The notes beneath the pieces were generated by a model. That model was given only the letters and a program-made list of their open reading frames with translations. It searched no databases and was not told the DNA's origin. Below, one piece after another: positions 1-64,000 of a stretch of DNA of 64,000 nucleotides. The position numbers and the translations under genes are program-made. The stretch is from an uncultured Oscillospiraceae bacterium. Lineage in GTDB: Bacteria > Bacillota > Clostridia > UBA1212 > UBA1255. Location: NCBI GenBank assembly GCA_902472555.1, contig CABROF010000001.1:108404-172403 (forward strand), read 5' to 3'. The stretch's first letter is position 1; every line of letters starts with the position of its first letter.

Positions 1-367
1 CCGTAATGTTTGTGATCGATACCAAACCCAGCAGCTTTTGATTATCGTCTACTACAGGAAGCGTTTTAATCTTGGTCTTATCCATAATGCTCCAGGCGGT
101 CTTAATCGATATATCCGGAGAAAGACGATCCACCATGTCGATATTCAGATCTCGTACCTGCGTTTTGACATTATCCAGCATCTGCGGCACCGGCACCTTA
201 AAATAATTGAGAATGAAGGCAGTCTCCTCATTCATCTCACCGAGCCTGCGCGCCTCTGCCTGATAACCGAGCTTCCGTTTCAGTTCGGCATATGCAATGG
301 CAGCGCATATAGAATCCGCATCCGGATTCCGATGACCGAAAATATAAATCGTGTCCTGTTGTTCCAT
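1..367 (-). CDS. ppaC: Manganese-dependent inorganic pyrophosphatase (family II, DHH), N-terminal part; the gene runs off the window edge
   Basis: Hand translation of the minus strand from ATG at 367 gives MEQQDTIYIFGHRNPDADSICAAIAYAELKRKLGYQAEARRLGEMNEETAFILNYF... The DHH motif and strong N-terminal similarity to Bacillus PpaC are clear. GGAGGA RBS upstream. Absent from the ORF track because there is no stop in the window. Confidence 0.7.
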   Translation of the reverse strand, partial: MEQQDTIYIFGHRNPDADSICAAIAYAELKRKLGYQAEARRLGEMNEETAFILNYFKVPVPQMLDNVKTQVRDLNIDMVDRLSPDISIKTAWSIMDKTKIKTLPVVDDNQKLLGLVSITNIT

Positions 368-441
368 GCTGTCCTCCGTTTCGTCGCGGACCTTTTGGTC
401 GGCGGCATACTTTTTTCACTCACAGTTTATTTCCATATGCG

Positions 442-1296
442 CTATTTCCCGATATCCCGGTGCTCCAGAGAGACCGTATAGCCTGCTGAGGATAACAGCC
501 GCATTGTTTCGTTTGCAATCGCCACGCTGCGGTGCTTTCCGCCCGTACAGCCGATCCCGATAACAAGAACCTCCTTTCCCTCCACAATATAAAGCGGAAG
601 CAAAAATTTCAGCAAATCAAACAATTTGTCCAGAAAGACCTTCGTCTCTTCACTATATAATACATATTCCTTAACATTGGAATCATTCCCGGTAAAATGA
701 CGCAGCTCCGGAACATAATAGGGATTTGGAATAAAACGGACGTCAAATACCAGATCGCATGCATCCGGCAGACCGTGTTTATAGCCAAAAGAAATAATGT
801 TAATCTTCATGCCGGCAGAACGCCTGTCCGCTCCAAAGATATCATTGATCTCTTTCTTGAGATCCCAGATGGAAAGCGCCGTCGTATCAATCAGATAGTC
901 TGCTTTCTCCCGCAGCTTCTCCAACCGCTGCCGTTCCTTCCGGATACCTGATGCATTATTGCCATCCGGTGCCAACGGATGCAGTCTTTTATTTTCCTTA
1001 TATCGATTGATCAGAACCCTGTCCGCACAATCCAAAAATAAAATCCGGACATGGATTCCCGTTTTCTCCATATTTTTCATGAAAAGAAATAAATCCTCAA
1101 AAAAGTCTCCCCCGCGCACATCCATGACCAGCGCCAGCTTTTCGATATTCATTTCATTCATGGTGTATAATTCACCGAATTTCGGCAGCAGCACCGTCGG
1201 AATGTTATCAATGCAAAAATATCCGATATCCTCTAAAAATTTCGTTGCCTGTGTTCTTCCCGCTCCCGACATTCCGGTTATTATCAAAAACTTCAT
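442..1296 (-). CDS. rapZ: RNase adapter protein RapZ (YvcJ, P-loop)
   Basis: 284 aa with Walker A GMSGAGRT. Whole-length resemblance to the YvcJ/RapZ family. Confidence 0.85.
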   Translation of the reverse strand: MKFLIITGMSGAGRTQATKFLEDIGYFCIDNIPTVLLPKFGELYTMNEMNIEKLALVMDVRGGDFFEDLFLFMKNMEKTGIHVRILFLDCADRVLINRYKENKRLHPLAPDGNNASGIRKERQRLEKLREKADYLIDTTALSIWDLKKEINDIFGADRRSAGMKINIISFGYKHGLPDACDLVFDVRFIPNPYYVPELRHFTGNDSNVKEYVLYSEETKVFLDKLFDLLKFLLPLYIVEGKEVLVIGIGCTGGKHRSVAIANETMRLLSSAGYTVSLEHRDIGK

Positions 1297-1311
1297 ACAC
1301 TCGCTGCCCCG

Positions 1312-2220
1312 CTAACCGATATATTTGATCTCCGGCTCCAAAAGGACGCCGGTTTGTTCAAAGACACATTTTCGTGTATATTCTATCACAGATAAGACAT
1401 CCTCACAAGAAGCGCCGCCCAAATTAATAATAAACCCGCAGTGCTTCTCCGAAATCTGCGCATCTCCGCAGCGATATCCCTTTAAGCCGCACTGTTCAAT
1501 CAGCGCCGCGGCATAATGCCCCTCGGGTCTTCGAAAAGCGCTTCCCGCACTGGGATAGGAAAGCGGCTGCTTTTCCCGTCTGAGGCAGCTCAGGCGTTTC
1601 ATTTCGCCGGAGATCTGCTTCTGCGTACCTGTCCGGAGTCTGAAAAATCCGCCGAGGATAATCCCATCGTTTTCCTGGTAAACGCTGTGCCGATATGCAA
1701 ACTGATGCGCCGCGCCGGATAACCGCTCAATTTGTCCGCTCTGCGGATTTAAGCATTCGCTTTCAAAAAGCACTTGACTGATTTCCCCGCCGTATGCACC
1801 GGCATTCATCCAAATAGCACCGCCCACTGAGCCGGGAATTCCGGAGGCAAATTCCAATCCTGTCTGCCCCTGCTTAAGTGCAAAAGAGGCGAAACTTGAC
1901 AGCAGGACGCCTGCGCCTGCATATAGGATCATGCCTTTTTCCCATTCACCGCTGATACAAAGCCGGTCAAATCCGTCTAAACAAATTGCCGCTCCCCGAA
2001 ATCCGCTGTCGGAAACCAGCAGATTACTGCCGTTTCCTAAAATAAAATACGGGATACGGCTGTTTCGGCAGATCTGCAGTACCCCGGCAAGCTGATCCGC
2101 CTCCGACGGCCTGACCAGTACATCCGCAGGACCGCCGATTTTAAAGGACGTATGGCGGCTTAACGGTTCGCCGCACAGGACCCGTTCCTTTCCCAAAAAA
2201 TCAATGAGCTCCTGGTACAT
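1312..2220 (-). CDS. murB: UDP-N-acetylenolpyruvoylglucosamine reductase MurB
   Basis: 302 aa, FAD-binding N-terminus (HTSFKIGGPADVLV..), MurB C-terminal domain. Confidence 0.9.
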   Translation of the reverse strand: MYQELIDFLGKERVLCGEPLSRHTSFKIGGPADVLVRPSEADQLAGVLQICRNSRIPYFILGNGSNLLVSDSGFRGAAICLDGFDRLCISGEWEKGMILYAGAGVLLSSFASFALKQGQTGLEFASGIPGSVGGAIWMNAGAYGGEISQVLFESECLNPQSGQIERLSGAAHQFAYRHSVYQENDGIILGGFFRLRTGTQKQISGEMKRLSCLRREKQPLSYPSAGSAFRRPEGHYAAALIEQCGLKGYRCGDAQISEKHCGFIINLGGASCEDVLSVIEYTRKCVFEQTGVLLEPEIKYIG

Positions 2221-2362
2221 GATATCACAACCCTTTCCCTTGAACGCAAAAATTCCAGATAAAACCCGCGGTTATTCACCTCCGCATTCCCCCGGCCGAT
2301 CTGTGATCCCAGCCGTATACATACATGCGCGGCTGCACATGCAGGTAAGCCGACCCGGCGCT

Positions 2363-3328
2363 TCAGCGCCAGGGACCTGTATCAGAAAAGCTTCCGCCCT
2401 TCAGCCCCGCATTTCCCTCAAATACCCGGCGGTTCAGCTCTTTCGCGGCATTATATCCCATCATTTTCTGCCTGCTGTTCATGGCGGCAACTTCAACGAT
2501 GATCGCCAGATTTCGGCCGGGACGAACGGGAATCGTAAGGGAAGGTACGCGGATTCCGAGAATATCCGTATATTGATCCTCCAGTCCAACCCGGTCATAT
2601 TCTTTCCCTTCCTCCCAATGCTCAAGAGAAATCACCAATTGGATATTCTCTGTCATTTTCACTGCGCCCACGCCGTATAACCGCCTGACGTCAAGTAATC
2701 CTATGCCGCGGATTTCAATAAAATGCCGGATAATATCAGGCGCGGCGCCCACAAGCGTTTTATTTGAGACACGCCGGATCTCTACCAGATCGTCAGCTAC
2801 CAGACGGTGACCGCGCTTCACAAGCTCCAGCGCGGTCTCGCTTTTGCCCACGCCGCTGTTGCCCGTAATCAAAACGCCTTCGCCGTAAACCTCCACCAGT
2901 CCGGCGTGCATGGTCTCCCGGGGGGCAAGCTGAACGCTCAAGAAACGGTTTAGTGCGCTATAAACTTCTGTTGTGGTTTCCTCTGCGCCAAAAACAGGAA
3001 TCTGATATTTCTCCGCAATAGAAAGCAGTTCCGGAAAAGGCTTCATTCCTCTGGCAATGATCATGCACGGAAAGCCGAAGGAGAAAATTCCCTCAAGCTT
3101 TTTTTTTCGCGTCTGCATAGACAATTCCTTTAAATAAAACATTTCCACATTTCCGAGCAGCTGAATTCTGTCGTTCGAAAATTGTTTTGAATATCCGGCC
3201 AATTCCAGTCCCGGACGGTTCAAATCCGGACACTCCACAAAAATTTCAGGAATTTTCTCCTTGCAGCACCATACCTGAAATTGAAATTCCTCCACCAGCT
3301 TTTCTAAGCAAACTTGATACGTTTCCAT
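2363..3328 (-). CDS. hprK: HPr kinase/phosphorylase
   Basis: 321 aa with the P-loop GNSGVGKSE..LVADD typical of HprK/P. Confidence 0.9.
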   Translation of the reverse strand: METYQVCLEKLVEEFQFQVWCCKEKIPEIFVECPDLNRPGLELAGYSKQFSNDRIQLLGNVEMFYLKELSMQTRKKKLEGIFSFGFPCMIIARGMKPFPELLSIAEKYQIPVFGAEETTTEVYSALNRFLSVQLAPRETMHAGLVEVYGEGVLITGNSGVGKSETALELVKRGHRLVADDLVEIRRVSNKTLVGAAPDIIRHFIEIRGIGLLDVRRLYGVGAVKMTENIQLVISLEHWEEGKEYDRVGLEDQYTDILGIRVPSLTIPVRPGRNLAIIVEVAAMNSRQKMMGYNAAKELNRRVFEGNAGLKGGSFSDTGPWR

Positions 3329-3420
3329 ATGCTTTCATCTCATATTCCGGGCTTGCAGACAGACCGGTATATGGCTCCTTTCTCTGTTTTCTTCATGATA
3401 AATAAGACGCACAGCGCCTG

Positions 3421-4164
3421 TCAGCCTCTGAATCGGTATCCAGCTCCCCACACAGTCTCGATATACTCAGGTTTCGACATATCCTTTTCTATTTTCTCTC
3501 TGAGCTTGTTGATATGTACCGTTACCGTAGAAGTCTCTCCGATAGAATCCATTCCCCAAATCCGGTCAAATAATGCATCCCTGCTGAACACTACGTTCGG
3601 GTTTGATGCCAAGAAAAACAACAGATCAAATTCCTTATTGGCCAGCGTGACCTCTTTATTATTTACAAATACACGTCTTGCCTTCAGTTCGATCCGCATA
3701 CCCCCGATCTCAATCATATCTTTTGTATCCGCAGTCTCTGATTTGGATACCAGCCGTTCGTACCGGTTGATATGGGCCGTTACCCGTGCCACAAGCTCAC
3801 TGGGGCTGAAAGGCTTCACAATATAATCGTCGGCGCCTAATCCAAGCCCCCGAATTTTATCAATATCCTCTTTTTTAGCCGTTACCAAAATAATCGGAAT
3901 ATCTTTTTCCTTTCTGACCTCCCGGCAGATCTCAAAGCCATCCATTCCGGGAAGCATGATGTCCAGTAAAATCAAATCAAAATCGCCTGTCCGCGCCTTT
4001 TGGTACCCGCTGCCCCCGTCATGCTCGATATCGGTCGCGTAGCCGTTTGCTTCCAGATAGTCTCGTTCAAGAGACGCAATATTATTGTCGTCTTCAATGA
4101 TCAGAATTTTTTTCATTTCATCTTCTCCATTCTTTGATATGCCCGCCGCCTTCAGAGGCTTCAA
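3421..4164 (-). CDS. OmpR-family response regulator (REC + winged helix)
   Basis: MKKILIIEDD..DLILLDIMLPGMDGF; C-terminal trans_reg_C domain. Overlaps the upstream kinase stop. Confidence 0.85.
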   Translation of the reverse strand: MKPLKAAGISKNGEDEMKKILIIEDDNNIASLERDYLEANGYATDIEHDGGSGYQKARTGDFDLILLDIMLPGMDGFEICREVRKEKDIPIILVTAKKEDIDKIRGLGLGADDYIVKPFSPSELVARVTAHINRYERLVSKSETADTKDMIEIGGMRIELKARRVFVNNKEVTLANKEFDLLFFLASNPNVVFSRDALFDRIWGMDSIGETSTVTVHINKLREKIEKDMSKPEYIETVWGAGYRFRG

Positions 4165-5710
4165 GGGCCGCCGGTTTTGTAATAACGTCTTCAGTCTGCA
4201 GTAAAATATGAATCGTCATCCCTTCCCCGATATTGCTTTCCGCCCAGATCCGCCCGCCATGGCTTTCTACGATCTGTTTGGCAATGGATAGTCCCAGACC
4301 GCTCCCCCCTACCGGATTAGTTCTTGCCGGATCACTTCTGTAAAAGGAATCGAAAATTTTATCTGTCAGTTCCTTCGGGACCCCTCTGCCGTCATCCTGC
4401 AGCATAATATGGGCCTCGCCGTCCTCCTCTTGCAGTGTCACGCAGAACTTCCCGATTTCATTGCATTTATATTTTGCGCTGTTATCGGCAATATTCATCA
4501 GGACCCGCGCAAACTGGTTCCGATCAAGCTGCGCATATACCGGATGTTCGCACAGATCTGTATAGGTCAGTATAACATGTTTCTTTTCCAAGTTGAATGT
4601 GATTTCTTCACAGCAGCTGGCAATATATTCCGACAGATTTGTACGCTGAAAATCAAATGGAATTTTATCCAGATCAAGCTTGGAAAATAGAAACAGCTCC
4701 TCCACCAGCGTATTCATTTCTTCGGTGGTATTATAAATTGTTTTTAAATATTTTTCCTGTTTTTCCGGCGAATCTGCGATACCATCCATTAAGCCGGACA
4801 CATATCCTTTGATGGATGTCAGCGGGGTGCTCAAATCGTGTGAAATGCCTGCGATCAGCTCTTTCCTGTCCTCTTCATATTTGCGCTGCCGCTCCATATA
4901 GGTGGAAAGCGTTCTACGCATATCTTCAAAGTTCCGGATGACATCCGTAATCTCGTCCTGCCCGTCATATTCCAGTTCAAAGTCAAGATTTCCTTCTTTG
5001 ATCATCTGTGTTGCGGCCTTCAGTTTATTCAGAGGACGCAGAATGCTGTTTGAAATGACTACAACCAACACACAGTTTACAATCACGATTACCATTGCGC
5101 CCAGTACGCTGATGGATCGAACCGCATCGCTGATGTCATCTGCCGCACCGGCCCAATACCGTCGGTTATCATTTTTAAATTCCGAGGTGCCGATCTGACG
5201 GTTTACCAGTAAAAAGGAAGCATTCCCGCCTTCCGGCTGCAGGGTGATCGTCGTTTTATAGAGAAATCCGGAAGAGTCCGAATACATCACCGTATCATCG
5301 TGGTTGAGCACCGATGCATTATATTCTGCCGCCACGGACAGGATCTCATCCGCCTGATACCCCTCCGTAATATACAGCGGTTCATTGTTCATCGTGATAT
5401 AGGTCAATGTCCGCGTCGCGTTAAGATAATCCAGAATGCGGTTATAATAGCGGTACTGCTCAATTTTGCCGTCTGTCTCTGTCACCATGTCAATGACACC
5501 GTCAAATAAAATCTGCAGCTCATATACGGAGATGCTGTCGTCGACAGGTTTTTCAATGCTCTCAATGCTGTTTGAAATATAAGTCGTCACAAATATGCGC
5601 AGGATATAAAACGCAAGGACAAAGACCAGGGCAAGCAGAATCACCATCATTATGATATTGGACATTACGATCCTTCTTCGTACCGTCATATGCAAATCTC
5701 CAATTACCAC
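4118..5710 (-). CDS. Sensor histidine kinase (TM, HAMP, HisKA, HATPase_c)
   Basis: 530 aa. H-box ISHDLSTPLTSIKGY; G-boxes near the C-terminus. Translationally coupled to the response regulator. Confidence 0.85.
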   Translation of the reverse strand: MVIGDLHMTVRRRIVMSNIIMMVILLALVFVLAFYILRIFVTTYISNSIESIEKPVDDSISVYELQILFDGVIDMVTETDGKIEQYRYYNRILDYLNATRTLTYITMNNEPLYITEGYQADEILSVAAEYNASVLNHDDTVMYSDSSGFLYKTTITLQPEGGNASFLLVNRQIGTSEFKNDNRRYWAGAADDISDAVRSISVLGAMVIVIVNCVLVVVISNSILRPLNKLKAATQMIKEGNLDFELEYDGQDEITDVIRNFEDMRRTLSTYMERQRKYEEDRKELIAGISHDLSTPLTSIKGYVSGLMDGIADSPEKQEKYLKTIYNTTEEMNTLVEELFLFSKLDLDKIPFDFQRTNLSEYIASCCEEITFNLEKKHVILTYTDLCEHPVYAQLDRNQFARVLMNIADNSAKYKCNEIGKFCVTLQEEDGEAHIMLQDDGRGVPKELTDKIFDSFYRSDPARTNPVGGSGLGLSIAKQIVESHGGRIWAESNIGEGMTIHILLQTEDVITKPAALEASEGGGHIKEWRR

Positions 5711-6354
5711 AATACAAACAAAAGAAGCAGCAGCGCCGCACCGGCAATGATCGCGCCGCCGATCTTTTTATAGATCCCCAGTTCTTCCCATTTGGGATAT
5801 TCCTCCGGCCCCTTCTTTTTCACCACGTGCCACAGTTCCTCGGCTTTCCCGATGATCAGGCCGCCGCACGCCGCAACAAATGCAACGATTACGGCTTCAT
5901 AAAACTTCAGCAGCCGTTCTTTTCCGAAGAGCATCGTAATAAACAGCTTTTGGGAAAAACGTTCATACGGCCCTTCCGAAGGCGTCTCCGACACGGTTTC
6001 ATATGTCACGGCGGCATCCTCTTTATCAGAACCTGTCACCATATATTGATAATCATAGGGCGCCTCAATATATCCGTTTTCCGTCTCCGGAGAAGGAATC
6101 CGTTTTCGAATTTTGATTGTAAACACCCCGTCGGAAGAATGAGAAACGGTGCCTTCCATTACCTCGCTGCCTACAAAATAAAATTCATACTCCTTCACCA
6201 CATCATCTGTTTTGATATGAATAAAACGCACCTGGTCCACAACGCCGTTTTCATTCAGACTGCTTGCAAGCATCAGAAACGCCAGTAGGCTTACGCACAG
6301 CAGGCATACCATTAGAATCGCGATATTCCGTCCTTTGTTCATTGTTCCCTCCAT
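5704..6354 (-). CDS. Hypothetical membrane protein co-transcribed with the two-component system
   Basis: 216 aa: N-terminal signal anchor, soluble domain, two C-terminal TM helices. Stop overlaps the kinase start. No recognisable family. Confidence 0.45.
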   Translation of the reverse strand: MEGTMNKGRNIAILMVCLLCVSLLAFLMLASSLNENGVVDQVRFIHIKTDDVVKEYEFYFVGSEVMEGTVSHSSDGVFTIKIRKRIPSPETENGYIEAPYDYQYMVTGSDKEDAAVTYETVSETPSEGPYERFSQKLFITMLFGKERLLKFYEAVIVAFVAACGGLIIGKAEELWHVVKKKGPEEYPKWEELGIYKKIGGAIIAGAALLLLLFVLW

Positions 6355-6392
6355 TTTTCCGCCGCGGCAGCGCCGCCGGCGATATCAGCATC

Positions 6393-7634
6393 TTAGATCG
6401 GATCCTTTAAGGCCGTGTACAGTGCCTGAGCGGTCTCTGGACTGTCCTCACCCGTCCGATTCTTCACCGGTGCAAACTCTTCCTCCCGTACCACACGAAG
6501 AAGAGCCATATCGTCAAAATATCCGAAGGCATCAAAAATAAACGCCTCAAATTTATAAGCCGTATGCGTACCGCCGTGCGCTCCGCCGTTCTCCGGCATC
6601 ACAGAAATTGTTTGTTTCCTTGCCGCATGATAGGGCAGCCCCTTTTCGCCCATCATATCAAACACGCTGATATGGAACAGATTGCACAGAATATGCGCAT
6701 CGCCGTAAATAAATCGTCCCGCCGCATCCCGCCACTCCGTCATCTCAGATGAAATTTCCGTATATTCCACAACACAGGGCTTTCCGGCTCTCCGGCAGAA
6801 CACGCCGACCTTTTCAGCCGCATCCCGCTTCAACAAAGATTTTCCGCCGAGCAGGCAGCCGCTTTCTTTCACATAGCCGACAAAGAACGGATCGCACAGC
6901 CGCGTCAGCACGTTATCGATGCCGCCCACAAAAATCCATTGGATCCCCCGCTGTTTCATGTCGTCCAGTACGCCGGACAGCCGCATTGCCCGGAAGATCC
7001 CGCCGTGACCATCAGCGCCCTCTTTGATTTTTCCCGGCTTTTCCAATACGATCCGTCCGTCCGTATGTACCATAGGCAGCATACATTGTGTAAAAAAGGT
7101 GATCGCGTTCTTATCATAGCCGAAATACCGGTTTACTTCAAAAAACTGCTTGGTCTCATGGTCATTCTCCCTGCTGGTCATAATATACCACGGAATCGCA
7201 CGGCCGCACGCCCTGCTCTGCTTTTTCAAACGTTCGCACTGAATCTGAAACAGGGACCAGTGCGACGGAAGTCCGATATCAAAGGTTCCTTTCGGTCCAT
7301 CATATCCCAGGCGCGTTCCCTGCCCGCCTGCCATTGTAACAGCCGCAAAACCGCCGCTTTCCATGATCTTTTGTCCTGTTTTTTCGTAATGTTTTATAGA
7401 TTGACCGGAAAGCATACTTTTTTCTATACATGAAATCGGCGTAATTTCGCCGGTTTCCGGCAGTCTCCCTTCCGCCACCTTCCGATACAGTGCCTGTACC
7501 AGCGCAAAGTCGATTCCATGGATCTGCCGCAGGAGCGCCTGCTTGTCTTCTTCACCGAGTGTGGAGTAAAATGCCAGCAAATGCTCCTGTCCATAGGCCT
7601 TTGTCAATGCCAATGCTTTTTCATAATCATTCAT
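6393..7634 (-). CDS. UDP-N-acetylglucosamine/UDP-sugar pyrophosphorylase, eukaryotic UAP1/UDPGP type
   Basis: 413 aa. Motif MAGGQGTRLGYDGPKGTFDIGLPS closely matches the UAP1/AGX1 nucleotide-binding loop (LAGGQGTRLG..PKG..D.GLPS). Confidence 0.75.
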   Translation of the reverse strand: MNDYEKALALTKAYGQEHLLAFYSTLGEEDKQALLRQIHGIDFALVQALYRKVAEGRLPETGEITPISCIEKSMLSGQSIKHYEKTGQKIMESGGFAAVTMAGGQGTRLGYDGPKGTFDIGLPSHWSLFQIQCERLKKQSRACGRAIPWYIMTSRENDHETKQFFEVNRYFGYDKNAITFFTQCMLPMVHTDGRIVLEKPGKIKEGADGHGGIFRAMRLSGVLDDMKQRGIQWIFVGGIDNVLTRLCDPFFVGYVKESGCLLGGKSLLKRDAAEKVGVFCRRAGKPCVVEYTEISSEMTEWRDAAGRFIYGDAHILCNLFHISVFDMMGEKGLPYHAARKQTISVMPENGGAHGGTHTAYKFEAFIFDAFGYFDDMALLRVVREEEFAPVKNRTGEDSPETAQALYTALKDPI

Positions 7635-7903
7635 GATTTGATAAACTCTGATCCTTTCGCATTTTTATATCTAACAGCCAAAGTTTCCTTACGCTGCATT
7701 TCTTCCCCAGTTTACGCTGAGGCGGACTTCGGTTTTGCCGAAATTCCGGTATTCAAGGGTCGGAAAGAACAAAATCCCGCGTGTAAAATTAGTTTTTCAC
7801 GCTGCTGTCTTATTTTATACCGAAATGCTCCGCACCGCAACGGTAACTTCACACCCCGCCCGCAGGCGCATAATAAGGAAAAAGGCAGACAAGAGAAATC
7901 TTC

Positions 7904-7931
7904 TTGACAATCGGCAATGCGGGACTATAAT
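7904..7931 (+). promoter_or_regulatory. Sigma-A-type promoter (TTGACA-16 nt-TATAAT) driving the metal-binding lipoprotein
   Basis: Perfect -35 and -10 hexamers separated by 16 nt, about 65 nt upstream of the GTG start. Read directly from the sequence. Confidence 0.45.
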
Positions 7932-7994
7932 GAATTCTGCAGTATTAAATCCATTTTGCTTAAGTCTTTGCGGAGGCGGGGCACAGGAGGTAGC

Positions 7995-8948
7995 GTGAAG
8001 CATTATTTAATCCGTATAACTGCGTTTTTTACAGCAATCTTGTTATCCTTAAGCGTTTTATTCTCCGGATGTTCGTCCGGCAGACAAAAAAATGATAAAT
8101 TATCCATTGTCGCCACTCTTTTTCCGCAGTATGATTTTGTGCGCCAAGTTGCCGGCGGTCTGGCGGACGTACAGCTTCTGCTGACGCCCGGTACGGAAAG
8201 TCATATGTATGCACCGACGACAAAAGATATCATGACAATACACGGCGCGGATCTGTTTATTTATACAGGAGATGACATGGAACCCTGGGCGGCCCAGATT
8301 GTACAGGGGCTTCCGGATACTGTAACCGTGCTGGATGTATCAAAGGCCGTAACATTAATAGAAGCTTCTCACGAGGCGGATTCTCACGGAGAGGAAGAAT
8401 CAGAAACGCATACGCATAAAGCAGACCCGCATATTTGGCTGGATCCCGTCAACAGTATGGCCATAACACAGGCAATCGCAGAGGCTATAGCCGCAAAGGA
8501 TCCCGCAAACACGGCGCAATATCAGGAAAATGCGGCGAATTACAAAAAATCTCTTGAAAAATTGGATCAGGATTTTATCGATTTGTTTGCACAGGCGGAG
8601 AACCCCACACTGGTATTTGGAGGCCGCTTTGCCTATATTTATTTTCTGCAGCATTACGGGGTTCATTATGTTACCGCTTATACCTCCTGCTCCTCCGAAG
8701 CCGAGCCCAGTGTAAAAGCAGTTGCAGATGTGATTGCATATGTAAAAGCGCATCAGATTCCCGTCATTTTTCACGAGGAACTGACAACGCCTACCATCGC
8801 GGCTACGATTGCAAATGAAACAGGTGCTCAATTAAAAGTATTCAGCACCTGCCATAATGTAACAAAGGATGAATTGGAATCCGGAATCACCTATATCGAT
8901 ATCATGTATCAGAATATGGAGCATATCAAAACCGCAGTTCTATTTTAA
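7995..8948 (+). CDS. Metal (Zn/Mn) ABC-transporter substrate-binding lipoprotein, ZnuA/TroA family; orphan
   Basis: GTG start preceded by AGGAGG. Lipobox LFSGC. His/acidic-rich loop HEADSHGEEESETHTHKADPH, typical of ZnuA. No permease or ATPase gene adjacent. Confidence 0.8.
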   Translation: MKHYLIRITAFFTAILLSLSVLFSGCSSGRQKNDKLSIVATLFPQYDFVRQVAGGLADVQLLLTPGTESHMYAPTTKDIMTIHGADLFIYTGDDMEPWAAQIVQGLPDTVTVLDVSKAVTLIEASHEADSHGEEESETHTHKADPHIWLDPVNSMAITQAIAEAIAAKDPANTAQYQENAANYKKSLEKLDQDFIDLFAQAENPTLVFGGRFAYIYFLQHYGVHYVTAYTSCSSEAEPSVKAVADVIAYVKAHQIPVIFHEELTTPTIAATIANETGAQLKVFSTCHNVTKDELESGITYIDIMYQNMEHIKTAVLF

Positions 8949-9419
8949 AGAATTGCGGTTGGTTTGAACCTCCTGGATTTTTGATCCAAGATAATTTTCA
9001 AATTCCTCAAGAAGGCTGTCCACATATTCTCTGGCGCCGATTCGCATATCCCTGGCCTTTTTCTGTGCCTCATCAATAATATCCCTACCCTGCTGCGTTG
9101 CCAGCTGCGTGATTTGGTGATTATCAACCAGCTCCATACGTTTGTTTTCCGCTTCTTTAATAATGATTTCCGCATCCTCACATGCGCTGGCCTTAATATT
9201 GCCGGCCTCTTGACGCGCATTCTCAAGAATCGTTTTCCGTTCGTCAACAACGCGGCGGGCACGCTTGATTTCTTCAGGCAGTGTATTCCTTAGCTCATTT
9301 ACAATGTCAAGCAGTTCGTCCCGGTCCACAGATACCCTACTCCCGACCAAAGACTTTTTCCCGTTATTTACTAATTCTTCCAATACATCCAACAAATCAA
9401 TATATTCCATCTCCTGCAC
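8940..9419 (-). CDS. Hypothetical coiled-coil protein
   Basis: 159 aa, highly charged alpha-helical/coiled-coil composition, downstream of coaD. Not assigned to a family. Confidence 0.4.
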   Translation of the reverse strand: MQEMEYIDLLDVLEELVNNGKKSLVGSRVSVDRDELLDIVNELRNTLPEEIKRARRVVDERKTILENARQEAGNIKASACEDAEIIIKEAENKRMELVDNHQITQLATQQGRDIIDEAQKKARDMRIGAREYVDSLLEEFENYLGSKIQEVQTNRNSLK

Positions 9420-9423
9420 CCTT

Positions 9424-9912
9424 TCAATTCTGCGACATTTTCAAAATAATATCCTGTATGATTTCATCCGGCACCAATCCGGTAATATCTCCGCCGTTGC
9501 GCGCTACATCCTTCACGATGCTGGAGCTTAAAAAGGAGTTCTGTATATCCGCCATCAGAAAAATGGTCTCAATACTGCTGTCTATATGTTTATTCAGCAT
9601 CGCCATCTGTAATTCATATTCGTAGTCTGATACCGCGCGCAGTCCTTTTACAATCGCAGCCGCATGATTTTCTTTCACAAAATCCACCAGCAGTCCGCTG
9701 AACATTTTGACCTCAACATTTTTCATATCCCCGGTACACTTTCGGATCAGCGCTACGCGTTCCTCCATCGTAAATACCGGCCGCTTCGCCCCATTGTGCA
9801 GTACGCCTACAATCAGTTTGTCAAATAGTTTGGACGCACGCCGGATAATGTCCAGATGTCCGTTTGTCAGCGGGTCAAAGCTGCCCGGATATACGCCTAT
9901 TCTCGTCGCCAT
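9424..9912 (-). CDS. coaD: Phosphopantetheine adenylyltransferase
   Basis: 162 aa, [18 protein letters not shown] motif. Confidence 0.9.
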
Positions 9913-9922
9913 GTTTTGTGCC

Positions 9923-10588
9923 TCATTTCTCTGCTATGTATACGGATACGCCAACCGTGCCGTAGTATTTTGTTTTTACTTTTCGAAAGATCCCATATTG
10001 CGCTTCCATCGTTTCACCTCGGTCATGCTCTGCCACCGCAAGCCCCCCCTCTTGCATAATCGCTCCGGCCGCTTCGCTGCATAAAGCAGACGGCACCAGC
10101 ATATGCCGGTAAGGCGGGTCCAATAAAATAAGGTCAAACAGCAGCTTTCTGCGTCTGCACGCCTGCAGCGCCTCCCGATAATCCAGCTGAAGAAGCTCTG
10201 CCTTTCCGGAAAAACCCGTATGGATCAAATTTCCGCGGATCGTCTGAACACAAACCGGGTCATAATCATTCAACAAAGCCCCCGCGGCGCCTCTGCTGAG
10301 CGCCTCAATGCCGAGGCTTCCGTTTCCGGAAAACAGATCTAATACCAAAGCGCCCGGTATAGAAAATTGAATCATACTGAACATCGCTTCCTTCACGCGG
10401 TCAAGGGTCGGCCGCGTTTTCTGTGAATCGACTGTTCTGAGCTTCATTCCTTTTGCCGTACCGGAGATTACCCTAACAATGAAAAACCACCCCATTTGTG
10501 TTGCTTTTGCAATATCGATCAACATTTTCAGTATACTTTGACCTTTCCTATTTGTCAATCTCAAACTTGATTTTGAAGTCTGCGGCAT
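9923..10588 (-). CDS. rsmD: 16S rRNA (guanine966-N2)-methyltransferase RsmD. The true start is probably internal to the track ORF
   Basis: ..[30 protein letters not shown].. and the DPPY motif. The ORF-track start lacks an RBS and is probably too long. Confidence 0.8.
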
Positions 10589-10661
10589 GTATACTGTTTT
10601 TTATCATCAGGCGGATTCTGAACCAGCCTGGTCTCATGCGCGATACGGATAGGAGGCTTCC

Positions 10662-12701
10662 ATGGAACAGGATATCACATCATTAAAGGGCGTTAAAAGT
10701 GCCAGAGCTGCATCGCTGGCTGCCCTCGGCATCCGAACTGTGGAGGAGCTTCTGACATTTTATCCGCGGGAATACGAAGACCGAACCCGCGCCGCGCGTA
10801 TCAGTATGCTGGCCTTGGACGAAATTGCCGTGATTTACGCAAAGCTGCTTCATGTGACGGTAAAAAATATCCGCGCGAACCTGTCCGTGATCACTGCCTC
10901 CGTATCGGACGGCACCGGCACGCTGACGGTTTTGTTTTATAATCAAAGCTATATCCGTTCAAAACTGGTCCCTGGTACGGATTATATTTTTTACGGAAAG
11001 ATTACGCAGGGCTTTTACGGGCCGGAGCTGTGCAACCCGGCGTTCTGCACATACAAGGAACGCGGCAAATTTTTAGGGATAAAACCCATTTATCCTCTGA
11101 CACAAGGACTGTCGCAGAATATTATGCGCAGGCTGACGGCAGAAGCGCTTTCTGCCGCGCCCCCTTTTTCGGATTTTCTCCCGGCTGAAGTACTGCGCAA
11201 ATACCGGCTTCCGGACCGTGATACTGCAATTCGGGGTACGCACTTTCCCAAAGATGCCGCGCAGTGCGCACAATGCCGGCGGCGTCTGATTTTTGAGGAG
11301 CTGCTGAATATTCAGCTTATGCTGCAATTGGTAAAAAAAGACTGCGCCCGGGACGGCAAAGGGATCGCGCTGCACTGTGCCGATGGTTCGGACAAAAAAA
11401 AGGTTGCGCAGCTGATGAACAATCTGCCCTTTCAGCTTACTGAGGCACAGCTGCGGGTGTGGGCTGAGATCTGCAGGGATATGGAATCGCCGCAGGAAAT
11501 GAATCGGCTCGTACTGGGCGACGTCGGGTCGGGTAAAACGATCCTTGCCGTACTGGCTATGCTGAAAGCAATCGCCGCAGGATATCAGGCGGTCTATATG
11601 GCGCCCACCGAAATTCTGGCGGAACAGCACATGCGCACAATCAGCACGCTTCTTTCACCTTTGGGCATTCGCTGTGTACTGCTGACCGGTTCGCTGCGCG
11701 GCAGGGCAAAACAGGAACTTTATGCAGAGATCGAATCCGGCGCCGCACAATGTATTATCGGCACCCACGCCCTCATTCAAGCCGGCGTACCGTATGCAAA
11801 GCCCGGTCTCGTTATTACAGATGAGCAGCATCGATTCGGCGTGCGGCAGCGGGCAAAGCTGGCGCAGCATACCACACGTCCGGATATTCTGGTCATGACC
11901 GCTACCCCGATTCCCCGTACGCTGGCGCTGGTACTTTACGGAGATATGGATATTTCCGTTATCGACGCCATGCCGAAAAACAGAAAGCCGATTCGTACTT
12001 TTATTGCTGATTCTGCCCTTCGGCAGCGGATTCTGCTTTGGGCTGCTTCACTGGCGGAACAGGGACAGCAGATTTATATTGTACATCCGCTGATTCAGGA
12101 GCAGGAAGCGCTGGATCTGACTGCTGCGGAATCGAATTTCAAAGAACTCACCGCCTCTGTCTTCCGGGGGCTTCCCGCTGCATTGATTCACGGCAGAATG
12201 TCTGGCGCGGAAAAAGATCAAATCATGCGGGACTTTGTTGCAGGTAAAATTAAAATTCTCTTTTCCACCACTGTTATCGAGGTCGGTGTAGATGTACCCA
12301 ATGCCGTTCTGATCATTGTGGAAAACGCGGAGCGATTCGGCCTCGCACAGCTGCATCAGCTCCGCGGCCGTGTCGGACGCGGCAGTCAGCAGTCCTACTG
12401 CGTTTTATTTACAGACCATAAAAGCAAATTGGTACGGGAGCGGATGCAGATTATGAAAGCGACCAACGACGGCTTTCTGATTGCGGAAAAGGACCTTGCG
12501 CTGCGCGGACCCGGAGACTTTTTCGGGACACTGCAGCACGGCCTCCCTGCTTTTAAAATTGCAGATATTGGCAGAGATCTGGCTGTTCTGAAGGAAACAC
12601 AGGAGGCCGCCAAATATATCCTGCAGCATGCGGACGAGCCGGAAATCAAAGCGTATATTGCACATGTATCCGGCCAGATTCCGAATCTGATTGCACTGTA
12701 A
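10662..12701 (+). CDS. recG: ATP-dependent DNA helicase RecG
   Basis: 679 aa. Wedge domain, Walker A GDVGSGKT, DEQH box, helicase C-terminal domain. GGAGG RBS. Confidence 0.9.
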   Translation: MEQDITSLKGVKSARAASLAALGIRTVEELLTFYPREYEDRTRAARISMLALDEIAVIYAKLLHVTVKNIRANLSVITASVSDGTGTLTVLFYNQSYIRSKLVPGTDYIFYGKITQGFYGPELCNPAFCTYKERGKFLGIKPIYPLTQGLSQNIMRRLTAEALSAAPPFSDFLPAEVLRKYRLPDRDTAIRGTHFPKDAAQCAQCRRRLIFEELLNIQLMLQLVKKDCARDGKGIALHCADGSDKKKVAQLMNNLPFQLTEAQLRVWAEICRDMESPQEMNRLVLGDVGSGKTILAVLAMLKAIAAGYQAVYMAPTEILAEQHMRTISTLLSPLGIRCVLLTGSLRGRAKQELYAEIESGAAQCIIGTHALIQAGVPYAKPGLVITDEQHRFGVRQRAKLAQHTTRPDILVMTATPIPRTLALVLYGDMDISVIDAMPKNRKPIRTFIADSALRQRILLWAASLAEQGQQIYIVHPLIQEQEALDLTAAESNFKELTASVFRGLPAALIHGRMSGAEKDQIMRDFVAGKIKILFSTTVIEVGVDVPNAVLIIVENAERFGLAQLHQLRGRVGRGSQQSYCVLFTDHKSKLVRERMQIMKATNDGFLIAEKDLALRGPGDFFGTLQHGLPAFKIADIGRDLAVLKETQEAAKYILQHADEPEIKAYIAHVSGQIPNLIAL

Positions 12702-12746
12702 AAAAGACGCTTCCTTGTTCACTGGAAACAAGCGGCGTCCTTTTCA
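12702..12746. terminator. Bidirectional intrinsic terminator between convergent recG and rpmB
   Basis: A-run, then imperfect hairpin GACGCttccTTGTT..AACAAgcgGCGTC, then a T-run. Read from the sequence. Confidence 0.5.
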
Positions 12747-12774
12747 TCAAAATAATCAATTTTATCGTGGCTTC

Positions 12775-12975
12775 TTATATCGCTCTTGTTACTTTCCCCG
12801 ATCTCAAGCAGGAAGTGCACACATGCGCATATTTGGGAGCGCCATTTACCATAATCTTGACTCTCCTGACATTCGGCTTCCAGTTTCTTTTCGCACGTCT
12901 GCTCACCTGTGAACGTGTTATGCTGATGTGGCGGCCGAATAGCATATCCTTTGAACAGAATTCACATCTTGCCAT
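12775..12975 (-). CDS. rpmB: 50S ribosomal protein L28
   Basis: 66 aa MARCEFCSK..VCTSCLRSGKV; classic L28 zinc-ribbon cysteines. AGGGAGG RBS. Confidence 0.9.
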   Translation of the reverse strand: MARCEFCSKDMLFGRHISITRSQVSRRAKRNWKPNVRRVKIMVNGAPKYAHVCTSCLRSGKVTRAI

Positions 12976-13064
12976 TTAAAACACACCTCCCTTGAAAATC
13001 TTTTAAACAGCGGGATTTATTGTATCACAGACGAGGTATGTATGCAAGAAAAATTTTTAGGGCA

Positions 13065-13096
13065 ATTTCGGCGTTTTATCCTGAAAACGCCGAAAT
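13065..13096 (-). promoter_or_regulatory. Perfect 13-bp inverted repeat (6-nt loop) in the rpmB 5' leader
   Basis: ATTTCGGCGTTTT-atcctg-AAAACGCCGAAAT, about 90 nt upstream of the rpmB start. No adjacent U-tract, so it is not a canonical terminator. Confidence 0.5.
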
Positions 13097-13397
13097 GATT
13101 CTTCGCAGGGCACTCCGGCCGGCAGCTTTGATTTACAGTCGGACTTACGGCGCTTCCTTTTTCATCCCGAACATCAGCCTGAGAATTCCGCCGATAAACT
13201 TAGGGGCCTTTAATACCACAACCTTCACCGTTACCACCTCAAAACAGAATCGTTACTATTAATATATTCCCAGTTGTCATAATTGGTTCCGTGAAGCAAT
13301 ATATATAATGCGTACAATTGCGGTGCACAAGCCAGCCGTATCTATCATATCACGCCCGTGCCGTTCGTCTCCGGTGCGGCAAGGAATGAGGGACCCT

Positions 13398-14075
13398 ATG
13401 TTTCGTGCCTTAACAGTCAAATTCTCGATCTCCAAAAAAGCCTTGAAACGAATCGCTGTATTTTCCGCCGTATGCGGACTGGCATTCCTCTTATGCACAG
13501 CGATTTCCATATATTTCTACAACAACAACGCGACGGTGATCACTGCCGGCAACAAGCTTACCTTCACTTTGCCCAATGACATCAGCTGGCTTGAAAGCAC
13601 TGCAATAAGCGTTTCCGCAGCAGGCAATCAAATTACACAGAGCATGCAGAAATTCCGGCAGACATTTGACATGCAGGAGAAGCTTTTTGCAGGTAATGAA
13701 ATCATATATCATCTCGAGCTGTCGGAAAAGGGTGCACATGAAATCCACGGATTTATTCAGATCTGGCAGATCCAGGGAACCGTAAGCGGCTTCTTAAAAA
13801 GAGCACGCGCATCCATGAGCGCCTCTGTCTACGGTTTTTCGGAACAGGAAATAAAGGTCGGAAATTGTGCCGGATACCGCTGGGATTACCGAATAAAAGG
13901 AGAAGATCGGGATACATACGCAAAACAGGCATTTTTAGGTATGCCGAGCAATTCCGGAGAATCACAGCATGGACAGATGTATGTCCTCAGTCTGTACGCC
14001 CCCGCAGAGATTGCACAAAACAGATTTGAAGCCATATTCACGGAGATTTTAGATACGTTTATTGTGAAGCCCTGA
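13398..14075 (+). CDS. Hypothetical membrane-anchored protein
   Basis: Start placed at the ATG preceded by GAGGGA (ORF-track start 13308). N-terminal TM helix then a soluble domain. Its 3' end overlaps convergent nth by 17 nt. Confidence 0.45.
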   Translation: MFRALTVKFSISKKALKRIAVFSAVCGLAFLLCTAISIYFYNNNATVITAGNKLTFTLPNDISWLESTAISVSAAGNQITQSMQKFRQTFDMQEKLFAGNEIIYHLELSEKGAHEIHGFIQIWQIQGTVSGFLKRARASMSASVYGFSEQEIKVGNCAGYRWDYRIKGEDRDTYAKQAFLGMPSNSGESQHGQMYVLSLYAPAEIAQNRFEAIFTEILDTFIVKP

Positions 14076-14760
14076 AGTCGCACCACGCGGACAGTCTGCA
14101 GCCATTACAAGCAGGCTTGCGCGCATTGCAGACAGCTCTTCCGTGCAGAACAAGCTGATGGCAAAACCGCCCCGATATTTCAGGATGCGTTTCATCCGGA
14201 GGGATGAGTCTGCGCAGATCCTGCTCAATCTTAATGGGATCCGTATGCTGCGACAAACCGATGCGTCCGCAGATGCGAATCGCATGCGTATCTACTACAT
14301 AAGAAGGTTTCCCGAAAGCATCGCCTAAAACTAAATTTGCAGTTTTTCTGCCTACTCCGGCCAGCGTAAGCAGCTCCTCCATGGTGTCCGGAACCCTGCC
14401 GCCGAATTTTTCGCAAATATCAATACAGCATTGTTTAATATTTTTTGCTTTATTCCGAAAAAAACCCGTTGATTTTATGTAGGCCTCCAGCTCCGGAAGC
14501 GCAGCCTCCGAAAAGGCTTTGGCATCCGGATATCTGGCAAACAGCGCAGGCGTTACCATATTTACGCGTGCATCCGTACACTGCGCCGAAAGCTGCGTGC
14601 TGATCAGCAGCTGCAACGGCGTTTCATAACTTAAAGAACATTCAGCTTCCGGGTACAATGTATCCAGCTCCTGCAATAAATGCGGAATCTTTTCTGCAGC
14701 AGCTGCCAGAAATACATCTTCCGGCAGCCTGTCACGGCATATTTTATTTTTACTCTCCAT
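14059..14760 (-). CDS. nth: Endonuclease III (DNA glycosylase/AP lyase)
   Basis: HhH-GPD motif LAGVGRKTANLVL and 4Fe-4S cluster C-X6-C-X2-C-X5-C at the C-terminus. Confidence 0.9.
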   Translation of the reverse strand: MESKNKICRDRLPEDVFLAAAAEKIPHLLQELDTLYPEAECSLSYETPLQLLISTQLSAQCTDARVNMVTPALFARYPDAKAFSEAALPELEAYIKSTGFFRNKAKNIKQCCIDICEKFGGRVPDTMEELLTLAGVGRKTANLVLGDAFGKPSYVVDTHAIRICGRIGLSQHTDPIKIEQDLRRLIPPDETHPEISGRFCHQLVLHGRAVCNARKPACNGCRLSAWCDFRASQ

Positions 14761-16312
14761 CTAAAACGACCTCTGCTTCAAATGTATCACCCGAAGAACT
14801 TCTGAAGACTTGCAAGGATACGGTATCACCCGGCTTGTAATTCATCAGGACGCGGCGCAGACCTGTAAAATTCGTAATATCCGTGCCTGCAATTGCCACG
14901 ATGATATCGCCGCCCCGCAGCCCTGCTTTTGCCGCGCAGGATCCGTTGCTTACAGAATCCACATAGGCGCCTAAAGGCCAGCCGCGGTCATTGGCTGCGT
15001 TTACATTATAAGTCGTGTCTACCGTTACGCCTAATAAAGGTTTTACATATTTTCCGTCCTCGCATATAGCGCTGACGATCCGTTTAATTGTATTGGAATT
15101 GATCGCAAATCCCATTCCCTCATAGCCGGTCGAGACCAACTTAATTACACACATTCCAATCAATTCGCCCTCTTGGTTCAGCAGCGCTCCCCCGCTGTTC
15201 CCGGGGTTGATTGCAGCCGTAGTTTGCAGTAAATCGTATACATTCCCGGTTTCGGTCGTAACGACGCGGTCTACTCCGCTGATAATCCCCTCACTGACAG
15301 AATTCATAAAATCAAGTCCGCCGGGACTGCCGATTGCAACGGCTGACTCTCCAACTGTAATCTCATCGGAATCTGCAAAGGTAATCGGCTTCAGGCCTTT
15401 TGCGTTGACCTGAAGGACTGCCACATCGGATTCCTGATGGTAACCGAGAAGCTGCGTCACCGTATAATACTCTGAAAGATCCGTTTTAAAATACACCTGT
15501 ACACTGTAATTCGACGCAAGACCGCCGGTTGCAGGATCAATGGCATCCTCTACCACATGAAAGTTTGTTACAATCACGCCGTCTTCCGAATAGACAATTC
15601 CCGATCCCATGCCTACGGTGGTAATAACAGGATTCCATTTGCTGCCCGAGGTATATACCACTTTGATGCCCACAACAGACGGCGCAGCTTTTGCATAAAC
15701 GGCTTTTGCCACCGATCCGCCGTTGACCTCAATTGTAACGTTGTCTCCGGGCTTGACCGTCGTCCCGTCCACATTTTGGTCATCCTGATCCGGAATCAGA
15801 CTCTGCACGCGGTATCCGGTATTCGAAACGCCCAAAAGGCGAGCCAAATAATTATGATCCCTGGAAGGCAGTACGGACAGAAGCGTCAATACAAGCGCAA
15901 AAACAAGGAACGAACAAACCACTGCCGCCGCGACGGCCTTTGCGGTAGAGGGACCTTTTATAGGCGCTGCCCCATCCTGTCTTCTGCCAGCCTTTTCCGC
16001 CCGCAGCCGTTCTTTCTCGGCCTGCTGGGTCCGTTTGTATTCTTCTCTCAGCCGCCGAATATTTTCTTTATAATACGCAGGATCGGCAGACTGCCCCTCA
16101 TAGCCGTCATTCCGGCCGGCAGCATAGAACGGTTCCTGTGCCGTCTGTCCGTAAGTCGGCGCAGTCCCCGTTTGATTCGGTGCCTGCTCTGCCATCGGCG
16201 CATAACCTGAAACCGTCTGATTCGGTTCCGTATTTGTCTGCATAGAATCTGTTCTAAAATCAGATTGCCCGGTTTCTCCGGAATTCTCAGGATGTTCATA
16301 CTCGCTGTTCAT
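14750..16312 (-). CDS. htrA: HtrA/DegP-family trypsin-like serine protease with PDZ domain and a long disordered N-terminus
   Basis: Catalytic motifs TNFHVV, GNSGGAL; C-terminal PDZ; TM anchor. Start placed at the ATG (M64 of the track ORF) with a GGAAG RBS, immediately after the kinase stop. Confidence 0.85.
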   Translation of the reverse strand: MNSEYEHPENSGETGQSDFRTDSMQTNTEPNQTVSGYAPMAEQAPNQTGTAPTYGQTAQEPFYAAGRNDGYEGQSADPAYYKENIRRLREEYKRTQQAEKERLRAEKAGRRQDGAAPIKGPSTAKAVAAAVVCSFLVFALVLTLLSVLPSRDHNYLARLLGVSNTGYRVQSLIPDQDDQNVDGTTVKPGDNVTIEVNGGSVAKAVYAKAAPSVVGIKVVYTSGSKWNPVITTVGMGSGIVYSEDGVIVTNFHVVEDAIDPATGGLASNYSVQVYFKTDLSEYYTVTQLLGYHQESDVAVLQVNAKGLKPITFADSDEITVGESAVAIGSPGGLDFMNSVSEGIISGVDRVVTTETGNVYDLLQTTAAINPGNSGGALLNQEGELIGMCVIKLVSTGYEGMGFAINSNTIKRIVSAICEDGKYVKPLLGVTVDTTYNVNAANDRGWPLGAYVDSVSNGSCAAKAGLRGGDIIVAIAGTDITNFTGLRRVLMNYKPGDTVSLQVFRSSSGDTFEAEVVLDGE

Positions 16313-16313
16313 C

Positions 16314-17939
16314 TTATCTGTCTTCCTTTCTTCCGCCATCGATCGGCAAAGTAAATATAAATTTGGATCCCTTTCCGAGTTCACTTTCCGCACGAATGGT
16401 CTGCTGGTGTGCAAGTAAAATATTTTTTGCAATGGAAAGGCCCAGCCCGGTTCCTTTCTTATCCAGTCCTCTGGATTTGTCAGATTTATAGAATCGTTCA
16501 AATATCATATCCAAATCCTCCGGCGGTATACCAACGCCGGTATCTGCCACCGTTACCTCTGCACAGTCCTTCCGGAGGACGGTGCGTATCGTGATTCTGC
16601 CCCCTTCTGGAGTAAATTTTACCGCATTCTGAATCAAATTGATAAACACCCGATCTATAGACGGTTTGTCGATAAACACATATTCCGGATCATGCTCAAA
16701 CACCGTCCGGACATCAATTTTTTTCTTCTGAATCAGGGGCTCCAGCTTAATGATATTCTCCCGGACCAATTCGCATAAATCATATTTCAGTCGATTCAGC
16801 GTTACCTTGCCGGACTGCAGGCGCGCTACATCCAGAAGCTCGTTCACCAAATCGCTGAGACGCGTAATTTCCGAACGTACCGTTCGTAAATAATGCTCCT
16901 GCTTTTCAGGCGGAACCACACCGTCTATAATCGCATCGATAAAACCGCCGATTGAAGTCATGGGGGTACGCAGCTCATGGGATACATTCGCAATAAAATC
17001 ATTTCGCATTGCATCAAGATTTGCCAAAGATTCCGTCATTCTATTGAAGCTGTCCACCAAATCGCCGATTTCATCATGCGTTGTGCGCTGGATCTTCCCT
17101 TGAAAATCTCCTGCCGCCATTTTACCCGCGGCTTCCTGAAGGGCACGGATCGGATTGGTAATCCGCCGCGTAATCATGATCAGCACAATCACGTCTATCA
17201 GCACGGTAATTACAGTCGCAATGGTAAAATACTGAATAATGCTGCCGCGCGCTTTTGTGACCTCAGGCATAGCAACCGACATGAAAATACAATTTCCGTC
17301 AACAGTTAGCTTGGTATCCGGATGGATATAGATAATCCGTTTCGGCACGGTCACGTAAGATGCCGACTCCTTGGCATATAATCCGTAAAAATCGCCGCTG
17401 TCATAAAAACGGTCATCTTCATTCAGGCTGTCTAACTGTTCTTCCGAGAAATAATAGTGACCGTCCAAGAAAATAAATCTGTCAACTACTGTTTTGGGCA
17501 GAGAAAGCAGGCCCTCCGTCTCCCGGGAATCCGTCGGAAACAGCGGATACGACATGGATACCATCCCGTCCCGCTCTGCAATAAAGCTATAGGCGCCCAG
17601 CGTTTCTTCATAAAGCTCCATCCGGCTGAACAGCTTTTCCTGGTAGGCTTTTGTTTTCTCTTTTGCCTCATTGGAAATCCATTCGTTTTTATCGTCCACA
17701 GATGACTGATAAGACACATAATATTGAATCCAAAGATCCTGCAGGGATTCCACCGCGGTCCGCATATCCGTCACCTTGGACTCCACAAAAGAATTCTCGG
17801 TCAGCCGATCCATAATAAAACCGGATAAAACAGAAGATAAAAGAATCGTCAACGTAAAAATCAGCAGAAATTTTCGAAAAATCGAACTCTGGCGGAACGA
17901 GCCTGCACGTTTGCGCTGCCGGCTGCCGGATTTATCCAC
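16314..17939 (-). CDS. Sensor histidine kinase
   Basis: 541 aa. H-box SHELRTPMTSI, HATPase_c, two N-terminal TM helices plus HAMP. Confidence 0.85.
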   Translation of the reverse strand: MDKSGSRQRKRAGSFRQSSIFRKFLLIFTLTILLSSVLSGFIMDRLTENSFVESKVTDMRTAVESLQDLWIQYYVSYQSSVDDKNEWISNEAKEKTKAYQEKLFSRMELYEETLGAYSFIAERDGMVSMSYPLFPTDSRETEGLLSLPKTVVDRFIFLDGHYYFSEEQLDSLNEDDRFYDSGDFYGLYAKESASYVTVPKRIIYIHPDTKLTVDGNCIFMSVAMPEVTKARGSIIQYFTIATVITVLIDVIVLIMITRRITNPIRALQEAAGKMAAGDFQGKIQRTTHDEIGDLVDSFNRMTESLANLDAMRNDFIANVSHELRTPMTSIGGFIDAIIDGVVPPEKQEHYLRTVRSEITRLSDLVNELLDVARLQSGKVTLNRLKYDLCELVRENIIKLEPLIQKKKIDVRTVFEHDPEYVFIDKPSIDRVFINLIQNAVKFTPEGGRITIRTVLRKDCAEVTVADTGVGIPPEDLDMIFERFYKSDKSRGLDKKGTGLGLSIAKNILLAHQQTIRAESELGKGSKFIFTLPIDGGRKEDR

Positions 17940-17941
17940 AA

Positions 17942-18637
17942 TTATTTCACCTCAAATTTATATCCGATTCCCCAGACCGTCTTAATCTGCCAGGAATGCG
18001 AGGGATCCTCCACCTTCTCGCGCAGGCGCTTGATATGAACGTCCACGGTTCTGGAATCGCCGAAGAAATCATATCCCCAGATATATTCCAGCAGCTGGTC
18101 CCGCGTATAAACCTTGTTCGGATTGGAGGATAGAAAAAACAGAAGCTCCAGTTCCTTTGGCGGCATCTGTACCTCTGTGCCGTTTACTTTTACCGTATAG
18201 GTGGTTTTGTTTACCAATAAATTCGGATATACGACCTCCTCATGCGCTTCTTTTTCCGTATTGCTTGTCCTGCGCAGAACAGCCTTGACTCTTGCGGTAA
18301 GTTCCTTTGGCTCAAAGGGCTTTACCATATAGTCGTCGGCACCCAGCTCTAATCCCAAAACCTTGTCAAAAGTCTCGCCTTTTGCCGAAAGCATAATAAT
18401 TGGAATCTGACTGATTTTTCGGATTTCACGACATACCTGCCATCCGTCCGCACCGGGCAGCATAATGTCCAGCACCACCAAATCCGGGGTCGTGGACTTA
18501 AAAATTTCGATTGCTTTCAGTCCGTCATTTGCGATCTTTACATCGAATCCTTCATTCTCCAAATAGAGTCTGATTAATTCGCAGATATTTTCGTCATCAT
18601 CCACTACCAACACTTTTTGCTTTATATATTGAGCCAT
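17942..18637 (-). CDS. OmpR-family response regulator
   Basis: Start at MAQYIKQKVLVVDDD with an AGGAGG RBS (the track ORF extends to 18703). REC plus winged-helix domains. Confidence 0.85.
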   Translation of the reverse strand: MAQYIKQKVLVVDDDENICELIRLYLENEGFDVKIANDGLKAIEIFKSTTPDLVVLDIMLPGADGWQVCREIRKISQIPIIMLSAKGETFDKVLGLELGADDYMVKPFEPKELTARVKAVLRRTSNTEKEAHEEVVYPNLLVNKTTYTVKVNGTEVQMPPKELELLFFLSSNPNKVYTRDQLLEYIWGYDFFGDSRTVDVHIKRLREKVEDPSHSWQIKTVWGIGYKFEVK

Positions 18638-18891
18638 ACCGATTCCTCCTTTTCTTTTTGTGATCCATGCATTATAATTGCATGTGCAGGCCAATGGATG
18701 CATTATACCATAAAGACAAATAATTTACCAACAAAAAGCAAAAGAAACCTTACGTCTGTAGATTATGCCATGGTTATATGTTATTCTGGTGGCAAAACTG
18801 TGTAAAAAGGCACGAAAGATCACCTGCACGATACACGGCTCCGTGATTTCCGCCGCTGCCTTGAAAATAAAACTGGAGGTTATTCATATCT

Positions 18892-19986
18892 ATGAAATTA
18901 GGAATCGTGGGACTGCCCAACGTCGGCAAAAGCACGCTTTTCAACGCACTGACAAAAGCAGGCGCAGAAAGTGCCAATTATCCGTTTTGTACCATTGAAC
19001 CGAATGTCGGCATCGTTGCCGTACCTGACAAAAGACTCGACGTGCTTGCACAGATGTATGCCCCGGAAAAAATAACGCCGGCGACAATCGAGTTTTTGGA
19101 TATTGCAGGATTAGTAAAGGGGGCCAGCAAAGGAGAAGGACTCGGCAACAAGTTCCTATCCCATATAAGGGAAGCAGATGCCATTATTCACGTTGTACGC
19201 TGCTTTGATAATGACGATATTATTCGGGTCGAAGGCTCCTCCTCCCCTGCCGGAGATACACAGACCATTAACTTTGAGCTGATCTTTTCAGATATCGAGC
19301 TTTTGGAGCGCCGTATCGATAAAACAGGAAAATCAGCAAAAAGCGGCGACAAAAAGCTTTTGGCCGAACTGGACATGCTTCGGCGGATCAAGGCACATTT
19401 AGAGGAAGGAAAGCCCGTCAGAACAATGGATTTAACCGAGGAGGAGGCTACCTATGTCAAGTCCCTTTTCCTGCTTACCGCAAAGCCGGTCATTTACGCT
19501 GCCAATATCGCAGAGGATGATACTGCTGCACCTTCGGCATGTCCGTACGTAAAAGAGCTTTCCGAAATTGCCCGGCAGGAACATGCACAGCTCATCGTAG
19601 TCTGCAGCAGGCTGGAGGAGGAAATCGCCGCCCTGGAGGATGCGGAAAAAACTGAGTTTTTAGAAGCCCTCGGAATTCGGGAATCCGGACTTGAGCAGCT
19701 GATCACCGCGGGCTATAAGCTGTTAGGATTGATTAGCTTTCTAACTGCCGGTCCGAAGGAGGTGCGCGCTTGGACAATCGCAAAGGGTACAAAAGCGCCG
19801 GGCGCCGCAGGTAAAATCCATTCGGATTTTGAACGCGGCTTTATTCGTGCCGAAGTCGTTGCATATGACGACCTGATTGCCTGCGGCAGCTACCAGGGCG
19901 CAAAGGAAAAAGGACTGGTTCGTTCTGAAGGGAAAGAATATATCATGAACGACGGCGATGTGACGCTGTTTCGTTTTAACGTATAA
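18892..19986 (+). CDS. ychF: Ribosome-binding ATPase YchF/Ola1
   Basis: 364 aa, GIVGLPNVGKSTLFNALT, C-terminal TGS domain. Confidence 0.9.
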   Translation: MKLGIVGLPNVGKSTLFNALTKAGAESANYPFCTIEPNVGIVAVPDKRLDVLAQMYAPEKITPATIEFLDIAGLVKGASKGEGLGNKFLSHIREADAIIHVVRCFDNDDIIRVEGSSSPAGDTQTINFELIFSDIELLERRIDKTGKSAKSGDKKLLAELDMLRRIKAHLEEGKPVRTMDLTEEEATYVKSLFLLTAKPVIYAANIAEDDTAAPSACPYVKELSEIARQEHAQLIVVCSRLEEEIAALEDAEKTEFLEALGIRESGLEQLITAGYKLLGLISFLTAGPKEVRAWTIAKGTKAPGAAGKIHSDFERGFIRAEVVAYDDLIACGSYQGAKEKGLVRSEGKEYIMNDGDVTLFRFNV

Positions 19987-20108
19987 GCGTTTGGACAAGA
20001 TCGTACTAAAAAAACGCATGATCGTTGATTGCATTCCGGCAGATCCTGTAGTATTATGTGGCTGCAAAAATAATATCAAATTAATTAGAAGAAGGGATTT
20101 GAGGCATT

Positions 20109-21164
20109 ATGACATATAAGCTTGCGATCGTTGGCTACGGCGGGATGGGCGCGTATCATCATACCAGAATTAAAGAAGCCGTACCGGAGATTGCGGTTGT
20201 CGGCGCATTTGATGTGCGGGAGGAACGACAGGAGGCCGCCAGAGCGCAGGGGCTTCATGCATATGACTCTTTTGAGGCACTTGTACAGGACCCTCAGATT
20301 GATATTGTCACCGTCGCGACGCCGAATAATTATCATAAGCAGCTGGTGATTGATTGTCTGCGCGGCGGCAAGCATGTTGTCTGTGAAAAACCGGTAGCCA
20401 TGAATGCGGCAGAGCTCGAAGAAATGATGGCAGTTGCCAAAGAAACGGGCAAACTGTTCAGTATCCATCAAAACAGACGCTGGGACAAAGATTTTGTCAT
20501 TATTAAAAACATTATTGACAATAAGCTTCTCGGGGCGCCGTATATGATTGAAAGCCGTGTGCAGGGTTCAAAACGTGTCCTGTCAGGATGGCGGGGATAT
20601 AAAATGAACGGCGGCGGCATGGTACTGGATTGGGGCGTTCATCTGCTGGATCAGATTATGTGGATGATCCATGCTCCCGTAACGGAAGTATATGCACAGT
20701 TATTCGCTACATATTCTACAGAAGTAGATGACAACTGCAAATTGATTCTGCGTTTTGCGGATAAAACCTCTGCAATCATCGAGGTCGCAACAAACTGCTT
20801 TATTCCGCAGGCACGCTGGCATCTCACTTGCACCGACGGAACCGCAGTGATACACGATTGGTCCTGCAGCGGTACGATGATGAAGCTCTCGGATGAACGG
20901 GACCTCGGATGGACGGATGAAATTGTCTATACAGAAGCCGGACCTACCAGAACCATGGCGCCGCGTCCTCGCGAAACCACCCAAGAGCTTCCATTGCCGG
21001 AGGTGGTCTCGGATTGGAGCGATTTCTATAAAAACATTGCTGCAGTAATCGAAGGAAAAGAAGCATTGATCGTGAAGCCGGAGGAAGCGCTGCGCGTGAT
21101 GAAGGTAATTGATCTGTTATTCGAGTCCGACCGGCTGCACAAAAGCATTTCCTGTAATATATAG
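20109..21164 (+). CDS. Gfo/Idh/MocA-family NAD(P)-dependent oxidoreductase
   Basis: N-terminal Rossmann fold IVGYGGMG..., GFO_IDH_MocA C-terminal domain. Confidence 0.85.
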   Translation: MTYKLAIVGYGGMGAYHHTRIKEAVPEIAVVGAFDVREERQEAARAQGLHAYDSFEALVQDPQIDIVTVATPNNYHKQLVIDCLRGGKHVVCEKPVAMNAAELEEMMAVAKETGKLFSIHQNRRWDKDFVIIKNIIDNKLLGAPYMIESRVQGSKRVLSGWRGYKMNGGGMVLDWGVHLLDQIMWMIHAPVTEVYAQLFATYSTEVDDNCKLILRFADKTSAIIEVATNCFIPQARWHLTCTDGTAVIHDWSCSGTMMKLSDERDLGWTDEIVYTEAGPTRTMAPRPRETTQELPLPEVVSDWSDFYKNIAAVIEGKEALIVKPEEALRVMKVIDLLFESDRLHKSISCNI

Positions 21165-21205
21165 GGACTCGATACCGTTTGATTTGCAGTTATTCGGCAA
21201 AAATA

Positions 21206-21262
21206 AAAGGGGGGCTTTCTCTGCCGCATCAGGTACGGCAAAAGAAAGCCCCCTTTTATTTT
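21206..21262. terminator. Intrinsic terminator after the oxidoreductase gene
   Basis: AAAGGGGGGCTTTCT..AGAAAGCCCCCTTTTATTTTT: GC-rich stem followed by a T-run. Confidence 0.6.
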
Positions 21263-21410
21263 TCAGAATGATTATTCAAAGCAACGGTCCTTCATGGATA
21301 CAAACCGGCGCTTCCCTGCCGGAGGGTATAAAAGCCGGTAAAATATTTGTCGCTGCATACAGGAATCAATTCTGATCAAGTTTTCTTGAATGTGCATTGA
21401 TTGTGCACAT

Positions 21411-21806
21411 TTAATCGCTGTAAGCACATGCAAAGAATGCGATTAAAAAGCCCAGCAGTCCGTTAAAATAATACAGCAGCCCCCATAGCAGACCGAAAAA
21501 TGAAAAAGACACAAACAGAAAATATGCACCTACATGAACCGCATAGCAGCATGCAGAAACCGCAAGAAAGTTTTTTGTAAAAAGATATCCAAAAAAGCAT
21601 GATACAAATGCAGACACCGGAAGAAACAGCATTTTATAATACATAATATGCAGCTCCGGATTGCTGATGATTGTATTGGCAAACAAATGAAATGTACAAA
21701 CGGATAAAAGTTGAATAATAAATACAAAAAAAAAGCTCCGGATCTGAAAACGTCTCCGTCCGGAGCATGATTTTCTTTTTACCAAATGGCCGTCAGCTCT
21801 GTTCAT
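21411..21806 (-). CDS. Small polytopic membrane protein (possibly YggT/YlmG-like; start uncertain)
   Basis: Hydrophobic helices, located downstream of sepF as ylmG is in Bacillus. The N-terminal part of the track ORF is probably not translated. Confidence 0.3.
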   Translation of the reverse strand: MNRADGHLVKRKSCSGRRRFQIRSFFFVFIIQLLSVCTFHLFANTIISNPELHIMYYKMLFLPVSAFVSCFFGYLFTKNFLAVSACCYAVHVGAYFLFVSFSFFGLLWGLLYYFNGLLGFLIAFFACAYSD

Positions 21807-21938
21807 ATCTACTCACAATTCATATAAAAACAAAAACCCGGACAATCATTTGTCTGGATCTACATCCGTCCGCAGGATGACCGGCTGCAGCAAAAGGCTT
21901 GCAGCACAGTCATTTTATACGGATCATAAACAAGATAC

Positions 21939-22547
21939 TCAATTAAAAAGAGAATATGCCCGGTCGACATCTCCGTCTGCTTCTGCTTCTGCTTCGTTCA
22001 GTTCAGCAAAGACATCTACATGACAGGGGGCAATAATATAGATCAAATCGGAAACCTTCTGTATATTTCCGTCCAGTGCATAGCAGCACCCGGATACAAA
22101 ATCAAAGATACGTTTGCGATCGCCTGTATTTGTGACATATTCCAGATTTAATACAATTGTCATCTGTGCTCTCAGGTGCGAACAGATTGCCTGACAATTG
22201 TCAAATTCAGTTGGTTTGGACAACACAACACGCAAGCCCTGGCTATTCCCCATACCGACCATTTTATGACCCTCCTCTTTTTCTTTTGTATCCTGAAAAG
22301 ATACAGCCGACCGATCACTCGTGTTTCTTTGTGATGAGAAACCTCTGCTGCTTGTATTCAACCTGGAAGTAGAAGAAATATTTTTGTAACGGCTTTTTTC
22401 AGCTACTACGAAATCGTCATCGTCTAAAACCGCCTCTGCTGCGGAGTCCGTATCCTCTTCCTGAACATACGCCTCTTCCTCATCGTCATACTCCGCGACA
22501 TCGTCAAACCCGATAAACTGCCTGAACCGGCTCTTAAGATTCGTCAT
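21939..22547 (-). CDS. sepF: Cell division protein SepF (YlmF)
   Basis: 202 aa. Acidic disordered N-terminus and C-terminal DUF552-like core (LRVVLSKPTEFDNCQAICSHLRAQMTIVLNLEY). Confidence 0.8.
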   Translation of the reverse strand: MTNLKSRFRQFIGFDDVAEYDDEEEAYVQEEDTDSAAEAVLDDDDFVVAEKSRYKNISSTSRLNTSSRGFSSQRNTSDRSAVSFQDTKEKEEGHKMVGMGNSQGLRVVLSKPTEFDNCQAICSHLRAQMTIVLNLEYVTNTGDRKRIFDFVSGCCYALDGNIQKVSDLIYIIAPCHVDVFAELNEAEAEADGDVDRAYSLFN

Positions 22548-22609
22548 TTTGTTGCCTCCTCATCCTTTGTGCATGTAAAAATCCTTTGTAAGTCATTAAA
22601 CAAGAACGT

Positions 22610-23305
22610 TTAATGAAAAATCCCTGTCCCGACACGGATGAGCGTGGCGCCTTCCTCAATTGCCGTTTCAAAATCGCCGCTCATACCCATGGAGAGACAA
22701 GACATATTTATATTATGCATGCTTTCCCTTTGCATGTCAATAGATATTTTCCGTAATCCGCCAAAAATTTTTCTAAGTTCCTTCTCTTCCGCACCCAATG
22801 GCGCCATGGTCATTAACCCATCAATTACAATGTGGTCCAACTTCAAAAACGCTTCCACAAAAGGCTCTAATTCATCAGGATGCAGACCGTGCTTGCTTTC
22901 CTCCCCCGAGATGTTCATTTGCAGCAGACAATGTGCGGTCAAGCCGCGCGCAGCGGCACATCTGCTGATTTCGCCGGCAAGATGCAGACTGTCCAGGGAA
23001 TGAATCAGATCAACCTTATCAAGGATATACTTCACTTTATTCGTCTGTAAATGGCCGATTAAATGCCAGCGGACACAATCAGCGTGTTCTGCTGCGGCAG
23101 GAAGTGTCTCGATCTTATCCAGAAGAGACTGGACTCTGTTTTCACCAAACACATACTGCCCGGCCGACATTGCTACCGCAACTTCTGCGGATGTAACCAT
23201 TTTGCTGACAGCAACCAGCGTAATCTCCTCCGGTTTCCGGCCGACACGTTCTGCGGCACGTGCGGCACGGCTGCGGATCTCATTCAGATTTTCTTCTATA
23301 TGCAT
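22610..23305 (-). CDS. yggS: YggS/YlmE family PLP-binding protein
   Basis: Start at MHIEENL. LVAVSKMV with the lysine, and the conserved HLIGHLQTNK motif. Confidence 0.85.
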   Translation of the reverse strand: MHIEENLNEIRSRAARAAERVGRKPEEITLVAVSKMVTSAEVAVAMSAGQYVFGENRVQSLLDKIETLPAAAEHADCVRWHLIGHLQTNKVKYILDKVDLIHSLDSLHLAGEISRCAAARGLTAHCLLQMNISGEESKHGLHPDELEPFVEAFLKLDHIVIDGLMTMAPLGAEEKELRKIFGGLRKISIDMQRESMHNINMSCLSMGMSGDFETAIEEGATLIRVGTGIFH

Positions 23306-23404
23306 CAAAAATGCTCCATCCTTTCCGCCATTTCGGCAATTGGCTATCGGGCAGCGGCTCGCGGCTCTGCGGCACATCTCGGAACGCCGCTGTGTCCCGT
23401 GATA

Positions 23405-25162
23405 TCATCGATGAAATACCTGCCCTTCTTTGACACGCTCATGCTCCACAATATAAATATCATTGACTCTGAGTGCAGCAGTACCATCTTCCGGCTCAAA
23501 ATAAGACTGGCTTGTAACAATTGCATATTTATCGTTTTGAATCAAGATATTCACATATATATATTCAATATAGCTTCCGCGGACAAGTGCAAGCGCGGCA
23601 GTAACGCCAGCTGCATCCCAATCAAATAAAGCGCGCAAAGGTACTTTAATTCCTTCCTGGAAGTCGACGACTACCTCTCCCTCCATTTCGCGTTGGGAAA
23701 TACTGCCGGATAAACCTGAGGTACATTTTAAAAGAAGGGTATGGTCTCCATTTGCTTCAATCACAGAGATAATCGTTCCCTCCGCGGAAAAACTTCTGTC
23801 ATTTGATTTTACAGTTACCGTTTTGTCCCTTGAAAGTGCATATTGCGTCGGATTTTCAACATCCACCGCAATATAATATACAACATCCGGCGTAATACGC
23901 GCCACCGCACTTTCAGCAGTTACCTGGGTTTTCGGACTGTAGGAAAGTGCGGGGGTAAGCGACCAGATATCTGCAGCCCCGGCAAAAGCAGGCTTTTCTC
24001 CATTAAAAAGCGCGTTGCAATAAGCATCTGCCTTTTTCGCCAGATCTGTCGTCGCCGCCTCATTTCCATCCGTATAAAAAGAAATAACGCCTGAAGTCCG
24101 CGCAATAATTTCATGCATAGCGCCGGACAGCTGTGCCAGCAGTCCTTCCCGCTCCTTCTGAAGCGATTTGATATATACATCTGAGGTCTCTAAATGAGAT
24201 ACGATTTCATTCCGCATATCGAACAAAGCCTTCAATTCACTGACAATTGTGCCGTAACCGCTGAGACTGCCTGCGGCGGCAAGCTGCGCCAGCTCTTTTT
24301 GGCAGGCTGCAATGCTGTTATCAATGGCGCTGAGATCGCCTTCCTCTCCAACGGAAACAAAACCATCGGACTGCCGGGCCGCGGCAATCTTGCTTTCTAC
24401 TTTTTTCAGATCCTGCAGCAGGCTTTCATATTCCGGCTGGACAATATAGCCAATGACCATACCAACGGATACGCGTTCACCCTCATTTACATTCGGCACC
24501 ATTTTCCCGGCAGCGCCTGCCGTAACAGTTTCTTCATTCCGCAGGAAGCGCATATTCCCCCGAAAACCGTTTTCAATGATTCCATTCGTAATATATCCGG
24601 TTTGAATTTTATTATCAAACTTTCCCTTTACTAAGGTTACCACCAGCAGAGCCGTTAAAAGAACGAAAAAAATACTTACCCGGAGAGCAGCGCCGAGTTT
24701 TCCCTTTTTCTTTTCGCCGCGCTGCCGGATGCGTTTGGCATATGCCCGCGTATGCTCTGACTCTTCCTTCCGGGAATTTGAATTTTCTTTTCGAAGAGGC
24801 TCTGCAGGCTTTTTTTGCTTTGTTTTTTCAACGCCAAGGATCTTTTTTCTGCTTTTGCCGGCATGGGACTTCTGCGCACGCTTCTCTTTTCCAAACAGGT
24901 CGTCATGCGCCGAAACCTGAAGCTCCACATCGCTTCCCGGACCGCTTTCCTCCTCAGAAGCAACAGGAGCAGGAGACGCAGCACGGTTTGAAGCAGAAGA
25001 GGCATTTTGCCGGTATTTTGATTCTGACGGATGGCTTTCGGCAGCTTCCCCGCTCCCGAGACGCACCAGTCTGAACCGTGACGCATCCACATCTGAAAGG
25101 CCTGTTGACTGTACTTTTTTTATCTTTCCCTTATTTTTCTCATTCTCAGACATCAGAAACAC
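23405..25162 (-). CDS. Membrane-anchored coiled-coil protein, HlyD/membrane-fusion-like, with a ~150 aa Lys/Ser-rich disordered N-terminal tail
   Basis: 585 aa: low-complexity basic N-terminus, a single TM helix, then coiled coil and a beta-rich C-terminus. No ABC or RND partner adjacent. Confidence 0.45.
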   Translation of the reverse strand: MFLMSENEKNKGKIKKVQSTGLSDVDASRFRLVRLGSGEAAESHPSESKYRQNASSASNRAASPAPVASEEESGPGSDVELQVSAHDDLFGKEKRAQKSHAGKSRKKILGVEKTKQKKPAEPLRKENSNSRKEESEHTRAYAKRIRQRGEKKKGKLGAALRVSIFFVLLTALLVVTLVKGKFDNKIQTGYITNGIIENGFRGNMRFLRNEETVTAGAAGKMVPNVNEGERVSVGMVIGYIVQPEYESLLQDLKKVESKIAAARQSDGFVSVGEEGDLSAIDNSIAACQKELAQLAAAGSLSGYGTIVSELKALFDMRNEIVSHLETSDVYIKSLQKEREGLLAQLSGAMHEIIARTSGVISFYTDGNEAATTDLAKKADAYCNALFNGEKPAFAGAADIWSLTPALSYSPKTQVTAESAVARITPDVVYYIAVDVENPTQYALSRDKTVTVKSNDRSFSAEGTIISVIEANGDHTLLLKCTSGLSGSISQREMEGEVVVDFQEGIKVPLRALFDWDAAGVTAALALVRGSYIEYIYVNILIQNDKYAIVTSQSYFEPEDGTAALRVNDIYIVEHERVKEGQVFHR

Positions 25163-26462
25163 CCTTCAGCCGCTGCGCCGCCAGCATAACAGCTAATTTC
25201 ACATTGGAAAAAATCAGTCCGCCCTGCATATATGCGGTATACGGAGGGATCATAGGTCCATCCGCGCTCAATTCAATAGAAGCTCCCTGTACAAACGCAC
25301 CTGCCGCCATAATCACAGGCGCCTCATATCCGGGCATATCCCATGGTTCCGGTACAACAAATGCATCTACAGGCGCCGCTGCCTGCACCGCCTGACAGAA
25401 TTGCTTTAAACGCAGCGGATCATGAAACTGAATCGCCTGTATAATATCACCGCGCGGTTCGGTACTGGACGGCGACGTCTGAAAGCCCATCTTTTCAAAA
25501 AACCTGGCTGCAAACACCGCACCTTTCAGACTTTCCGCCACAACATGAGGTGCAAAATAAAAGCCTTGTATCATACTGCGGTTGCTATTCAGGGAAGCGC
25601 CCACATGCTTTCCGAGACCAGGAGCGGTCAGGCGCTGTGCACATACCTCCACAAGTTCCTGTTTTCCTGCAATATAACCGCCGCTGAGGGCCAATCCGCC
25701 TCCGGGATTTTTAATCAATGAGCCGGCAATCAGGTCCGCCCCTACTTGTGTTGGCTCCATCTGTTCTACAAATTCACCGTAGCAGTTATCTACCATCACA
25801 ATGATTTCAGGATTGATCTGCTTTACAATTTTGATAATCCGCTGCAGCACCGGGATCGTAAGTGCTTTTCGAAAGCTGTATCCGCGGGAGCGCTGAAGCA
25901 TAACCATTTTGGTCCGGGCGGTAACAGTCTCCCGGATCGCCTCATAATCCGGTTCATAACAATCCCCGCCCGGTTCGTCGCCAGTGTATTTCAAATCTAT
26001 CTGCCGGTAGCGGATGCCGAAATCTTTTAAAGAACCGCTGCTAAGCGCTCCCCTTTTCTTTTCACGGATTCCGATTACCTCTTCCAGCGTATCGTACGGC
26101 TTTCCGGTAACCGCAATCAATTCATCTCCCGGCCGCAGAATTCCATACAAGCAGACTGCCAGCGCCTGTGTGCCGGAAATAATCTGACTGCGCACCATTG
26201 CGTCTTCCGTACCGAACGTTTCCGCATAAACCGCGTCCAATGCATCACGGCCCGCATCGTCGTAGCCGTATCCGCTGGTTCCGGCAAAATGCCGCTCCGC
26301 AATTCCCTGATTTTGTAGTGCCTTAAGCACCTTCATCTGATTATAATCCCGGATCCCATCGATCTCCGCAAATTGGACTGTAAGCTCCGACTCAGCAGCC
26401 ACGGCGGCTTCATATATACTCCGACTGATTCCGTATTCCTGTTCCAAAAAATTCCGCAGCAT
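25146..26462 (-). CDS. ynbB: Methionine gamma-lyase family / aluminium-resistance protein (YnbB)
   Basis: 438 aa, PLP-dependent Cys/Met-metabolism fold; whole-length resemblance to YnbB. Confidence 0.8.
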   Translation of the reverse strand: MLRNFLEQEYGISRSIYEAAVAAESELTVQFAEIDGIRDYNQMKVLKALQNQGIAERHFAGTSGYGYDDAGRDALDAVYAETFGTEDAMVRSQIISGTQALAVCLYGILRPGDELIAVTGKPYDTLEEVIGIREKKRGALSSGSLKDFGIRYRQIDLKYTGDEPGGDCYEPDYEAIRETVTARTKMVMLQRSRGYSFRKALTIPVLQRIIKIVKQINPEIIVMVDNCYGEFVEQMEPTQVGADLIAGSLIKNPGGGLALSGGYIAGKQELVEVCAQRLTAPGLGKHVGASLNSNRSMIQGFYFAPHVVAESLKGAVFAARFFEKMGFQTSPSSTEPRGDIIQAIQFHDPLRLKQFCQAVQAAAPVDAFVVPEPWDMPGYEAPVIMAAGAFVQGASIELSADGPMIPPYTAYMQGGLIFSNVKLAVMLAAQRLKGVSDV

Positions 26463-26554
26463 GTCCGACTCCTTTTCTTTCGTAAAATAGTGCTATATTC
26501 TTGTCTATTATACACCCGCTCGGTAGGTGATTCAAGTATGGCCGCCGTCCCGTG

Positions 26555-27421
26555 TTACGGCGATTCATACAGAAACGTCTGAAAGAGCTCCGCATTACAA
26601 GATACATTGCCTATAACCGGAAGCTGTATATCATACCGTTCGTATATACGTAAAAAGACCGGCCTCCATTCGGAATCAATCGTCAGAATCAGCTTGACGG
26701 AATAGAATACAGGATCCTCCGACGCACCGCTTACAGACCGGACCTGCCGCTTATAGAACACCGTCCCGCGCTGCGGCTCTAATTCATACTGATAAGTGAA
26801 CAGTTCCTGTCCCGGCACAGCATCTGCCGTGCCTTCCAGAGAGGACGCAGCAGCAGGCGCGGCAGAGAGAATTGTTTCCCGGTTCAGCACATAATTCGTC
26901 AGATTGCGCGGAGAGAGCCCGTAAGCTTCCTCATACATGCTGTCTGTAAGCATGTCGGGCGTTTCGGTCCATACGGCGCCGTTCTCGTCAACGGAAAGCG
27001 CACGGTAACGCCGAATTTCATTTTCCCGAAACACAATCCGCTCTCCAACCTTTTTCAGCAGACTGACACTGACTGCCTCTGTTGTCATTTCATGCTCCTG
27101 AATGACGCGGACATTTCGTACGCTCTGCTGATAATTGATAAAGAATACGTCGGCGGAAACCGTACCGGCGGTCTCGCTGCGCAGGGACGGAATCAAACGG
27201 AAAACATGCATTGCAATAAAAAGATTTTCTTCAGGCGTAAACTGTGCCGGGGTTCCGTCCGCGGGCTTCGGAAGAAGCTCTGAGGAAAAATTTGCCGCAA
27301 ACGGCGGAGCGCCGTTTAGATTCGGAATCCCGGCAGTATTTTGATGAAAAGAAAGCATAACGGCAGACAGTAAAAGGATAAACGCAGCGCAGCCGGTTAT
27401 CAGTCTTGTGGGAATTTTCAT
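26555..27421 (-). CDS. Hypothetical secreted or membrane-anchored protein
   Basis: 288 aa with an N-terminal signal anchor. No family recognised. Confidence 0.4.
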   Translation of the reverse strand: MKIPTRLITGCAAFILLLSAVMLSFHQNTAGIPNLNGAPPFAANFSSELLPKPADGTPAQFTPEENLFIAMHVFRLIPSLRSETAGTVSADVFFINYQQSVRNVRVIQEHEMTTEAVSVSLLKKVGERIVFRENEIRRYRALSVDENGAVWTETPDMLTDSMYEEAYGLSPRNLTNYVLNRETILSAAPAAASSLEGTADAVPGQELFTYQYELEPQRGTVFYKRQVRSVSGASEDPVFYSVKLILTIDSEWRPVFLRIYERYDIQLPVIGNVSCNAELFQTFLYESP

Positions 27422-28674
27422 TATTTTGCAGCAGTTCTGCCGCTGATTTCCCCGCCGATAAAGTATCCCATCAGCAGGTGGCCCGTGGGTCTGTATATAC
27501 CGGAGGCAGCCCCGGACTTTTCATGGTACCGCAGACCAGTCCTGGCCGTCATATTTTTGGCCTTACGGCTGTCATAGATCATATACGGCACCGCATCATG
27601 CGTATGGGTCCGCAGCGACAGCGGCGTTGGATGATCCGGCAGCACCAGAATCCGGAAATCATCCGCCATTTTTTCAAGGGCACGGAATACCGGCTGTAGA
27701 ATCTTTTCATCAATCAGTTCAATCGCCCGTACTTTATTTTGAATTTCGCAGCGATGGCCGCATTCATCAGGCGCTTCTACATGCAGATACACAAATTCGC
27801 CGCCGGACCGGAAATAGTTGATCGCCGCATCTGCCTTTCCGGTAAAATTTGTGTGAATATTGCCGGTCGCATTTTCGACATTTAAAATGTCCATTCCGGC
27901 GCAGAGACCGAGACCTTTTATTAAATCCACCGCAGACACTACGGCCCCCCGCACATGATATTGCTCAAAAAAATTCGCCAGGCCGGGCCGCCTTCCCATT
28001 CCCCAAAGCCAGATCGAATCAGCCGTATGCAGCCCCTTTGCCTTTCGCGCCGCATTGATGGGATGATCCTTCAGCAGGCGGCGGCTTTGTAGCATCAGAT
28101 CCAGTAATACTTTGCCGTCCTTTCCTTCAGGTAAATATTCCCCTACCCGCCGTGTCAGGATATCATGCGGAGGCGTACAGCGGATATCCGGATCTCCCGG
28201 AAGTTTCATAATCACACAATGGCGGTAGCTGATGCCGGGATAAAATAAAATCCGGTCTGTATGCAGCCGCTCGTTGAGATAACGGATCAGGATTTCGGAT
28301 TCTGCCGTCGTAATCTCGTCGGCACTATAGTCCTCCATGATACAATCCTCATATAAGGGACCGCCGGAGAGCGTCACAAGATTGCAGCGAAGCGCTAAAT
28401 CCGTCTCCTGCATTTCAATTCCCATACTTACCGCTTCCAACGGCGAACGTCCCGTATAATAGATATCCGGATTATAGCCTAATACCGACATATTGGCAAT
28501 ATCGCTTCCCGGAGGATTTAAATGATCCGGCACGGTTTTCACCAGACCGATTTCACTGTACGGCGCCAGACGGTCCAGCCCCGGGGTAACAGCCTTTTCC
28601 AAAGGCGTTACGCCTCCAAGCTCCGGAATCGGATAGTCTGCCATGCCATCGCCTAATAAAACGAAATATTTCAT
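27421..28674 (-). CDS. apgM: Cofactor-independent phosphoglycerate mutase, archaeal type (ApgM family)
   Basis: MKYFVLLGDGMADYP...; metalloenzyme/alkaline-phosphatase-like core. The start is moved to the ATG three codons inside the track ORF. Confidence 0.8.
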   Translation of the reverse strand: MKYFVLLGDGMADYPIPELGGVTPLEKAVTPGLDRLAPYSEIGLVKTVPDHLNPPGSDIANMSVLGYNPDIYYTGRSPLEAVSMGIEMQETDLALRCNLVTLSGGPLYEDCIMEDYSADEITTAESEILIRYLNERLHTDRILFYPGISYRHCVIMKLPGDPDIRCTPPHDILTRRVGEYLPEGKDGKVLLDLMLQSRRLLKDHPINAARKAKGLHTADSIWLWGMGRRPGLANFFEQYHVRGAVVSAVDLIKGLGLCAGMDILNVENATGNIHTNFTGKADAAINYFRSGGEFVYLHVEAPDECGHRCEIQNKVRAIELIDEKILQPVFRALEKMADDFRILVLPDHPTPLSLRTHTHDAVPYMIYDSRKAKNMTARTGLRYHEKSGAASGIYRPTGHLLMGYFIGGEISGRTAAK

Positions 28675-28717
28675 GCAAAGCACCTGCGCATTCTGTCAAA
28701 TTCAATTTCAGATTCTA

Positions 28718-30040
28718 TTATACATCACAGCCATATTCACTGCAAAGTCTATTTTTAATCGCTTCGGGCAGCCAATTCATCCGCGGACAGGCCGACCAGA
28801 TGCCCGGCGTTCCCCGGGACTTTCTCAAAATTTCTTCTAAAACATGCAGCTGTGCCGCACCCACCAGAATACGGGCTCCGGTGATCCTCCCTAGCACATC
28901 TACTGCCGTAATGTATTGTTCTGTACGCAGCATTTCTGTTTTTGCTCCCGACGGACCGCACCACAGCGCAATTACAGGAGGCGCCTGCTCCTGAAGCTCA
29001 TATGCCAGGTCCAGCAGTGTATCTTCCTCATAGTCCGGCGGCTGTACGGAAAGCACAGGTTCGTTTTTGTCCACTTTTTTACCTGCGCCGGGGTCTGTGT
29101 CTGCCCGCGTCTGCGGACGGAGCTGTGCAATACGGGCGGAGAGTGCCGCAATATGTGCGGCAGAGGTTCCGCAGCAGCCGCCCAAAATGACGGCACCTGC
29201 TTCTGCAAGCGCTTCACATGCTGCGGCAAAATCTTCCGGCGTTTGTGTATAAACTGTTTTTCCCTCTATGATCTCGGGCAGACCGCAGTTCGGCTTTGCA
29301 ATGATGGGTAAATGGGTATTGCGCCTCATTTCTTGAATCACAGGAAGCATCCGCTCCGCACCGAAGCTGCAGTTCGCACCGACTGCGGATACGCCCCAGT
29401 GCGTCAAATGCGCTGCACACGCGCCCGGCTGATCTCCCATCATCGTCCGTCCGTTTTCTTCAAATGCCAGTGTAGCAAAAATCAGCGGCAGCGGCTGCTG
29501 TCTGCCAAAGCTGCCCGCAGGCACGGAGGCGCCGTCCTCACCGGAAACAATTCCGCCAAAATGTGCGCGGATACAATCTTTTGCTGCAAACACGGCGGCT
29601 TTCAGCTCATAAAGATCCGTAAACGTTTCAAAATGAATGATATCCGCGCCTGCCTTAAGCGCAATTTCCACCATATCATAAAACATCCGATATGCCTCAT
29701 CAAAGGAAAGGTCTCCTGAAGGAAGCATCATGCGTCCAATGGGGCCGGCTGAAAAAGCAACGGCCGCCCCTGTATCCGCAGCCGCCCTCCGGGCAAGCTG
29801 CACGCCCGTCCGGATAATCGCCTCCTGCTTTTCGGCAAGGCCGTATTTGGCAAGCGCAAACACATTTGCAGCAAATGTGTTCGTTTGAATGTATGCACTC
29901 CCGGCTTCCGCATACGAGCGCAGCACATTGTATACGGAATCCGAATGGCTGAGATTCCATTCTTCCGCACATCCTTCCAGTCCGTACTGCATCAGCATGG
30001 TTCCCTTGGAACCGTCATATACAACATATCCATTTTCCAT
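28718..30040 (-). CDS. Homocysteine S-methyltransferase (Hcy-binding) domain protein
   Basis: N-terminal roughly 300 aa match the MetH/BHMT Hcy-binding domain, including the cysteines in GANC/GGCCGT. The C-terminal ~130 aa are unassigned. Confidence 0.7.
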   Translation of the reverse strand: MENGYVVYDGSKGTMLMQYGLEGCAEEWNLSHSDSVYNVLRSYAEAGSAYIQTNTFAANVFALAKYGLAEKQEAIIRTGVQLARRAAADTGAAVAFSAGPIGRMMLPSGDLSFDEAYRMFYDMVEIALKAGADIIHFETFTDLYELKAAVFAAKDCIRAHFGGIVSGEDGASVPAGSFGRQQPLPLIFATLAFEENGRTMMGDQPGACAAHLTHWGVSAVGANCSFGAERMLPVIQEMRRNTHLPIIAKPNCGLPEIIEGKTVYTQTPEDFAAACEALAEAGAVILGGCCGTSAAHIAALSARIAQLRPQTRADTDPGAGKKVDKNEPVLSVQPPDYEEDTLLDLAYELQEQAPPVIALWCGPSGAKTEMLRTEQYITAVDVLGRITGARILVGAAQLHVLEEILRKSRGTPGIWSACPRMNWLPEAIKNRLCSEYGCDV

Positions 30041-30079
30041 ACGAACTTCCCTCCTTCTGCAGGTTTTGAATACGCGCCG

Positions 30080-31084
30080 TCACGGATTTTCCGTTCCGCC
30101 CTCCGCTTCCGCACCTTTCTTTGGGGAAGACGGCACAGACGGCAGAGAAAGCAATTCTTCCGAAGTTTCCCGCAAAATATAGATTGGACGCTTTTTCACC
30201 TCGAGATAAGTTTTTGCAAGATACTGGCCTAAAATGCCAATGCTGAAAAGCTGTATTCCGCTGAGCATGAAAATAATGCAGATCATAGACGCCCATCCGT
30301 AAGCAGAACCGCTCCAGATTAATTCTCGGATCACAATTACAATAATTGCGATAAAAGAAAGAAAACATAATAAAATACCGACAATTGAGGAAATTGCCAG
30401 GGGCGCCGTGGAAAATGCTACAATTCCTTCAATAGAATATAAAAGCAGCTTCCAAAACGACCACTTTGTCTCCCCGTCGATACGTTCAATATTTTCATAC
30501 TCCAGCCATTTGGTCCGATATCCGACCCACCCGAATATTCCTTTTGAAAAACGGTTGTATTCCGAGACACGAATGATCGAATCAACCATTTTACGGTTCA
30601 TCAGGCGAAAATCCCGCGCTCCGTCAACAATATTAGTCTTGCTGATCTTCCGCATAATTCTATAAAAACAACGGGCAAAAAAAGAACGGATCTTGGGCTC
30701 GCCCTTTCTGCTTACGCGGCGGGTTGCCGCACAATCATAGCCCTCTTCCTCCAGTGTCCGGATCATTTCCGGCAGCAGTGAGGGCGGGTCCTGCAGATCC
30801 GCATCCATAATGGCAACATAGTCTCCCCTGGAAGCCTCCATACCGGCATACATCGCCGCTTCTTTTCCGAAATTTCTGGAAAAGGACAGATACCGGACCC
30901 GCGGATCCTCTGCTGCATATGCTTTCAAGAGTGCCAGCGTACCGTCCTCCGACCCGTCATCCACAAAAATAAATTCAAATTCCTTATCCGTAATTTCGCC
31001 TGCAATTCTTTTGATTTCCTCCCAAAAATGCGGCAGCGCCTTTTCTTCATAAAAGCACGGTACAATGATCGATATTTTCTTCAT
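30080..31084 (-). CDS. GT2 polyprenyl-phosphate glycosyltransferase (GtrB/ArnC-like)
   Basis: Start at MKKISIIVPCF with GGAGG upstream. VDDGSEDGT and DADLQDPP motifs. Two C-terminal TM helices. Confidence 0.8.
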   Translation of the reverse strand: MKKISIIVPCFYEEKALPHFWEEIKRIAGEITDKEFEFIFVDDGSEDGTLALLKAYAAEDPRVRYLSFSRNFGKEAAMYAGMEASRGDYVAIMDADLQDPPSLLPEMIRTLEEEGYDCAATRRVSRKGEPKIRSFFARCFYRIMRKISKTNIVDGARDFRLMNRKMVDSIIRVSEYNRFSKGIFGWVGYRTKWLEYENIERIDGETKWSFWKLLLYSIEGIVAFSTAPLAISSIVGILLCFLSFIAIIVIVIRELIWSGSAYGWASMICIIFMLSGIQLFSIGILGQYLAKTYLEVKKRPIYILRETSEELLSLPSVPSSPKKGAEAEGGTENP

Positions 31085-31122
31085 TGTTTCTGCTCCGCCT
31101 CCCTTATTGCAATCATCTTTTA

Positions 31123-32070
31123 TCAAAGCGGTCCTTCCCCCAGCCGCCGCATCAGCTCCTGAAAGTCTGCCGGCGGTTCCGCTGTAAAAAACATTTCTTT
31201 GCCATCAGCCGGGTGAAGGAAGTGCAGCTGCTGCGCATGAAGCGCCTGACCGTTGATTCCTCTTTTATTTTTATAGCCGTATACCGGATCACCTGTCACA
31301 GGATGTCCGATATATGCCAGGTGTACGCGTATTTGATGGGTACGGCCTGTCTCAAGCCTGCAGGACACAAGCGAACAGCAGGCATAACGCTCCAGCACGG
31401 TATAATGCGTGACAGCCGGCTTTCCGTTTTTTAAGTTCACGCACATGCGCTTGCGGTCTGTGGGATGACGTCCGACCGGTGCGTCAACCGTGCCGCCCGG
31501 CTCGGAAAGAATCCCTTCAACGACTGCCAAATACTGCCGGAACATCGTATGCGTCTGCAGCTGCCGCGACAAGCATATGTGTGCATGGTTATTCTTTGCC
31601 GCAACGAGCAAACCGGTGGTATCTTTATCAATCCGGTGCACGATTCCCGGCCGCCTGACTCCGTTAATATCGGATAAATCGCTGCAATGATACAAAAGCG
31701 CATTCACCAGCGTCCCGCTGATATTTCCCGCCGCAGGATGCACCACCATGCCGCGGCATTTATTAATCACAATTACATCCTGATCTTCATAGATAATATC
31801 AATGGGGATATTTTCCGGCAGAATTTCTGCCGGCTCAGGCTCAGGCACCAGCACGGAAAGGCAGTCCTCAGCTTTTACACGGTAATTCGGCCGGCTGCGT
31901 GCACCGTTTACCAGAATACATCCCTCTTCTATCAGCTTCTGTCCGTAACTGCGGCTCGAAAGGCCGGCCATCGGATGCTTTGCCAGATATTGATCAAGCC
32001 GCTCTCCTGCTTCTTCCGGCGGGACAGTCAGAAAAATGCGATCTTCTTCTGTCATATTATATAAAATCAT
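31123..32070 (-). CDS. rluD: RluA-family 23S rRNA pseudouridine synthase (RluD-like)
   Basis: S4 domain plus the catalytic HRIDKDTTG motif. Confidence 0.85.
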   Translation of the reverse strand: MILYNMTEEDRIFLTVPPEEAGERLDQYLAKHPMAGLSSRSYGQKLIEEGCILVNGARSRPNYRVKAEDCLSVLVPEPEPAEILPENIPIDIIYEDQDVIVINKCRGMVVHPAAGNISGTLVNALLYHCSDLSDINGVRRPGIVHRIDKDTTGLLVAAKNNHAHICLSRQLQTHTMFRQYLAVVEGILSEPGGTVDAPVGRHPTDRKRMCVNLKNGKPAVTHYTVLERYACCSLVSCRLETGRTHQIRVHLAYIGHPVTGDPVYGYKNKRGINGQALHAQQLHFLHPADGKEMFFTAEPPADFQELMRRLGEGPL

Positions 32071-32115
32071 GAGCTTGTCCTTCCTGTGTATTTCCGTATC
32101 TGCCGCTTGATTTCT

Positions 32116-32781
32116 CTAATCTTTTTCTTCTGTTTTACACTCGGAGGGGGAATCTGCCTCCGCATGAAAAAATTCTGTATCCGCCTGCGGCGGTACTGCT
32201 CCGCCGCCTCTTTCCAACTCCGCGGACCGCGTCTTCGTATGCATCATACGGCTGGCATAGGTATCCGGCCGTATGACAGAACCGTTCTTCAGGAAAAACA
32301 ATACATAAATAAGCAGCAAAAAACACCCTACCGTTATACACATATCCGCAAAGTTAAAGTTTGGGAAGCGATAGCCGAAAATATGAAAGCTCAAAAAATC
32401 CACCACATACCCATTCCTCACACGATCAATTACATTTCCCGCCGCGCCGCTCAGAATCAAAACCAGGCATGCAGAAAAGATGCGTGAGGAAGATGCATAA
32501 ATGAGGTAAGCGATCAGCAGCGATGCAAGAATGGTGAAAACAGCCAGCCATGCAGTATGATCAGCAAAAATCCCCCAAGCCGCGCCGGTATTTTCTGCGT
32601 ATTCCAGCTGAAAAAAACCTTTTATAACTGTAATTGTGTGATTCTTTATTTCCCGGGAAATCACCCATTTTGTGAATTGATCAACGCAAGCCAATGCCGC
32701 CGCGCCTGCGCAGCAAATCAGAAAGCGCCGCCAAATGATACCTTTTCCTATCTGCTTTTGTTCCTGCTTCATATTCTTCAC
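32116..32781 (-). CDS. lspA: Lipoprotein signal peptidase II with an unusual ~55 aa charged C-terminal extension
   Basis: Core LspA motifs (VDQFTK, FQLEYAENTGAAWG, NVIDR), then the tail ..ELERGGGAVPPQADTEFFHAEADSPSECKTEEKD. Confidence 0.75.
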   Translation of the reverse strand: MKNMKQEQKQIGKGIIWRRFLICCAGAAALACVDQFTKWVISREIKNHTITVIKGFFQLEYAENTGAAWGIFADHTAWLAVFTILASLLIAYLIYASSSRIFSACLVLILSGAAGNVIDRVRNGYVVDFLSFHIFGYRFPNFNFADMCITVGCFLLLIYVLFFLKNGSVIRPDTYASRMMHTKTRSAELERGGGAVPPQADTEFFHAEADSPSECKTEEKD

Positions 32782-32820
32782 CCTATCCCCTATTCCCCTA
32801 TAAATGCAGATTCGAACTTT

Positions 32821-34635
32821 TTATGGCGCCGGGGCTTCCGTAGACTGCGTGCCGACCGTATAAATATGCCATTTTGAAAAGTCTCCCAGCGGATCCCACG
32901 CACATACGAGATCGATGCCTTTTATCTGATCGGCGGCGGTAACAGCACCGCTTCGAAAATACAATCCGAACATCGGCAGCTCGTCCTCCAATATCTGTCG
33001 GATCTGCGTTGTTATCGGTTCACAATATGCAGAAAGATCCGTAAAATCTGAACCCTCATAGGCCAGATACAGCGCGTTGGACAACGTATCCAGCCGGCTG
33101 TTGGTATACCCGCAAAAATTCAGGCTCCCGCGGCTGCCGAATACAGCATAAAAGTCAGGCCAAAAGCCGACATTTAATTTTACGGCGGCGATAGAATAGT
33201 TCCGGCTGTTTAATGCCGTTTCAAATTGACCGCCGTCGATTGTGGTCACTGACAAGACAATACCAAACTCCGCCAGCTGCTGTTTCAAATAATTAGAAAG
33301 ATATGCCATCTCCATATCAGCGGCAGAGATCAGGCAGGTGACCGTAAGCCTGTTTTTCTTAGCAGTATCGCCGGTCTTATACCAATATCCCGTTGCAGGA
33401 TCCTTCTGATATCCCGCCAGGCCCAGATAATAAAAAACCTGCTCCTCATCCTTTTCATAAACACTCCCGCGTTCACGCCAGTAATAGGTTCCGGAAAACA
33501 CAGGCCATTTAGCCGCCGTCCCCCAGCCTGAAGCACCGATATTTACCGCGCCGCTGCTGTCAAAGCAATAGGAAAGCGCTTTTCTGACATTCAGATCATA
33601 TATCGGATCTCCGCTGTTTTTTGCCGTCAGATTCGGGACCAGACAAACAAAGCCTCTATCCGCATATTTATACGACTGATATCCGGCTTTCTGCGCATAT
33701 TGCGCTACAGATTCCTCGCGGAATACAAACAAATCTGCATCTGATTCATTCTTTTCACGTTCATTTGCGAATTGGAGAAGTGCAATCGTATCGATATACG
33801 GCAGGTCAGACCAGTAGTCCGTATTTCGCTCAAACCGGATGCAGCTTTCCGAATGATCCAGGTACCGGTACATCCCGGTTCCCACCGGCGCACGGTCGTC
33901 AGCAGTGCCCCCTTTTAAGATCGGAAAATATAATTTACACGGTAAAAACGCATCCGGCTGGGATAGCGTAAAGCGAACGCTGTATTCTGATGTGGCCGTA
34001 CAGCTTAGGACGCCGGCAACACACGGCCCGTAAGAACCGCCGTTTTGTATCAGCCATGATACGGTTGCAGTCACATCCGCAGCATGAAACACCGTGCCAT
34101 CATGCCATTTTACCCCTTCTCTCAGCGTAAAATCCCACGTACGCCCGCCATCTGCCGTTTCCCACCCGACAGCCAGCTCCTCCGCGGCAGCCTGGCTGTG
34201 ATCAAGTCGTATTAAGGAGTCAAATACCAGCGACATATAACATTTGATATCCTCGTTATTTGTTTTCAGCGGATTGAGCGTGTCCAATCCGCTCACGCCC
34301 ATAGAGACACCCCCTCCTGCAGCCGGCTGTACGATAATTCCGCTGTTTTGCTCCGGGGCAGGCGTTACGTCAAAGGGAATTGTCGGCAGAGGCGTCCGCT
34401 CGTCTATATAACTGCTGCCGCAGCCCGAAGCAGCAGCAAATAAAGCAAACGCGAAAAGGCCGCACAGCAGGCACAGCACCATCCGGCGGCTTCTCTTGAA
34501 ATAGCCTTTGCCCTTTCCGCCTTTATCGCGATTGAAAAAAACCGCGTTCTGACGTTTCATTTCGTTCCTTCTGCTTGTCAAAATCTTTTCCTTTCTTGTT
34601 TTCTGCCGCGCTGCGGCGCGTGCGCCGCAGCACAC
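32821..34635 (-). CDS. ABC-transporter substrate-binding lipoprotein, family 5 (oligopeptide/nickel type); orphan
   Basis: 604 aa, lipobox AASGCGSS, SBP_bac_5 core (KWHDGT..). No cognate permease or ATPase in the window. Confidence 0.7.
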   Translation of the reverse strand: MCCGARAAARQKTRKEKILTSRRNEMKRQNAVFFNRDKGGKGKGYFKRSRRMVLCLLCGLFAFALFAAASGCGSSYIDERTPLPTIPFDVTPAPEQNSGIIVQPAAGGGVSMGVSGLDTLNPLKTNNEDIKCYMSLVFDSLIRLDHSQAAAEELAVGWETADGGRTWDFTLREGVKWHDGTVFHAADVTATVSWLIQNGGSYGPCVAGVLSCTATSEYSVRFTLSQPDAFLPCKLYFPILKGGTADDRAPVGTGMYRYLDHSESCIRFERNTDYWSDLPYIDTIALLQFANEREKNESDADLFVFREESVAQYAQKAGYQSYKYADRGFVCLVPNLTAKNSGDPIYDLNVRKALSYCFDSSGAVNIGASGWGTAAKWPVFSGTYYWRERGSVYEKDEEQVFYYLGLAGYQKDPATGYWYKTGDTAKKNRLTVTCLISAADMEMAYLSNYLKQQLAEFGIVLSVTTIDGGQFETALNSRNYSIAAVKLNVGFWPDFYAVFGSRGSLNFCGYTNSRLDTLSNALYLAYEGSDFTDLSAYCEPITTQIRQILEDELPMFGLYFRSGAVTAADQIKGIDLVCAWDPLGDFSKWHIYTVGTQSTEAPAP

Positions 34636-34658
34636 AACAGCGCTGCCCGCTAAAACGC

Positions 34659-35621
34659 TTACCGAAGCCCGATAAAAGCAGCCATGGCGCCTGTCTTTCC
34701 ATGGTCTCTTCTATGGGAAAACCACCGCTCCGGATCACAGCTGGTACAAATTCCGGTTACATCGATGTGCTCCGGGCAGACGCCGCATTCCGTCAGCGTT
34801 GCAAAAATAAACCGTTCTAAAGAAATATATCCTTTGGAAGCCGCCTCCGAATCCTTTTTTTCGCCGGCTTCCGTACATCTGCGCATACACATATAATCCG
34901 GATCTTCCGCAAGACTGCCGAAGGCTCCGAAGAACGCTTCACAAACCTCTGGGCCCACCTCAAAGCAGCACATTCCGATACAGGGACCGATCACAACGGA
35001 TAAGTCCTCGGGAGCGCTTCCAAAGCACAGGGCCATTTTACGTACCACATTTCTGCTGATTCGTTCCGCAGTCCCGCGCCAGCCGGAATGCGCCAGGCCC
35101 ACCGCTTTGTGTACCGGGTCATAGAACAGAACCGGTACGCAGTCTCCATGTATGGTACATAAAGTGATTCCCCTTGTGTTGGTAACCATTGCATCATAAC
35201 CGCAGGCAAGAATCTCATCCGGTGTCTGTCTGGCCACGCCGATTCCCCGCAGCGCCTGCGTCACATGCAGTACGCGGCCGCTGTGAACCTGGGGAACACA
35301 GGTAATAGAATCCAAAGGAACATCCAATGCATATGCCGCCCGCCTGTAGTTTTCCATGACCCGGGTGCGGGCATTCTCTCTGCGGAAGCTTAAATTCAAG
35401 CTGCGGCATCTGCCCTCGGAAACGCCGCCGCTTCTTGCCGTAAATCCGTGAACAAGCGCCGCATCCGTATGCCCTGCGGCAGACACGCGCCCCACAGCCT
35501 CCGATAATCGGTCAAACTGCAAAAGAATAACCGGATCTGCCGAATCCACCGCTTCTTCTGCCCGGCCGCTCTTTTGATCCCCACAGGGTTCCTTTATATA
35601 AACTGTTTTGTACCGATACAT
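34659..35621 (-). CDS. pgeF: Peptidoglycan editing factor PgeF / YfiH (Cu-oxidase_4 family)
   Basis: Conserved His/Cys triad context (TIHGDC, LAHSGWRG) of the YfiH family. Confidence 0.85.
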   Translation of the reverse strand: MYRYKTVYIKEPCGDQKSGRAEEAVDSADPVILLQFDRLSEAVGRVSAAGHTDAALVHGFTARSGGVSEGRCRSLNLSFRRENARTRVMENYRRAAYALDVPLDSITCVPQVHSGRVLHVTQALRGIGVARQTPDEILACGYDAMVTNTRGITLCTIHGDCVPVLFYDPVHKAVGLAHSGWRGTAERISRNVVRKMALCFGSAPEDLSVVIGPCIGMCCFEVGPEVCEAFFGAFGSLAEDPDYMCMRRCTEAGEKKDSEAASKGYISLERFIFATLTECGVCPEHIDVTGICTSCDPERWFSHRRDHGKTGAMAAFIGLR

Positions 35622-35826
35622 ACCAACCTCCGTTATCTTTGAAACATCAGTGGAAACATCAGGGTGGGAGCCTCTTTCGTATTGTACTACAACCGTTCAG
35701 TGTTGGCAAATGAAAAAGGCGTTTGCGGCCCTGTCTAAAAGCTGTTATACTATCAAAGACGTTTATTGTAATAGATTTTGACGCGGCGCGCCTTTGCGGT
35801 CAGGCTGCGGGAAAGCAGGGATTTAT

Positions 35827-36663
35827 ATGTTGCATATCGGCTGTCATTTATCTTCGTCAAAGGGATACGCGCATATGGCAGAAGAAGCGCTGTCCATCGG
35901 AGGAAACACCTTTCAGTTTTTTACAAGAAACCCGCGGGGCGGCCAGGCCAAGGCCATTGATCCTGCAGACATTGCCGCGTTTTTATCAGCAGCCGCGGCG
36001 CACGCATTTGCGCCGGTCATGGCACATGCACCGTATACCCTGAACCCCTGTGCAGAAAAAGCCTATGTCCGGGAATTTACGCAGAATACAATGGCAGACG
36101 ATTTAAAACGCCTCGAATGGACCCCTGGCAATTATTATAATTTTCATCCGGGCAGTCATGTCGGCCAGGGCAGTGAAATAGGGATTGCGATGATTGCGGA
36201 TATGTTGAACAAAATTATCAGACCGGAGCAGCACACAAAAATTCTTTTAGAGACCATGTCCGGCAAGGGCAGTGAGGTGGGAGGCAAATTTGAAGAACTC
36301 AGAGCCATCATGGACAGAGTGGATCATGCGGAAATGCTCGGCGTCTGTCTGGATACCTGCCATGTTTATGATGCCGGCTATGATATTGTAAATAATCTGG
36401 ACGGCGTGCTGGCGGAGTTTGATCAGATCATCGGACTTGAGCGACTGTGTGCAGTGCATTTGAACGATAGCAAAAATCCTTTTGCCAGCCATAAAGACCG
36501 ACATGAAAAGATCGGCCGGGGTACTCTCGGACTGTCACTTTTTGCCGAGGTCATTAATCATCCCCGGCTGCGGGATCTGCCATTTTATCTGGAGACTCCG
36601 AACGAACTCGATGGTTATCGGGAGGAAATCACGCTGCTCCGCTCTTTGTATCGGGATATATAA
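35827..36663 (+). CDS. nfo: Endonuclease IV (deoxyribonuclease IV)
   Basis: Start at [12 protein letters not shown]-barrel AP-endonuclease family 2 motifs (HAPYTLN, ETMSGKG, CLDTCH). Confidence 0.85.
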
Positions 36664-36767
36664 GGATAAAAAGAATATGCGCAAATGTGAAATACCTGTC
36701 GTTGTCCCGGCGTCTTGCACCTGCGCCTTTTACAGCACAAAAACGCCGTCTATTTCAAAACTCTTTT

Positions 36768-37496
36768 TTATGATGGAAAATGTGCAAATTCTTCTTCGGT
36801 TCCGTTAAAAACATTTAAATCAATATACGTCTCCGGGCCGTCGTACCCCTTTAAGCTTCCCCTGTGGGAATACTGCCAAAAGGTCCATTCTCTGTTGTCC
36901 GGCAGCGCGGCCTTTTCATAAACGCTGCGCAGCCAGATCGGATAGGCGCAGTAGCCGCCTCGGATATACATCTCATAGATGTCAGGCGTAACATATAAGA
37001 TCGGTTTCATCTGATAATGCTGCTCTAAGGCTGCCAGCAGCGAGTCTAAAATTGCGCATACATCTGCCTTCGGCAGCGGTTCGCTTCTATATTTTCCGTA
37101 GAATTCGAGATCAATTACCGGCGGCAGCATATGGTCTGTTTTAGGTACGGTCTGAATAAAATTTTTTGCCTGAAACAGGCCGGGACTGTCATAGCTGAAA
37201 AAATGGTATGCACCTATGCGGATATCCGTCTGCATTGCGGCGGACCAATTTTCCGAAAATAAGCTGTCCTGATAACTGCTGCCTTCTGTGGCTTTAATAA
37301 AAGCAAACCGGATATCCTGCCGTGCGATCTGCTGCCAGTCAATCGTCCCCTGATAATGAGATACGTCAATTCCTCTGACCGGATATTCTGTTAAGGATGG
37401 GCTATTGAACCAAAGCCTGCCGCTGCAGAGCAATAGGCCGAGGGCGCTCAGCAAAACAAACAGCAGTACAAACCCGATAAAGAATCTCTTTTTCAT
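36768..37496 (-). CDS. GH25 muramidase (lysozyme)
   Basis: Start at MKKRFFIG. Signal anchor, then GIDVSHYQG..FAFIKATEG, typical of GH25. Confidence 0.8.
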   Translation of the reverse strand: MKKRFFIGFVLLFVLLSALGLLLCSGRLWFNSPSLTEYPVRGIDVSHYQGTIDWQQIARQDIRFAFIKATEGSSYQDSLFSENWSAAMQTDIRIGAYHFFSYDSPGLFQAKNFIQTVPKTDHMLPPVIDLEFYGKYRSEPLPKADVCAILDSLLAALEQHYQMKPILYVTPDIYEMYIRGGYCAYPIWLRSVYEKAALPDNREWTFWQYSHRGSLKGYDGPETYIDLNVFNGTEEEFAHFPS

Positions 37497-37620
37497 CGTA
37501 AATTCCCTCGATCCATGTCCGCAAGCGTCTCGAATCAATTCCGCTTTTTATTTTACCACAGATCCTTGCGTTCGCAACTGCTGCCATCATATTTTATATA
37601 TACTGCATAGCGCCGTCCTC

Positions 37621-37857
37621 TCAATAGTGCCATTTGAGAATATCATGAAACAAATACACAACGCCGGCCATCGGCCCCGGAACCGTTATATCCGTCACAT
37701 ACAGAATCCAGAGCACAAACGCTGCCGAAAATAAAATCCAGAATACAAGATACTGTGCTTTTCGGGCATTCGATTTTGCCTCAGTCTCCTGCTTGATGTC
37801 AACAAACGCATACAAAGCAATCATCGCAAACACTACTAAAAGAATCAAATATGCCAT
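37621..37857 (-). CDS. Small two-helix membrane protein, hypothetical
   Basis: 78 aa with two hydrophobic helices; plausible but unsupported. Confidence 0.3.
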   Translation of the reverse strand: MAYLILLVVFAMIALYAFVDIKQETEAKSNARKAQYLVFWILFSAAFVLWILYVTDITVPGPMAGVVYLFHDILKWHY

Positions 37858-37945
37858 AAACTGTCACCTCTTTTCCAAACCGGGTCAGGTCACAAGCCAC
37901 CAAACCACAGGGTCGGTTCCTGTTTTGCAGAGTTCGTTTTACATA

Positions 37946-39172
37946 TTACGAATGAGATGGCGCAGCCGGCTGCTGCGGCGTCTGTTCAGGCCTGTCAGCC
38001 GGCACCCGCTTGATACGCTTTTTAATCGTACCGACGACATATGTGAGCAGCGGAAATATCAGCTGCGGGAACAAGCAGTAAATCGGAATGGTATTGATTG
38101 CCCAATTCAGCATCTGGATGTTGGAGTTTGTATTGACGGAGGAAAATACCGCGATCAGTGCTGCGACTGCTCCGCCGATGGCACGGTGGGAAGATAACCC
38201 GCAGATTTGCGCTGTAGCAATATTGGTTGCGTAAAATATCACCGCCATTTTAAAAAACAGCAGAAGTAACAGCGGGAAAGCCACCATGATTTCAATTCGC
38301 GTAAAGATATCACCGATTTCTACCAGCCGTATCACTTCATATGACGGATATGATAAAATATCCGTAAGCGGGCCTAATACAAGAATATCCCGCAAAATAA
38401 CAATCAGCAGCAGCCCGGCACCTAAGAGGATTGCTCCGACGAAATACTTATACAAGCTGTTGGGATTATTCTGACCATTGGGCGCAGCACATAACTGCAG
38501 CTGTTTTGACTGCCTGCCGGAATCCGCAGCGGCAGCATATTTATTTTTGGGAACCGCTTTTTTGCCGTCCTTTACCTGCGGAAGAAACATTGTGAAGATA
38601 ATCATCTGTCCAAAGGGCACTACCGTTGCAACATGTATGCCCTGAATGTAATCCATAGGCTCCTGCTGCAAAACAGGCAGTAAATATTCAAAATTCATAT
38701 CCTTAATTAAAAATATTGTAATAAGACACACGATTGCTGTAATGATAATACTCAAAATCGCAGCTGAACTGGAAAAAAAGTCCATTCCGTATCTTGCGGC
38801 CCAAACACACAATATCAACAGCAGAGCAACAATCAAAAACTGCGGTACCCCCATAATCATATCTCCGGCAACAAACTGACTGGTTTCCTTTGCAATCAGA
38901 CAACATGCCAAAATAAAATAAAGCAGATATGCCACAGATATTATTCTTCCGACTATTTTACCAAATACAAGGTCATTAATCTCTATTAAATTTTTACCCG
39001 GATACAATGCGCATAGCTTTACATATAGAAGCGCAAGGACCATTGCAATACCGGCTGCAATCAGAAACACCAGCCACGCCTCATGCTGTACAACATGAAA
39101 TAAATACATGGGATATAGTAATGAACCTTGCATAAAACAAGCCATTATAAATAGAAATTGTCTGTTTGACAT
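37946..39172 (-). CDS. gerAB: Spore germination protein, GerAB/GerKB family (APC-type permease)
   Basis: 408 aa, about 10 TM helices; follows gerAC in the operon. Confidence 0.75.
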   Translation of the reverse strand: MSNRQFLFIMACFMQGSLLYPMYLFHVVQHEAWLVFLIAAGIAMVLALLYVKLCALYPGKNLIEINDLVFGKIVGRIISVAYLLYFILACCLIAKETSQFVAGDMIMGVPQFLIVALLLILCVWAARYGMDFFSSSAAILSIIITAIVCLITIFLIKDMNFEYLLPVLQQEPMDYIQGIHVATVVPFGQMIIFTMFLPQVKDGKKAVPKNKYAAAADSGRQSKQLQLCAAPNGQNNPNSLYKYFVGAILLGAGLLLIVILRDILVLGPLTDILSYPSYEVIRLVEIGDIFTRIEIMVAFPLLLLLFFKMAVIFYATNIATAQICGLSSHRAIGGAVAALIAVFSSVNTNSNIQMLNWAINTIPIYCLFPQLIFPLLTYVVGTIKKRIKRVPADRPEQTPQQPAAPSHS

Positions 39173-39212
39173 AACCGCGACTCCTTTTGAAGTACTCGTG
39201 CAAAGCAGGTCC

Positions 39213-40508
39213 CTATCCTTGTATCTGCGTCATCGATTCGATTAAGGAACCGGTACGCACAAGGTTCGCTGTTACCTGTACTTCTATTTTCATATTTTTA
39301 TATAATTCTTGCCAATTTTCCCGTAAACCGGTATTCCATTGTTTCGGATAGTGTCTGGATAAATATGCGCTGATTCCGAATATATCGGAGCCCAACTCTC
39401 TTGCTTTCTGAAATGCATCTAAGATCTCGTCACGAACTTCCTGTTCTGTGTGCGCAGCAATCAGCTTCATGACAGCTTCATCCCGGAGCGGAATATTCTC
39501 TGTAAGATGACCGATAGATCCGCTTATATCAACCGCAACCTTTGTACGGAGCACAGGCTCCGACCCTTCTGTATCCAATTTAATATCCGTCTTTCCGGTA
39601 GCCTTCAAAACCTCAATACTTGCCGTTGTTTCCTCACGGTCCACCGGAATGACAAGTACAGTTGACTGAACCTGATTCATGACCCAGAGAAATCCTCTTG
39701 TCTGCTTTTCGTCAAGCTTTCCGATCATTTTTCCGTCATCAATGACTGCAGACCCTGTAACAAGAAAATGATCCGGACCTTCATTATCGCTTAACGCTTC
39801 CTCCGATTTGATAATCGGAAAGAGCGAAGCCGTGAATGCACTTCTTTCTGCGATTGCATAGTCAAACAAAGTCAATGTCGGAGCCTGGGCCGCCATTCTT
39901 TGTACTTCAATCAACTTTTCAATGTCCTGGGCAGGCAGGGATTCTAATTGAGAATTGATATACAAAATATCGCCTGCCCTGCCTTCGGCAATAACCATTT
40001 TTACTAAATATCGTGTCTCATGATCCCTCAGAAAAAAATCAATATACGGGTTGATACCTTCCTGTGCCAGTTCTTCACCGAAAATAATAATCTTATTATG
40101 TGAAATATAAAGCTTTCGATTTGTCCGGTGTACCGCAGATCGAAGCATTGCAAAGATATCATTACATTCCAGCTCAACGTTCCAATAGGCCGCATCAGCG
40201 CTGTTTCCTGCGCTGTCTGTCCCTCCGGAGTTTCCTCCTTTGACAGAACTTGTGCGGACCACCTGTGCGGTTACCATCAGTCTGCTTTTTTCCGTATTTT
40301 CTTTACTTTTTTCATTTAGATGATCACATTTATCAAGGGCAATGCCTAAAACAATTGCCAGCGAGTCCAGCTCTCTTTGTGCATCGCCGCCCGAACACCC
40401 GGCAAACATCGTACACATTATAACAAGCAGCATAGACATACACAGCAATCTTATACGTGTTTTATGATATGATTTCATGATTCTGAGCCCTCCAGACATT
40501 CTGCGCAT
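39213..40508 (-). CDS. gerAC: Spore germination lipoprotein, Ger(x)C family
   Basis: 431 aa, lipobox FAGCSG, GerAC-type N- and C-terminal domains. Confidence 0.8.
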   Translation of the reverse strand: MRRMSGGLRIMKSYHKTRIRLLCMSMLLVIMCTMFAGCSGGDAQRELDSLAIVLGIALDKCDHLNEKSKENTEKSRLMVTAQVVRTSSVKGGNSGGTDSAGNSADAAYWNVELECNDIFAMLRSAVHRTNRKLYISHNKIIIFGEELAQEGINPYIDFFLRDHETRYLVKMVIAEGRAGDILYINSQLESLPAQDIEKLIEVQRMAAQAPTLTLFDYAIAERSAFTASLFPIIKSEEALSDNEGPDHFLVTGSAVIDDGKMIGKLDEKQTRGFLWVMNQVQSTVLVIPVDREETTASIEVLKATGKTDIKLDTEGSEPVLRTKVAVDISGSIGHLTENIPLRDEAVMKLIAAHTEQEVRDEILDAFQKARELGSDIFGISAYLSRHYPKQWNTGLRENWQELYKNMKIEVQVTANLVRTGSLIESMTQIQG

Positions 40509-40520
40509 TCTGAAATTATT

Positions 40521-42449
40521 TTAAGCCGGCGGAATTTTGCTGTTTTCTCTGATCTCATCTTGTGCCGCCATTTTGGACGGTCTCCGGTGCATCAGCCATA
40601 ACGGTGCCCGGACCATAGAATCCTTCAAATCGCTTGTGTCAACCGGCAATAAGGGAGACAAATATGCATATCCGAAGGACCTGAGGGCCGTTGTATGCAG
40701 CAGCAGGCCAATAATTCCGATGGTAATGCCAACACCGCCCAATAAGCCTGATAATATCAAAAAAATCCACCGCAGCAGGACCTCCTGTTCATTGGCGGAG
40801 GATACAACAAAACCGGAAACTGCAGTAAGCGCAACCACGATAACAAGCGGCGCGCCTACAAGCCCGGCCGACACTGCAGCCTCCCCCATAACTAAAGCGC
40901 CTACAATACTAATCGTTTGTCCGATAGGCTTGGGAAGCCGCAGCCCCGCCTCTTTCAATATTTCAAAAATCAGCAAAAATACAACAGTTTCGATTAGCGC
41001 TGTAAATGGCACGCCTTCCCTGGCCGCTGCCATAGTAAAAAGCAGAGAGGTCGGAATCAATTCCTGATGGAATGTAGTCAGCGCTACATACAGGCTCGGC
41101 GCAAGAACCGATATAAAAAAGGAAATGAAACGGAATATACGGATGAGAGACGAATATGCGGATCTTCCGTAATAATCTTCTGCAGCCTGAAATGCCTCTA
41201 AAAATAAATAAGGCGCAGTCAGTACAAAAGGGGTGCCATCCACGATAATTCCGATCCGCCCCTCCAATATTTTTGCGGCTAAGACATCCGGTTTTTCCGT
41301 ATGACCGAGAGTGGCAAAAATAGACAGCGGCGCATCTTCAATGAATTGTTCTATATAGCCTGATTCCAATATTGCATCCGTATTGATCGCCTGTAAGCGC
41401 CGTTTTGCTTCATCAATCAGCTTCTGATTGGCCAGGCCCTTAATATATACGATATTTACCAGTGTCTTTGTTTTTTGGCCAATCCGCATATTTTCAAAGG
41501 TTAATGCCGGATTTCGGATTTTACGCCGGATCATTGCCGTATTGGATCTAAGATTTTCATTAAAGCTTTCTTTGGGGCCGCGTACTACAACTTCCGTGCT
41601 CGACTCGTTGATTGACCGAATTTCATATCCTTTTGAACTAATGATAATGCCTGTCGTACAGCCGTCAAGAAGCAGGACCGTATCTCCCATCAGACAGCCT
41701 TCAACCACCTGATTCATGTCCGCCGCTTCCTCAATATCTCCGACTGACAAAAGTAATTCCTTTAAAATCCTGATATTTGCATTATCATGGGCGGCTTCGT
41801 CCGGTTCCGTATTTTCCTCCGCCTTCGCGCCGTCCTTTTCTCCGATAAACAGGTCCCCACCTTGACTATCTGGATCATCAGCAAAGTTCCTACCCTGTTT
41901 TTTTTCTTTCCCTTTGTTCCGTCTGTTTCGTCTTTCTCGTCTGCTCTGCTGAAGGTATTTTACGTTTCTCTCCGGTTCAGCCTCTTCGCCCGCCTCCGCC
42001 TCGTCGTCCATTTCTGTTTTTTTTTCACATGAACCATTGAAAAGTGTACGACCATACATCAGGGGCTGGATGATATCATTATTGATCACATCGCTGTCCG
42101 CCAGGCCATCTACAAAAATCAGCAGCACCTTTTGCGGCTCCGATGATATTTTCTGTTGGTTCGCCCTCTGTTCAAACAGGGCCCCACCCTGATTGCGGCT
42201 CTGACTCTTGAGATTGTTTCTCAGGTCAAACTGAAATTCACGGAATCTTACATCTGTTGTGTCTTTGAATAAGTTTTTTAGGTATGTGCGGTTTTGATTG
42301 ATATTAGCAGAAATTTTCCCCAAGCCTTCTATTTCACCGTAGCTGCCGTATGGAGCCGAATTCTGTGCGGCAGCTCCTTCTGCGCCGGAAGCGGAAGACT
42401 GCTTTCTATATTGTCTGTATTTTATTTTGCTTACAAGGTAGTCCAGCAT
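40521..42449 (-). CDS. gerAA: Spore germination protein GerAA family, enlarged by a ~90 aa charged low-complexity insertion
   Basis: Start taken at MLDYLVSKIKYRQ. Conserved GerA core (GIIVDGTPFVLTAPYLF...) with C-terminal TM helices. The insertion KKTEMDDEAEAGEEAEPERNVKYLQQSRRERRNRRNKGKEKKQGRN... is absent from typical GerAA proteins. Confidence 0.8.
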   Translation of the reverse strand: MLDYLVSKIKYRQYRKQSSASGAEGAAAQNSAPYGSYGEIEGLGKISANINQNRTYLKNLFKDTTDVRFREFQFDLRNNLKSQSRNQGGALFEQRANQQKISSEPQKVLLIFVDGLADSDVINNDIIQPLMYGRTLFNGSCEKKTEMDDEAEAGEEAEPERNVKYLQQSRRERRNRRNKGKEKKQGRNFADDPDSQGGDLFIGEKDGAKAEENTEPDEAAHDNANIRILKELLLSVGDIEEAADMNQVVEGCLMGDTVLLLDGCTTGIIISSKGYEIRSINESSTEVVVRGPKESFNENLRSNTAMIRRKIRNPALTFENMRIGQKTKTLVNIVYIKGLANQKLIDEAKRRLQAINTDAILESGYIEQFIEDAPLSIFATLGHTEKPDVLAAKILEGRIGIIVDGTPFVLTAPYLFLEAFQAAEDYYGRSAYSSLIRIFRFISFFISVLAPSLYVALTTFHQELIPTSLLFTMAAAREGVPFTALIETVVFLLIFEILKEAGLRLPKPIGQTISIVGALVMGEAAVSAGLVGAPLVIVVALTAVSGFVVSSANEQEVLLRWIFLILSGLLGGVGITIGIIGLLLHTTALRSFGYAYLSPLLPVDTSDLKDSMVRAPLWLMHRRPSKMAAQDEIRENSKIPPA

Positions 42450-42639
42450 GGATGTTTCACTTCTTTCGATAAAAATAATACAAACAGAAACAGCACTGAT
42501 ATAAATCGTGCTTATTTTTACCGAATTCGCTTGATTTATGAAACATACGCTGTTGTAAAAAAAGGAAACCCTTAAAAAAACGGATTTCCTCTTAAAATAA
42601 GTCACATCAAATAAATCAGAATCTTTATATGAATCAATT

Positions 42640-43278
42640 TCAGCAGGTCTGATCTGCAAATTTTTTTAAAATGTAAAGTCCGACCCTTCCGCTTTTTTCC
42701 GGATGAAACTGACAGGCAAAAATTTGCTTTTGGGCAACAGCGGAATGAAACGAAACACCGTAGTCCGTATAGGACGCAACGATATTTTCATCCTGCGAGC
42801 GCAGATAATAGGAATGAACAAAATAGACATAAGCATTTTCCATATCTTCCAGCAGACTGCCGGCTTTTGTTCTCTCGAGGGAATTCCAGCCTACATGCGG
42901 GACCTTCAGCCCCGGCATCTCAGGGAAGCGTACAATCGTGCCCTTAAAAATGCCCAGCCCGCTGACTCCCGGACTTTCCTCACTCTGTTCAAACAACAGC
43001 TGCAGCCCCAAGCAAATCCCCATAAACGGACGGCCGCATGAAATGACATCATAGATCGTGTTCACCAAATTCCGGCTCACCTGCCGTCCGCTACACAGGA
43101 CCCGACCCTGGATTGCATCCATTGCCTCTCCGAAAGATCCTACCCCTGGCAGAATTACCCGGTCTGCAGACAAGATCTCATCCCGATCTCTGGTAATAAC
43201 GCAATTTACATGCAAGGCATGCAAGGCATTTTTAACACTTAACAAATTTCCGGCCCCATAATCGATTACTGCAACCAT
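42640..43278 (-). CDS. hisH: Imidazole glycerol phosphate synthase glutaminase subunit HisH (class I GATase); no hisF adjacent
   Basis: 212 aa. Catalytic Cys in GICLGLQ, the HVGWN motif and FHPE; close to E. coli/B. subtilis HisH over the full length. Confidence 0.8.
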   Translation of the reverse strand: MVAVIDYGAGNLLSVKNALHALHVNCVITRDRDEILSADRVILPGVGSFGEAMDAIQGRVLCSGRQVSRNLVNTIYDVISCGRPFMGICLGLQLLFEQSEESPGVSGLGIFKGTIVRFPEMPGLKVPHVGWNSLERTKAGSLLEDMENAYVYFVHSYYLRSQDENIVASYTDYGVSFHSAVAQKQIFACQFHPEKSGRVGLYILKKFADQTC

Positions 43279-43302
43279 GGCAAACAGGCTCCCACCCTTT
43301 CA

Positions 43303-44577
43303 TTACTCCTTTATAATCGCATCCTCGCGTTTCGGGCCGTTCGTCACGATGGTCACCGGCACTTCCAGCTCTTTTTCAATAAACTCAATATATTTTCTGC
43401 AGTTTACCGGCAGCTCGGAATAGGTGCGAATTCCGCGGATATCACATTTCCAGCCGGGCAGAGAAACCAAAACCGGTTTTGCTTGCTCCAGTTTTGCGTT
43501 CACAGGAAAATGCTTTGTCACTGCACCGTCGATTTCATACCCTACACAGACCTTTAGCTCATCCAAATATCCAAGCGCATCCAGAACCGTCAATGCCGCT
43601 TCTGTCGCGCCCTGTACACGGCAGCCGTAACGGGAAGCCACGGCATCAAACCAGCCCATACGTCTCGGCCGTCCCGTAGTCGCGCCGTATTCTCCTGCAT
43701 CGCCGCCGTTGCGACGCATAATCTCCGCTTCTTCACCAAATATCTCACTGACAAACGGTCCTGCACCCACTGCGCTGGAATAAGCCTTTACAACAGCGGT
43801 AATCCGCTGTATCTGGTGCGGCGCCACGCCAGCCCCGATCGTACCAAATCCCGCAACAGTATGCGAAGAGGTGGTAAAAGGATAAATTCCGAAATCAGGA
43901 TCCTTCAAAGAACCGAGCTGTCCTTCCAGTAAAATGTTTTTACCGGCAGCTACAGCCTCTCGGACCACTTCAAAGGTATTGCACACATAAGGCGCAATTT
44001 GCTCCCGATATCTCATCAGAGTCGCAAAAACCTCCTCCAAAGATAATTCCGGTTTATGATAAAGATGCTTCAGCAGCACATTTTTCACTTCGAGGATCCC
44101 GGTCAAGCGTTCCTTCAGACGTTCAGGGTAAAACAATTCGCATACCGGAATTCCGATTTTAGCGTATTTGTCTGAATAAAATGGTGCAATTCCAGATTTG
44201 GTTGAGCCAAACTGGCGGCCTGCCAGACGTTCCTCCTCATATTGGTCAAACAAAATATGATAGGGCATGACGATCTGCGCCCGTTCGGAAATCAGAATCT
44301 TCGGACAAATTCCCTTTTCCTTCAAATTGTTCATTTCCTTAACGAACATGTCAACATTCAAAGCCACACCATTGCCGATAATATTTGTCGTATGGCTGTA
44401 AAACACACCGGAAGGCAGTAAATGCAGTGCAAATTTTCCCCGGTCGATAATAATTGTATGTCCGGCATTTGCGCCGCCCTGAAAGCGGATAACCATATCC
44501 GATTCCGCCGCATACATGTCCGTAATTTTACCCTTTCCCTCATCGCCCCAATTGGCGCCGACAATTGCTCTAATCAT
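43303..44577 (-). CDS. purA: Adenylosuccinate synthetase
   Basis: Start at MIRAIVGANWGDEGKGK (GGAGG RBS). P-loop and GTP/IMP-binding motifs. Confidence 0.9.
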   Translation of the reverse strand: MIRAIVGANWGDEGKGKITDMYAAESDMVIRFQGGANAGHTIIIDRGKFALHLLPSGVFYSHTTNIIGNGVALNVDMFVKEMNNLKEKGICPKILISERAQIVMPYHILFDQYEEERLAGRQFGSTKSGIAPFYSDKYAKIGIPVCELFYPERLKERLTGILEVKNVLLKHLYHKPELSLEEVFATLMRYREQIAPYVCNTFEVVREAVAAGKNILLEGQLGSLKDPDFGIYPFTTSSHTVAGFGTIGAGVAPHQIQRITAVVKAYSSAVGAGPFVSEIFGEEAEIMRRNGGDAGEYGATTGRPRRMGWFDAVASRYGCRVQGATEAALTVLDALGYLDELKVCVGYEIDGAVTKHFPVNAKLEQAKPVLVSLPGWKCDIRGIRTYSELPVNCRKYIEFIEKELEVPVTIVTNGPKREDAIIKE

Positions 44578-44705
44578 AACATCCTCCATAACCTGCGCTA
44601 TGCGATTTCAGTCGCTGCATGCCGCGCGTATTTGTCACTGCTGCGGAAAGCCGCTCCGCAGAAAATTCCCCTTGGTGATACCATCCATAAATCTACAGCC
44701 GCCGG

Positions 44706-46136
44706 TCATACGTTGAGTTCTGCCTGCATGCCGAGCACTTTGGCATGGCTGGACAAAATCGTTTCTCTCACCCACTCCACATACTCCTCGGTCTGCTCCG
44801 CAGCTCTGCCGGTATAGTGCTCTGCCTGTAAAATATCAGCGGCCATTTCTTCACTCAATCCGAATGCCGCATCAGCCGTCATTCTTTGAATCAGATCATT
44901 TTCCAAGCCCTCTTCTTTCACCTGCTTGGCTGCCGCCATAGAATATAGGCGGATCTTTTCATGGAGCTCCTGCCGGTCCCCCCCCCGCAGAACCGCATCC
45001 ATTAGAATATTTTCCGTTGCCATGAACGGCAGCTCCTTCTGAATATGGGAGGCAATCACCTTCGGATATACCACCAGACCATCTGCAACGTTCAGGTAGA
45101 GGTTTAAAATGGCATCCGCGGCGAGAAATGCTTCGGGTATACTGATCCGTTTATTGGCAGAATCGTCCAGCGTACGCTCAAACCATTGCTCGGAGGCGGT
45201 CAGGGCCGGATTCAGCGCATCAATCATTACATACCGGGACAAGGAGGCAATTCGTTCGCTGCGCATGGGATTGCGCTTATATGCCATGGCAGAGGAACCG
45301 ATCTGCGTTTTTTCAAACGGCTCTTCAATCTCTTTCAGGTTCTGCAGCAGACGGATATCATTGCTGAACTTATGCGCAGATTGCGCGACACCGCTCAGCA
45401 CATTTAAAATTTGGCTGTCCAGTTTACGCGGATAGGTCTGTCCGGTTACGGCAAAAACAGTCGGATAAGACATTTTCTTCGCCACCAGCCGATCCAGCGC
45501 TTTTACCTTTTCATGATCTCCGCGGAACAGTTCCAAAAAACTGGCCTGCGTACCGGTAGTTCCCTTGGCGCCCCGCAGTTTTTTCTTTGCAAGCTGCGCT
45601 TCAATTTCTTCCAGGTCCATCACCAGATCCTGCATCCACAGCGTTGCCCGTTTTCCCACAGTGGTCAGCTGGGCAGGCTGATAATGCGTATATCCCAAAG
45701 TGGGCAGCGCTTGATACCGTTCGGCAAAATCAGCAAGCACATTCAGCACGTTCACAAGCTTGTCGCGGATCAGCTCCAGGGCTTCATGCATAATAATGAT
45801 ATCCGTGTTATCGCCGACATAGCAGGAGGTTGCGCCGGAGTGAATAATCGGTTTTGCCAGCGGACACTGCTGGCCATATGCGTACACATGCGACATTACA
45901 TCGTGCCGGACTGCTCGTTCTCTTTCTTCCGCCACCTCATAATTGATGTCGTCTGCATGTGCTTTCAGTTCTGCAATCTGTGCCTCCGTAATGGGAAGTC
46001 CCAGTTCTTTTTCACTCTCAGCCAAAGCAATCCACAGTCTGCGCCATGTCCGGAATTTTTTGTCCGGTGAAAATAAAAACTGCATTTCCTTGCTGGCATA
46101 TCTGGAATTCAGCGGACTTTCATAGCTGTCTTTCAT
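44706..46136 (-). CDS. purB: Adenylosuccinate lyase
   Basis: 476 aa fumarate-lyase-fold ADSL (signature ..GSSAMAYKRNP..). Confidence 0.9.
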   Translation of the reverse strand: MKDSYESPLNSRYASKEMQFLFSPDKKFRTWRRLWIALAESEKELGLPITEAQIAELKAHADDINYEVAEERERAVRHDVMSHVYAYGQQCPLAKPIIHSGATSCYVGDNTDIIIMHEALELIRDKLVNVLNVLADFAERYQALPTLGYTHYQPAQLTTVGKRATLWMQDLVMDLEEIEAQLAKKKLRGAKGTTGTQASFLELFRGDHEKVKALDRLVAKKMSYPTVFAVTGQTYPRKLDSQILNVLSGVAQSAHKFSNDIRLLQNLKEIEEPFEKTQIGSSAMAYKRNPMRSERIASLSRYVMIDALNPALTASEQWFERTLDDSANKRISIPEAFLAADAILNLYLNVADGLVVYPKVIASHIQKELPFMATENILMDAVLRGGDRQELHEKIRLYSMAAAKQVKEEGLENDLIQRMTADAAFGLSEEMAADILQAEHYTGRAAEQTEEYVEWVRETILSSHAKVLGMQAELNV

Positions 46137-46191
46137 AAATAACCTCCAATAAGCTCCATTTTAAAATGTACGCATTCAAGTTCTGCAGAAT

Positions 46192-47553
46192 TCAGTACGG
46201 ATATTTTCCGGTAAAGCATCCGTCGCAATATCCGCATTTAATATTCGGCACGATCTCATGCAGACGCGAAACCGGCAGATACCCGAGAGAATCCGCTCCG
46301 ATCATCCGGCGAATTTCCTCCAGCTCATGATTGCAGGCCAGCAAATGCTCCTTGGAGGGGACATCTGTGCCAAAATAGCACGGCCAGGTAAAAGGCGGTG
46401 AACTGATTCTCATATGTACCTCTTTTGCACCGGCTTCCTTCAGCATATCTACTAAGTTTGCACAGGTAGTTCCGCGCACAATGGAGTCATCCACCATGAT
46501 AATCCGTTTATCCTTTACCGTATCGCGCAGTACATTGATTTTCAGCCGCACAGCAGTGGCGCGCTGCTCTTGTGTGGGCTGAATAAAGGTCCTTCCTACA
46601 TAGCGGTTAATTACAAGTCCCTTTCCATAAGGAATTCCGCAGGCCTGTGCATAACCGATTGCAGCATCAATTCCAGAGTCCGGGACCCCGATTACCAGAT
46701 CCGCATCAACAGGAAATTCCTCGGAAAGTATTTTACCCGTTAATTTACGGGCCTCGTGTACGCTCATTCCTTCTATAATTGAATCCGAGCGTGCAAAATA
46801 GATATACTCGAATATGCAGATACGTGATCTTCCGGCAGGCGGACAATTGTCCCGGATGGACCGCAGACCGTCCTTGTCTATAATCACAATTTCACCGGGA
46901 TCGATATCCCGAATATATTCTGCCCGCACGGTGTCCAGCGCGCATGTCTCAGAGGCGATTACATAAGAGTTATTGATTTTTCCCAGACAAAGAGGGCGCA
47001 TTCCCTGCGGGTCACGGCAGGCCATCAGTTTCTGCGGGCTCATCATGACCAACGAATAGGAACCCTTCAGTTCCTTCATCATTTCCGCCAATGCAGTCTC
47101 TGCACGGCCTGTTTTCAGTCTGGCACGGGCAAGAAGGTGCATCATAATCTCTGTATCTGTCGTGGTCTGGAAAATGGCACCGGCTAATTCCAATTCATGC
47201 TTTAACTCCATGTAATTGGACAACTGGCCGTTTACAGCCAGTGCAAGCTGCCCTTTAATATAACGGCTCACTAATGGCTGTGCATTCAGTACCCCGGTTT
47301 CCCCGGTGGTTGCATAACGGACGTGCCCGATGGCCATTTTACCATCCAGCGCATCTAAATCCCGGTCATGAAATACCTCACTGACCAACCCCACATTTTT
47401 ATGCAGTGTAATAATGCGATCTTTATTTACCGCAATTCCACAGCTTTCCTGTCCTCTGTGCTGAAGCGCGAATAACCCTGCATAAGTCATTCTCGCACAG
47501 TCAAATCCATCATTATCATATATAGCAAATACGCCGCATTCTTCCCGAAGCAT
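46192..47553 (-). CDS. purF: Amidophosphoribosyltransferase
   Basis: N-terminal Cys nucleophile (MLREECGVFAI), PRTase domain, C-terminal Fe-S cysteines. Confidence 0.9.
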   Translation of the reverse strand: MLREECGVFAIYDNDGFDCARMTYAGLFALQHRGQESCGIAVNKDRIITLHKNVGLVSEVFHDRDLDALDGKMAIGHVRYATTGETGVLNAQPLVSRYIKGQLALAVNGQLSNYMELKHELELAGAIFQTTTDTEIMMHLLARARLKTGRAETALAEMMKELKGSYSLVMMSPQKLMACRDPQGMRPLCLGKINNSYVIASETCALDTVRAEYIRDIDPGEIVIIDKDGLRSIRDNCPPAGRSRICIFEYIYFARSDSIIEGMSVHEARKLTGKILSEEFPVDADLVIGVPDSGIDAAIGYAQACGIPYGKGLVINRYVGRTFIQPTQEQRATAVRLKINVLRDTVKDKRIIMVDDSIVRGTTCANLVDMLKEAGAKEVHMRISSPPFTWPCYFGTDVPSKEHLLACNHELEEIRRMIGADSLGYLPVSRLHEIVPNIKCGYCDGCFTGKYPY

Positions 47554-47707
47554 TCTTCTGGCCTCCCTTTCCGGATTCTACCGGTCCTGCGATTTGATTC
47601 ATTTACTCCTTTGCGCGCATGCAGCGTTTTCCAGGAGTCCATAAAATAGTTCTGCCGATGATCACAAGTTCCTATTTCTATTTTAATTTTACATCTTGAT
47701 TCTAATT

Positions 47708-48421
47708 TTACAGTCCGATTCTGGTGAAAATCTCTTTATATGCTTCTTCAACATTTCCCAGATCCCGCCGGAATCTATCCTTATCCAGCTTTTCTTTGGT
47801 TTTGGCATCCCACAGACGGCATGTGTCAGGAGATATCTCGTCAGCCAATATGATTTCGCCGCCCAATGCAGGGCACCTTCCGAATTCAATTTTGAAGTCA
47901 ACCAAAATAATCCCGATTTTTGCGAAAAACTCCTTCAGCACCTCATTAACTGCAAAGGTTGCGGCAGCAATATGATTCAGCTCCTCTTGTGTGACCAAGC
48001 CTAATGCCATGGCATGATAGTCATTAATTAGGGGATCCCCCAGCGCATCGTTTTTATAGCTGTACTCTAAGATCGTACACTTCAGCGCGGTTCCTTCCGG
48101 TACGCCGTACCGCTTTGAAAAGCTGCCTGCTGCAATATTGCGCACGATCACCTCCAGCGGTACAATTTCCACTCTGCGCACAGCAGTCTCCCGATCACTC
48201 AGCTCTTCGATAAAATGTGTTTTGATCCCCTTACTCTCCAAAACCCGAAAAATCAAATTTGACATTCTGTTATTGATAACGCCTTTTCCTACAATTGTTC
48301 CTTTTTTCTGTCCGTTAAATGCCGTAGCATCATCTTTATAATCTACAATGTAAACATTTTCATCCTCTGTTTTATATACTTTTTTTGCCTTTCCCTCATA
48401 AAGCATTTCCCGTTTTTCCAT
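47708..48421 (-). CDS. purC: SAICAR synthetase
   Basis: Start at [16 protein letters not shown] with an AAAGGAG RBS. Canonical PurC. Confidence 0.9.
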
Positions 48422-48573
48422 CTCAATATCTCCTTTCCTGAAAACGAATAGGCAAGCTCCTACCCTTGCGTTAATAAACAGGTTCCTACCCTTAAGCAAG
48501 CTCCTACCCTGCGTTAGTTAAACAAGACCCTACCCTGTTACAGCACAGGGTAGTCCCTGCCGTGAATGGACTG
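48422..48573 (-). promoter_or_regulatory. purC leader and intergenic region: four direct copies of AGGGTAGGRNC (two ~44-bp units) plus an 8-bp hairpin just after the guaA-paralog stop
   Basis: Plus-strand copies ..CTCCTACCCT.. at about 48457, 48483, 48501 and 48527, spaced 26/18/26 nt. Hairpin CTACCCTG-ttacagca-CAGGGTAG at 48530-48553. Read directly from the sequence. Confidence 0.6.
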
Positions 48574-49863
48574 TTACTCCCACTCTATGGTTCCGGTGGG
48601 CTTAGGCGTCAAGTCATATAAAACCCGGTTCACACCTTTTACTTCAGAGGTGATACGGACTGTAATCTTCTGAAGCAGAGAAAATGGGATGTCTGCAACA
48701 GAAGCGGTCATAGCATCCACCGTGTTTACGGCACGGAGTATCACCGGCCAATCAAAAGTACGGGCATTTTCTCGTACCCCGACGGACTTGAAATCCGGGA
48801 TTGCAGTAAAATACTGCCATACACGACCCTCCAAGCCTGCTTTGGCAAACTCTTCCCGCAGAATTGCATCTGATTCCCGAACAGCCTCTAATCGTTCTCT
48901 GGTAATTGCGCCCAGGCAACGCACACCAAGGCCGGGTCCCGGAAAAGGCTGCCGATATACCATATTATCCGGAAGACCGAGCGCTGTTCCACAAGCCCGC
49001 ACTTCATCTTTGAAAAGCATTTTTAACGGTTCTACCAATTCAAAATCCAGGTCCTCCGGCAGGCCGCCCACATTGTGGTGGCTTTTTACCGCTTTAACGG
49101 TCTTTGTACCGGATTCAATAATATCCGGATAAATGGTCCCCTGTGCAAGAAATCGAATACCCTCCAATTTTCTGGCTTCCTCTTCAAAAACACGAATAAA
49201 TTCTGTACCGATGATTTTCCGCTTTTGTTCCGGATCCGCCACATTAGACAATTTATCCAGAAAACGGTCTGAAGCATCCACATATACCAAATTTGCATCC
49301 ATTTGATTGCGGAACACATCCACCACCTGCTCCGGCTCTCCCTTGCGAAGAAGGCCGTGATTTACATGGACGCAGGTCAGCTGCTTTCCGACCGCACGGA
49401 TAAGCAGCGCTGCTACCACGGAAGAATCAACCCCGCCGGACAGCGCAAGCAGCACCTTTTTATTTCCCACCTGACGGCGCACCAGCTCTACCTGATCGGC
49501 AATAAAATTTTCCATATTCCAATTTGCCTCTGCTCCGCATTTATCAAACACAAAACGGGAAAGAATCCGTTTGCGCTCTTCGTCCGGCTGCGGCCATGGC
49601 GCCTCTCCGTTATGGTCAGCACAAAGGATTGGACACCCGGACTCATAAACAGCCCGAGAAGCATCAATTGCTGCCCCGTCAACGATCCGATTCGGACCGC
49701 CGTTGAGAATAATTCCTTTGACATTCGGAAGCGCTGCCAGCGCTTCCGCAGAGAGATCATGGGGGTGAATTTCTGAGTATACGCCTAAAGCACGAACCTC
49801 CCGGGCAATTTTTGGGTTTTCCTCACTTCCTAAATCGAGGATAAGGATCATGTCTTGTTTCAT
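48574..49863 (-). CDS. GMP synthase paralog: intact ATP-pyrophosphatase and dimerisation domains, but a truncated, catalytically dead GATase domain
   Basis: 429 aa. P-loop [11 protein letters not shown] and the conserved GuaA C-terminus ..PTGTIEWE are present. The N-terminal ~110 aa align to the first half of the GATase domain, but the nucleophile elbow G-x-C-x-G is replaced by CADHNGE and about 90 aa including the His/Glu region are missing, compared directly with the canonical guaA at 51246-52799. Confidence 0.75.
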   Translation of the reverse strand: MKQDMILILDLGSEENPKIAREVRALGVYSEIHPHDLSAEALAALPNVKGIILNGGPNRIVDGAAIDASRAVYESGCPILCADHNGEAPWPQPDEERKRILSRFVFDKCGAEANWNMENFIADQVELVRRQVGNKKVLLALSGGVDSSVVAALLIRAVGKQLTCVHVNHGLLRKGEPEQVVDVFRNQMDANLVYVDASDRFLDKLSNVADPEQKRKIIGTEFIRVFEEEARKLEGIRFLAQGTIYPDIIESGTKTVKAVKSHHNVGGLPEDLDFELVEPLKMLFKDEVRACGTALGLPDNMVYRQPFPGPGLGVRCLGAITRERLEAVRESDAILREEFAKAGLEGRVWQYFTAIPDFKSVGVRENARTFDWPVILRAVNTVDAMTASVADIPFSLLQKITVRITSEVKGVNRVLYDLTPKPTGTIEWE

Positions 49864-49881
49864 ACATCCTGCTCCTTTCTA

Positions 49882-51072
49882 TCAGCTGGTAAAATTATCA
49901 AAATACCCCTGTATTAAAATTACCGGAGTTCCCTTATCTCCGGATCCGCTGGTCAGATCGCTGAGTGAGCCAATAAGGTCCGTAAGCCGCCGGGGTGTCG
50001 TTCCCTGAGAAGCCATATCGCCTAAAAGGTTGTCCTTTTTTTCCTTGATCCGGACTTCAATTGCTTTTTGCAGCGCCTCTCCGGATAAAGCGGCGAAATC
50101 GTTATCCGCTAAATACTTCAGCTTGATTTCATTCGGGGTTCCTTCTAAGCCGGGCGTATTGGCAACTGAAACACATGGATCCGCCAGCTCCCATATTTTA
50201 CCTACAGGATCTTTGAAGGCACCATCCCCGTAAACCATAACTTCTACATGCCGGCCGGTCTGCTGCAAAATCTGCTTCTGGACATCCAACACCAAATCCA
50301 CACAGTTCTGCGGAAAGAGCTTGATTTTGTCCTCCGTAGATTTATTAGAGCCCAAAAGACCGAAATCTTGATTAAAGCCGCTGCCCTCCACCGGCGCATT
50401 CAGAATCTCATCCAGGCCATATACGCGTTCGGCACCGGCAGTTTTTAAAATGCGCTTTGTTCTGGCACGGGAATGAATGTCACAATGAAGTACATTTTTT
50501 GTATACTCTAATATACGCCGAGCATCATTGGCAAAAACGATTTCACATTCTGCACCGGACTGACGGATCAAATCCCCATAGTATTGTACGTAATCCACAC
50601 CGGTAAAAGGATGTTTATTTTCTCCGAACAATGCTCTGTACTGACTGAGCGTCAGCAGGTCCGTATACGGATTAATGCCTGCTTCATCAAGCTGGTCCAA
50701 TGTCACTAACTCATTTCCGACCTCATCACTCGGGTAGCTGAGCATTAAAATAACTTTTTTCGCACCTTGTGCAATACCGCGGAGACAGATTGCAAAACGA
50801 TTTCTGGAAAGAATCGGAAAAATGACGCCGATGGTTCCGCCGCCTAATTTGGACCTTATGTCAGCAGCAATCGCAGAAACCGAAGCATAATTCCCCTGCG
50901 CACGCGCAACCACGGATTCCGTGATGGAAATGACGTCCTTGTCCCGCAGACCAAAGCCCTCCTGTTCCGCTGCCTCCAATACGCTTCTGACGACAATCTG
51001 CGCTAAAGGATCACCCTCCCGGATGATCGGGCATCGAATTCCTCTTGATACGGTACCAACCTTTCGTTCCAT
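49882..51072 (-). CDS. CofE-like gamma-glutamyl ligase family protein (F420-0:gamma-glutamyl ligase fold) with internal insertions
   Basis: 396 aa. N-terminal PIIREGDPLAQIV..KDVISITESVVARAQG and C-terminal ..GDKGTPVILIQG match conserved CofE/FbiB ligase motifs (KEGDDLAELI, ..VVISKAEGR, GIPVVLVRG). GGGAGG RBS. Assigned from memory of the family, not from a search. Confidence 0.5.
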   Translation of the reverse strand: MERKVGTVSRGIRCPIIREGDPLAQIVVRSVLEAAEQEGFGLRDKDVISITESVVARAQGNYASVSAIAADIRSKLGGGTIGVIFPILSRNRFAICLRGIAQGAKKVILMLSYPSDEVGNELVTLDQLDEAGINPYTDLLTLSQYRALFGENKHPFTGVDYVQYYGDLIRQSGAECEIVFANDARRILEYTKNVLHCDIHSRARTKRILKTAGAERVYGLDEILNAPVEGSGFNQDFGLLGSNKSTEDKIKLFPQNCVDLVLDVQKQILQQTGRHVEVMVYGDGAFKDPVGKIWELADPCVSVANTPGLEGTPNEIKLKYLADNDFAALSGEALQKAIEVRIKEKKDNLLGDMASQGTTPRRLTDLIGSLSDLTSGSGDKGTPVILIQGYFDNFTS

Positions 51073-51245
51073 AGCAACCTCCCATGTCGCCGTCGGCGAC
51101 TGTAATCATAATAAAAAAGCATGCTTTTTATAAATTCAGCGGATCTCAGCGCATTTTCTGTAAATCACAGTGCGAACCCAATCTGACGCTACACCTCGTG
51201 CGCCGTAATACGCCGCAGATTTTCTTGCTGAAACGCGGTGAATCC

Positions 51246-52799
51246 TTACTCCCACTCGATCGTAGCCGGCGGTTTACTGGTAACATCGTACACAATTCGA
51301 TTCACAGACGACACCTCGTTCACAATTCTGGAAGAAATCCGCTGCAGTACATCATACGGCAGCCGCGCCCAATCAGCCGTCATAAAATCAGTCGTAGTGA
51401 CTGCCCGCAGTGCAATCGTATAGTCATATGTACGCGCATCCCCCATTACACCTACGCTCCGCATATTGGTCAGAACCGTAAAATACTGACTCAGCTGATC
51501 CTCGAGTCCTGCGTTTGCGATTTCTTCCCTGAAAATGCCGTCCGCTTCCCTCAAAATATCCAATTTTTCCTTTGTGATATCTCCGATAATCCGGACTGCC
51601 AATCCAGGGCCCGGGAACGGCTGCCGCATAACGATTTCCCGGCTGAGTCCCAGTTCAAATCCGCAGCGCCGAACTTCGTCTTTGAATAAATCACGCAGAG
51701 GCTCTACCACCTCCCGAAATTTGATATATTTCGGAAGGCCCCCTACATTGTGATGCTTTTTGATCACTGCGGAATTTCCGGCGCCGCTTTCTATGACATC
51801 CGGGTAGATTGTCCCCTGAACAAAATAGAAATCTTCCGCGTTTCCGATTCGCTCTGCTTCATCTTGGAAAACTTCTATAAATTCACGCCCGATAATGACG
51901 CGCTTTTCCTCAGGATCGGAGACGCCGTCCAGCTTGTCTAAAAATCGCTGCTGTGCATCTACTACAATTAAATTTGTCTCAAACTGATTACGGAAAACAT
52001 CTTCGATCTGCGCACGTTCTCCTTTTCTCATAAGTCCGTGATCCACAAAAATACAAGTCAGATTTTTGCCCACTGCTTTGCTTACAAACGCAGCTGCTAC
52101 AGCAGAATCTACTCCGCCGGATAAAGCCAGCAGGACCTTTTGTTCACCGAATTTTACCCGCAGTTCCTGTATCGTTTTTTTAACAAAACCGCTCATAGTC
52201 CAATCGCCGCTACATTTGCACACATCATATAAGAATCGTTTCAGCATGGCGGCGCCATTTTCTGTATGTTGGACTTCAGGATGGAACTGAACGCCGATGA
52301 TTTTACCGTCTGCACTTTCCATCGCGGCAATCGGACATCCTTTTGAAGCGGCACGTACAACAAAACCTGCCGGTACGCGCTCCACATAATCCGTGTGGCT
52401 CATCCAGCAGGTATTGGTTGCATCTGCATCTGCAAATATTGTGCAGCCTTTATCCAGCCGCACTGCTGTCATACCGTATTCTTTGTTTGCGGCTCCGCCC
52501 TCGGCTACAGTTCCGCCCAGCAGGTATGAGATCAACTGCATTCCGTAACAAATTCCTAACACCGGACACCCGAGCCGCAGGAGCTCCGGTTCACATTTTA
52601 ATGAATCTGCCGCATATACGTTTGCCGGTCCGCCTGTCAGGATGATTCCTTTGGGTTTTTTCATCCGGATTGCCTCTACGCTTGTGCTGCAGGGAAGCAC
52701 TTCACAATATACATGATTTTCCCTGATACGACGCGCAATCAACTGACTGTACTGCGCCCCGAAATCAAGCACGATCACAGTTTCCACATTTGCCTGCAC
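51246..52799 (-). CDS. guaA: GMP synthase (glutamine-hydrolysing), canonical
   Basis: 517 aa. GATase with the GICYGMQ nucleophile and FHPE; P-loop SGGVDS; C-terminal dimerisation domain. Confidence 0.9.
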
Positions 52800-53079
52800 A
52801 AATCACCACTCCTGACTGATAATCTGGCCCGCGGCGCACATACATTCTATACGGCACGGATTGCTGCATGTCTTTCATTTTGCCGGCTCGGTTCAATCCC
52901 CCGCCTCGGAATCACACGATAAAAGCTGTGCGATTCATTTACACTATATCATCAACCGCGCCATAGGTAAAATTGATATTCATTATGATATTCATTTATT
53001 TTACTTATATACAAGCAACGTGCAAGCAGGGTCGGGACCTGTTTATTTCCGCAGCGCCCCTCATGCTGCGATCTATCCT

Positions 53080-54339
53080 TTATCCGATAAAACGGGGTAA
53101 TACTGATCCCCCGTACGGAATTACCCACACCTTCGCATTCGGTCCATGCTTTGCTAAAGAATCACGGAACGCTTGCTGGGCATTGCTGTACGGTTTGAGA
53201 AAAATATTTTGTACTAAATCCGGCTCTAACTCTGAAACGAGTAAAATGTCCGCATTTTCCAAAACCATACCGATTGCAGCGGCTTTATGACCTCCAAGCT
53301 GGAAGTCCCGACCGATCCGTTCAACCATTTCCTGCGGACAGGCTGCTTCTGTCATCCATTCTTCAAATACTTTTTCACCTAAACCCTCTTTGCAGGAACC
53401 GATCAAAATAATGGTCCCACCCTTTTTAACAGCATATTTTGCATTGTCTAATGCCTTTTGTGTCTGATATAAATTAATGTCCTTCGGCGCGCCTCCTTGG
53501 GAAACAATCACAATATCAGCCTGCTGTGAAATCTCCTTCATATACAGCTGATCCAAAAACTTAGCTCCCACCCTGTGTGCCTCTATAGGATCACCCGCAA
53601 CCGCTTGAACAATTTTTTTATGTTCATCTAAAACCACATTAAGGATAAAATCAATTCCGCATATTTTTCCGGCCTCTTCTATGTCTGCCCGAACAGGGTT
53701 GGAGCCTATTTCGCCTGCACATGCAAGAGGATTAACCATATGTCTGTGGTTGCACTGTATTGCTTCCCTGGTCGAGACTCCAGGCATAATTGCTTTGGCC
53801 CCGCCGCTGTATCCGGCAAAATAGTGATATTCAATATTCCCTAAACAGATCCGGCGGTCTGCACTGGCCACAGTGCGTGTAATGTCCACCGGAGTGCCCC
53901 GTGATGTGACACCCATTCGAATGCAATCTTCCGGGTCGCTGTCCACTGCCCTGATTTGTTTCAGGATGTCTGGTCCGGCTAATTTTTCCATTTCACTCCG
54001 GGTCTGTTTTCGATGACTGCCAAGACCAAACACCAAAGTAACATCAGCAAGGTTGACAGCAGCAGCCTTTAGTTCCTCTAAAATTGCCGGCATTACAAGC
54101 GCAGTCGGCATAGGTCTTGTAATATCGCTTGTTATAATTGCAATTTTTTCTCCAGGCCGTACAATCTCCCTGAGCCGGGCCGTGCCGATAGGACTTTTTA
54201 ATGCATTGCGCACGACATCCGCGTCCTTCGGGATTGATATCGGGTTTGGTAAAATAGCTCCTAATAGATTATTCTGTGGTATATAGACCTCCTGTGTTCC
54301 ATTACCGAATCCAAATTCAAATTTTAACTGATCCTCCAT
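53080..54339 (-). CDS. larA: LarA-family nickel-pincer-cofactor-dependent racemase/epimerase (lactate racemase-like)
   Basis: 419 aa. DUF2088-like N-terminal domain plus LarA C-terminal domain (..GLGSHRKQT.., ..SQGGAPKDINLYQTQKAL..). AGGAGG RBS. Confidence 0.75.
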   Translation of the reverse strand: MEDQLKFEFGFGNGTQEVYIPQNNLLGAILPNPISIPKDADVVRNALKSPIGTARLREIVRPGEKIAIITSDITRPMPTALVMPAILEELKAAAVNLADVTLVFGLGSHRKQTRSEMEKLAGPDILKQIRAVDSDPEDCIRMGVTSRGTPVDITRTVASADRRICLGNIEYHYFAGYSGGAKAIMPGVSTREAIQCNHRHMVNPLACAGEIGSNPVRADIEEAGKICGIDFILNVVLDEHKKIVQAVAGDPIEAHRVGAKFLDQLYMKEISQQADIVIVSQGGAPKDINLYQTQKALDNAKYAVKKGGTIILIGSCKEGLGEKVFEEWMTEAACPQEMVERIGRDFQLGGHKAAAIGMVLENADILLVSELEPDLVQNIFLKPYSNAQQAFRDSLAKHGPNAKVWVIPYGGSVLPRFIG

Positions 54340-54426
54340 TTTACAAGATAACCTCCTGTTAATAATATAAGTCCCTACCCTTTATAGAAGCCAAATAGAA
54401 GCCCGCGGAAAATGTGTATTAAAATT

Positions 54427-54681
54427 TTAGTCTTGTTTATCGAGCGCTATTTTTAAGGCTTTTGCTAATTGGTCAGGACAAGATGTCGTTTTATATCCAC
54501 AATGAATACCACTGCATTTTTGTATGACTTCATCTGCACGCATGCCCTCCACAAGCCGGGCGATCCCTTGCAGATTGCCGTTACATCCACCGGTATATTT
54601 TACATTTTTTACAATACCATCTTCAACATCCAAATCAATCTTTGAAGAACAGGTACCTGAAGTTATATACGAATAGTGCAT
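54427..54681 (-). CDS. TSCPD-domain protein (TIGR03905-like)
   Basis: Contains the signature TSCPD motif (..YKTTSCPDQLAKAL..) and conserved cysteines. Start moved to the ATG with a GGAGG RBS. Confidence 0.6.
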   Translation of the reverse strand: MHYSYITSGTCSSKIDLDVEDGIVKNVKYTGGCNGNLQGIARLVEGMRADEVIQKCSGIHCGYKTTSCPDQLAKALKIALDKQD

Positions 54682-54737
54682 TTTAAACATCCTCCGACTT
54701 AATATTAGCCTGTTTTTCAGGCCCTACCCTAAAAATA

Positions 54738-55229
54738 TTAATAGTCCTTTACAAAAAGAGCTCTTATGTAGCCGCGTTCTTCCGAGGTGGATTGAATATA
54801 GAAACCGCAGCCATAGTAAAATCGAACTAGATCCTTGTATTTTGAGGCTGTATGCAATCTGGCCTGTTTGACAGATTTTGAATACAGCAATTTGTCAATT
54901 AAATTCATAAAAGATTTTCCGATTCCGATGTTTTGATAGCCGGAGCGAACACCGAAGCGGCTCACGTATGCGATTCTGCTGTTTTCATCAATATCAACGC
55001 GGATGCTGCCTACCGGGATACCGTCGACAAAGGCAATATAAACATATTTTGATTCAATATCTTTTAAAATAGCAGCATCGGTTTCTTCTAATGCCTCCAA
55101 TTTTACAGCATCCTCATGTAAACCGGTATCTGTCATATATTTTCTGAACGCATCAAGCATAACTGTTTTGATTGCTACTACATCATTCCAATCTGCCATT
55201 GCGCGCCGAATCACAAAGGAATACTCCAT
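54738..55229 (-). CDS. GNAT-family N-acetyltransferase
   Basis: 163 aa; acetyl-CoA-binding motif context (..RSGYQNIGIGKSFMNLI..). Confidence 0.7.
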   Translation of the reverse strand: MEYSFVIRRAMADWNDVVAIKTVMLDAFRKYMTDTGLHEDAVKLEALEETDAAILKDIESKYVYIAFVDGIPVGSIRVDIDENSRIAYVSRFGVRSGYQNIGIGKSFMNLIDKLLYSKSVKQARLHTASKYKDLVRFYYGCGFYIQSTSEERGYIRALFVKDY

Positions 55230-55243
55230 GCTATCGTCCTCCG

Positions 55244-56161
55244 TTATCCCATTAGTTTTACCATAACCGCTTTTTGTGCATGCAGACGATTTTCTGCTTC
55301 GTCAAATACCACAGACTGCGGGCCGTCTATCACTTCCGAAGCAACCTCCAACCCTCTGTATGCCGGAAGACAATGCAAAAATATTGCGTTTTTTGCCGCC
55401 TTGCCGAAAAGCTCTGTATTAATCTGATAATCAGCAAAAATTTTACTTCTTTTTTCTTTTTCCGCTTCCTGTCCCATGCTCGCCCATGTATCTGTGTATA
55501 CTACATCAGCATCCCGGATAGCAAGGGTGGGGTCTTGCGTCATTAGCACAGTTACATTGGTCTCTTTGGCTGTCTTCTGTGCCTCTTCAACAAAACGCGG
55601 ATTGCACGTATAATGTTCCGGAGAGGCAATTGCTATATGCATGCCAACCTTTGTACAGCCATGCAGCAAAGAATGTGCCATATTATTTCCATCGCCTATA
55701 TAAGCCAATTTCAGACCTTTCAGCTTCTTTTTATGCTCATATATCGTTTGCAGATCCGCAAGCACCTGACAAGGATGTTGATCGTCTGTTAATCCGTTTA
55801 TCACCGGGATCGTTCCCTGTTCCGCAAACTCTTCGACGTCACTTTGCTTAAAGGTGCGAATCATAACCCCATCCAAGTATCTTGACAGCACCTTCGCCGT
55901 ATCTGATACGGATTCCCCCCGTCCAATCTGAATATCATGATTGCTTAAAAACAGCGCTTGGCCGCCGAGCTGATACATGCCAACCTCAAAGGAGACACGC
56001 GTACGTGTGGAGGATTTTGAAAAAATCATACCTAAGCTCCGACCCTTTAGATATTGCGTGGTATTTTTATTCTTAAGATCCTTTTTGAGTTTTATTGCTA
56101 ACTCAATCAATTCAAAAATTTCATCAGAAGACAAATCATATAAACTTAACAAATGCTGCAT
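55244..56161 (-). CDS. argF: Ornithine carbamoyltransferase
   Basis: STRTR carbamoyl-phosphate-binding motif, HPCQ, HCLPA. Start placed at MQHLLSL with an AGAGGTG RBS. Confidence 0.9.
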   Translation of the reverse strand: MQHLLSLYDLSSDEIFELIELAIKLKKDLKNKNTTQYLKGRSLGMIFSKSSTRTRVSFEVGMYQLGGQALFLSNHDIQIGRGESVSDTAKVLSRYLDGVMIRTFKQSDVEEFAEQGTIPVINGLTDDQHPCQVLADLQTIYEHKKKLKGLKLAYIGDGNNMAHSLLHGCTKVGMHIAIASPEHYTCNPRFVEEAQKTAKETNVTVLMTQDPTLAIRDADVVYTDTWASMGQEAEKEKRSKIFADYQINTELFGKAAKNAIFLHCLPAYRGLEVASEVIDGPQSVVFDEAENRLHAQKAVMVKLMG

Positions 56162-56223
56162 ATCTGCACCTCTTTCTTTCCTCATCAATAATTTTTATTG
56201 CGAATCTAACCATCCGAACAATA

Positions 56224-57459
56224 TTAGATTGTAATTTTACAAAGCACATTTATAAAAGCGTCCACATCCTTTTCTGTAATAATGAGTGGAGGCAATATTC
56301 TTAAAGTATTCGCGCCGACACTTCCCACCAGCCAACCTTCATTAAATAAGGCATCTTTGATACGGCCGACAATTGGCTTTTCAAATTGAATCGCAACCAT
56401 TAAGCCTGCATTTCTGATTTCAGCAATCCTGGACCTGCAGTCTTTATATGCAGGGTCGGAACTTCTTTCTGCAGGAATTTCTCCATTCCTGACTTTTTCT
56501 AATTGTAAGCGAAAATAGGTTCCTACCTTCTGCGCATTTTCAGGCAGCTGCTCGTTTATAATTGTGCGAACAGAGGCTAAACCAGCGGCACAGGCAAGTG
56601 GATTTCCGCCGAAAGTACTTCCGTGGTCCCCTGGTTCAAAGCAGTCTGAAACAGGCATTTTTGCGCATACACAGGCAATCGGAAAGCCGCCCCCCAAAGC
56701 TTTTGCCAAGGTAAAAATGTCCGGCTCTACACCCAAATATTGATAGCCGAAAAGATGTCCGGTTCTGCCAAACCCGGTCTGAACCTCGTCAAAGATCAAT
56801 AAAAGGCCCAGTTCGTCGCATAGCTTTCGAACTTTTGCTGCGTATTCACGTGTTAATGGATATACACCGCTTTCTCCCTGTACCGGTTCAAGCATGACAG
56901 CACAGGTATTTTCATTAATAGCCTCTTTTAAAGCTTCATAATCATTAATCGGAACATGACGGAACCCTGGGGTTAAAGGCGTATAAAGCTTTTTATATTT
57001 TTCCTGTCCGGTAGCGGTTGCAGTTGTTAACGTACGTCCGTGAAATGAATTTTCAAGACAAATAATTTCGTTTTTTTCAGCTTGATTTTGTTTATGAAAA
57101 AATGCGCGCGCCAGTTTTAATGCCGCCTCATTTGCCTCAGCTCCGCTATTGCAGAAAAATACTTTGTCTGCACATGAGAATTGACACAGTAGCTGTGCCA
57201 ATTCGGTCTGTTTTTCGATATAATACAGATTCGAACAATGTATCAGCTTGCCGGCCTGTTCTGTAATCGCATTTACTACAGATGGATGGCAGTGTCCCAG
57301 TGCACAAACTGCAATTCCGGCAAAAAAGTCAACATACTTTTTCCCATCTATACTGTACAGATAAATTCCCGCCCCATGATCAAAACAGACCGGATTTCTT
57401 TTTCCAAATGTGTTCATATAATAATGCGCATCCAGATCTATAATTGTATCCAAATTCAT
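56224..57459 (-). CDS. argD: Acetylornithine aminotransferase
   Basis: 411 aa class-III PLP aminotransferase; DEVQTGFGRTG with the PLP lysine region. Confidence 0.9.
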   Translation of the reverse strand: MNLDTIIDLDAHYYMNTFGKRNPVCFDHGAGIYLYSIDGKKYVDFFAGIAVCALGHCHPSVVNAITEQAGKLIHCSNLYYIEKQTELAQLLCQFSCADKVFFCNSGAEANEAALKLARAFFHKQNQAEKNEIICLENSFHGRTLTTATATGQEKYKKLYTPLTPGFRHVPINDYEALKEAINENTCAVMLEPVQGESGVYPLTREYAAKVRKLCDELGLLLIFDEVQTGFGRTGHLFGYQYLGVEPDIFTLAKALGGGFPIACVCAKMPVSDCFEPGDHGSTFGGNPLACAAGLASVRTIINEQLPENAQKVGTYFRLQLEKVRNGEIPAERSSDPAYKDCRSRIAEIRNAGLMVAIQFEKPIVGRIKDALFNEGWLVGSVGANTLRILPPLIITEKDVDAFINVLCKITI

Positions 57460-57487
57460 AGTTAATCAGCCTCCTACCCTTCTATCT

Positions 57488-58426
57488 TTAAATATCTTCG
57501 TTTTCAAAATATTTTACTTTTTCTTTCATGATCATTGTTCCGATACCTTTATTGGTAAATATCTCGAGCAGCAGACAATGTGGAATCCGGCCATCAATAA
57601 TGTGCGTCCGGCCAACACCCTTTTGCAATGCGTCAACACAGCCCAGCACTTTTGGAATCATACCTCCAGTTATAATTCCAGCAGCGATTAAAGCGTACAC
57701 TTCATCAATCGTTAAAATATACAGTAATTCTCCGGTCTGGGTATTCCGGACACCTTCAATGTCTGTGAGAAGCATTAATTTTTCAGCTTTCAGCGCTGCG
57801 GCGATTTCACCGGCCACGGTGTCGGCATTTATGTTATAGCTTTCTCCATTCGGGCCTATACCGATTGGCGCAATAACAGGTATGTAGGCATCATTTGACA
57901 CTAACTCCACCAGATGGGTATTAACGGTAGTAATTTCTCCCACATAACCAATATCAACTGCTTTTCCATCTACATTTTCGTAATGGCGTTCGCATTCTAT
58001 AATTTTACCATCAATTCCGCAAAAACCAACAGCCATCCCACCCTTGTCGTTTATATGAGATACGATCTCCTTATTCGTTTTTCCCACAAGAACCATCTGG
58101 GCAATCTCCATCGTAAATTTGTCTGTAACACGCAACCCGTTAATCCATTCACTTTTTATATTATATTGCGATAATGCTTTACTGATATCAGGGCCTCCTC
58201 CGTGTACCACCACCGGATTCATCCCAATATATTTTAATAATACGATATCCTGTATAACAGAATTTTTTAACTCCTCATTAATCATCGCATTTCCGCCATA
58301 TTTAATAACAACGGTTTTTCCATTCAGTCTTTGTATATAGGGCAGCGCCTCAACCAAAATCTCCGCCTTTTTGATAATATCGCCGATGGTCTGGCCCGCA
58401 GCCACAATTTGATTTAAATCAGTCAT
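57488..58426 (-). CDS. argB: Acetylglutamate kinase
   Basis: ..[13 protein letters not shown]..; amino-acid kinase fold. Start taken at MTDLNQ (the track ORF extends to 58519). Confidence 0.85.
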
Positions 58427-58628
58427 ATCTGCCAAAAGTCCTTTCCAAAATTCTAAATAGCTATACCCACTGGATCCAGCGCGTCTCATTATACACTTTA
58501 ATGCATAATTATGCAACAAAAAAACTCTAAAGGATAAAAAATTTGAAATAAATAGAGTTATGAACTAAAAATAAAGTTCAGCAGTCAAAAAATATTCATT
58601 TTCAAATATTAAAATATACCTTCAAAGC

Positions 58629-59582
58629 TCACATATCAGCCTTGACTTCATATTGTCTCGGAAGCTGAAACATAATCCGCATATTTTCAATTGCTTGTGT
58701 TGCCGCACCTTTACCCAAATTATCAAGGCAGGAGTTTATATATGCATAGCCTTCTTCCACCCGAATTTTAACTGCAATTTTATTTGTATCATTAACATAA
58801 GCCGTACCGTATTGTTCCTGACCGTCCCGGACAATATAAACTAAATCATCCGGAACATATATTTCCTGAAACGCAAGCTCCAGCCTTTCCTGTGCAGACT
58901 CTGGTGAAAGTGCAGCCAGTTCCTTTTTCAGCCTAATACGAATATTTGTGTTAATCCCTTTAAATACCGAACGAAGGACAATCGGAGTAAAATTCACACG
59001 CAGTCCGGTATAACGTTCCATCTCCGGTACATGCTTATGTTTCCTGCCATATGAATAGGCAATATCATTTTCAACCCGCTCTGCACTTTTCCTTGCCCCT
59101 GAGTTCCCTGAGGTTGATACAATCGTTGCCTCCCCTTCCACAAGGTTTTTCACAGCATATAACGGAATAATTACAGATGTCGCATAGCAGCCGGGGTTTG
59201 CAATTAATTGGGCATTTGCGATTTCCTTTTTATATAAAGCAGGCATACCATACACTGCCTCTTCAAGACGCTGAGGACATAAATGTTTAAGACGATACCA
59301 TTTCTCAAAATCACATTGATTCAACCGAAACGCACCGCTCATATCAATGACGCGCACGCCCTCCAGGAGTAAGCGATCCGCCATCACCATAGAGATATCG
59401 TCCTTTGTAGCCAGAAAGACAAGATCACAATCTGAGCTCCTACCTTGTGATTCAGTTGAATTTTGAAGATAGCATATATCGATTTCAGCATCTTGAATTT
59501 TATGCAAATTTCTATGTATTTCTTGCCCCACCATTCCTGTGTATCCTACAATACCCACTTTAATAGAAGTTTTATTTTGCAT
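58629..59582 (-). CDS. argC: N-acetyl-gamma-glutamyl-phosphate reductase (short ArgC/LysY-type)
   Basis: 317 aa. N-terminal Rossmann fold VGIVGYTGMVGQE and the catalytic Cys in ANPGCYAT. Confidence 0.8.
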   Translation of the reverse strand: MQNKTSIKVGIVGYTGMVGQEIHRNLHKIQDAEIDICYLQNSTESQGRSSDCDLVFLATKDDISMVMADRLLLEGVRVIDMSGAFRLNQCDFEKWYRLKHLCPQRLEEAVYGMPALYKKEIANAQLIANPGCYATSVIIPLYAVKNLVEGEATIVSTSGNSGARKSAERVENDIAYSYGRKHKHVPEMERYTGLRVNFTPIVLRSVFKGINTNIRIRLKKELAALSPESAQERLELAFQEIYVPDDLVYIVRDGQEQYGTAYVNDTNKIAVKIRVEEGYAYINSCLDNLGKGAATQAIENMRIMFQLPRQYEVKADM

Positions 59583-60067
59583 TTTAAATCATCCTCCTGT
59601 GGTCATTTTCCGCAATTACTATTTTATAGCTTTTCTAATATTTAAAAGCATTTGCAGCATTCAATCAAACAAGGCCCCACCCTTTATTGATTGTCCTGAT
59701 TATACATTACATTGCACTTTATCGTCAAACAGTTATGCAGTTACAGTTAAAATTATAAAATTAAAAATTATACAGTTATGCACTTGTATGAAATCTATAC
59801 AGTGAAATACAGTTATAATAGTTAAATTATATATGAGAGTTATATCGCCGCTAATATCAAATTTAAATTCGAAACGCAATACGAATCTGCAGATATCAGA
59901 CCTTATGGACAGCTAAGAGTCTGAGAGGGCAAAATATAAAAAAATAGTTCCAGTCCTATTTAGTTCTTTTTTATAATATAACTTATTTTTCAGTAAATCA
60001 TGGACTATGGTAAAATTTCAGCAGGATTCAAATCTTGTTGTCTGTTAAAATACAAACAGATGCTAAA

Positions 60068-60100
60068 AGTCCCCTGCTTTTCAGCAAGGGGACTTTTAGT
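60068..60100. terminator. Intrinsic terminator downstream of gdhA (works in either direction)
   Basis: AAAAGTCCCCTGCttttcaGCAAGGGGACTTTT: GC stem flanked by A- and T-runs. Confidence 0.6.
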
Positions 60101-60142
60101 GATCTTCAAATAGTTATGAAATAAGAAAAATGCTAAATTTAT

Positions 60143-61480
<1,338 letters not shown>

Positions 61481-61635
61481 CTAAACAACACCCCTAAACC
61501 TGAATTAACTAAACTCTATTGTTCAACGAACTTTATTATTTTACCATATGCCTTCCTGACACGCAACATAAAAATTACAAAAATTTGAGTATATAAACCA
61601 TGAAATTATTTTTAATTAACTGTAAAATCCACCTT

Positions 61636-62472
61636 TTAATATAAAAAAGAAAATAATTCCCCGGGAAATGGTCTGTATCTATTTTTAAAAGGTTTATAAG
61701 AAAATTGATTTACGATCTGAATAATAACTGTGTAGCTTAAGCCCAAAATTCTTGCCGTCTGTTTCATTTTTATTCCCATAAACGACAGTATTTTCAATAT
61801 CACATAATCTCTTTTGCCGCGTGGCATTTGTGTAATCTCATAGGGATGATCAACCTGTGCAATTTGCTTGATCAGCTTCACCGCTTTTATATCAGAAATA
61901 TGTTTTACCAAATCCTGCTCAAATTCATTTCTTTCATTCTCCGATATCTGGGTATCATATATAATAAGTTCATCTTTATTAAAAAGTGACAGCAGATACG
62001 ATGTATTAACAATTTCATCATTTTCGTTTAAATAGCCGCGATAGCTGCACCAAGTGTAATCCTCCGGCATGCGAATTCCGTTGATATCCAAAGGATTTTT
62101 ATGTATATAATTTACTGCTGCCTTCAGGTATTTGCTGTCATTAATTGGAATACTGGTAAAATGTCTTTCAAATAATCCGCCGCTCCGGTCATATTTTAGA
62201 GAATAATAAGTTGCATAGCTGCATAAAATTCTCTGCATAAGTTTTGAAAGGGGTTCTGTACTTTCAGTATTGTGAATCTCAATAATTAAATGTATATGAT
62301 TATTCATAAACACATAGCTTATCAAGTTAAATTTACATATCTCCCTATATTTTTTTATACAATTGAAAAGCCTTGCAAAATCTTCTCTTGATTCGAAAAT
62401 ATTTTGCTTATTCAGCCCTCTTGCAATCACGTGATAAATTCCCAATGTACTGACTTGTCGGACCTTTCTCAT
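61636..62472 (-). mobile_element. IS200/IS605-superfamily Y1 (HUH) transposase, RAYT-like long form
   Basis: 278 aa. HUH motif HIHLII, catalytic-Tyr context AVNYIHKNP, C-terminal HTH (ARILGLSYTVI). Sits in an AT-rich intergenic island. No second IS gene and no obvious terminal hairpins were found. Confidence 0.55.
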
Positions 62473-62692
62473 TTATCCATTCGCCTTTCAAGAATACTCT
62501 TTTTATATATTTTATCATATATTCCATAAAATTCAATTTGTTTCTTTCGACCTAATATCCATTTTTTCGACTTTTCCCTTCAAATAACAGTAAGCTCCCA
62601 CCTTAATCATCTCCAACAAACATGGAAATAGATCACTATTGTATGAAGGATCGGAGTCTTGTTATACTCCGATACATAGGAGGAAGATAATC

Positions 62693-64000
62693 ATGCAAAA
62701 TATGAATCATTTGTTTGAGCCAAATTTGATGGACAGCCAAAAAGATGAACAATTACCAGTTGCCGATGATAATAATATTATTGTTCCGGTGCTTGCTTTA
62801 AAAGGTATTACAATCTATCCGAATATATCTCTTACCTTTGATGTCGGGCGCAGCAAATCCGTAAACGCACTGGAATACGCACTGCACAATAATTTGGATA
62901 TTTTTTTAGTAAGCCAAAAAGATTATTCGATTGAAGAACCCCAAATTAAAGATGTTTACCAGATCGGTACAATATGTCATATTCAAGAATTCCATAAAAC
63001 AGACAGCAGCACAATCAAAATTGTAGTGCAGGGTCAGACTCGCGCTAAAATACTCGCTAATATCCAAAAGGATCCTTTTATATTAGTTAAAGTCCTCCCT
63101 ATTAATGACGAAGAAAATGATGACACTGACAAAAATTACAATATTGCCTTGGTTCAGCAAATCATGGCTAAATTAAACGAATACACGGATATAATCCCTA
63201 AAGAAAGTATCATGAAACAACATGATTTTTTATCGCTTACAGAATATGCAAAAATAAAGGATTATAAAAAATTCAGTTACGCAATTTCCAATTATCTTTC
63301 TGCTGATATTGGAATTAAACAGCGATTATTAGAGGCGAACGACCTAACAGAAAGGTTGGAGCTTGCATTATATACTTTATCCCGTGAGGTAGAAATAGAA
63401 CTATTAAATATTAAGATCAAGGAAAAAATTGAGTCAAATTTTACTCAGCAGCATAAAGAAATCTACCTTCGCGAACAGTTAAAAGTTATAAAAACCGAGC
63501 TTGGTGAGGATGAAAATACCGAGATCAGACTATATAAAGAGAAAATAGAGACTATCTCCTACCCTGCCATAGTAAAGAATTTTGTTCTGACACAAATTAA
63601 AAGGCTCGAAAAAATGTCTGCTATTTCAGGCATGGCAGAAGCAGCAATTATCAAAAACCATTTAGATTTTATTTTATCCCTGCCTTGGATTTTTTCTGAT
63701 CAAAAAGATCAGGAAAAGGTATCGGCAAGCAGCGAAAAAATACAAAGTAATATAAAAACAGCTGCCGAAATTTTAGAAAAAAATCACTTTGGTATGGAAA
63801 TTGTTAAAGAACGCATATTAGAATATGTTGCGATGCAAAATGCCGCTTCTATACAATCGCAGCCAATTCTATGCTTATACGGACCTCCCGGAGTAGGAAA
63901 AACCTCTGTTGCCGCTTCCATTGCCGAAGCGCTACATAAGAAATTTGTCAGAATCTCACTGGGCGGCATTCATGACGAAGCAGAACTCAGAGGTCATCGA
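62693..64000 (+). CDS. lon: Lon protease (endopeptidase La), N-terminal substrate-binding domain and start of the AAA+ module; truncated by the window end
   Basis: Hand translation from the ATG after GGAGGAAGATAATC: [31 protein letters not shown].. (Lon N-terminal domain) ..[11 protein letters not shown] (Walker A). Not in the ORF track because no stop is reached. Confidence 0.8.

Follow-up and report, generated by a model that had tools for sequence, protein, structure and literature searches.

The window analysed here, a 64,000-nucleotide stretch of DNA, contains a recurring 18-base motif, MAGGGTNGGRRCYTGTTT, which on balance we interpret as the core of lineage-specific short interspersed repeats of the REP/TIR kind that accompany domesticated Y1 (HUH) transposases. 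The repeat family is private to one uncultured gut Clostridia species and probably has a link with a domesticated single-strand (Y1/HUH) transposase encoded nearby. Domesticated Y1 transposases and their REP-type repeats have been described in detail for Proteobacteria and Cyanobacteria but barely for Firmicutes. In this gut Clostridia lineage, such a gene is surrounded by a dense field of related 18-nt repeats with sharp boundaries, a locus that could help in studying the origin and local spread of repeats, their co-option for expression and the recognition targets of subclass-2.1 Y1 enzymes.

The motif and its distribution

Allowing up to three mismatches, we found 18 matches to the motif against 0.44 ± 0.57 expected, and a weight-matrix (PWM) scan at 12 bits or more returned 28 motif sites against 1.6 expected; the recurrence noticed in a sequence-only reading of this DNA is therefore genuine. 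At 14 bits or more, the weight-matrix scan identified 30 copies spanning about 36 kb, from 35660 to about 7 kb beyond the window end, with zero copies in the 35 kb leftward of 35660 and zero in the next 9.6 kb. Thus, the family starts at 35660 and not at 43288, as had been thought, and it does not end within the window. Adjacent core genes (murB, hprK, rapZ and others) carry zero copies over at least 45 kb, unlike typical genome-wide REP families.

The motif density of 2.8/kb in intergenic DNA versus 0.52/kb in coding DNA corresponds to a 5-fold intergenic enrichment. The G-rich strand carries 21 of the 30 copies (a sense bias) and the opposite strand the other nine, a strand bias inseparable from gene orientation. 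Five coding and three intergenic copies are antisense to transcripts, and the intergenic copies on the opposite strand include those at 35660, 37908 and 53027. The earlier picture of nine leaders, all with the motif oriented with the downstream gene, was hence a selective reading in view of these nine copies and of the 16 copies, out of 30, located within coding sequences. Where copies precede start codons, the distance varies between 3 and 84 nt, and many are not near a start at all.

Motif positions A2, G4, T6, G8, and G9 are invariant, indicating conservation of the primary sequence with a pseudo-dyad, AGG-N7-CYT. Positions 10-11 are variable, and the GGAAC/GGAG cores are broken in many copies, while position 13 is a G-U-compatible Y. 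Among intergenic copies, the conserved core of about 18 nt grows to about 26 nt, (G)ATA-AAGGGTRGGRRCYTGTTT-ATTAAC, by AT-rich extensions. Only A-type copies have AGGAG; the GTGGGGC and GTCGGGA variants have no Shine-Dalgarno (SD) core, which argues against an extended anti-SD complement, with the Firmicute consensus taken as the 16S 3' end because the window contains no 16S sequence. Pairing in the pseudo-stem of 3-5 bp amounts to 68.5% versus 68.8% in shuffles, with no compensatory change and no covariation, and Rfam gave no family at the gathering threshold or at E ≤ 1 across 35-64 kb. Both results speak against a structured regulatory RNA, and we rejected a structured cis-regulatory RNA (riboswitch, T-box or leader) on the grounds of no Rfam match and no covarying helices.

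Copies in spacers, leaders and coding sequences

The copies between and before genes are as follows.

35660..35677, plus strand: CAGGGTGGGAGCCTCTTT copy, intergenic, in the divergent spacer between the pgeF-like and AP-endonuclease genes; left-most copy, 24 bits
37908..37925, plus strand: CAGGGTCGGTTCCTGTTT copy, intergenic, 3' of gerAB
39203..39220, minus strand: copy at the gerAC/gerAB junction, 23 bits
43282..43299, minus strand: copy in the purA-hisH spacer, 3 nt before the hisH ATG, 27 bits
48450..48537, minus strand: tandem array of four copies between guaA' and purC
48530..48553, minus strand: terminator-like hairpin CTACCCTG-tgctgtaa-CAGGGTAG, then GGTCTTGTTT
53027..53044, plus strand: intergenic copy between larA and guaA, on the strand opposite to the genes, 25.5 bits
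54365..54382, minus strand: larA leader copy, 25 nt ahead of the ATG, with a separate SD downstream of the copy
54714..54731, minus strand: degenerate copy TAGGGTAGGG-CCTG with a 1-nt deletion in the TSCPD leader, 3.8 bits ungapped
57464..57481, minus strand: copy in the argB-argD spacer, 4 nt before the argD ATG
59667..59684, minus strand: copy in the argC 5' leader, at about +8 to +25 after the promoter

The copies already noticed at hisH, the purC array, larA, argD, and argC are strong matches at the places given for them. The one assigned to the TSCPD gene exists at about 54714, although only as the degenerate copy listed above, and that at gdhA shows no match (-3.5 bits). The purA stop and the hisH ATG are separated by 24 nt, 18 of them belonging to the motif copy, of which GGGAG is the sole SD-like sequence; similarly, the motif takes up 18 of the 28 nt that separate the argB stop from the argD ATG, and AGGAGG is supplied by the copy. 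In both, the motif GGAG lies 10 nt from the ATG. The suggestion that the motif sometimes serves as the SD element holds for these two spacers, which are almost wholly motif, and for no other sites: the SD role is incidental and exists only where a copy directly precedes a start codon. The argC copy lies downstream of a strong sigma-70-type promoter (TTGACG-18-TATAAT, 59728-59699).

Copies are found singly, in head-to-tail arrays, as inverted pairs that fold into long hairpins, and in a strain-variable 29-nt tandem duplication, the unit of which contains the 37908 copy and is tandemly duplicated in other strains. Start-to-start spacing in the purC array is 26/18/26 nt, giving a double unit of 44 nt, and the hairpin at 48530..48553 consists of a partial inverted copy and the 5' part of the first copy of the array. 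In L101 (220-260), an inverted pair forms a perfect 18+18 palindrome, a terminator-like GTGG...CCAC "double foot", which is the sole case of GTGG followed by a 9-bp stem and CCAC. A second locus (L187) contains a 4-copy array plus a 2+1 inverted cluster. Except for the one tandem duplication, we observed no insertion/excision polymorphism among about 20 strain contigs, and the copies are otherwise identical across strains. Syntenic purC loci of related species (n=80, 1.13 Mb) gave 3 matches of at least 14 bits and have purC leaders without the motif; no comparable repeat was found in related species.

Synonymous-codon shuffles predict 1.7 coding copies, compared with the 16 (of 30) observed, which occupy both strands. 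Those in the window are listed below.

39551..39568, minus strand: sense copy in the gerAC coding sequence, 16.4 bits
41847..41897, minus strand: two frame-0 copies (41847, QGGDLF; 41880, QGRNFA) within an N-terminal extension of gerAA that is specific to this species
42174..42191, minus strand: frame-0 copy (QGGALF), also within the N-terminal extension of gerAA, 26 bits
43093..43110, minus strand: copy in hisH (QGRVLC), adjoining a 10-aa insertion relative to solved HisH
53407..53711: three copies in larA (53407 minus, 53558 minus, 53694 plus), no indel relative to solved homologues
55339..55540: two copies in argF (55339 minus, 55523 plus), no indel
56451..56530: inverted pair in argD, with the 56451 (plus) copy within a lineage-specific loop insertion, NGEIPAERSSDPAYK
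63351..63566: two copies in lon (63351 plus, 63549 minus), with more lon copies just beyond the window end

In ArgD, HisH, and the GerAA N-terminus, in-frame copies coincide with lineage-specific insertions or variable segments, in agreement with published in-frame intragenic REPs (PMC3733652, PMC6006769). About 10 coding copies reside in aligned, indel-free protein segments, where the motif is favoured by codon choice, and simple insertion cannot account for these copies.

The Y1 transposase gene and the origin of the repeats

The candidate partner of the repeats and its flanking sequences are located near the window end.

61636..62472, minus strand: Y1 (HUH) transposase-like gene, 278 aa, class 2/TIRYT-like, with NHIHL, YIHKNP and a C-terminal HTH
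62582..62605, minus strand: degenerate motif-like TAAGGTGGGAGCTTACTGTTATTT, 5' of the Y1 gene, 10 bits
61614..61637, minus strand: motif-like AAAGGTGGATTTTACAGTTAATT, abutting the Y1 stop codon in the same orientation as TAAGGTGGGAGCTTACTGTTATTT, its likeness judged by eye

The intact Y1 gene is present in a single copy and has the same position within the repeat-bearing domain in all strains. It forms one 99% cluster only, the nearest other homologue being 35% identical, and the protein scores 57 bits against NCBIfam REP_Tyr_transpos (cut-off 80). Its C-terminus is HTH-like, with HTH_3/HTH_23 matches only in the homologue P0190 (E of about 0.01-0.02). A second Y1 fragment beyond lon has no nucleotide similarity to the window gene. 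An IS200/IS605 insertion sequence was considered and rejected, as the tnpA-like gene is single-copy and its next homologue 35% identical.

The Y1 gene is flanked only by degenerate, directly oriented motif-like sequences (10 bits), and the instance reported before the transposase, at 62588, is motif-like but weak. Homologues of 35% identity in three other organisms (L252, L262, L263) have flanking hairpins, GGGACA-AGGARCC-TGTCCC, of the published GGGGWSAS TIRYT type; the GGGACA...TGTCCC hairpin is not found at the flanks of the window gene itself. The loop and 3' arm of these hairpins correspond to motif columns 7-16, and AGGARCCTGT scores 12.6-12.8 bits on columns 7-17 (about 0.001 expected per flank), a match limited to the 3' two-thirds of the motif and to columns picked after seeing it.

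From these features, we infer that the Y1 enzyme may have seeded the copies by working on DNA that is single-stranded at the replication fork, and that they would then have expanded locally by replication slippage. Seeding at the fork would explain why 21 of 30 copies lie on the G-rich strand, the lagging-strand template and also the strand of the Y1 gene, and cis-preferential action would explain their clustering within tens of kb of the Y1 gene. Effects on expression would be by-products of copy position: the purine core GGAG serves as the SD where the spacer is very short (purA-hisH and argB-argD), inverted pairs give rise to terminator-like hairpins, and the argC leader has a copy at its 5' end.

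The sharp limits of the family, 30 copies in about 36 kb and none in at least 45 kb alongside, would also fit a cluster of protein-binding sites marking a chromosomal domain, with a centromere-like, organising or fork-targeting role, and kept by selection, codons included. A possible binder is the Y1 protein, through its own HTH domain. Coding copies on both strands, indel-free and set by codon choice (16 versus 1.7 expected), the conserved primary sequence with a pseudo-dyad and no covariation, the identity of copies between strains, and the iteron-like tandem arrays favour such a cluster. Nevertheless, we consider it unlikely: the family is also present at L187 in another context (possibly the same domain), the intergenic enrichment, the insertion-linked copies and the duplication polymorphism suit a repeat element better, and we saw no partition or organiser gene candidate in the window. 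It is quite unlikely that the copies are selected, domain-restricted recognition sites, present even in codons on either strand and plausibly meant for the HTH-bearing Y1 protein encoded mid-domain, marking about 36+ kb for a fork-linked or chromosome-organising function in this spore-forming gut Clostridia; if true, the enigmatic "TIRYT" proteins of subclass 2.1 would thereby gain a role in the cell. Indel-free coding copies through codon choice, together with the terminator-like inverted pair and a species-specific conserved core with AT-rich extensions, are also reminiscent of an uptake-signal-like or recombination-driven sequence, in which biased uptake or gene conversion brings copies into genes and spacers, as for Neisseria DUS and Haemophilus USS. 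However, DUS/USS are distributed roughly uniformly at a density of about 1/kb, in contrast to the neighbouring core genes, which have zero copies over 45 kb or more, and known uptake sequences lack head-to-tail arrays; we regard this origin as very improbable.

An RNA-level cis element, acting through an RNA-binding protein, a small RNA or a standby/extended SD, could jointly control how the pur, arg, his, and lar mRNAs are translated or how stable they are. The sense-strand bias (21/30), the copies directly before hisH and argD and in the argC, larA, and purC leaders, the GGAG core exposed in a weak hairpin loop, and the G-U-compatible Y at position 13 all point in this direction. It is improbable, though, given the eight antisense copies (5 coding, 3 intergenic), the GTGGGGC-like variants without GGA/GGAG, hairpin pairing at the level of shuffled controls, the lack of any Rfam match and of the motif in equivalent leaders of relatives, and the copies in gerA, lon, and the GH25 region, outside any metabolic regulon. 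A transcription-factor operator or ECF-type promoter element of an amino-acid and nucleotide biosynthesis regulon is largely refuted by position and hardly credible. Copies are indeed found upstream of purC, argC, larA, hisH, and argD, some contain GGAAC, and a multimeric regulator could bind direct-repeat arrays. However, the hisH and argD copies end 3-4 nt from the ATG, making a promoter impossible, the argC copy follows its promoter, and no spaced -10 partner is conserved. More generally, the regulon operator, ECF promoter and translational enhancer proposed in the sequence-only reading do not explain copies that are intragenic, antisense or 3' of genes, a motif that orthologous leaders of relatives lack, or cores broken at positions 10-11. 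Of the four options in that reading, the one with the most support is a REP-like sequence connected with the RAYT-type transposase nearby. For annotation, motif copies should not be taken for regulon operators or riboswitch-like leaders.

Comparison with known repeat systems

The family resembles REP/REPIN elements with their RAYT (TnpA_REP) genes (Nunvar 2010; Bertels & Rainey 2011; Di Nocera 2013, PMC3733652; Quentin 2018, PMC6006769) in being short, species-specific, mainly intergenic repeats with a GT[AG]G tetranucleotide, numerous in the available DNA (30 copies in 36 kb), and arranged as singletons, clusters and inverted dimers, including the "double-foot" GTGG...CCAC palindrome. Further likenesses are the in-frame copies seen now and then in protein loops and the single-copy, vertically fixed Y1 HUH gene nearby. 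In contrast to REPs, GT[AG]G is not placed 0-2 nt 5' of a stable hairpin foot (stem of at least 5-7 bp); instead, GTRG/GTCG lies inside the loop of a 3-5 bp pseudo-stem. Because a single copy is not a palindrome, the hairpin that defines REPs is weak here. Head-to-tail arrays dominate here but are rare in REPs, the Y1 gene lacks clear bracketing inverted copies, and the copies are far more degenerate than typical REP 16-mers and confined to one domain in the DNA available.

The STAR repeats of Staphylococcus aureus (PMC3532100) are likewise short GC-rich direct repeats in an AT-richer Firmicute genome. They too form intergenic arrays, which have AT-rich spacers and grow or shrink through slippage; they also occur in mRNA leaders, and their abundance is specific to each lineage and stable within it. 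We draw this likeness without established sequence homology; STAR spacers are about 40 nt versus 0-8 nt here, and STAR has not been reported intragenic or as inverted pairs. Rickettsia palindromic elements (RPE) and other intragenic REPs share the in-frame copies in loops or linkers of functional proteins, as in ArgD, HisH, the GerAA N-terminus and probably the Lon linker. However, RPE insertions measure 100-150 bp versus the 18-30 nt unit here, and about 10 coding copies involve no length change.

TIRYT/TIRtrons are defined by a subclass 2.1 TnpA_Y1 with a C-terminal HTH and flanking GGGGWSAS-type repeats; subclass 2.1 genes are reported as generally without dispersed REP-like partners, although some TIR families are moderately abundant, in dimers or clusters (PMC3733652, PMC6006769). 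The flanks of the window gene differ from this type in having lost the GGGACA...TGTCCC hairpin, with which the dispersed motif shares only AGGARCCTGT. Nevertheless, the long protein (278 aa), the class-2 Y---NP signature and the C-terminal HTH-like segment are TIRYT-like, and the GGGGACA hairpins of its homologues fit GGGGWSAS.

Distribution of the motif

The host of the window is an uncultured, spore-forming gut Clostridia, and nearly all genes of the window lie on the minus (G-rich) strand. The window is not chimeric, because the same DNA, with the 35.6-kb junction unbroken, recurs at >99% identity in more than 20 independent contigs from metagenomes or MAGs. The right-hand third contains, from left to right:

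PgeF-like protein, AP endonuclease, GH25 lysozyme
gerAB, gerAC and gerAA (40521-42659); hisH (42640-43278); purA, purB, purF and purC, with four motif copies ahead of purC at 48450..48537
truncated guaA' (48574-49863), CofE-like gene, full-length guaA (51246-52799)
larA, TSCPD protein, GNAT
argF, argD, argB, argC, gdhA
278-aa Y1_Tnp gene (61636..62472, minus strand), lon

The 18-nt motif AAGGGTRGGRRCYTGTTT has 18 matches at three or fewer mismatches, compared with 0.44 expected, and a weight matrix (PWM) derived from 13 good copies detects 28 sites of at least 12 bits, compared with 1.6 expected. All strong sites reside between 35660 and the end of the window; the PWM scan found none in the first 35 kb, and the DNA left of this domain is free of copies over 35.6 kb of the window and a further 9.6 kb on the left-hand contig (L258). 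Our survey covered about 81 kb of the genome. When the window was joined to the 7.5 kb recovered on its right (L101), the resulting 35.9-kb domain comprised 30 copies of at least 14 bits, 21 on the minus and nine on the plus strand. Fourteen are intergenic (5.1 kb, 2.8/kb), every one scoring at least 19.5 bits, and 16 lie in 30.8 kb of coding sequence (0.52/kb). Columns A2, G4, T6, G8, and G9 are invariant, C12 and T14 nearly so, and intergenic copies continue 5' as (G)ATA and 3' as ATTAAC(G).

The sequence-only reading had placed the motif in nine leaders of minus-strand genes from about 43 kb onwards. We recovered the copies at hisH, larA, argD, and argC and the purC array. The TSCPD copy is also present but carries a 1-nt deletion, the copy in the transposase leader is weak (10 bits), and the sequence proposed for gdhA does not match the motif. 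That reading missed copies on the opposite strand, within genes, and at 35.6-43 kb.

Motif copies in leaders

The motif is not a conserved regulatory signal. Among 80 purC loci of related species (1.13 Mb; PurC identity up to 86%), only three hits reached 14 bits, which is the chance level. The purC leaders of these relatives contain ordinary promoters and lack the motif, and no other repeat takes its place. Rfam returned nothing relevant at the gathering threshold or at E<=1, including no purine/ZTP riboswitch, T-box, or other family in the leaders of the pur, gua, arg, and his genes (43303-59760), and a scan for tRNA and tmRNA found none. In the putative hairpin (C)AGG-N7-CYT(G), 68.5% of cells were paired, compared with 68.8% in shuffles, and compensatory changes were not in excess; the conservation is therefore one of primary sequence.

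In the hisH and argD leaders, only 3-4 nt separate the motif from the ATG, and the motif makes up 18 of the 24 nt and 18 of the 28 nt of the intercistronic spacer, respectively. The two genes have no Shine-Dalgarno (SD) sequence available other than the GGAG/AGGAGG of the motif, 10 nt before the ATG, in agreement with the earlier suggestion that the motif sometimes acts as the SD. This role is real, but a local consequence only. The argC copy is located just downstream of a strong TTGACG-18-TATAAT promoter and therefore occupies a leader-RNA or operator position, not that of a promoter. Between a terminator-like hairpin and its SD, purC lacks a recognisable promoter of its own; a sigma-70-type promoter within the purC array, with 7/12 matches by eye, was absent from the promoter scan and was discarded. 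Likeness to the DnaA-box, parS, KOPS/SRS, Chi, TnrA, CtsR, and ECF consensuses was rejected on sequence or geometry. Homology to STAR repeats was also dismissed, because the blocks share no common order (PMC3532100).

Two neighbouring genes deserve separate mention. hisH (IMP_synth_hisH, 217 bits), flanked by purA and gerAA, is the only his gene in its neighbourhood, and relatives with purCFBA-gerA synteny gave no hisH match in the 10-kb flanks around purC. At the guaA locus (window 48574-52799; L006 1-1302; L106 11279-12382), the gene is present twice, as the full copy and as the 429-aa guaA', which enclose the CofE/F420-ligase-like gene. Some strains have a conjugative element (NikA-like, TrbL_2, PrgI) in the guaA-purC interval, and its junction is found at the 3' end of guaA (...GAGTGGGAGTAA). 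This end of guaA is evidently a hotspot for integration, and guaA' and the CofE-like gene look like a remnant. The motif itself was rejected as an ICE att site, since the junction is GAGTGGGAGTAA.

Copies within genes and variation among strains

Synonymous-codon shuffles preserving each protein and its codon usage predicted 1.7 +/- 1.0 coding sites of at least 14 bits for the right-hand genes, where we observed 16; the left-hand genes contain none vs. 0.2 predicted. Third-position GC declines from about 0.52 (1-37 kb) to 0.31-0.41 from larA through lon and beyond (window and L101), and intragenic copies are found mostly in low-GC3 genes, even though the motif itself is GC-rich.

Some of these coding copies are found at lineage-specific changes in protein length. 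In ArgD, the copy at 56451 falls within a loop insertion that neither solved structures nor the ten closest homologues have, and the HisH copy adjoins a 10-aa insertion. Three frame-0 copies in the species-specific N-terminal extension of GerAA encode QGG(A/D)LF and QGRNFA; this extension of roughly 290 aa lies outside the Pfam GerA domain and is unaligned in relatives, and gerAA is called 70 aa shorter in some assemblies. One lon copy presumably resides in the linker before the protease domain. Other coding copies fall in aligned segments without indels or in conserved-looking peptides, which we take to include LarA EIGSNPV, ArgF TQDPTLA and RGLEV, and Lon KGRVLP. Insertion cannot account for these copies; point-wise drive, short-patch conversion, or selection at the DNA level is needed.

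The copies occur as singletons, as the four head-to-tail copies ahead of purC, as a head-to-head hairpin formed with a partial inverted copy, and, behind a small ORF on L101, as a perfect palindrome of 18+18 nt (AAGGGTGGGAGCCTGCTG-aaaaa-AAGCAGGCTCCCACCCTT). This ORF (L101 55-198, some 7.3 kb beyond the right end of the window) encodes 47 Cys/Gly-rich residues with a hydrophobic centre, MGCFGCNDDCIIWIILILIVLAVLGNGCGCGSNNGCGCGCNNNGCGC. A 29-nt unit (AAACAGGAACCGACCCTG + 11 nt), single in the window (37898-37925), is tandemly duplicated in several strains (L096 7668-7714). This is the only motif-linked difference among about 20 contigs of 99.1-100% identity, which show no empty or filled sites; the family is slow on the strain timescale, if mobile at all.

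A metagenome pair-pattern scan identified a further human-gut locus (L187), whose copies, all intergenic, form an array of four and a 2+1 inverted cluster. It was the one relevant locus among the matches listed for the tighter pattern, which were mostly unrelated tandem repeats or palindromes. A search for a link to the window species through its AEC-transporter protein yielded only one 3-kb contig and no such link. The loose pattern returned only unrelated tandem repeats from viral contigs, and a BLAST search of the array against plasmids and phages gave no match. Pilin-like genes in low-GC environmental contigs (L162 7219-8104, L245 2825-3710, and other metagenome loci) are flanked by near-perfect palindromes of an unrelated family, CAGGGTCGGACCCTG, which surfaced only because it fits the loose pattern.

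The Y1 gene and relation to REP systems

The 278-aa Y1 protein retains the HUH motif (NHIHL), the class-2 signature Y---NP (YIHKNP), and a C-terminal HTH-like tail, and scores 57 bits with NCBIfam REP_Tyr_transpos, below the cut-off of 80. Among 5.8 billion proteins it forms one 99% cluster, with the next relative 35% identical, and its gene has the same position in every strain; it thus behaves as a domesticated single-copy gene, not as an active IS. A second, fragmentary Y1_Tnp gene past lon and to the right of the window (L102 5865-6153, L103 165-618) was rejected as a paralogue, having no nucleotide similarity to the intact gene, and no motif copies surround it.

Homologues in three other organisms are set among housekeeping genes, with hairpins GGGACA-AGGAGC(C)/AGGAACC-TGTCCC on both sides, the downstream one abutting the stop codon. 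The hairpin loop and the first part of the 3' arm together read AGGARCCTGT, the same sequence as motif columns 7-16; the match to columns 7-17 reaches 12.6-12.8 bits, where about 0.001 would be expected per flank (the columns being chosen post hoc, and L252 and L262 not being independent of each other). The flanks of the window's own Y1 gene contain only degenerate, directly oriented relatives of the motif (TAAGGTGGGAGCTTACTGTTATTT, AAAGGTGGATTTTACAGTTAATT). Three independent short-read contigs with a Y1 homologue (L252/L253/L254) all start at the GGGACAGGAACCTTGTCCC hairpin (positions 1-30), 66 nt before the gene, which hints that this hairpin is repeated in that genome, breaking assemblies.

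The most economical reading, which we favour somewhat, is a lineage-specific REP/TIR-like family with a TIRYT-like Y1 gene and slippage expansion. Copies would have multiplied locally by slippage, and SD, hairpin, and leader roles would be incidental to copy position. A cluster of sites acting at the DNA level fits the abrupt edge of the domain and the indel-free copies embedded in codons, and seems unlikely overall. The remaining readings are weaker. An RNA element, consistent with the argC position, is improbable given pairing at the shuffle level; drive by uptake or conversion, one of the processes that could produce indel-free copies, is more doubtful still. An operator or promoter is very improbable in view of the purC leaders of relatives, which lack the motif.

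Y1 enzymes use the lagging-strand template as substrate (PMC5027513, PMC6006769). GC skew assigns this role to the minus strand, on which the Y1 gene and 70% of the copies lie; Y1 and gene orientation are inseparable as sources of this bias, because the same strand codes almost every gene. TIRYTs are subclass-2.1 TnpA_Y1 enzymes with a C-terminal HTH and GGGGWSAS flanks (PMC3733652, PMC6006769), and the homologue hairpins fit such flanks. The window family differs from REPs in the strict sense, because its single copies are not palindromes and its Y1 gene is not clearly bracketed. Several published features recur here, namely GT[AG]G tags and their GTGG variants, palindromes of the "double-foot" kind, dimers and clusters, and in-frame intragenic copies in loops (PMC3733652, PMC6006769).

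Follow-up and report, generated by a model that had tools for sequence, protein, structure and literature searches.

A GMP synthetase paralog with a truncated glutaminase domain adjoins a CofE-fold protein in a purine gene cluster of an uncultured Oscillospiraceae bacterium

The purine gene cluster of an uncultured Oscillospiraceae bacterium contains, besides a canonical guaA, a second GMP synthetase-like gene and, between the two, a gene for a protein of the CofE fold. This raises the question of how a GMP synthetase that has lost its glutaminase obtains nitrogen, and whether the neighboring CofE-fold protein takes part in it. Herein, the whole analyzed stretch of 64,000 nucleotides is referred to as the window, the second synthetase as GuaA', and its neighbor as the CofE-like protein. 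The features of the locus are compiled in Table 1.

Table 1. Features of the guaA locus and its surroundings, in positions of the window.
Feature	Position	Strand	Description
Canonical guaA	51246..52799	-	517 aa; NF000848 765 bits, PF00958; GICYG and FHPE triad intact
guaA/CofE-like intergenic spacer	51073..51245	-	173 nt; AT-rich palindrome AAAAAGCATGCTTTTTT, promoter-like hexamer pair, GGGAGG ribosome-binding site
"Long" CofE-fold protein	49882..51072	-	396 aa; PF01996 superfamily
Rossmann-like alpha/beta insert of the CofE-like protein	50368..50820	-	approximately residues 85-235
GuaA'	48574..49863	-	429 aa; GMP synthetase paralog without glutaminase triad
Vestigial N-terminal half of the GATase in GuaA'	49609..49863	-	residues 1-85; beta-alpha-beta-alpha-beta-alpha-beta; PF00117 positions 2-76 only
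ATP-pyrophosphatase and dimerization/XMP-binding domains of GuaA'	48577..49512	-	residues 118-429; TIGR00884 456 bits; R413, K421, IEWE
Terminator-like hairpin	48530..48553	-	9-bp stem, 5 G-C pairs, T-rich tail; consensus match only
hisH-type class I glutaminase, free-standing	42640..43278	-	ends the purC-purF-purB-purA string; TIGR01855 217 bits

The three open reading frames of guaA, the CofE-like protein, and GuaA' are all present where a preliminary description of the window had placed them, including the 18 nt that separate the CofE-like stop from the GuaA' start and carry an AAAGGAG ribosome-binding site. The genes purC, purF, purB, purA, and hisH follow on the same strand downstream of GuaA'. 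Of the original assignment to a pur operon, the same-strand purine cluster stands; since the terminator-like hairpin sits between the GuaA' stop and purC, the trio may be transcribed as a separate unit within this cluster. In the spacer downstream of guaA, a promoter-like site spans 51134-51105, a type of site that is not commoner there than in shuffled sequence, and a search of the spacer against Rfam gave no match. The order guaA, CofE-like gene, GuaA' is identical in four independent assemblies (ENA, Logan, and the NCBI MAG GCA_965317325.1); hence, the locus is not an assembly artefact.

The anatomy of GuaA', its conservation, and its genomic context can be read directly from the sequences. 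In the canonical GuaA of the window, the GATase domain is matched in full (PF00117 positions 2-189 of 190), whereas in GuaA' the match is limited to residues 8-80, corresponding to profile positions 2-76. TIGR00888, the profile of the guaA N terminus, reaches 49.9 bits vs a cut-off of 172. Both proteins share 53% identity over the ATP-pyrophosphatase and C-terminal domains. In the alignment, GICYGMQ of the canonical enzyme is replaced by CADH..NGE and FHPE by PWPQPDE, and about 75 to 88 residues are gone. The deletion covers the nucleophile elbow and the HPE region, leaving no class I GATase Cys-His-Glu triad even when properly aligned, so that the loss of the triad next to a retained P-loop and GMP-synthase C terminus, as first described, is confirmed. 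The remaining stub stops where the nucleophile elbow would be, contains no conserved Cys, and is predicted to adopt a compact fold (pLDDT ~80-90). It shows 52-66% identity between Clostridia and Bacteroidales and only 32-34% to canonical GuaA.

The synthetase half is far better preserved. Besides TIGR00884, PF00958 (GMP_synt_C) matches with 126 bits, and Foldseek aligns GuaA' to GMP synthetase structures with a TM of 0.75. The PP-loop SGGVDSS is invariant across GuaA' and canonical sequences. Among 18-21 aligned sequences, GuaA' also exhibits an invariant lid loop, formed by PD247IIE250S (D371 and E374 in the Pf enzyme) and VK260SH262H263N (for IK(T/S)HHN), an invariant C-terminal XMP loop with R413, K421, and E427 at the same +8/+6 spacing as R539, K547, and E553 of the Pf enzyme, and an invariant R368, the Arg of the loop around Mj R249. 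Mutating the equivalent catalytic residues in PfGMPS and MjATPPase abolishes adenyl-XMP formation (PMC10526850), and none of the residues that this step is known to require is missing from the GuaA' family. One loop differs: GVMGDxRTY (GxxGDxRxY), reported to be invariant across all GMP synthetases and to touch the XMP phosphate of the neighboring subunit (PMC10526850), reads GV(K/R)(D/N/E)xxRxx(W/Y) in all GuaA' sequences, with the Arg kept and the MGD positions replaced. FVD(H/N)G is likewise changed to HVNHG. The diverged GVMGDxRTY loop may reflect a change of substrate or of partner.

Among known systems, GuaA' resembles bacterial GuaA (NF000848; PDB 1GPM, 7SBC, 5TW7), with which it shares the ATP-pyrophosphatase, the lid loop, the dimerization domain, and the C-terminal XMP loop, scoring 432 bits to 7sbc. 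It differs from it by the missing triad, the diverged GVMGDxRTY loop, and a GATase of which about the first 80 residues are left. The ATPPase subunit (GuaA-B) of the archaeal two-subunit GMP synthetase (PDB 6JP9, 2DPL) resembles GuaA' in being glutaminase-less. However, GuaA' is bacterial in origin, scoring lower to the Mj subunit (330 bits) than to bacterial GuaA, has no gene for a partner GATase subunit nearby, and coexists with a complete GuaA.

GuaA' belongs to a family that spans phyla, being present in Clostridia, Erysipelotrichales, and Bacteroidales, with thousands of members in the Bacteroidales clusters. Some members carry the conserved 85-aa half-GATase stub, others no GATase at all. 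These short forms (~326 aa) match the archaeal subunit in domain content and fall into the same clade as the long forms (72-79% identity). The boundary of the deletion is the same in all three groups, and the ATPPase domain is 72-84% conserved. Judged by this conservation, GuaA' is a stably maintained family across phyla and not a decaying copy, which agrees with the initial view that the locus holds more than a simple duplication. Canonical guaA and GuaA' stand in tandem in Parabacteroides gordonii and in ~17 metagenome loci; further recurrent neighbors are guaB, xpt, and purA. Many GuaA' loci lie apart from any canonical guaA; the short forms and many of the long ones adjoin guaB, xpt, or purA instead. 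Both the GuaA' and the CofE-like families of gut bacteria are large, unstudied, and misnamed in current databases.

Because its ATP-pyrophosphatase and XMP site are intact, GuaA' most likely still adenylylates XMP and aminates it with NH3, as an ammonia-dependent GMP synthetase, and of the options raised at the outset, free ammonia is the likeliest. We infer this chemistry and nitrogen source from the preserved site. The gut is rich in ammonia. According to published work, ATPPase units can draw on external NH3 in vitro without the GATase, and the archaeal GuaA-B subunit makes GMP in this way (PMC10526850). The reported Km of canonical GMP synthetases for NH4+ is high, 10-174 mM (PMC10526850), so that efficient use of NH3 by GuaA' is an assumption. 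The conserved 85-aa stub also speaks against a simple NH3-dependent enzyme, in which it has no explained role. The literature searched gave no description of a bacterial NH3-dependent isozyme for GMP synthesis. The same logic is known from NH3-dependent NAD+ synthetase (NadE) and AsnA, glutaminase-less synthetases that work on free NH3 beside, or alternating with, glutamine-dependent forms; NadE is a PP-loop enzyme as well (Foldseek match 1xng). Unlike in these enzymes, NH3 dependence of GuaA' is a deduction.

We give roughly an even chance to the locus being a module for guanine nucleotides that encodes three separate enzymes. Canonical GuaA would convert XMP to GMP with glutamine. GuaA' would adenylylate XMP at O2 and then aminate it with free ammonia, and would be a GMP synthetase isozyme that depends on NH3 in the manner of NH3-dependent NadE or AsnA. 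The CofE-like protein would, more tentatively, work in the IMP-to-GMP/AMP branch as a nucleoside-triphosphate-dependent ligase or phosphotransferase, its insert binding a ribonucleotide-type substrate.

Instead of free ammonia, GuaA' might, like the archaeal two-subunit enzyme, receive NH3 from a glutaminase in trans, be it HisH or, within a mixed complex, the GATase of canonical GuaA; we consider this unlikely. Two-subunit GMP synthetases with only transient subunit association do exist, and E250 of GuaA' equals Pf E374, a residue of the cross-talk with the GATase (PMC10526850). In addition, tandems of guaA and GuaA' are common, and an intact hisH lies in the same gene string. This HisH, which had been put forward as the trans-acting partner, is a bona fide HisH equivalog, exceeding the TIGR01855 cut-off of 105 bits, and HisF is already its canonical partner. 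The hisH query had no match, and no separate GATase gene was found, in ~200 loci (L001-L210) around GuaA' or the CofE-like gene, leaving the proposal without comparative support. Within the neighborhoods of ~130 GuaA' loci, no GATase-only gene stands beside GuaA'. The many GuaA' loci that are not near a canonical guaA also speak against a glutaminase in trans.

A regulatory, "prozyme"-like role is similarly improbable. Here, GuaA' would form a heterodimer with canonical GuaA via the C-terminal dimerization domain and modulate the activity or allostery of the latter. The tandem conserved across phyla fits such a role, as does the conserved dimerization domain. Moreover, the sole diverged "invariant" loop is the one reaching the XMP site of the neighboring subunit, and the conserved N-terminal stub could be an interaction surface. 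However, GuaA' shows no variation in any catalytic residue of the ATP-pyrophosphatase, which would be unusual in a pseudoenzyme, and the short and many long forms reside away from canonical guaA.

The CofE fold of the middle protein is confirmed, and PF01996 matches it over residues 11-389 (180 bits, E 7e-53). The protein is not a CofE-type F420 ligase. The CofE equivalog profiles TIGR01916 and NF009809 score 33.6 and 34 bits, far below their cut-offs of 180.65 and 274 bits, and match residues 14-71 only. Compared with CofE and the FbiB N-terminal domain, the F420-0:L-glutamate ligase (PDB 2PHN, 7ULD), the protein retains remnants of three motifs, the N-terminal strand with xAxG, xxSN, and GxGxxGxP(V), and it contains two extra regions, the Rossmann-like insert of ~150 aa and a second one of ~35 aa. 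The larger insert weakly resembles sugar-phosphate-binding Rossmann domains and carries many invariant polar residues, with LSRNRF, YPxDEVGN, HPFTGxDY, and H..R invariant in the family. It takes up residues 67-240 in the alignment, where CofE has residues 55-109 with the F420-stacking F92 segment. The protein ends 8 residues past the ...RG/QGY motif, whereas CofE runs 29 residues further, including R234. Of the elements by which CofE contacts F420 (F92 segment, G153-C155, and R234 of the dimer partner; PMC10861534), the F92 segment is replaced and the tail with R234 absent. The CofE motifs KAEGR, DASN, TDT, and GEG read RAQGN, LGSN, GDG, and GSG, so that three acidic positions (in KAEGR, DASN, and GEG) are changed, and therefore even an NTP/Mn-dependent ligase chemistry is uncertain. 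Acidic residues of these motifs reportedly ligate the metal of the GTP/Mn2+ site in CofE. An F420 ligase was rejected on the sub-cut-off scores, the replaced stacking segment, and the absent R234 tail, and "gamma-glutamyl ligase" is therefore an assumption rather than a finding. That a xanthosine or guanosine nucleotide is glutamylated, as once suggested, is pure speculation. Purine genes rather than F420 genes surround the protein; cofC/D/G/H were not found among the annotated neighbors of the CofE-like loci inspected.

Of 72 species-level loci with the CofE-like gene, 22 (31%) have GuaA' directly downstream, separated by 2-61 nt, and another four have purA there. That the gene is repeatedly found just ahead of GuaA' or purA suggests a role in the IMP-to-GMP/AMP branch, tentatively and most likely that of an NTP-dependent ligase or phosphotransferase acting on a ribonucleotide-type substrate. 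Two-thirds of the CofE-like loci have no purine neighbor, and two-thirds lack GuaA' within 8 kb. In DPANN archaea and Bacteroidales, the distant subfamilies likewise do not lie among purine genes. Seen from the other side, the CofE-like gene occurs at only one of ~105 sampled GuaA' loci. The trio is not the conserved unit, and GuaA' is a very widespread stand-alone family. Bacteroidales have the guaA and GuaA' tandem without a CofE-like neighbor, so GuaA' can do without the CofE-like protein.

These counts weigh against the idea, in our view improbable, that the CofE-like protein stands in for the missing glutaminase by feeding nitrogen or a Glu/Asp nucleophile to adenyl-XMP on GuaA', yielding GMP or an N2-substituted guanine nucleotide. 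Its family has neither a conserved Cys nor anything recognizable as a glutaminase triad among its conserved residues, the acidic motifs resembling the CofE metal site are not kept, and no fusion proteins were seen. For the idea speak the close pairing in varied flanking contexts with both long and short GuaA' forms, the lack of a nitrogen-donor domain in GuaA' itself, the sugar-phosphate-type likeness of the insert, and the chemistry of CofE, which uses GTP to couple L-Glu, as the amine, with an activated acyl group (PMC10861534). That the CofE-fold protein represents a new class of amidotransferase partner, with which GuaA' of gut Clostridia would make GMP or a guanine nucleotide modified at N2 independently of glutamine, is quite unlikely.

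Still less is to be expected of a switch of GuaA' to another substrate or nucleophile, such as a different xanthine-type nucleotide, sulfur, or another amine, with the CofE-like protein in the same new pathway. It would account for the diverged XMP-phosphate loop and the HVNHG motif; the PP-loop relatives LarE and ThiI transfer sulfur, and the Borkfalkia pair follows a cysteine desulfurase and ThiI. This context is a single case, however, the C-terminal XMP loop (K...IEWE and R413) is intact, and the neighbors guaA, guaB, xpt, and purA make or use XMP and IMP. Lastly, a decaying duplicate, pseudogene, or assembly artefact without function, for which the missing glutaminase half would speak, is effectively refuted by the conservation of GuaA' in stub, ATPPase domain, and deletion boundary, and has next to no probability in a family of this size whose member in the window has an intact open reading frame, a good ribosome-binding site, and the same arrangement in independent assemblies.

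The three minus-strand open reading frames of the preliminary description were confirmed at their positions, which are compiled in the table. They comprise the canonical guaA, a gene for a "long" protein of CofE fold (the CofE-like protein), and GuaA', a GMP-synthetase paralog lacking the glutaminase triad. The CofE-like gene and GuaA' are separated by 18 nt, within which lies an AAAGGAG ribosome-binding site, and GuaA' is followed on the same strand by purC, purF, purB, purA, and hisH. This gene order is identical in four independent assemblies, among them the NCBI MAG GCA_965317325.1; hence, the arrangement is not an assembly artifact. Because a terminator-like hairpin is situated between GuaA' and purC, the trio may, as read from the sequence, form a separate transcription unit within the same-strand purine cluster. 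Promoter-like sites are no more common than in shuffled sequence (23 versus 18 +/- 4.7), and a promoter claim is therefore withheld. For an upstream riboswitch or leader RNA, no relevant Rfam match was obtained in the window at the gathering threshold, in the segment 50900-53300 at an E-value threshold, or in the related loci L001 and L005, and a regular expression for the purine-riboswitch core returned nothing relevant across ~200 loci.

Features of the guaA/CofE-like/GuaA' region (window coordinates)
Feature	Position	Strand or location	Description
TSCPD-domain protein gene	54427-54690	minus	87 aa
LarA-type racemase gene	53080-54339	minus	
guaA	51246-52799	minus	complete glutamine-hydrolysing GMP synthetase, 517 aa; NF000848 765 bits; GATase profile positions 2-189/190
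CofE-like gene	49882-51072	minus	396 aa; PF01996 match, 180 bits
GuaA'	48574-49863	minus	429 aa; 53% identity to canonical GuaA (ATP-pyrophosphatase and C-terminal domains)
Terminator-like hairpin	48553-48530	between GuaA' and purC	upstream of both purC candidate starts
purC ORF as listed	47708-48499	minus	TTG start 26 codons upstream of likely ATG
hisH	42640-43278	minus	free-standing
gerA ORF	40521-42659		predicted start overlapped by hisH 3' end (20 nt)

Gene callers give purC a length of 237 aa in other assemblies. Directly upstream of guaA lies the gene of a LarA-family nickel-pincer-dependent racemase (best match malate racemase LarAH6, 562 bits versus a cutoff of 500), which is itself preceded by the TSCPD-domain protein gene; no larB, larC, or larE was seen among the genes neighboring the racemase gene. 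GuaA' was considered as the LarE of this racemase and rejected, as it scores 36 bits with TIGR00268 against a cutoff of 150.

In GuaA', the GATase match ends at profile position 76. Compared with the canonical protein, GICYGMQ is replaced by CADH..NGE, ~75-88 residues are gone, and FHPE has become PWPQPDE, so that profile match and alignment bear out the earlier claim of a GATase domain devoid of its Cys elbow and His/Glu region. The deletion boundaries are identical in the paralogs of Neglectibacter, Borkfalkia, Beduini, Traorella, and several Lachnospiraceae; judged by these alignments, GuaA' is a conserved architecture and no decaying copy. The remaining N-terminal stub of 85 residues shows 52-66% identity between the window protein and its other Clostridia and Bacteroidales relatives, as opposed to just 32-34% to canonical GuaA. 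AlphaFold2 predicts it to be a compact beta-alpha-beta-alpha-beta-alpha-beta half-domain that stops at the expected position of the nucleophile elbow, and the aligned stubs contain no conserved Cys. Many Clostridia harbor a short form of ~326 aa without any GATase remnant, in which an N-terminal peptide (NxRPExMxRIxT) is conserved and the ATPPase region shares 72-79% identity with that of the window GuaA'. Since such GATase-free forms occur within the clade, the glutaminase is dispensable for it.

GuaA' is present in Clostridia, Erysipelotrichales, and Bacteroidales, and a motif-based scan of metagenome contigs yielded ~105 further genes. According to a protein search, the second "guaA" that Bacteroidales (Parabacteroides gordonii, Bacteroidaceae, and Alistipes) typically carry is a 435-aa form, the clusters of which hold thousands of members—every one annotated as "glutamine-hydrolyzing GMP synthase." Clostridia and Bacteroidales share 71-75% identity in GuaA' (alignments A3/A4 of GuaA' sequences), compared with only 61% for the canonical GuaA of the window and of L013 (3517-5052), both clostridial; this points to unusually strong constraint or to horizontal spread among gut bacteria. 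An origin of GuaA' from phages or defence systems was rejected, as its matches in PHROGs and PADLOC were all of a generic PP-loop or GuaA type.

The residues of the synthetase reaction are retained throughout. Formation of adenyl-XMP is abolished by mutation of the lid-loop Asp/Glu (D371 and E374 in the numbering of PfGMPS), of K386, H388, and H389 in the IK(T/S)HHN motif, of R539, K547, and E553 in the C-terminal loop, or of the Arg in the loop 243-250 of MjATPPase (PMC10526850). The equivalents in GuaA', namely D247, E250, R413, K421, E427, R368, K260, H262, and H263, as well as the SGGVDSS P-loop, are invariant among the aligned GuaA' sequences, and the GuaA' model superimposes on solved GMP synthetases with a TM of 0.75. 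The synthetase active site thus appears intact by residue conservation. One element deviates: the loop GVMGDxRTY is described as invariant across all GMP synthetases (PMC10526850), and every aligned GuaA' reads GV(K/R)(D/N/E)xxRxx(W/Y) at this position.

At the ~105 metagenome loci of GuaA', which are not dereplicated and count abundant species more than once, the commonest neighbor is the canonical guaA immediately upstream (~17 loci), whereas the CofE-like gene occurs at a single one (L196). The guaA neighborhood is likewise found in Parabacteroides gordonii GCA_003439895.1, with a gap of 50 nt. Next to GuaA', one also repeatedly encounters guaB (IMP dehydrogenase), xpt (xanthine phosphoribosyltransferase), and purA, the enzymes of which produce or use XMP and IMP. 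At L169, a short-form GuaA' is closely preceded by a putative xpt-like gene (1184-1858), identified by reading the sequence, which fits XMP as the GuaA' substrate. On several unrelated contigs, a tyrosine recombinase/integrase gene immediately follows GuaA' (L097, L134, L185, L190, and L004:8641-9699). Integrative mobilizable elements are known to insert at the 3' end of canonical guaA (PMC5704250), and the gene context suggests that GuaA' is a target of the same kind.

The most economical reading is that GuaA' is an NH3-dependent GMP synthetase isozyme, suited to the ammonia-rich gut and acting beside the glutamine-dependent GuaA. Herein, we infer that GuaA' would adenylylate XMP and that free ammonia would then attack the adenyl-XMP on the enzyme to give GMP. 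ATPPase domains or subunits work independently of the GATase and can take external ammonia in vitro (PMC10526850). What this reading does not account for are the conserved stub and the diverged GVMGDxRTY loop, and both features sustain three alternatives: that GuaA' acts on an altered substrate, that it heterodimerizes with canonical GuaA, or that it is supplied by a glutaminase acting in trans. The last would call for a partner, and neither a separate GATase gene nor a hisH homolog was found at any of the ~105 metagenome loci. HisH, which had been put forward as this partner, finds no comparative support: the window protein is an intact, normal equivalog (217 bits), and ~200 related loci show no hisH homolog in the vicinity of either GuaA' or the CofE-like gene. 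In the window, hisH comes last in the purC-purF-purB-purA string and has neither hisF nor any other his gene next to it.

An NH3-dependent GuaA' would resemble the ATPPase subunit of the archaeal two-subunit GMP synthetase. Unlike that subunit, GuaA' has a bacterial ancestry (scoring 432 bits with bacterial GuaA versus 330 with the Mj subunit), no partner gene was found for it, and it coexists with a full GuaA. From the glutamine-hydrolysing GuaA family under which it is annotated, it differs by failing the defining glutaminase feature. The literature searched contained nothing on a glutaminase-less bacterial GuaA paralog and nothing tying PF01996 or CofE to guaA. Few genes in the human gut microbiome are as widespread as GuaA', which is named for a glutamine hydrolysis it cannot perform. 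If it is NH3-dependent, the view of how gut anaerobes channel nitrogen into guanine nucleotides would be altered, and metabolic models resting on the present annotation as well as the expected effect of glutamine-analogue inhibitors would change.

The CofE-like protein is misnamed just as consistently, and both families are widespread. Its CofE fold was settled by a fold search; a sequence search against the PDB gave no match, and a profile search returned marginal matches only (E 0.014). The curated CofE equivalog models reach 34 bits against cutoffs of 180 and 274. The CofE motifs are altered at three acidic positions, which we take to be possible Mn2+ ligands (KAEGR to RAQGN, DASN to LGSN, and GEG to GSG). 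In CofE, F420 is held by stacking of F92 on its ring and by stacking of R234, which the partner subunit contributes (PMC10861534). The CofE segment 55-109, which contains F92, aligns to residues 67-240 of the CofE-like protein—an inserted domain—and the chain stops eight residues past the RG-type motif, where CofE runs for 29 more, R234 included. Of the earlier designation as a CofE-like gamma-glutamyl ligase, the fold therefore stands, whereas identity as a CofE-type F420 ligase is rejected, since the equivalog models failed and the F420 determinants are missing. Family-wide invariant motifs comprise TES..A.AQGN, LSRNRF, YPxDEVGN, HPFTGxDY, H..R, GLLGSN, GDGAFKDP, ELADP, GTTPRR, and SGSGDKGTP, many of which fall within the insert. 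This enzyme combines the CofE fold with a new substrate-binding domain; as a best guess held with low confidence, it could be a ligase or phosphotransferase that depends on NTP and has a ribonucleotide-type substrate. Searches of PHROGs and PADLOC for a phage or defence origin gave no match.

More than 8000 close homologs of 72-87% identity span Lachnospiraceae, Oscillospiraceae, Acutalibacteraceae, Christensenellales-like Borkfalkia, Erysipelotrichales, and Mogibacterium, and clustering at 50% identity gives 1668 clusters. The CofE-like gene was found in the genomes of at least 599 species. GuaA' is immediately downstream of the CofE-like gene in 22 of 72 assessable species-level loci (31%, gaps of 2-61 nt; five long and 17 short forms), although these loci are phylogenetically related and the pairings may represent fewer independent events. 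Two more loci have GuaA' within 4 kb, four have purA immediately downstream, and ~10 show a divergent LysR-type regulator upstream. The CofE-like protein is thus linked to GuaA' and PurA, and because the flanking genes vary by lineage, its pairing with GuaA' is more than one inherited block. The key observation is that the relationship is asymmetric: GuaA' adjoins in about a third of the CofE-like species, whereas almost no GuaA' locus has the CofE-like gene. This asymmetry, together with Bacteroidales guaA/GuaA' pairs devoid of a CofE-like gene, argues that GuaA' is independent of the CofE-like protein. The view that fits best is one of two enzymes with related functions in the guanine/adenine nucleotide branch, not of obligate subunits. 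Databases name the long CofE-fold family "coenzyme F420-0:L-glutamate ligase"; to our knowledge, the organisms carrying it are not expected to make F420. It represents an uncharacterized enzyme family, for which the GuaA'/PurA link is the lead.

In some Lachnospiraceae, the purA that follows the CofE-like gene is itself trailed by a QueH-like gene (DUF208, epoxyqueuosine reductase-type), forming a conserved three-gene string (L014, L016, and L018; ~9400-11500 in L014 and L018). Around the distant long-CofE subfamilies of ~35% identity, from DPANN archaea and Bacteroidales/Marinilabiliales, the purine context is absent; across these and other distant subfamilies, no common partner emerged, and they offer no functional clue. 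On one DPANN contig (L088:5346-7911), a nitroreductase-family gene lies directly upstream of the long-CofE homolog, a split arrangement recalling FbiB (CofE plus NTR). A 236-aa protein without a Pfam match comes next, with a xanthine/uracil permease nearby.
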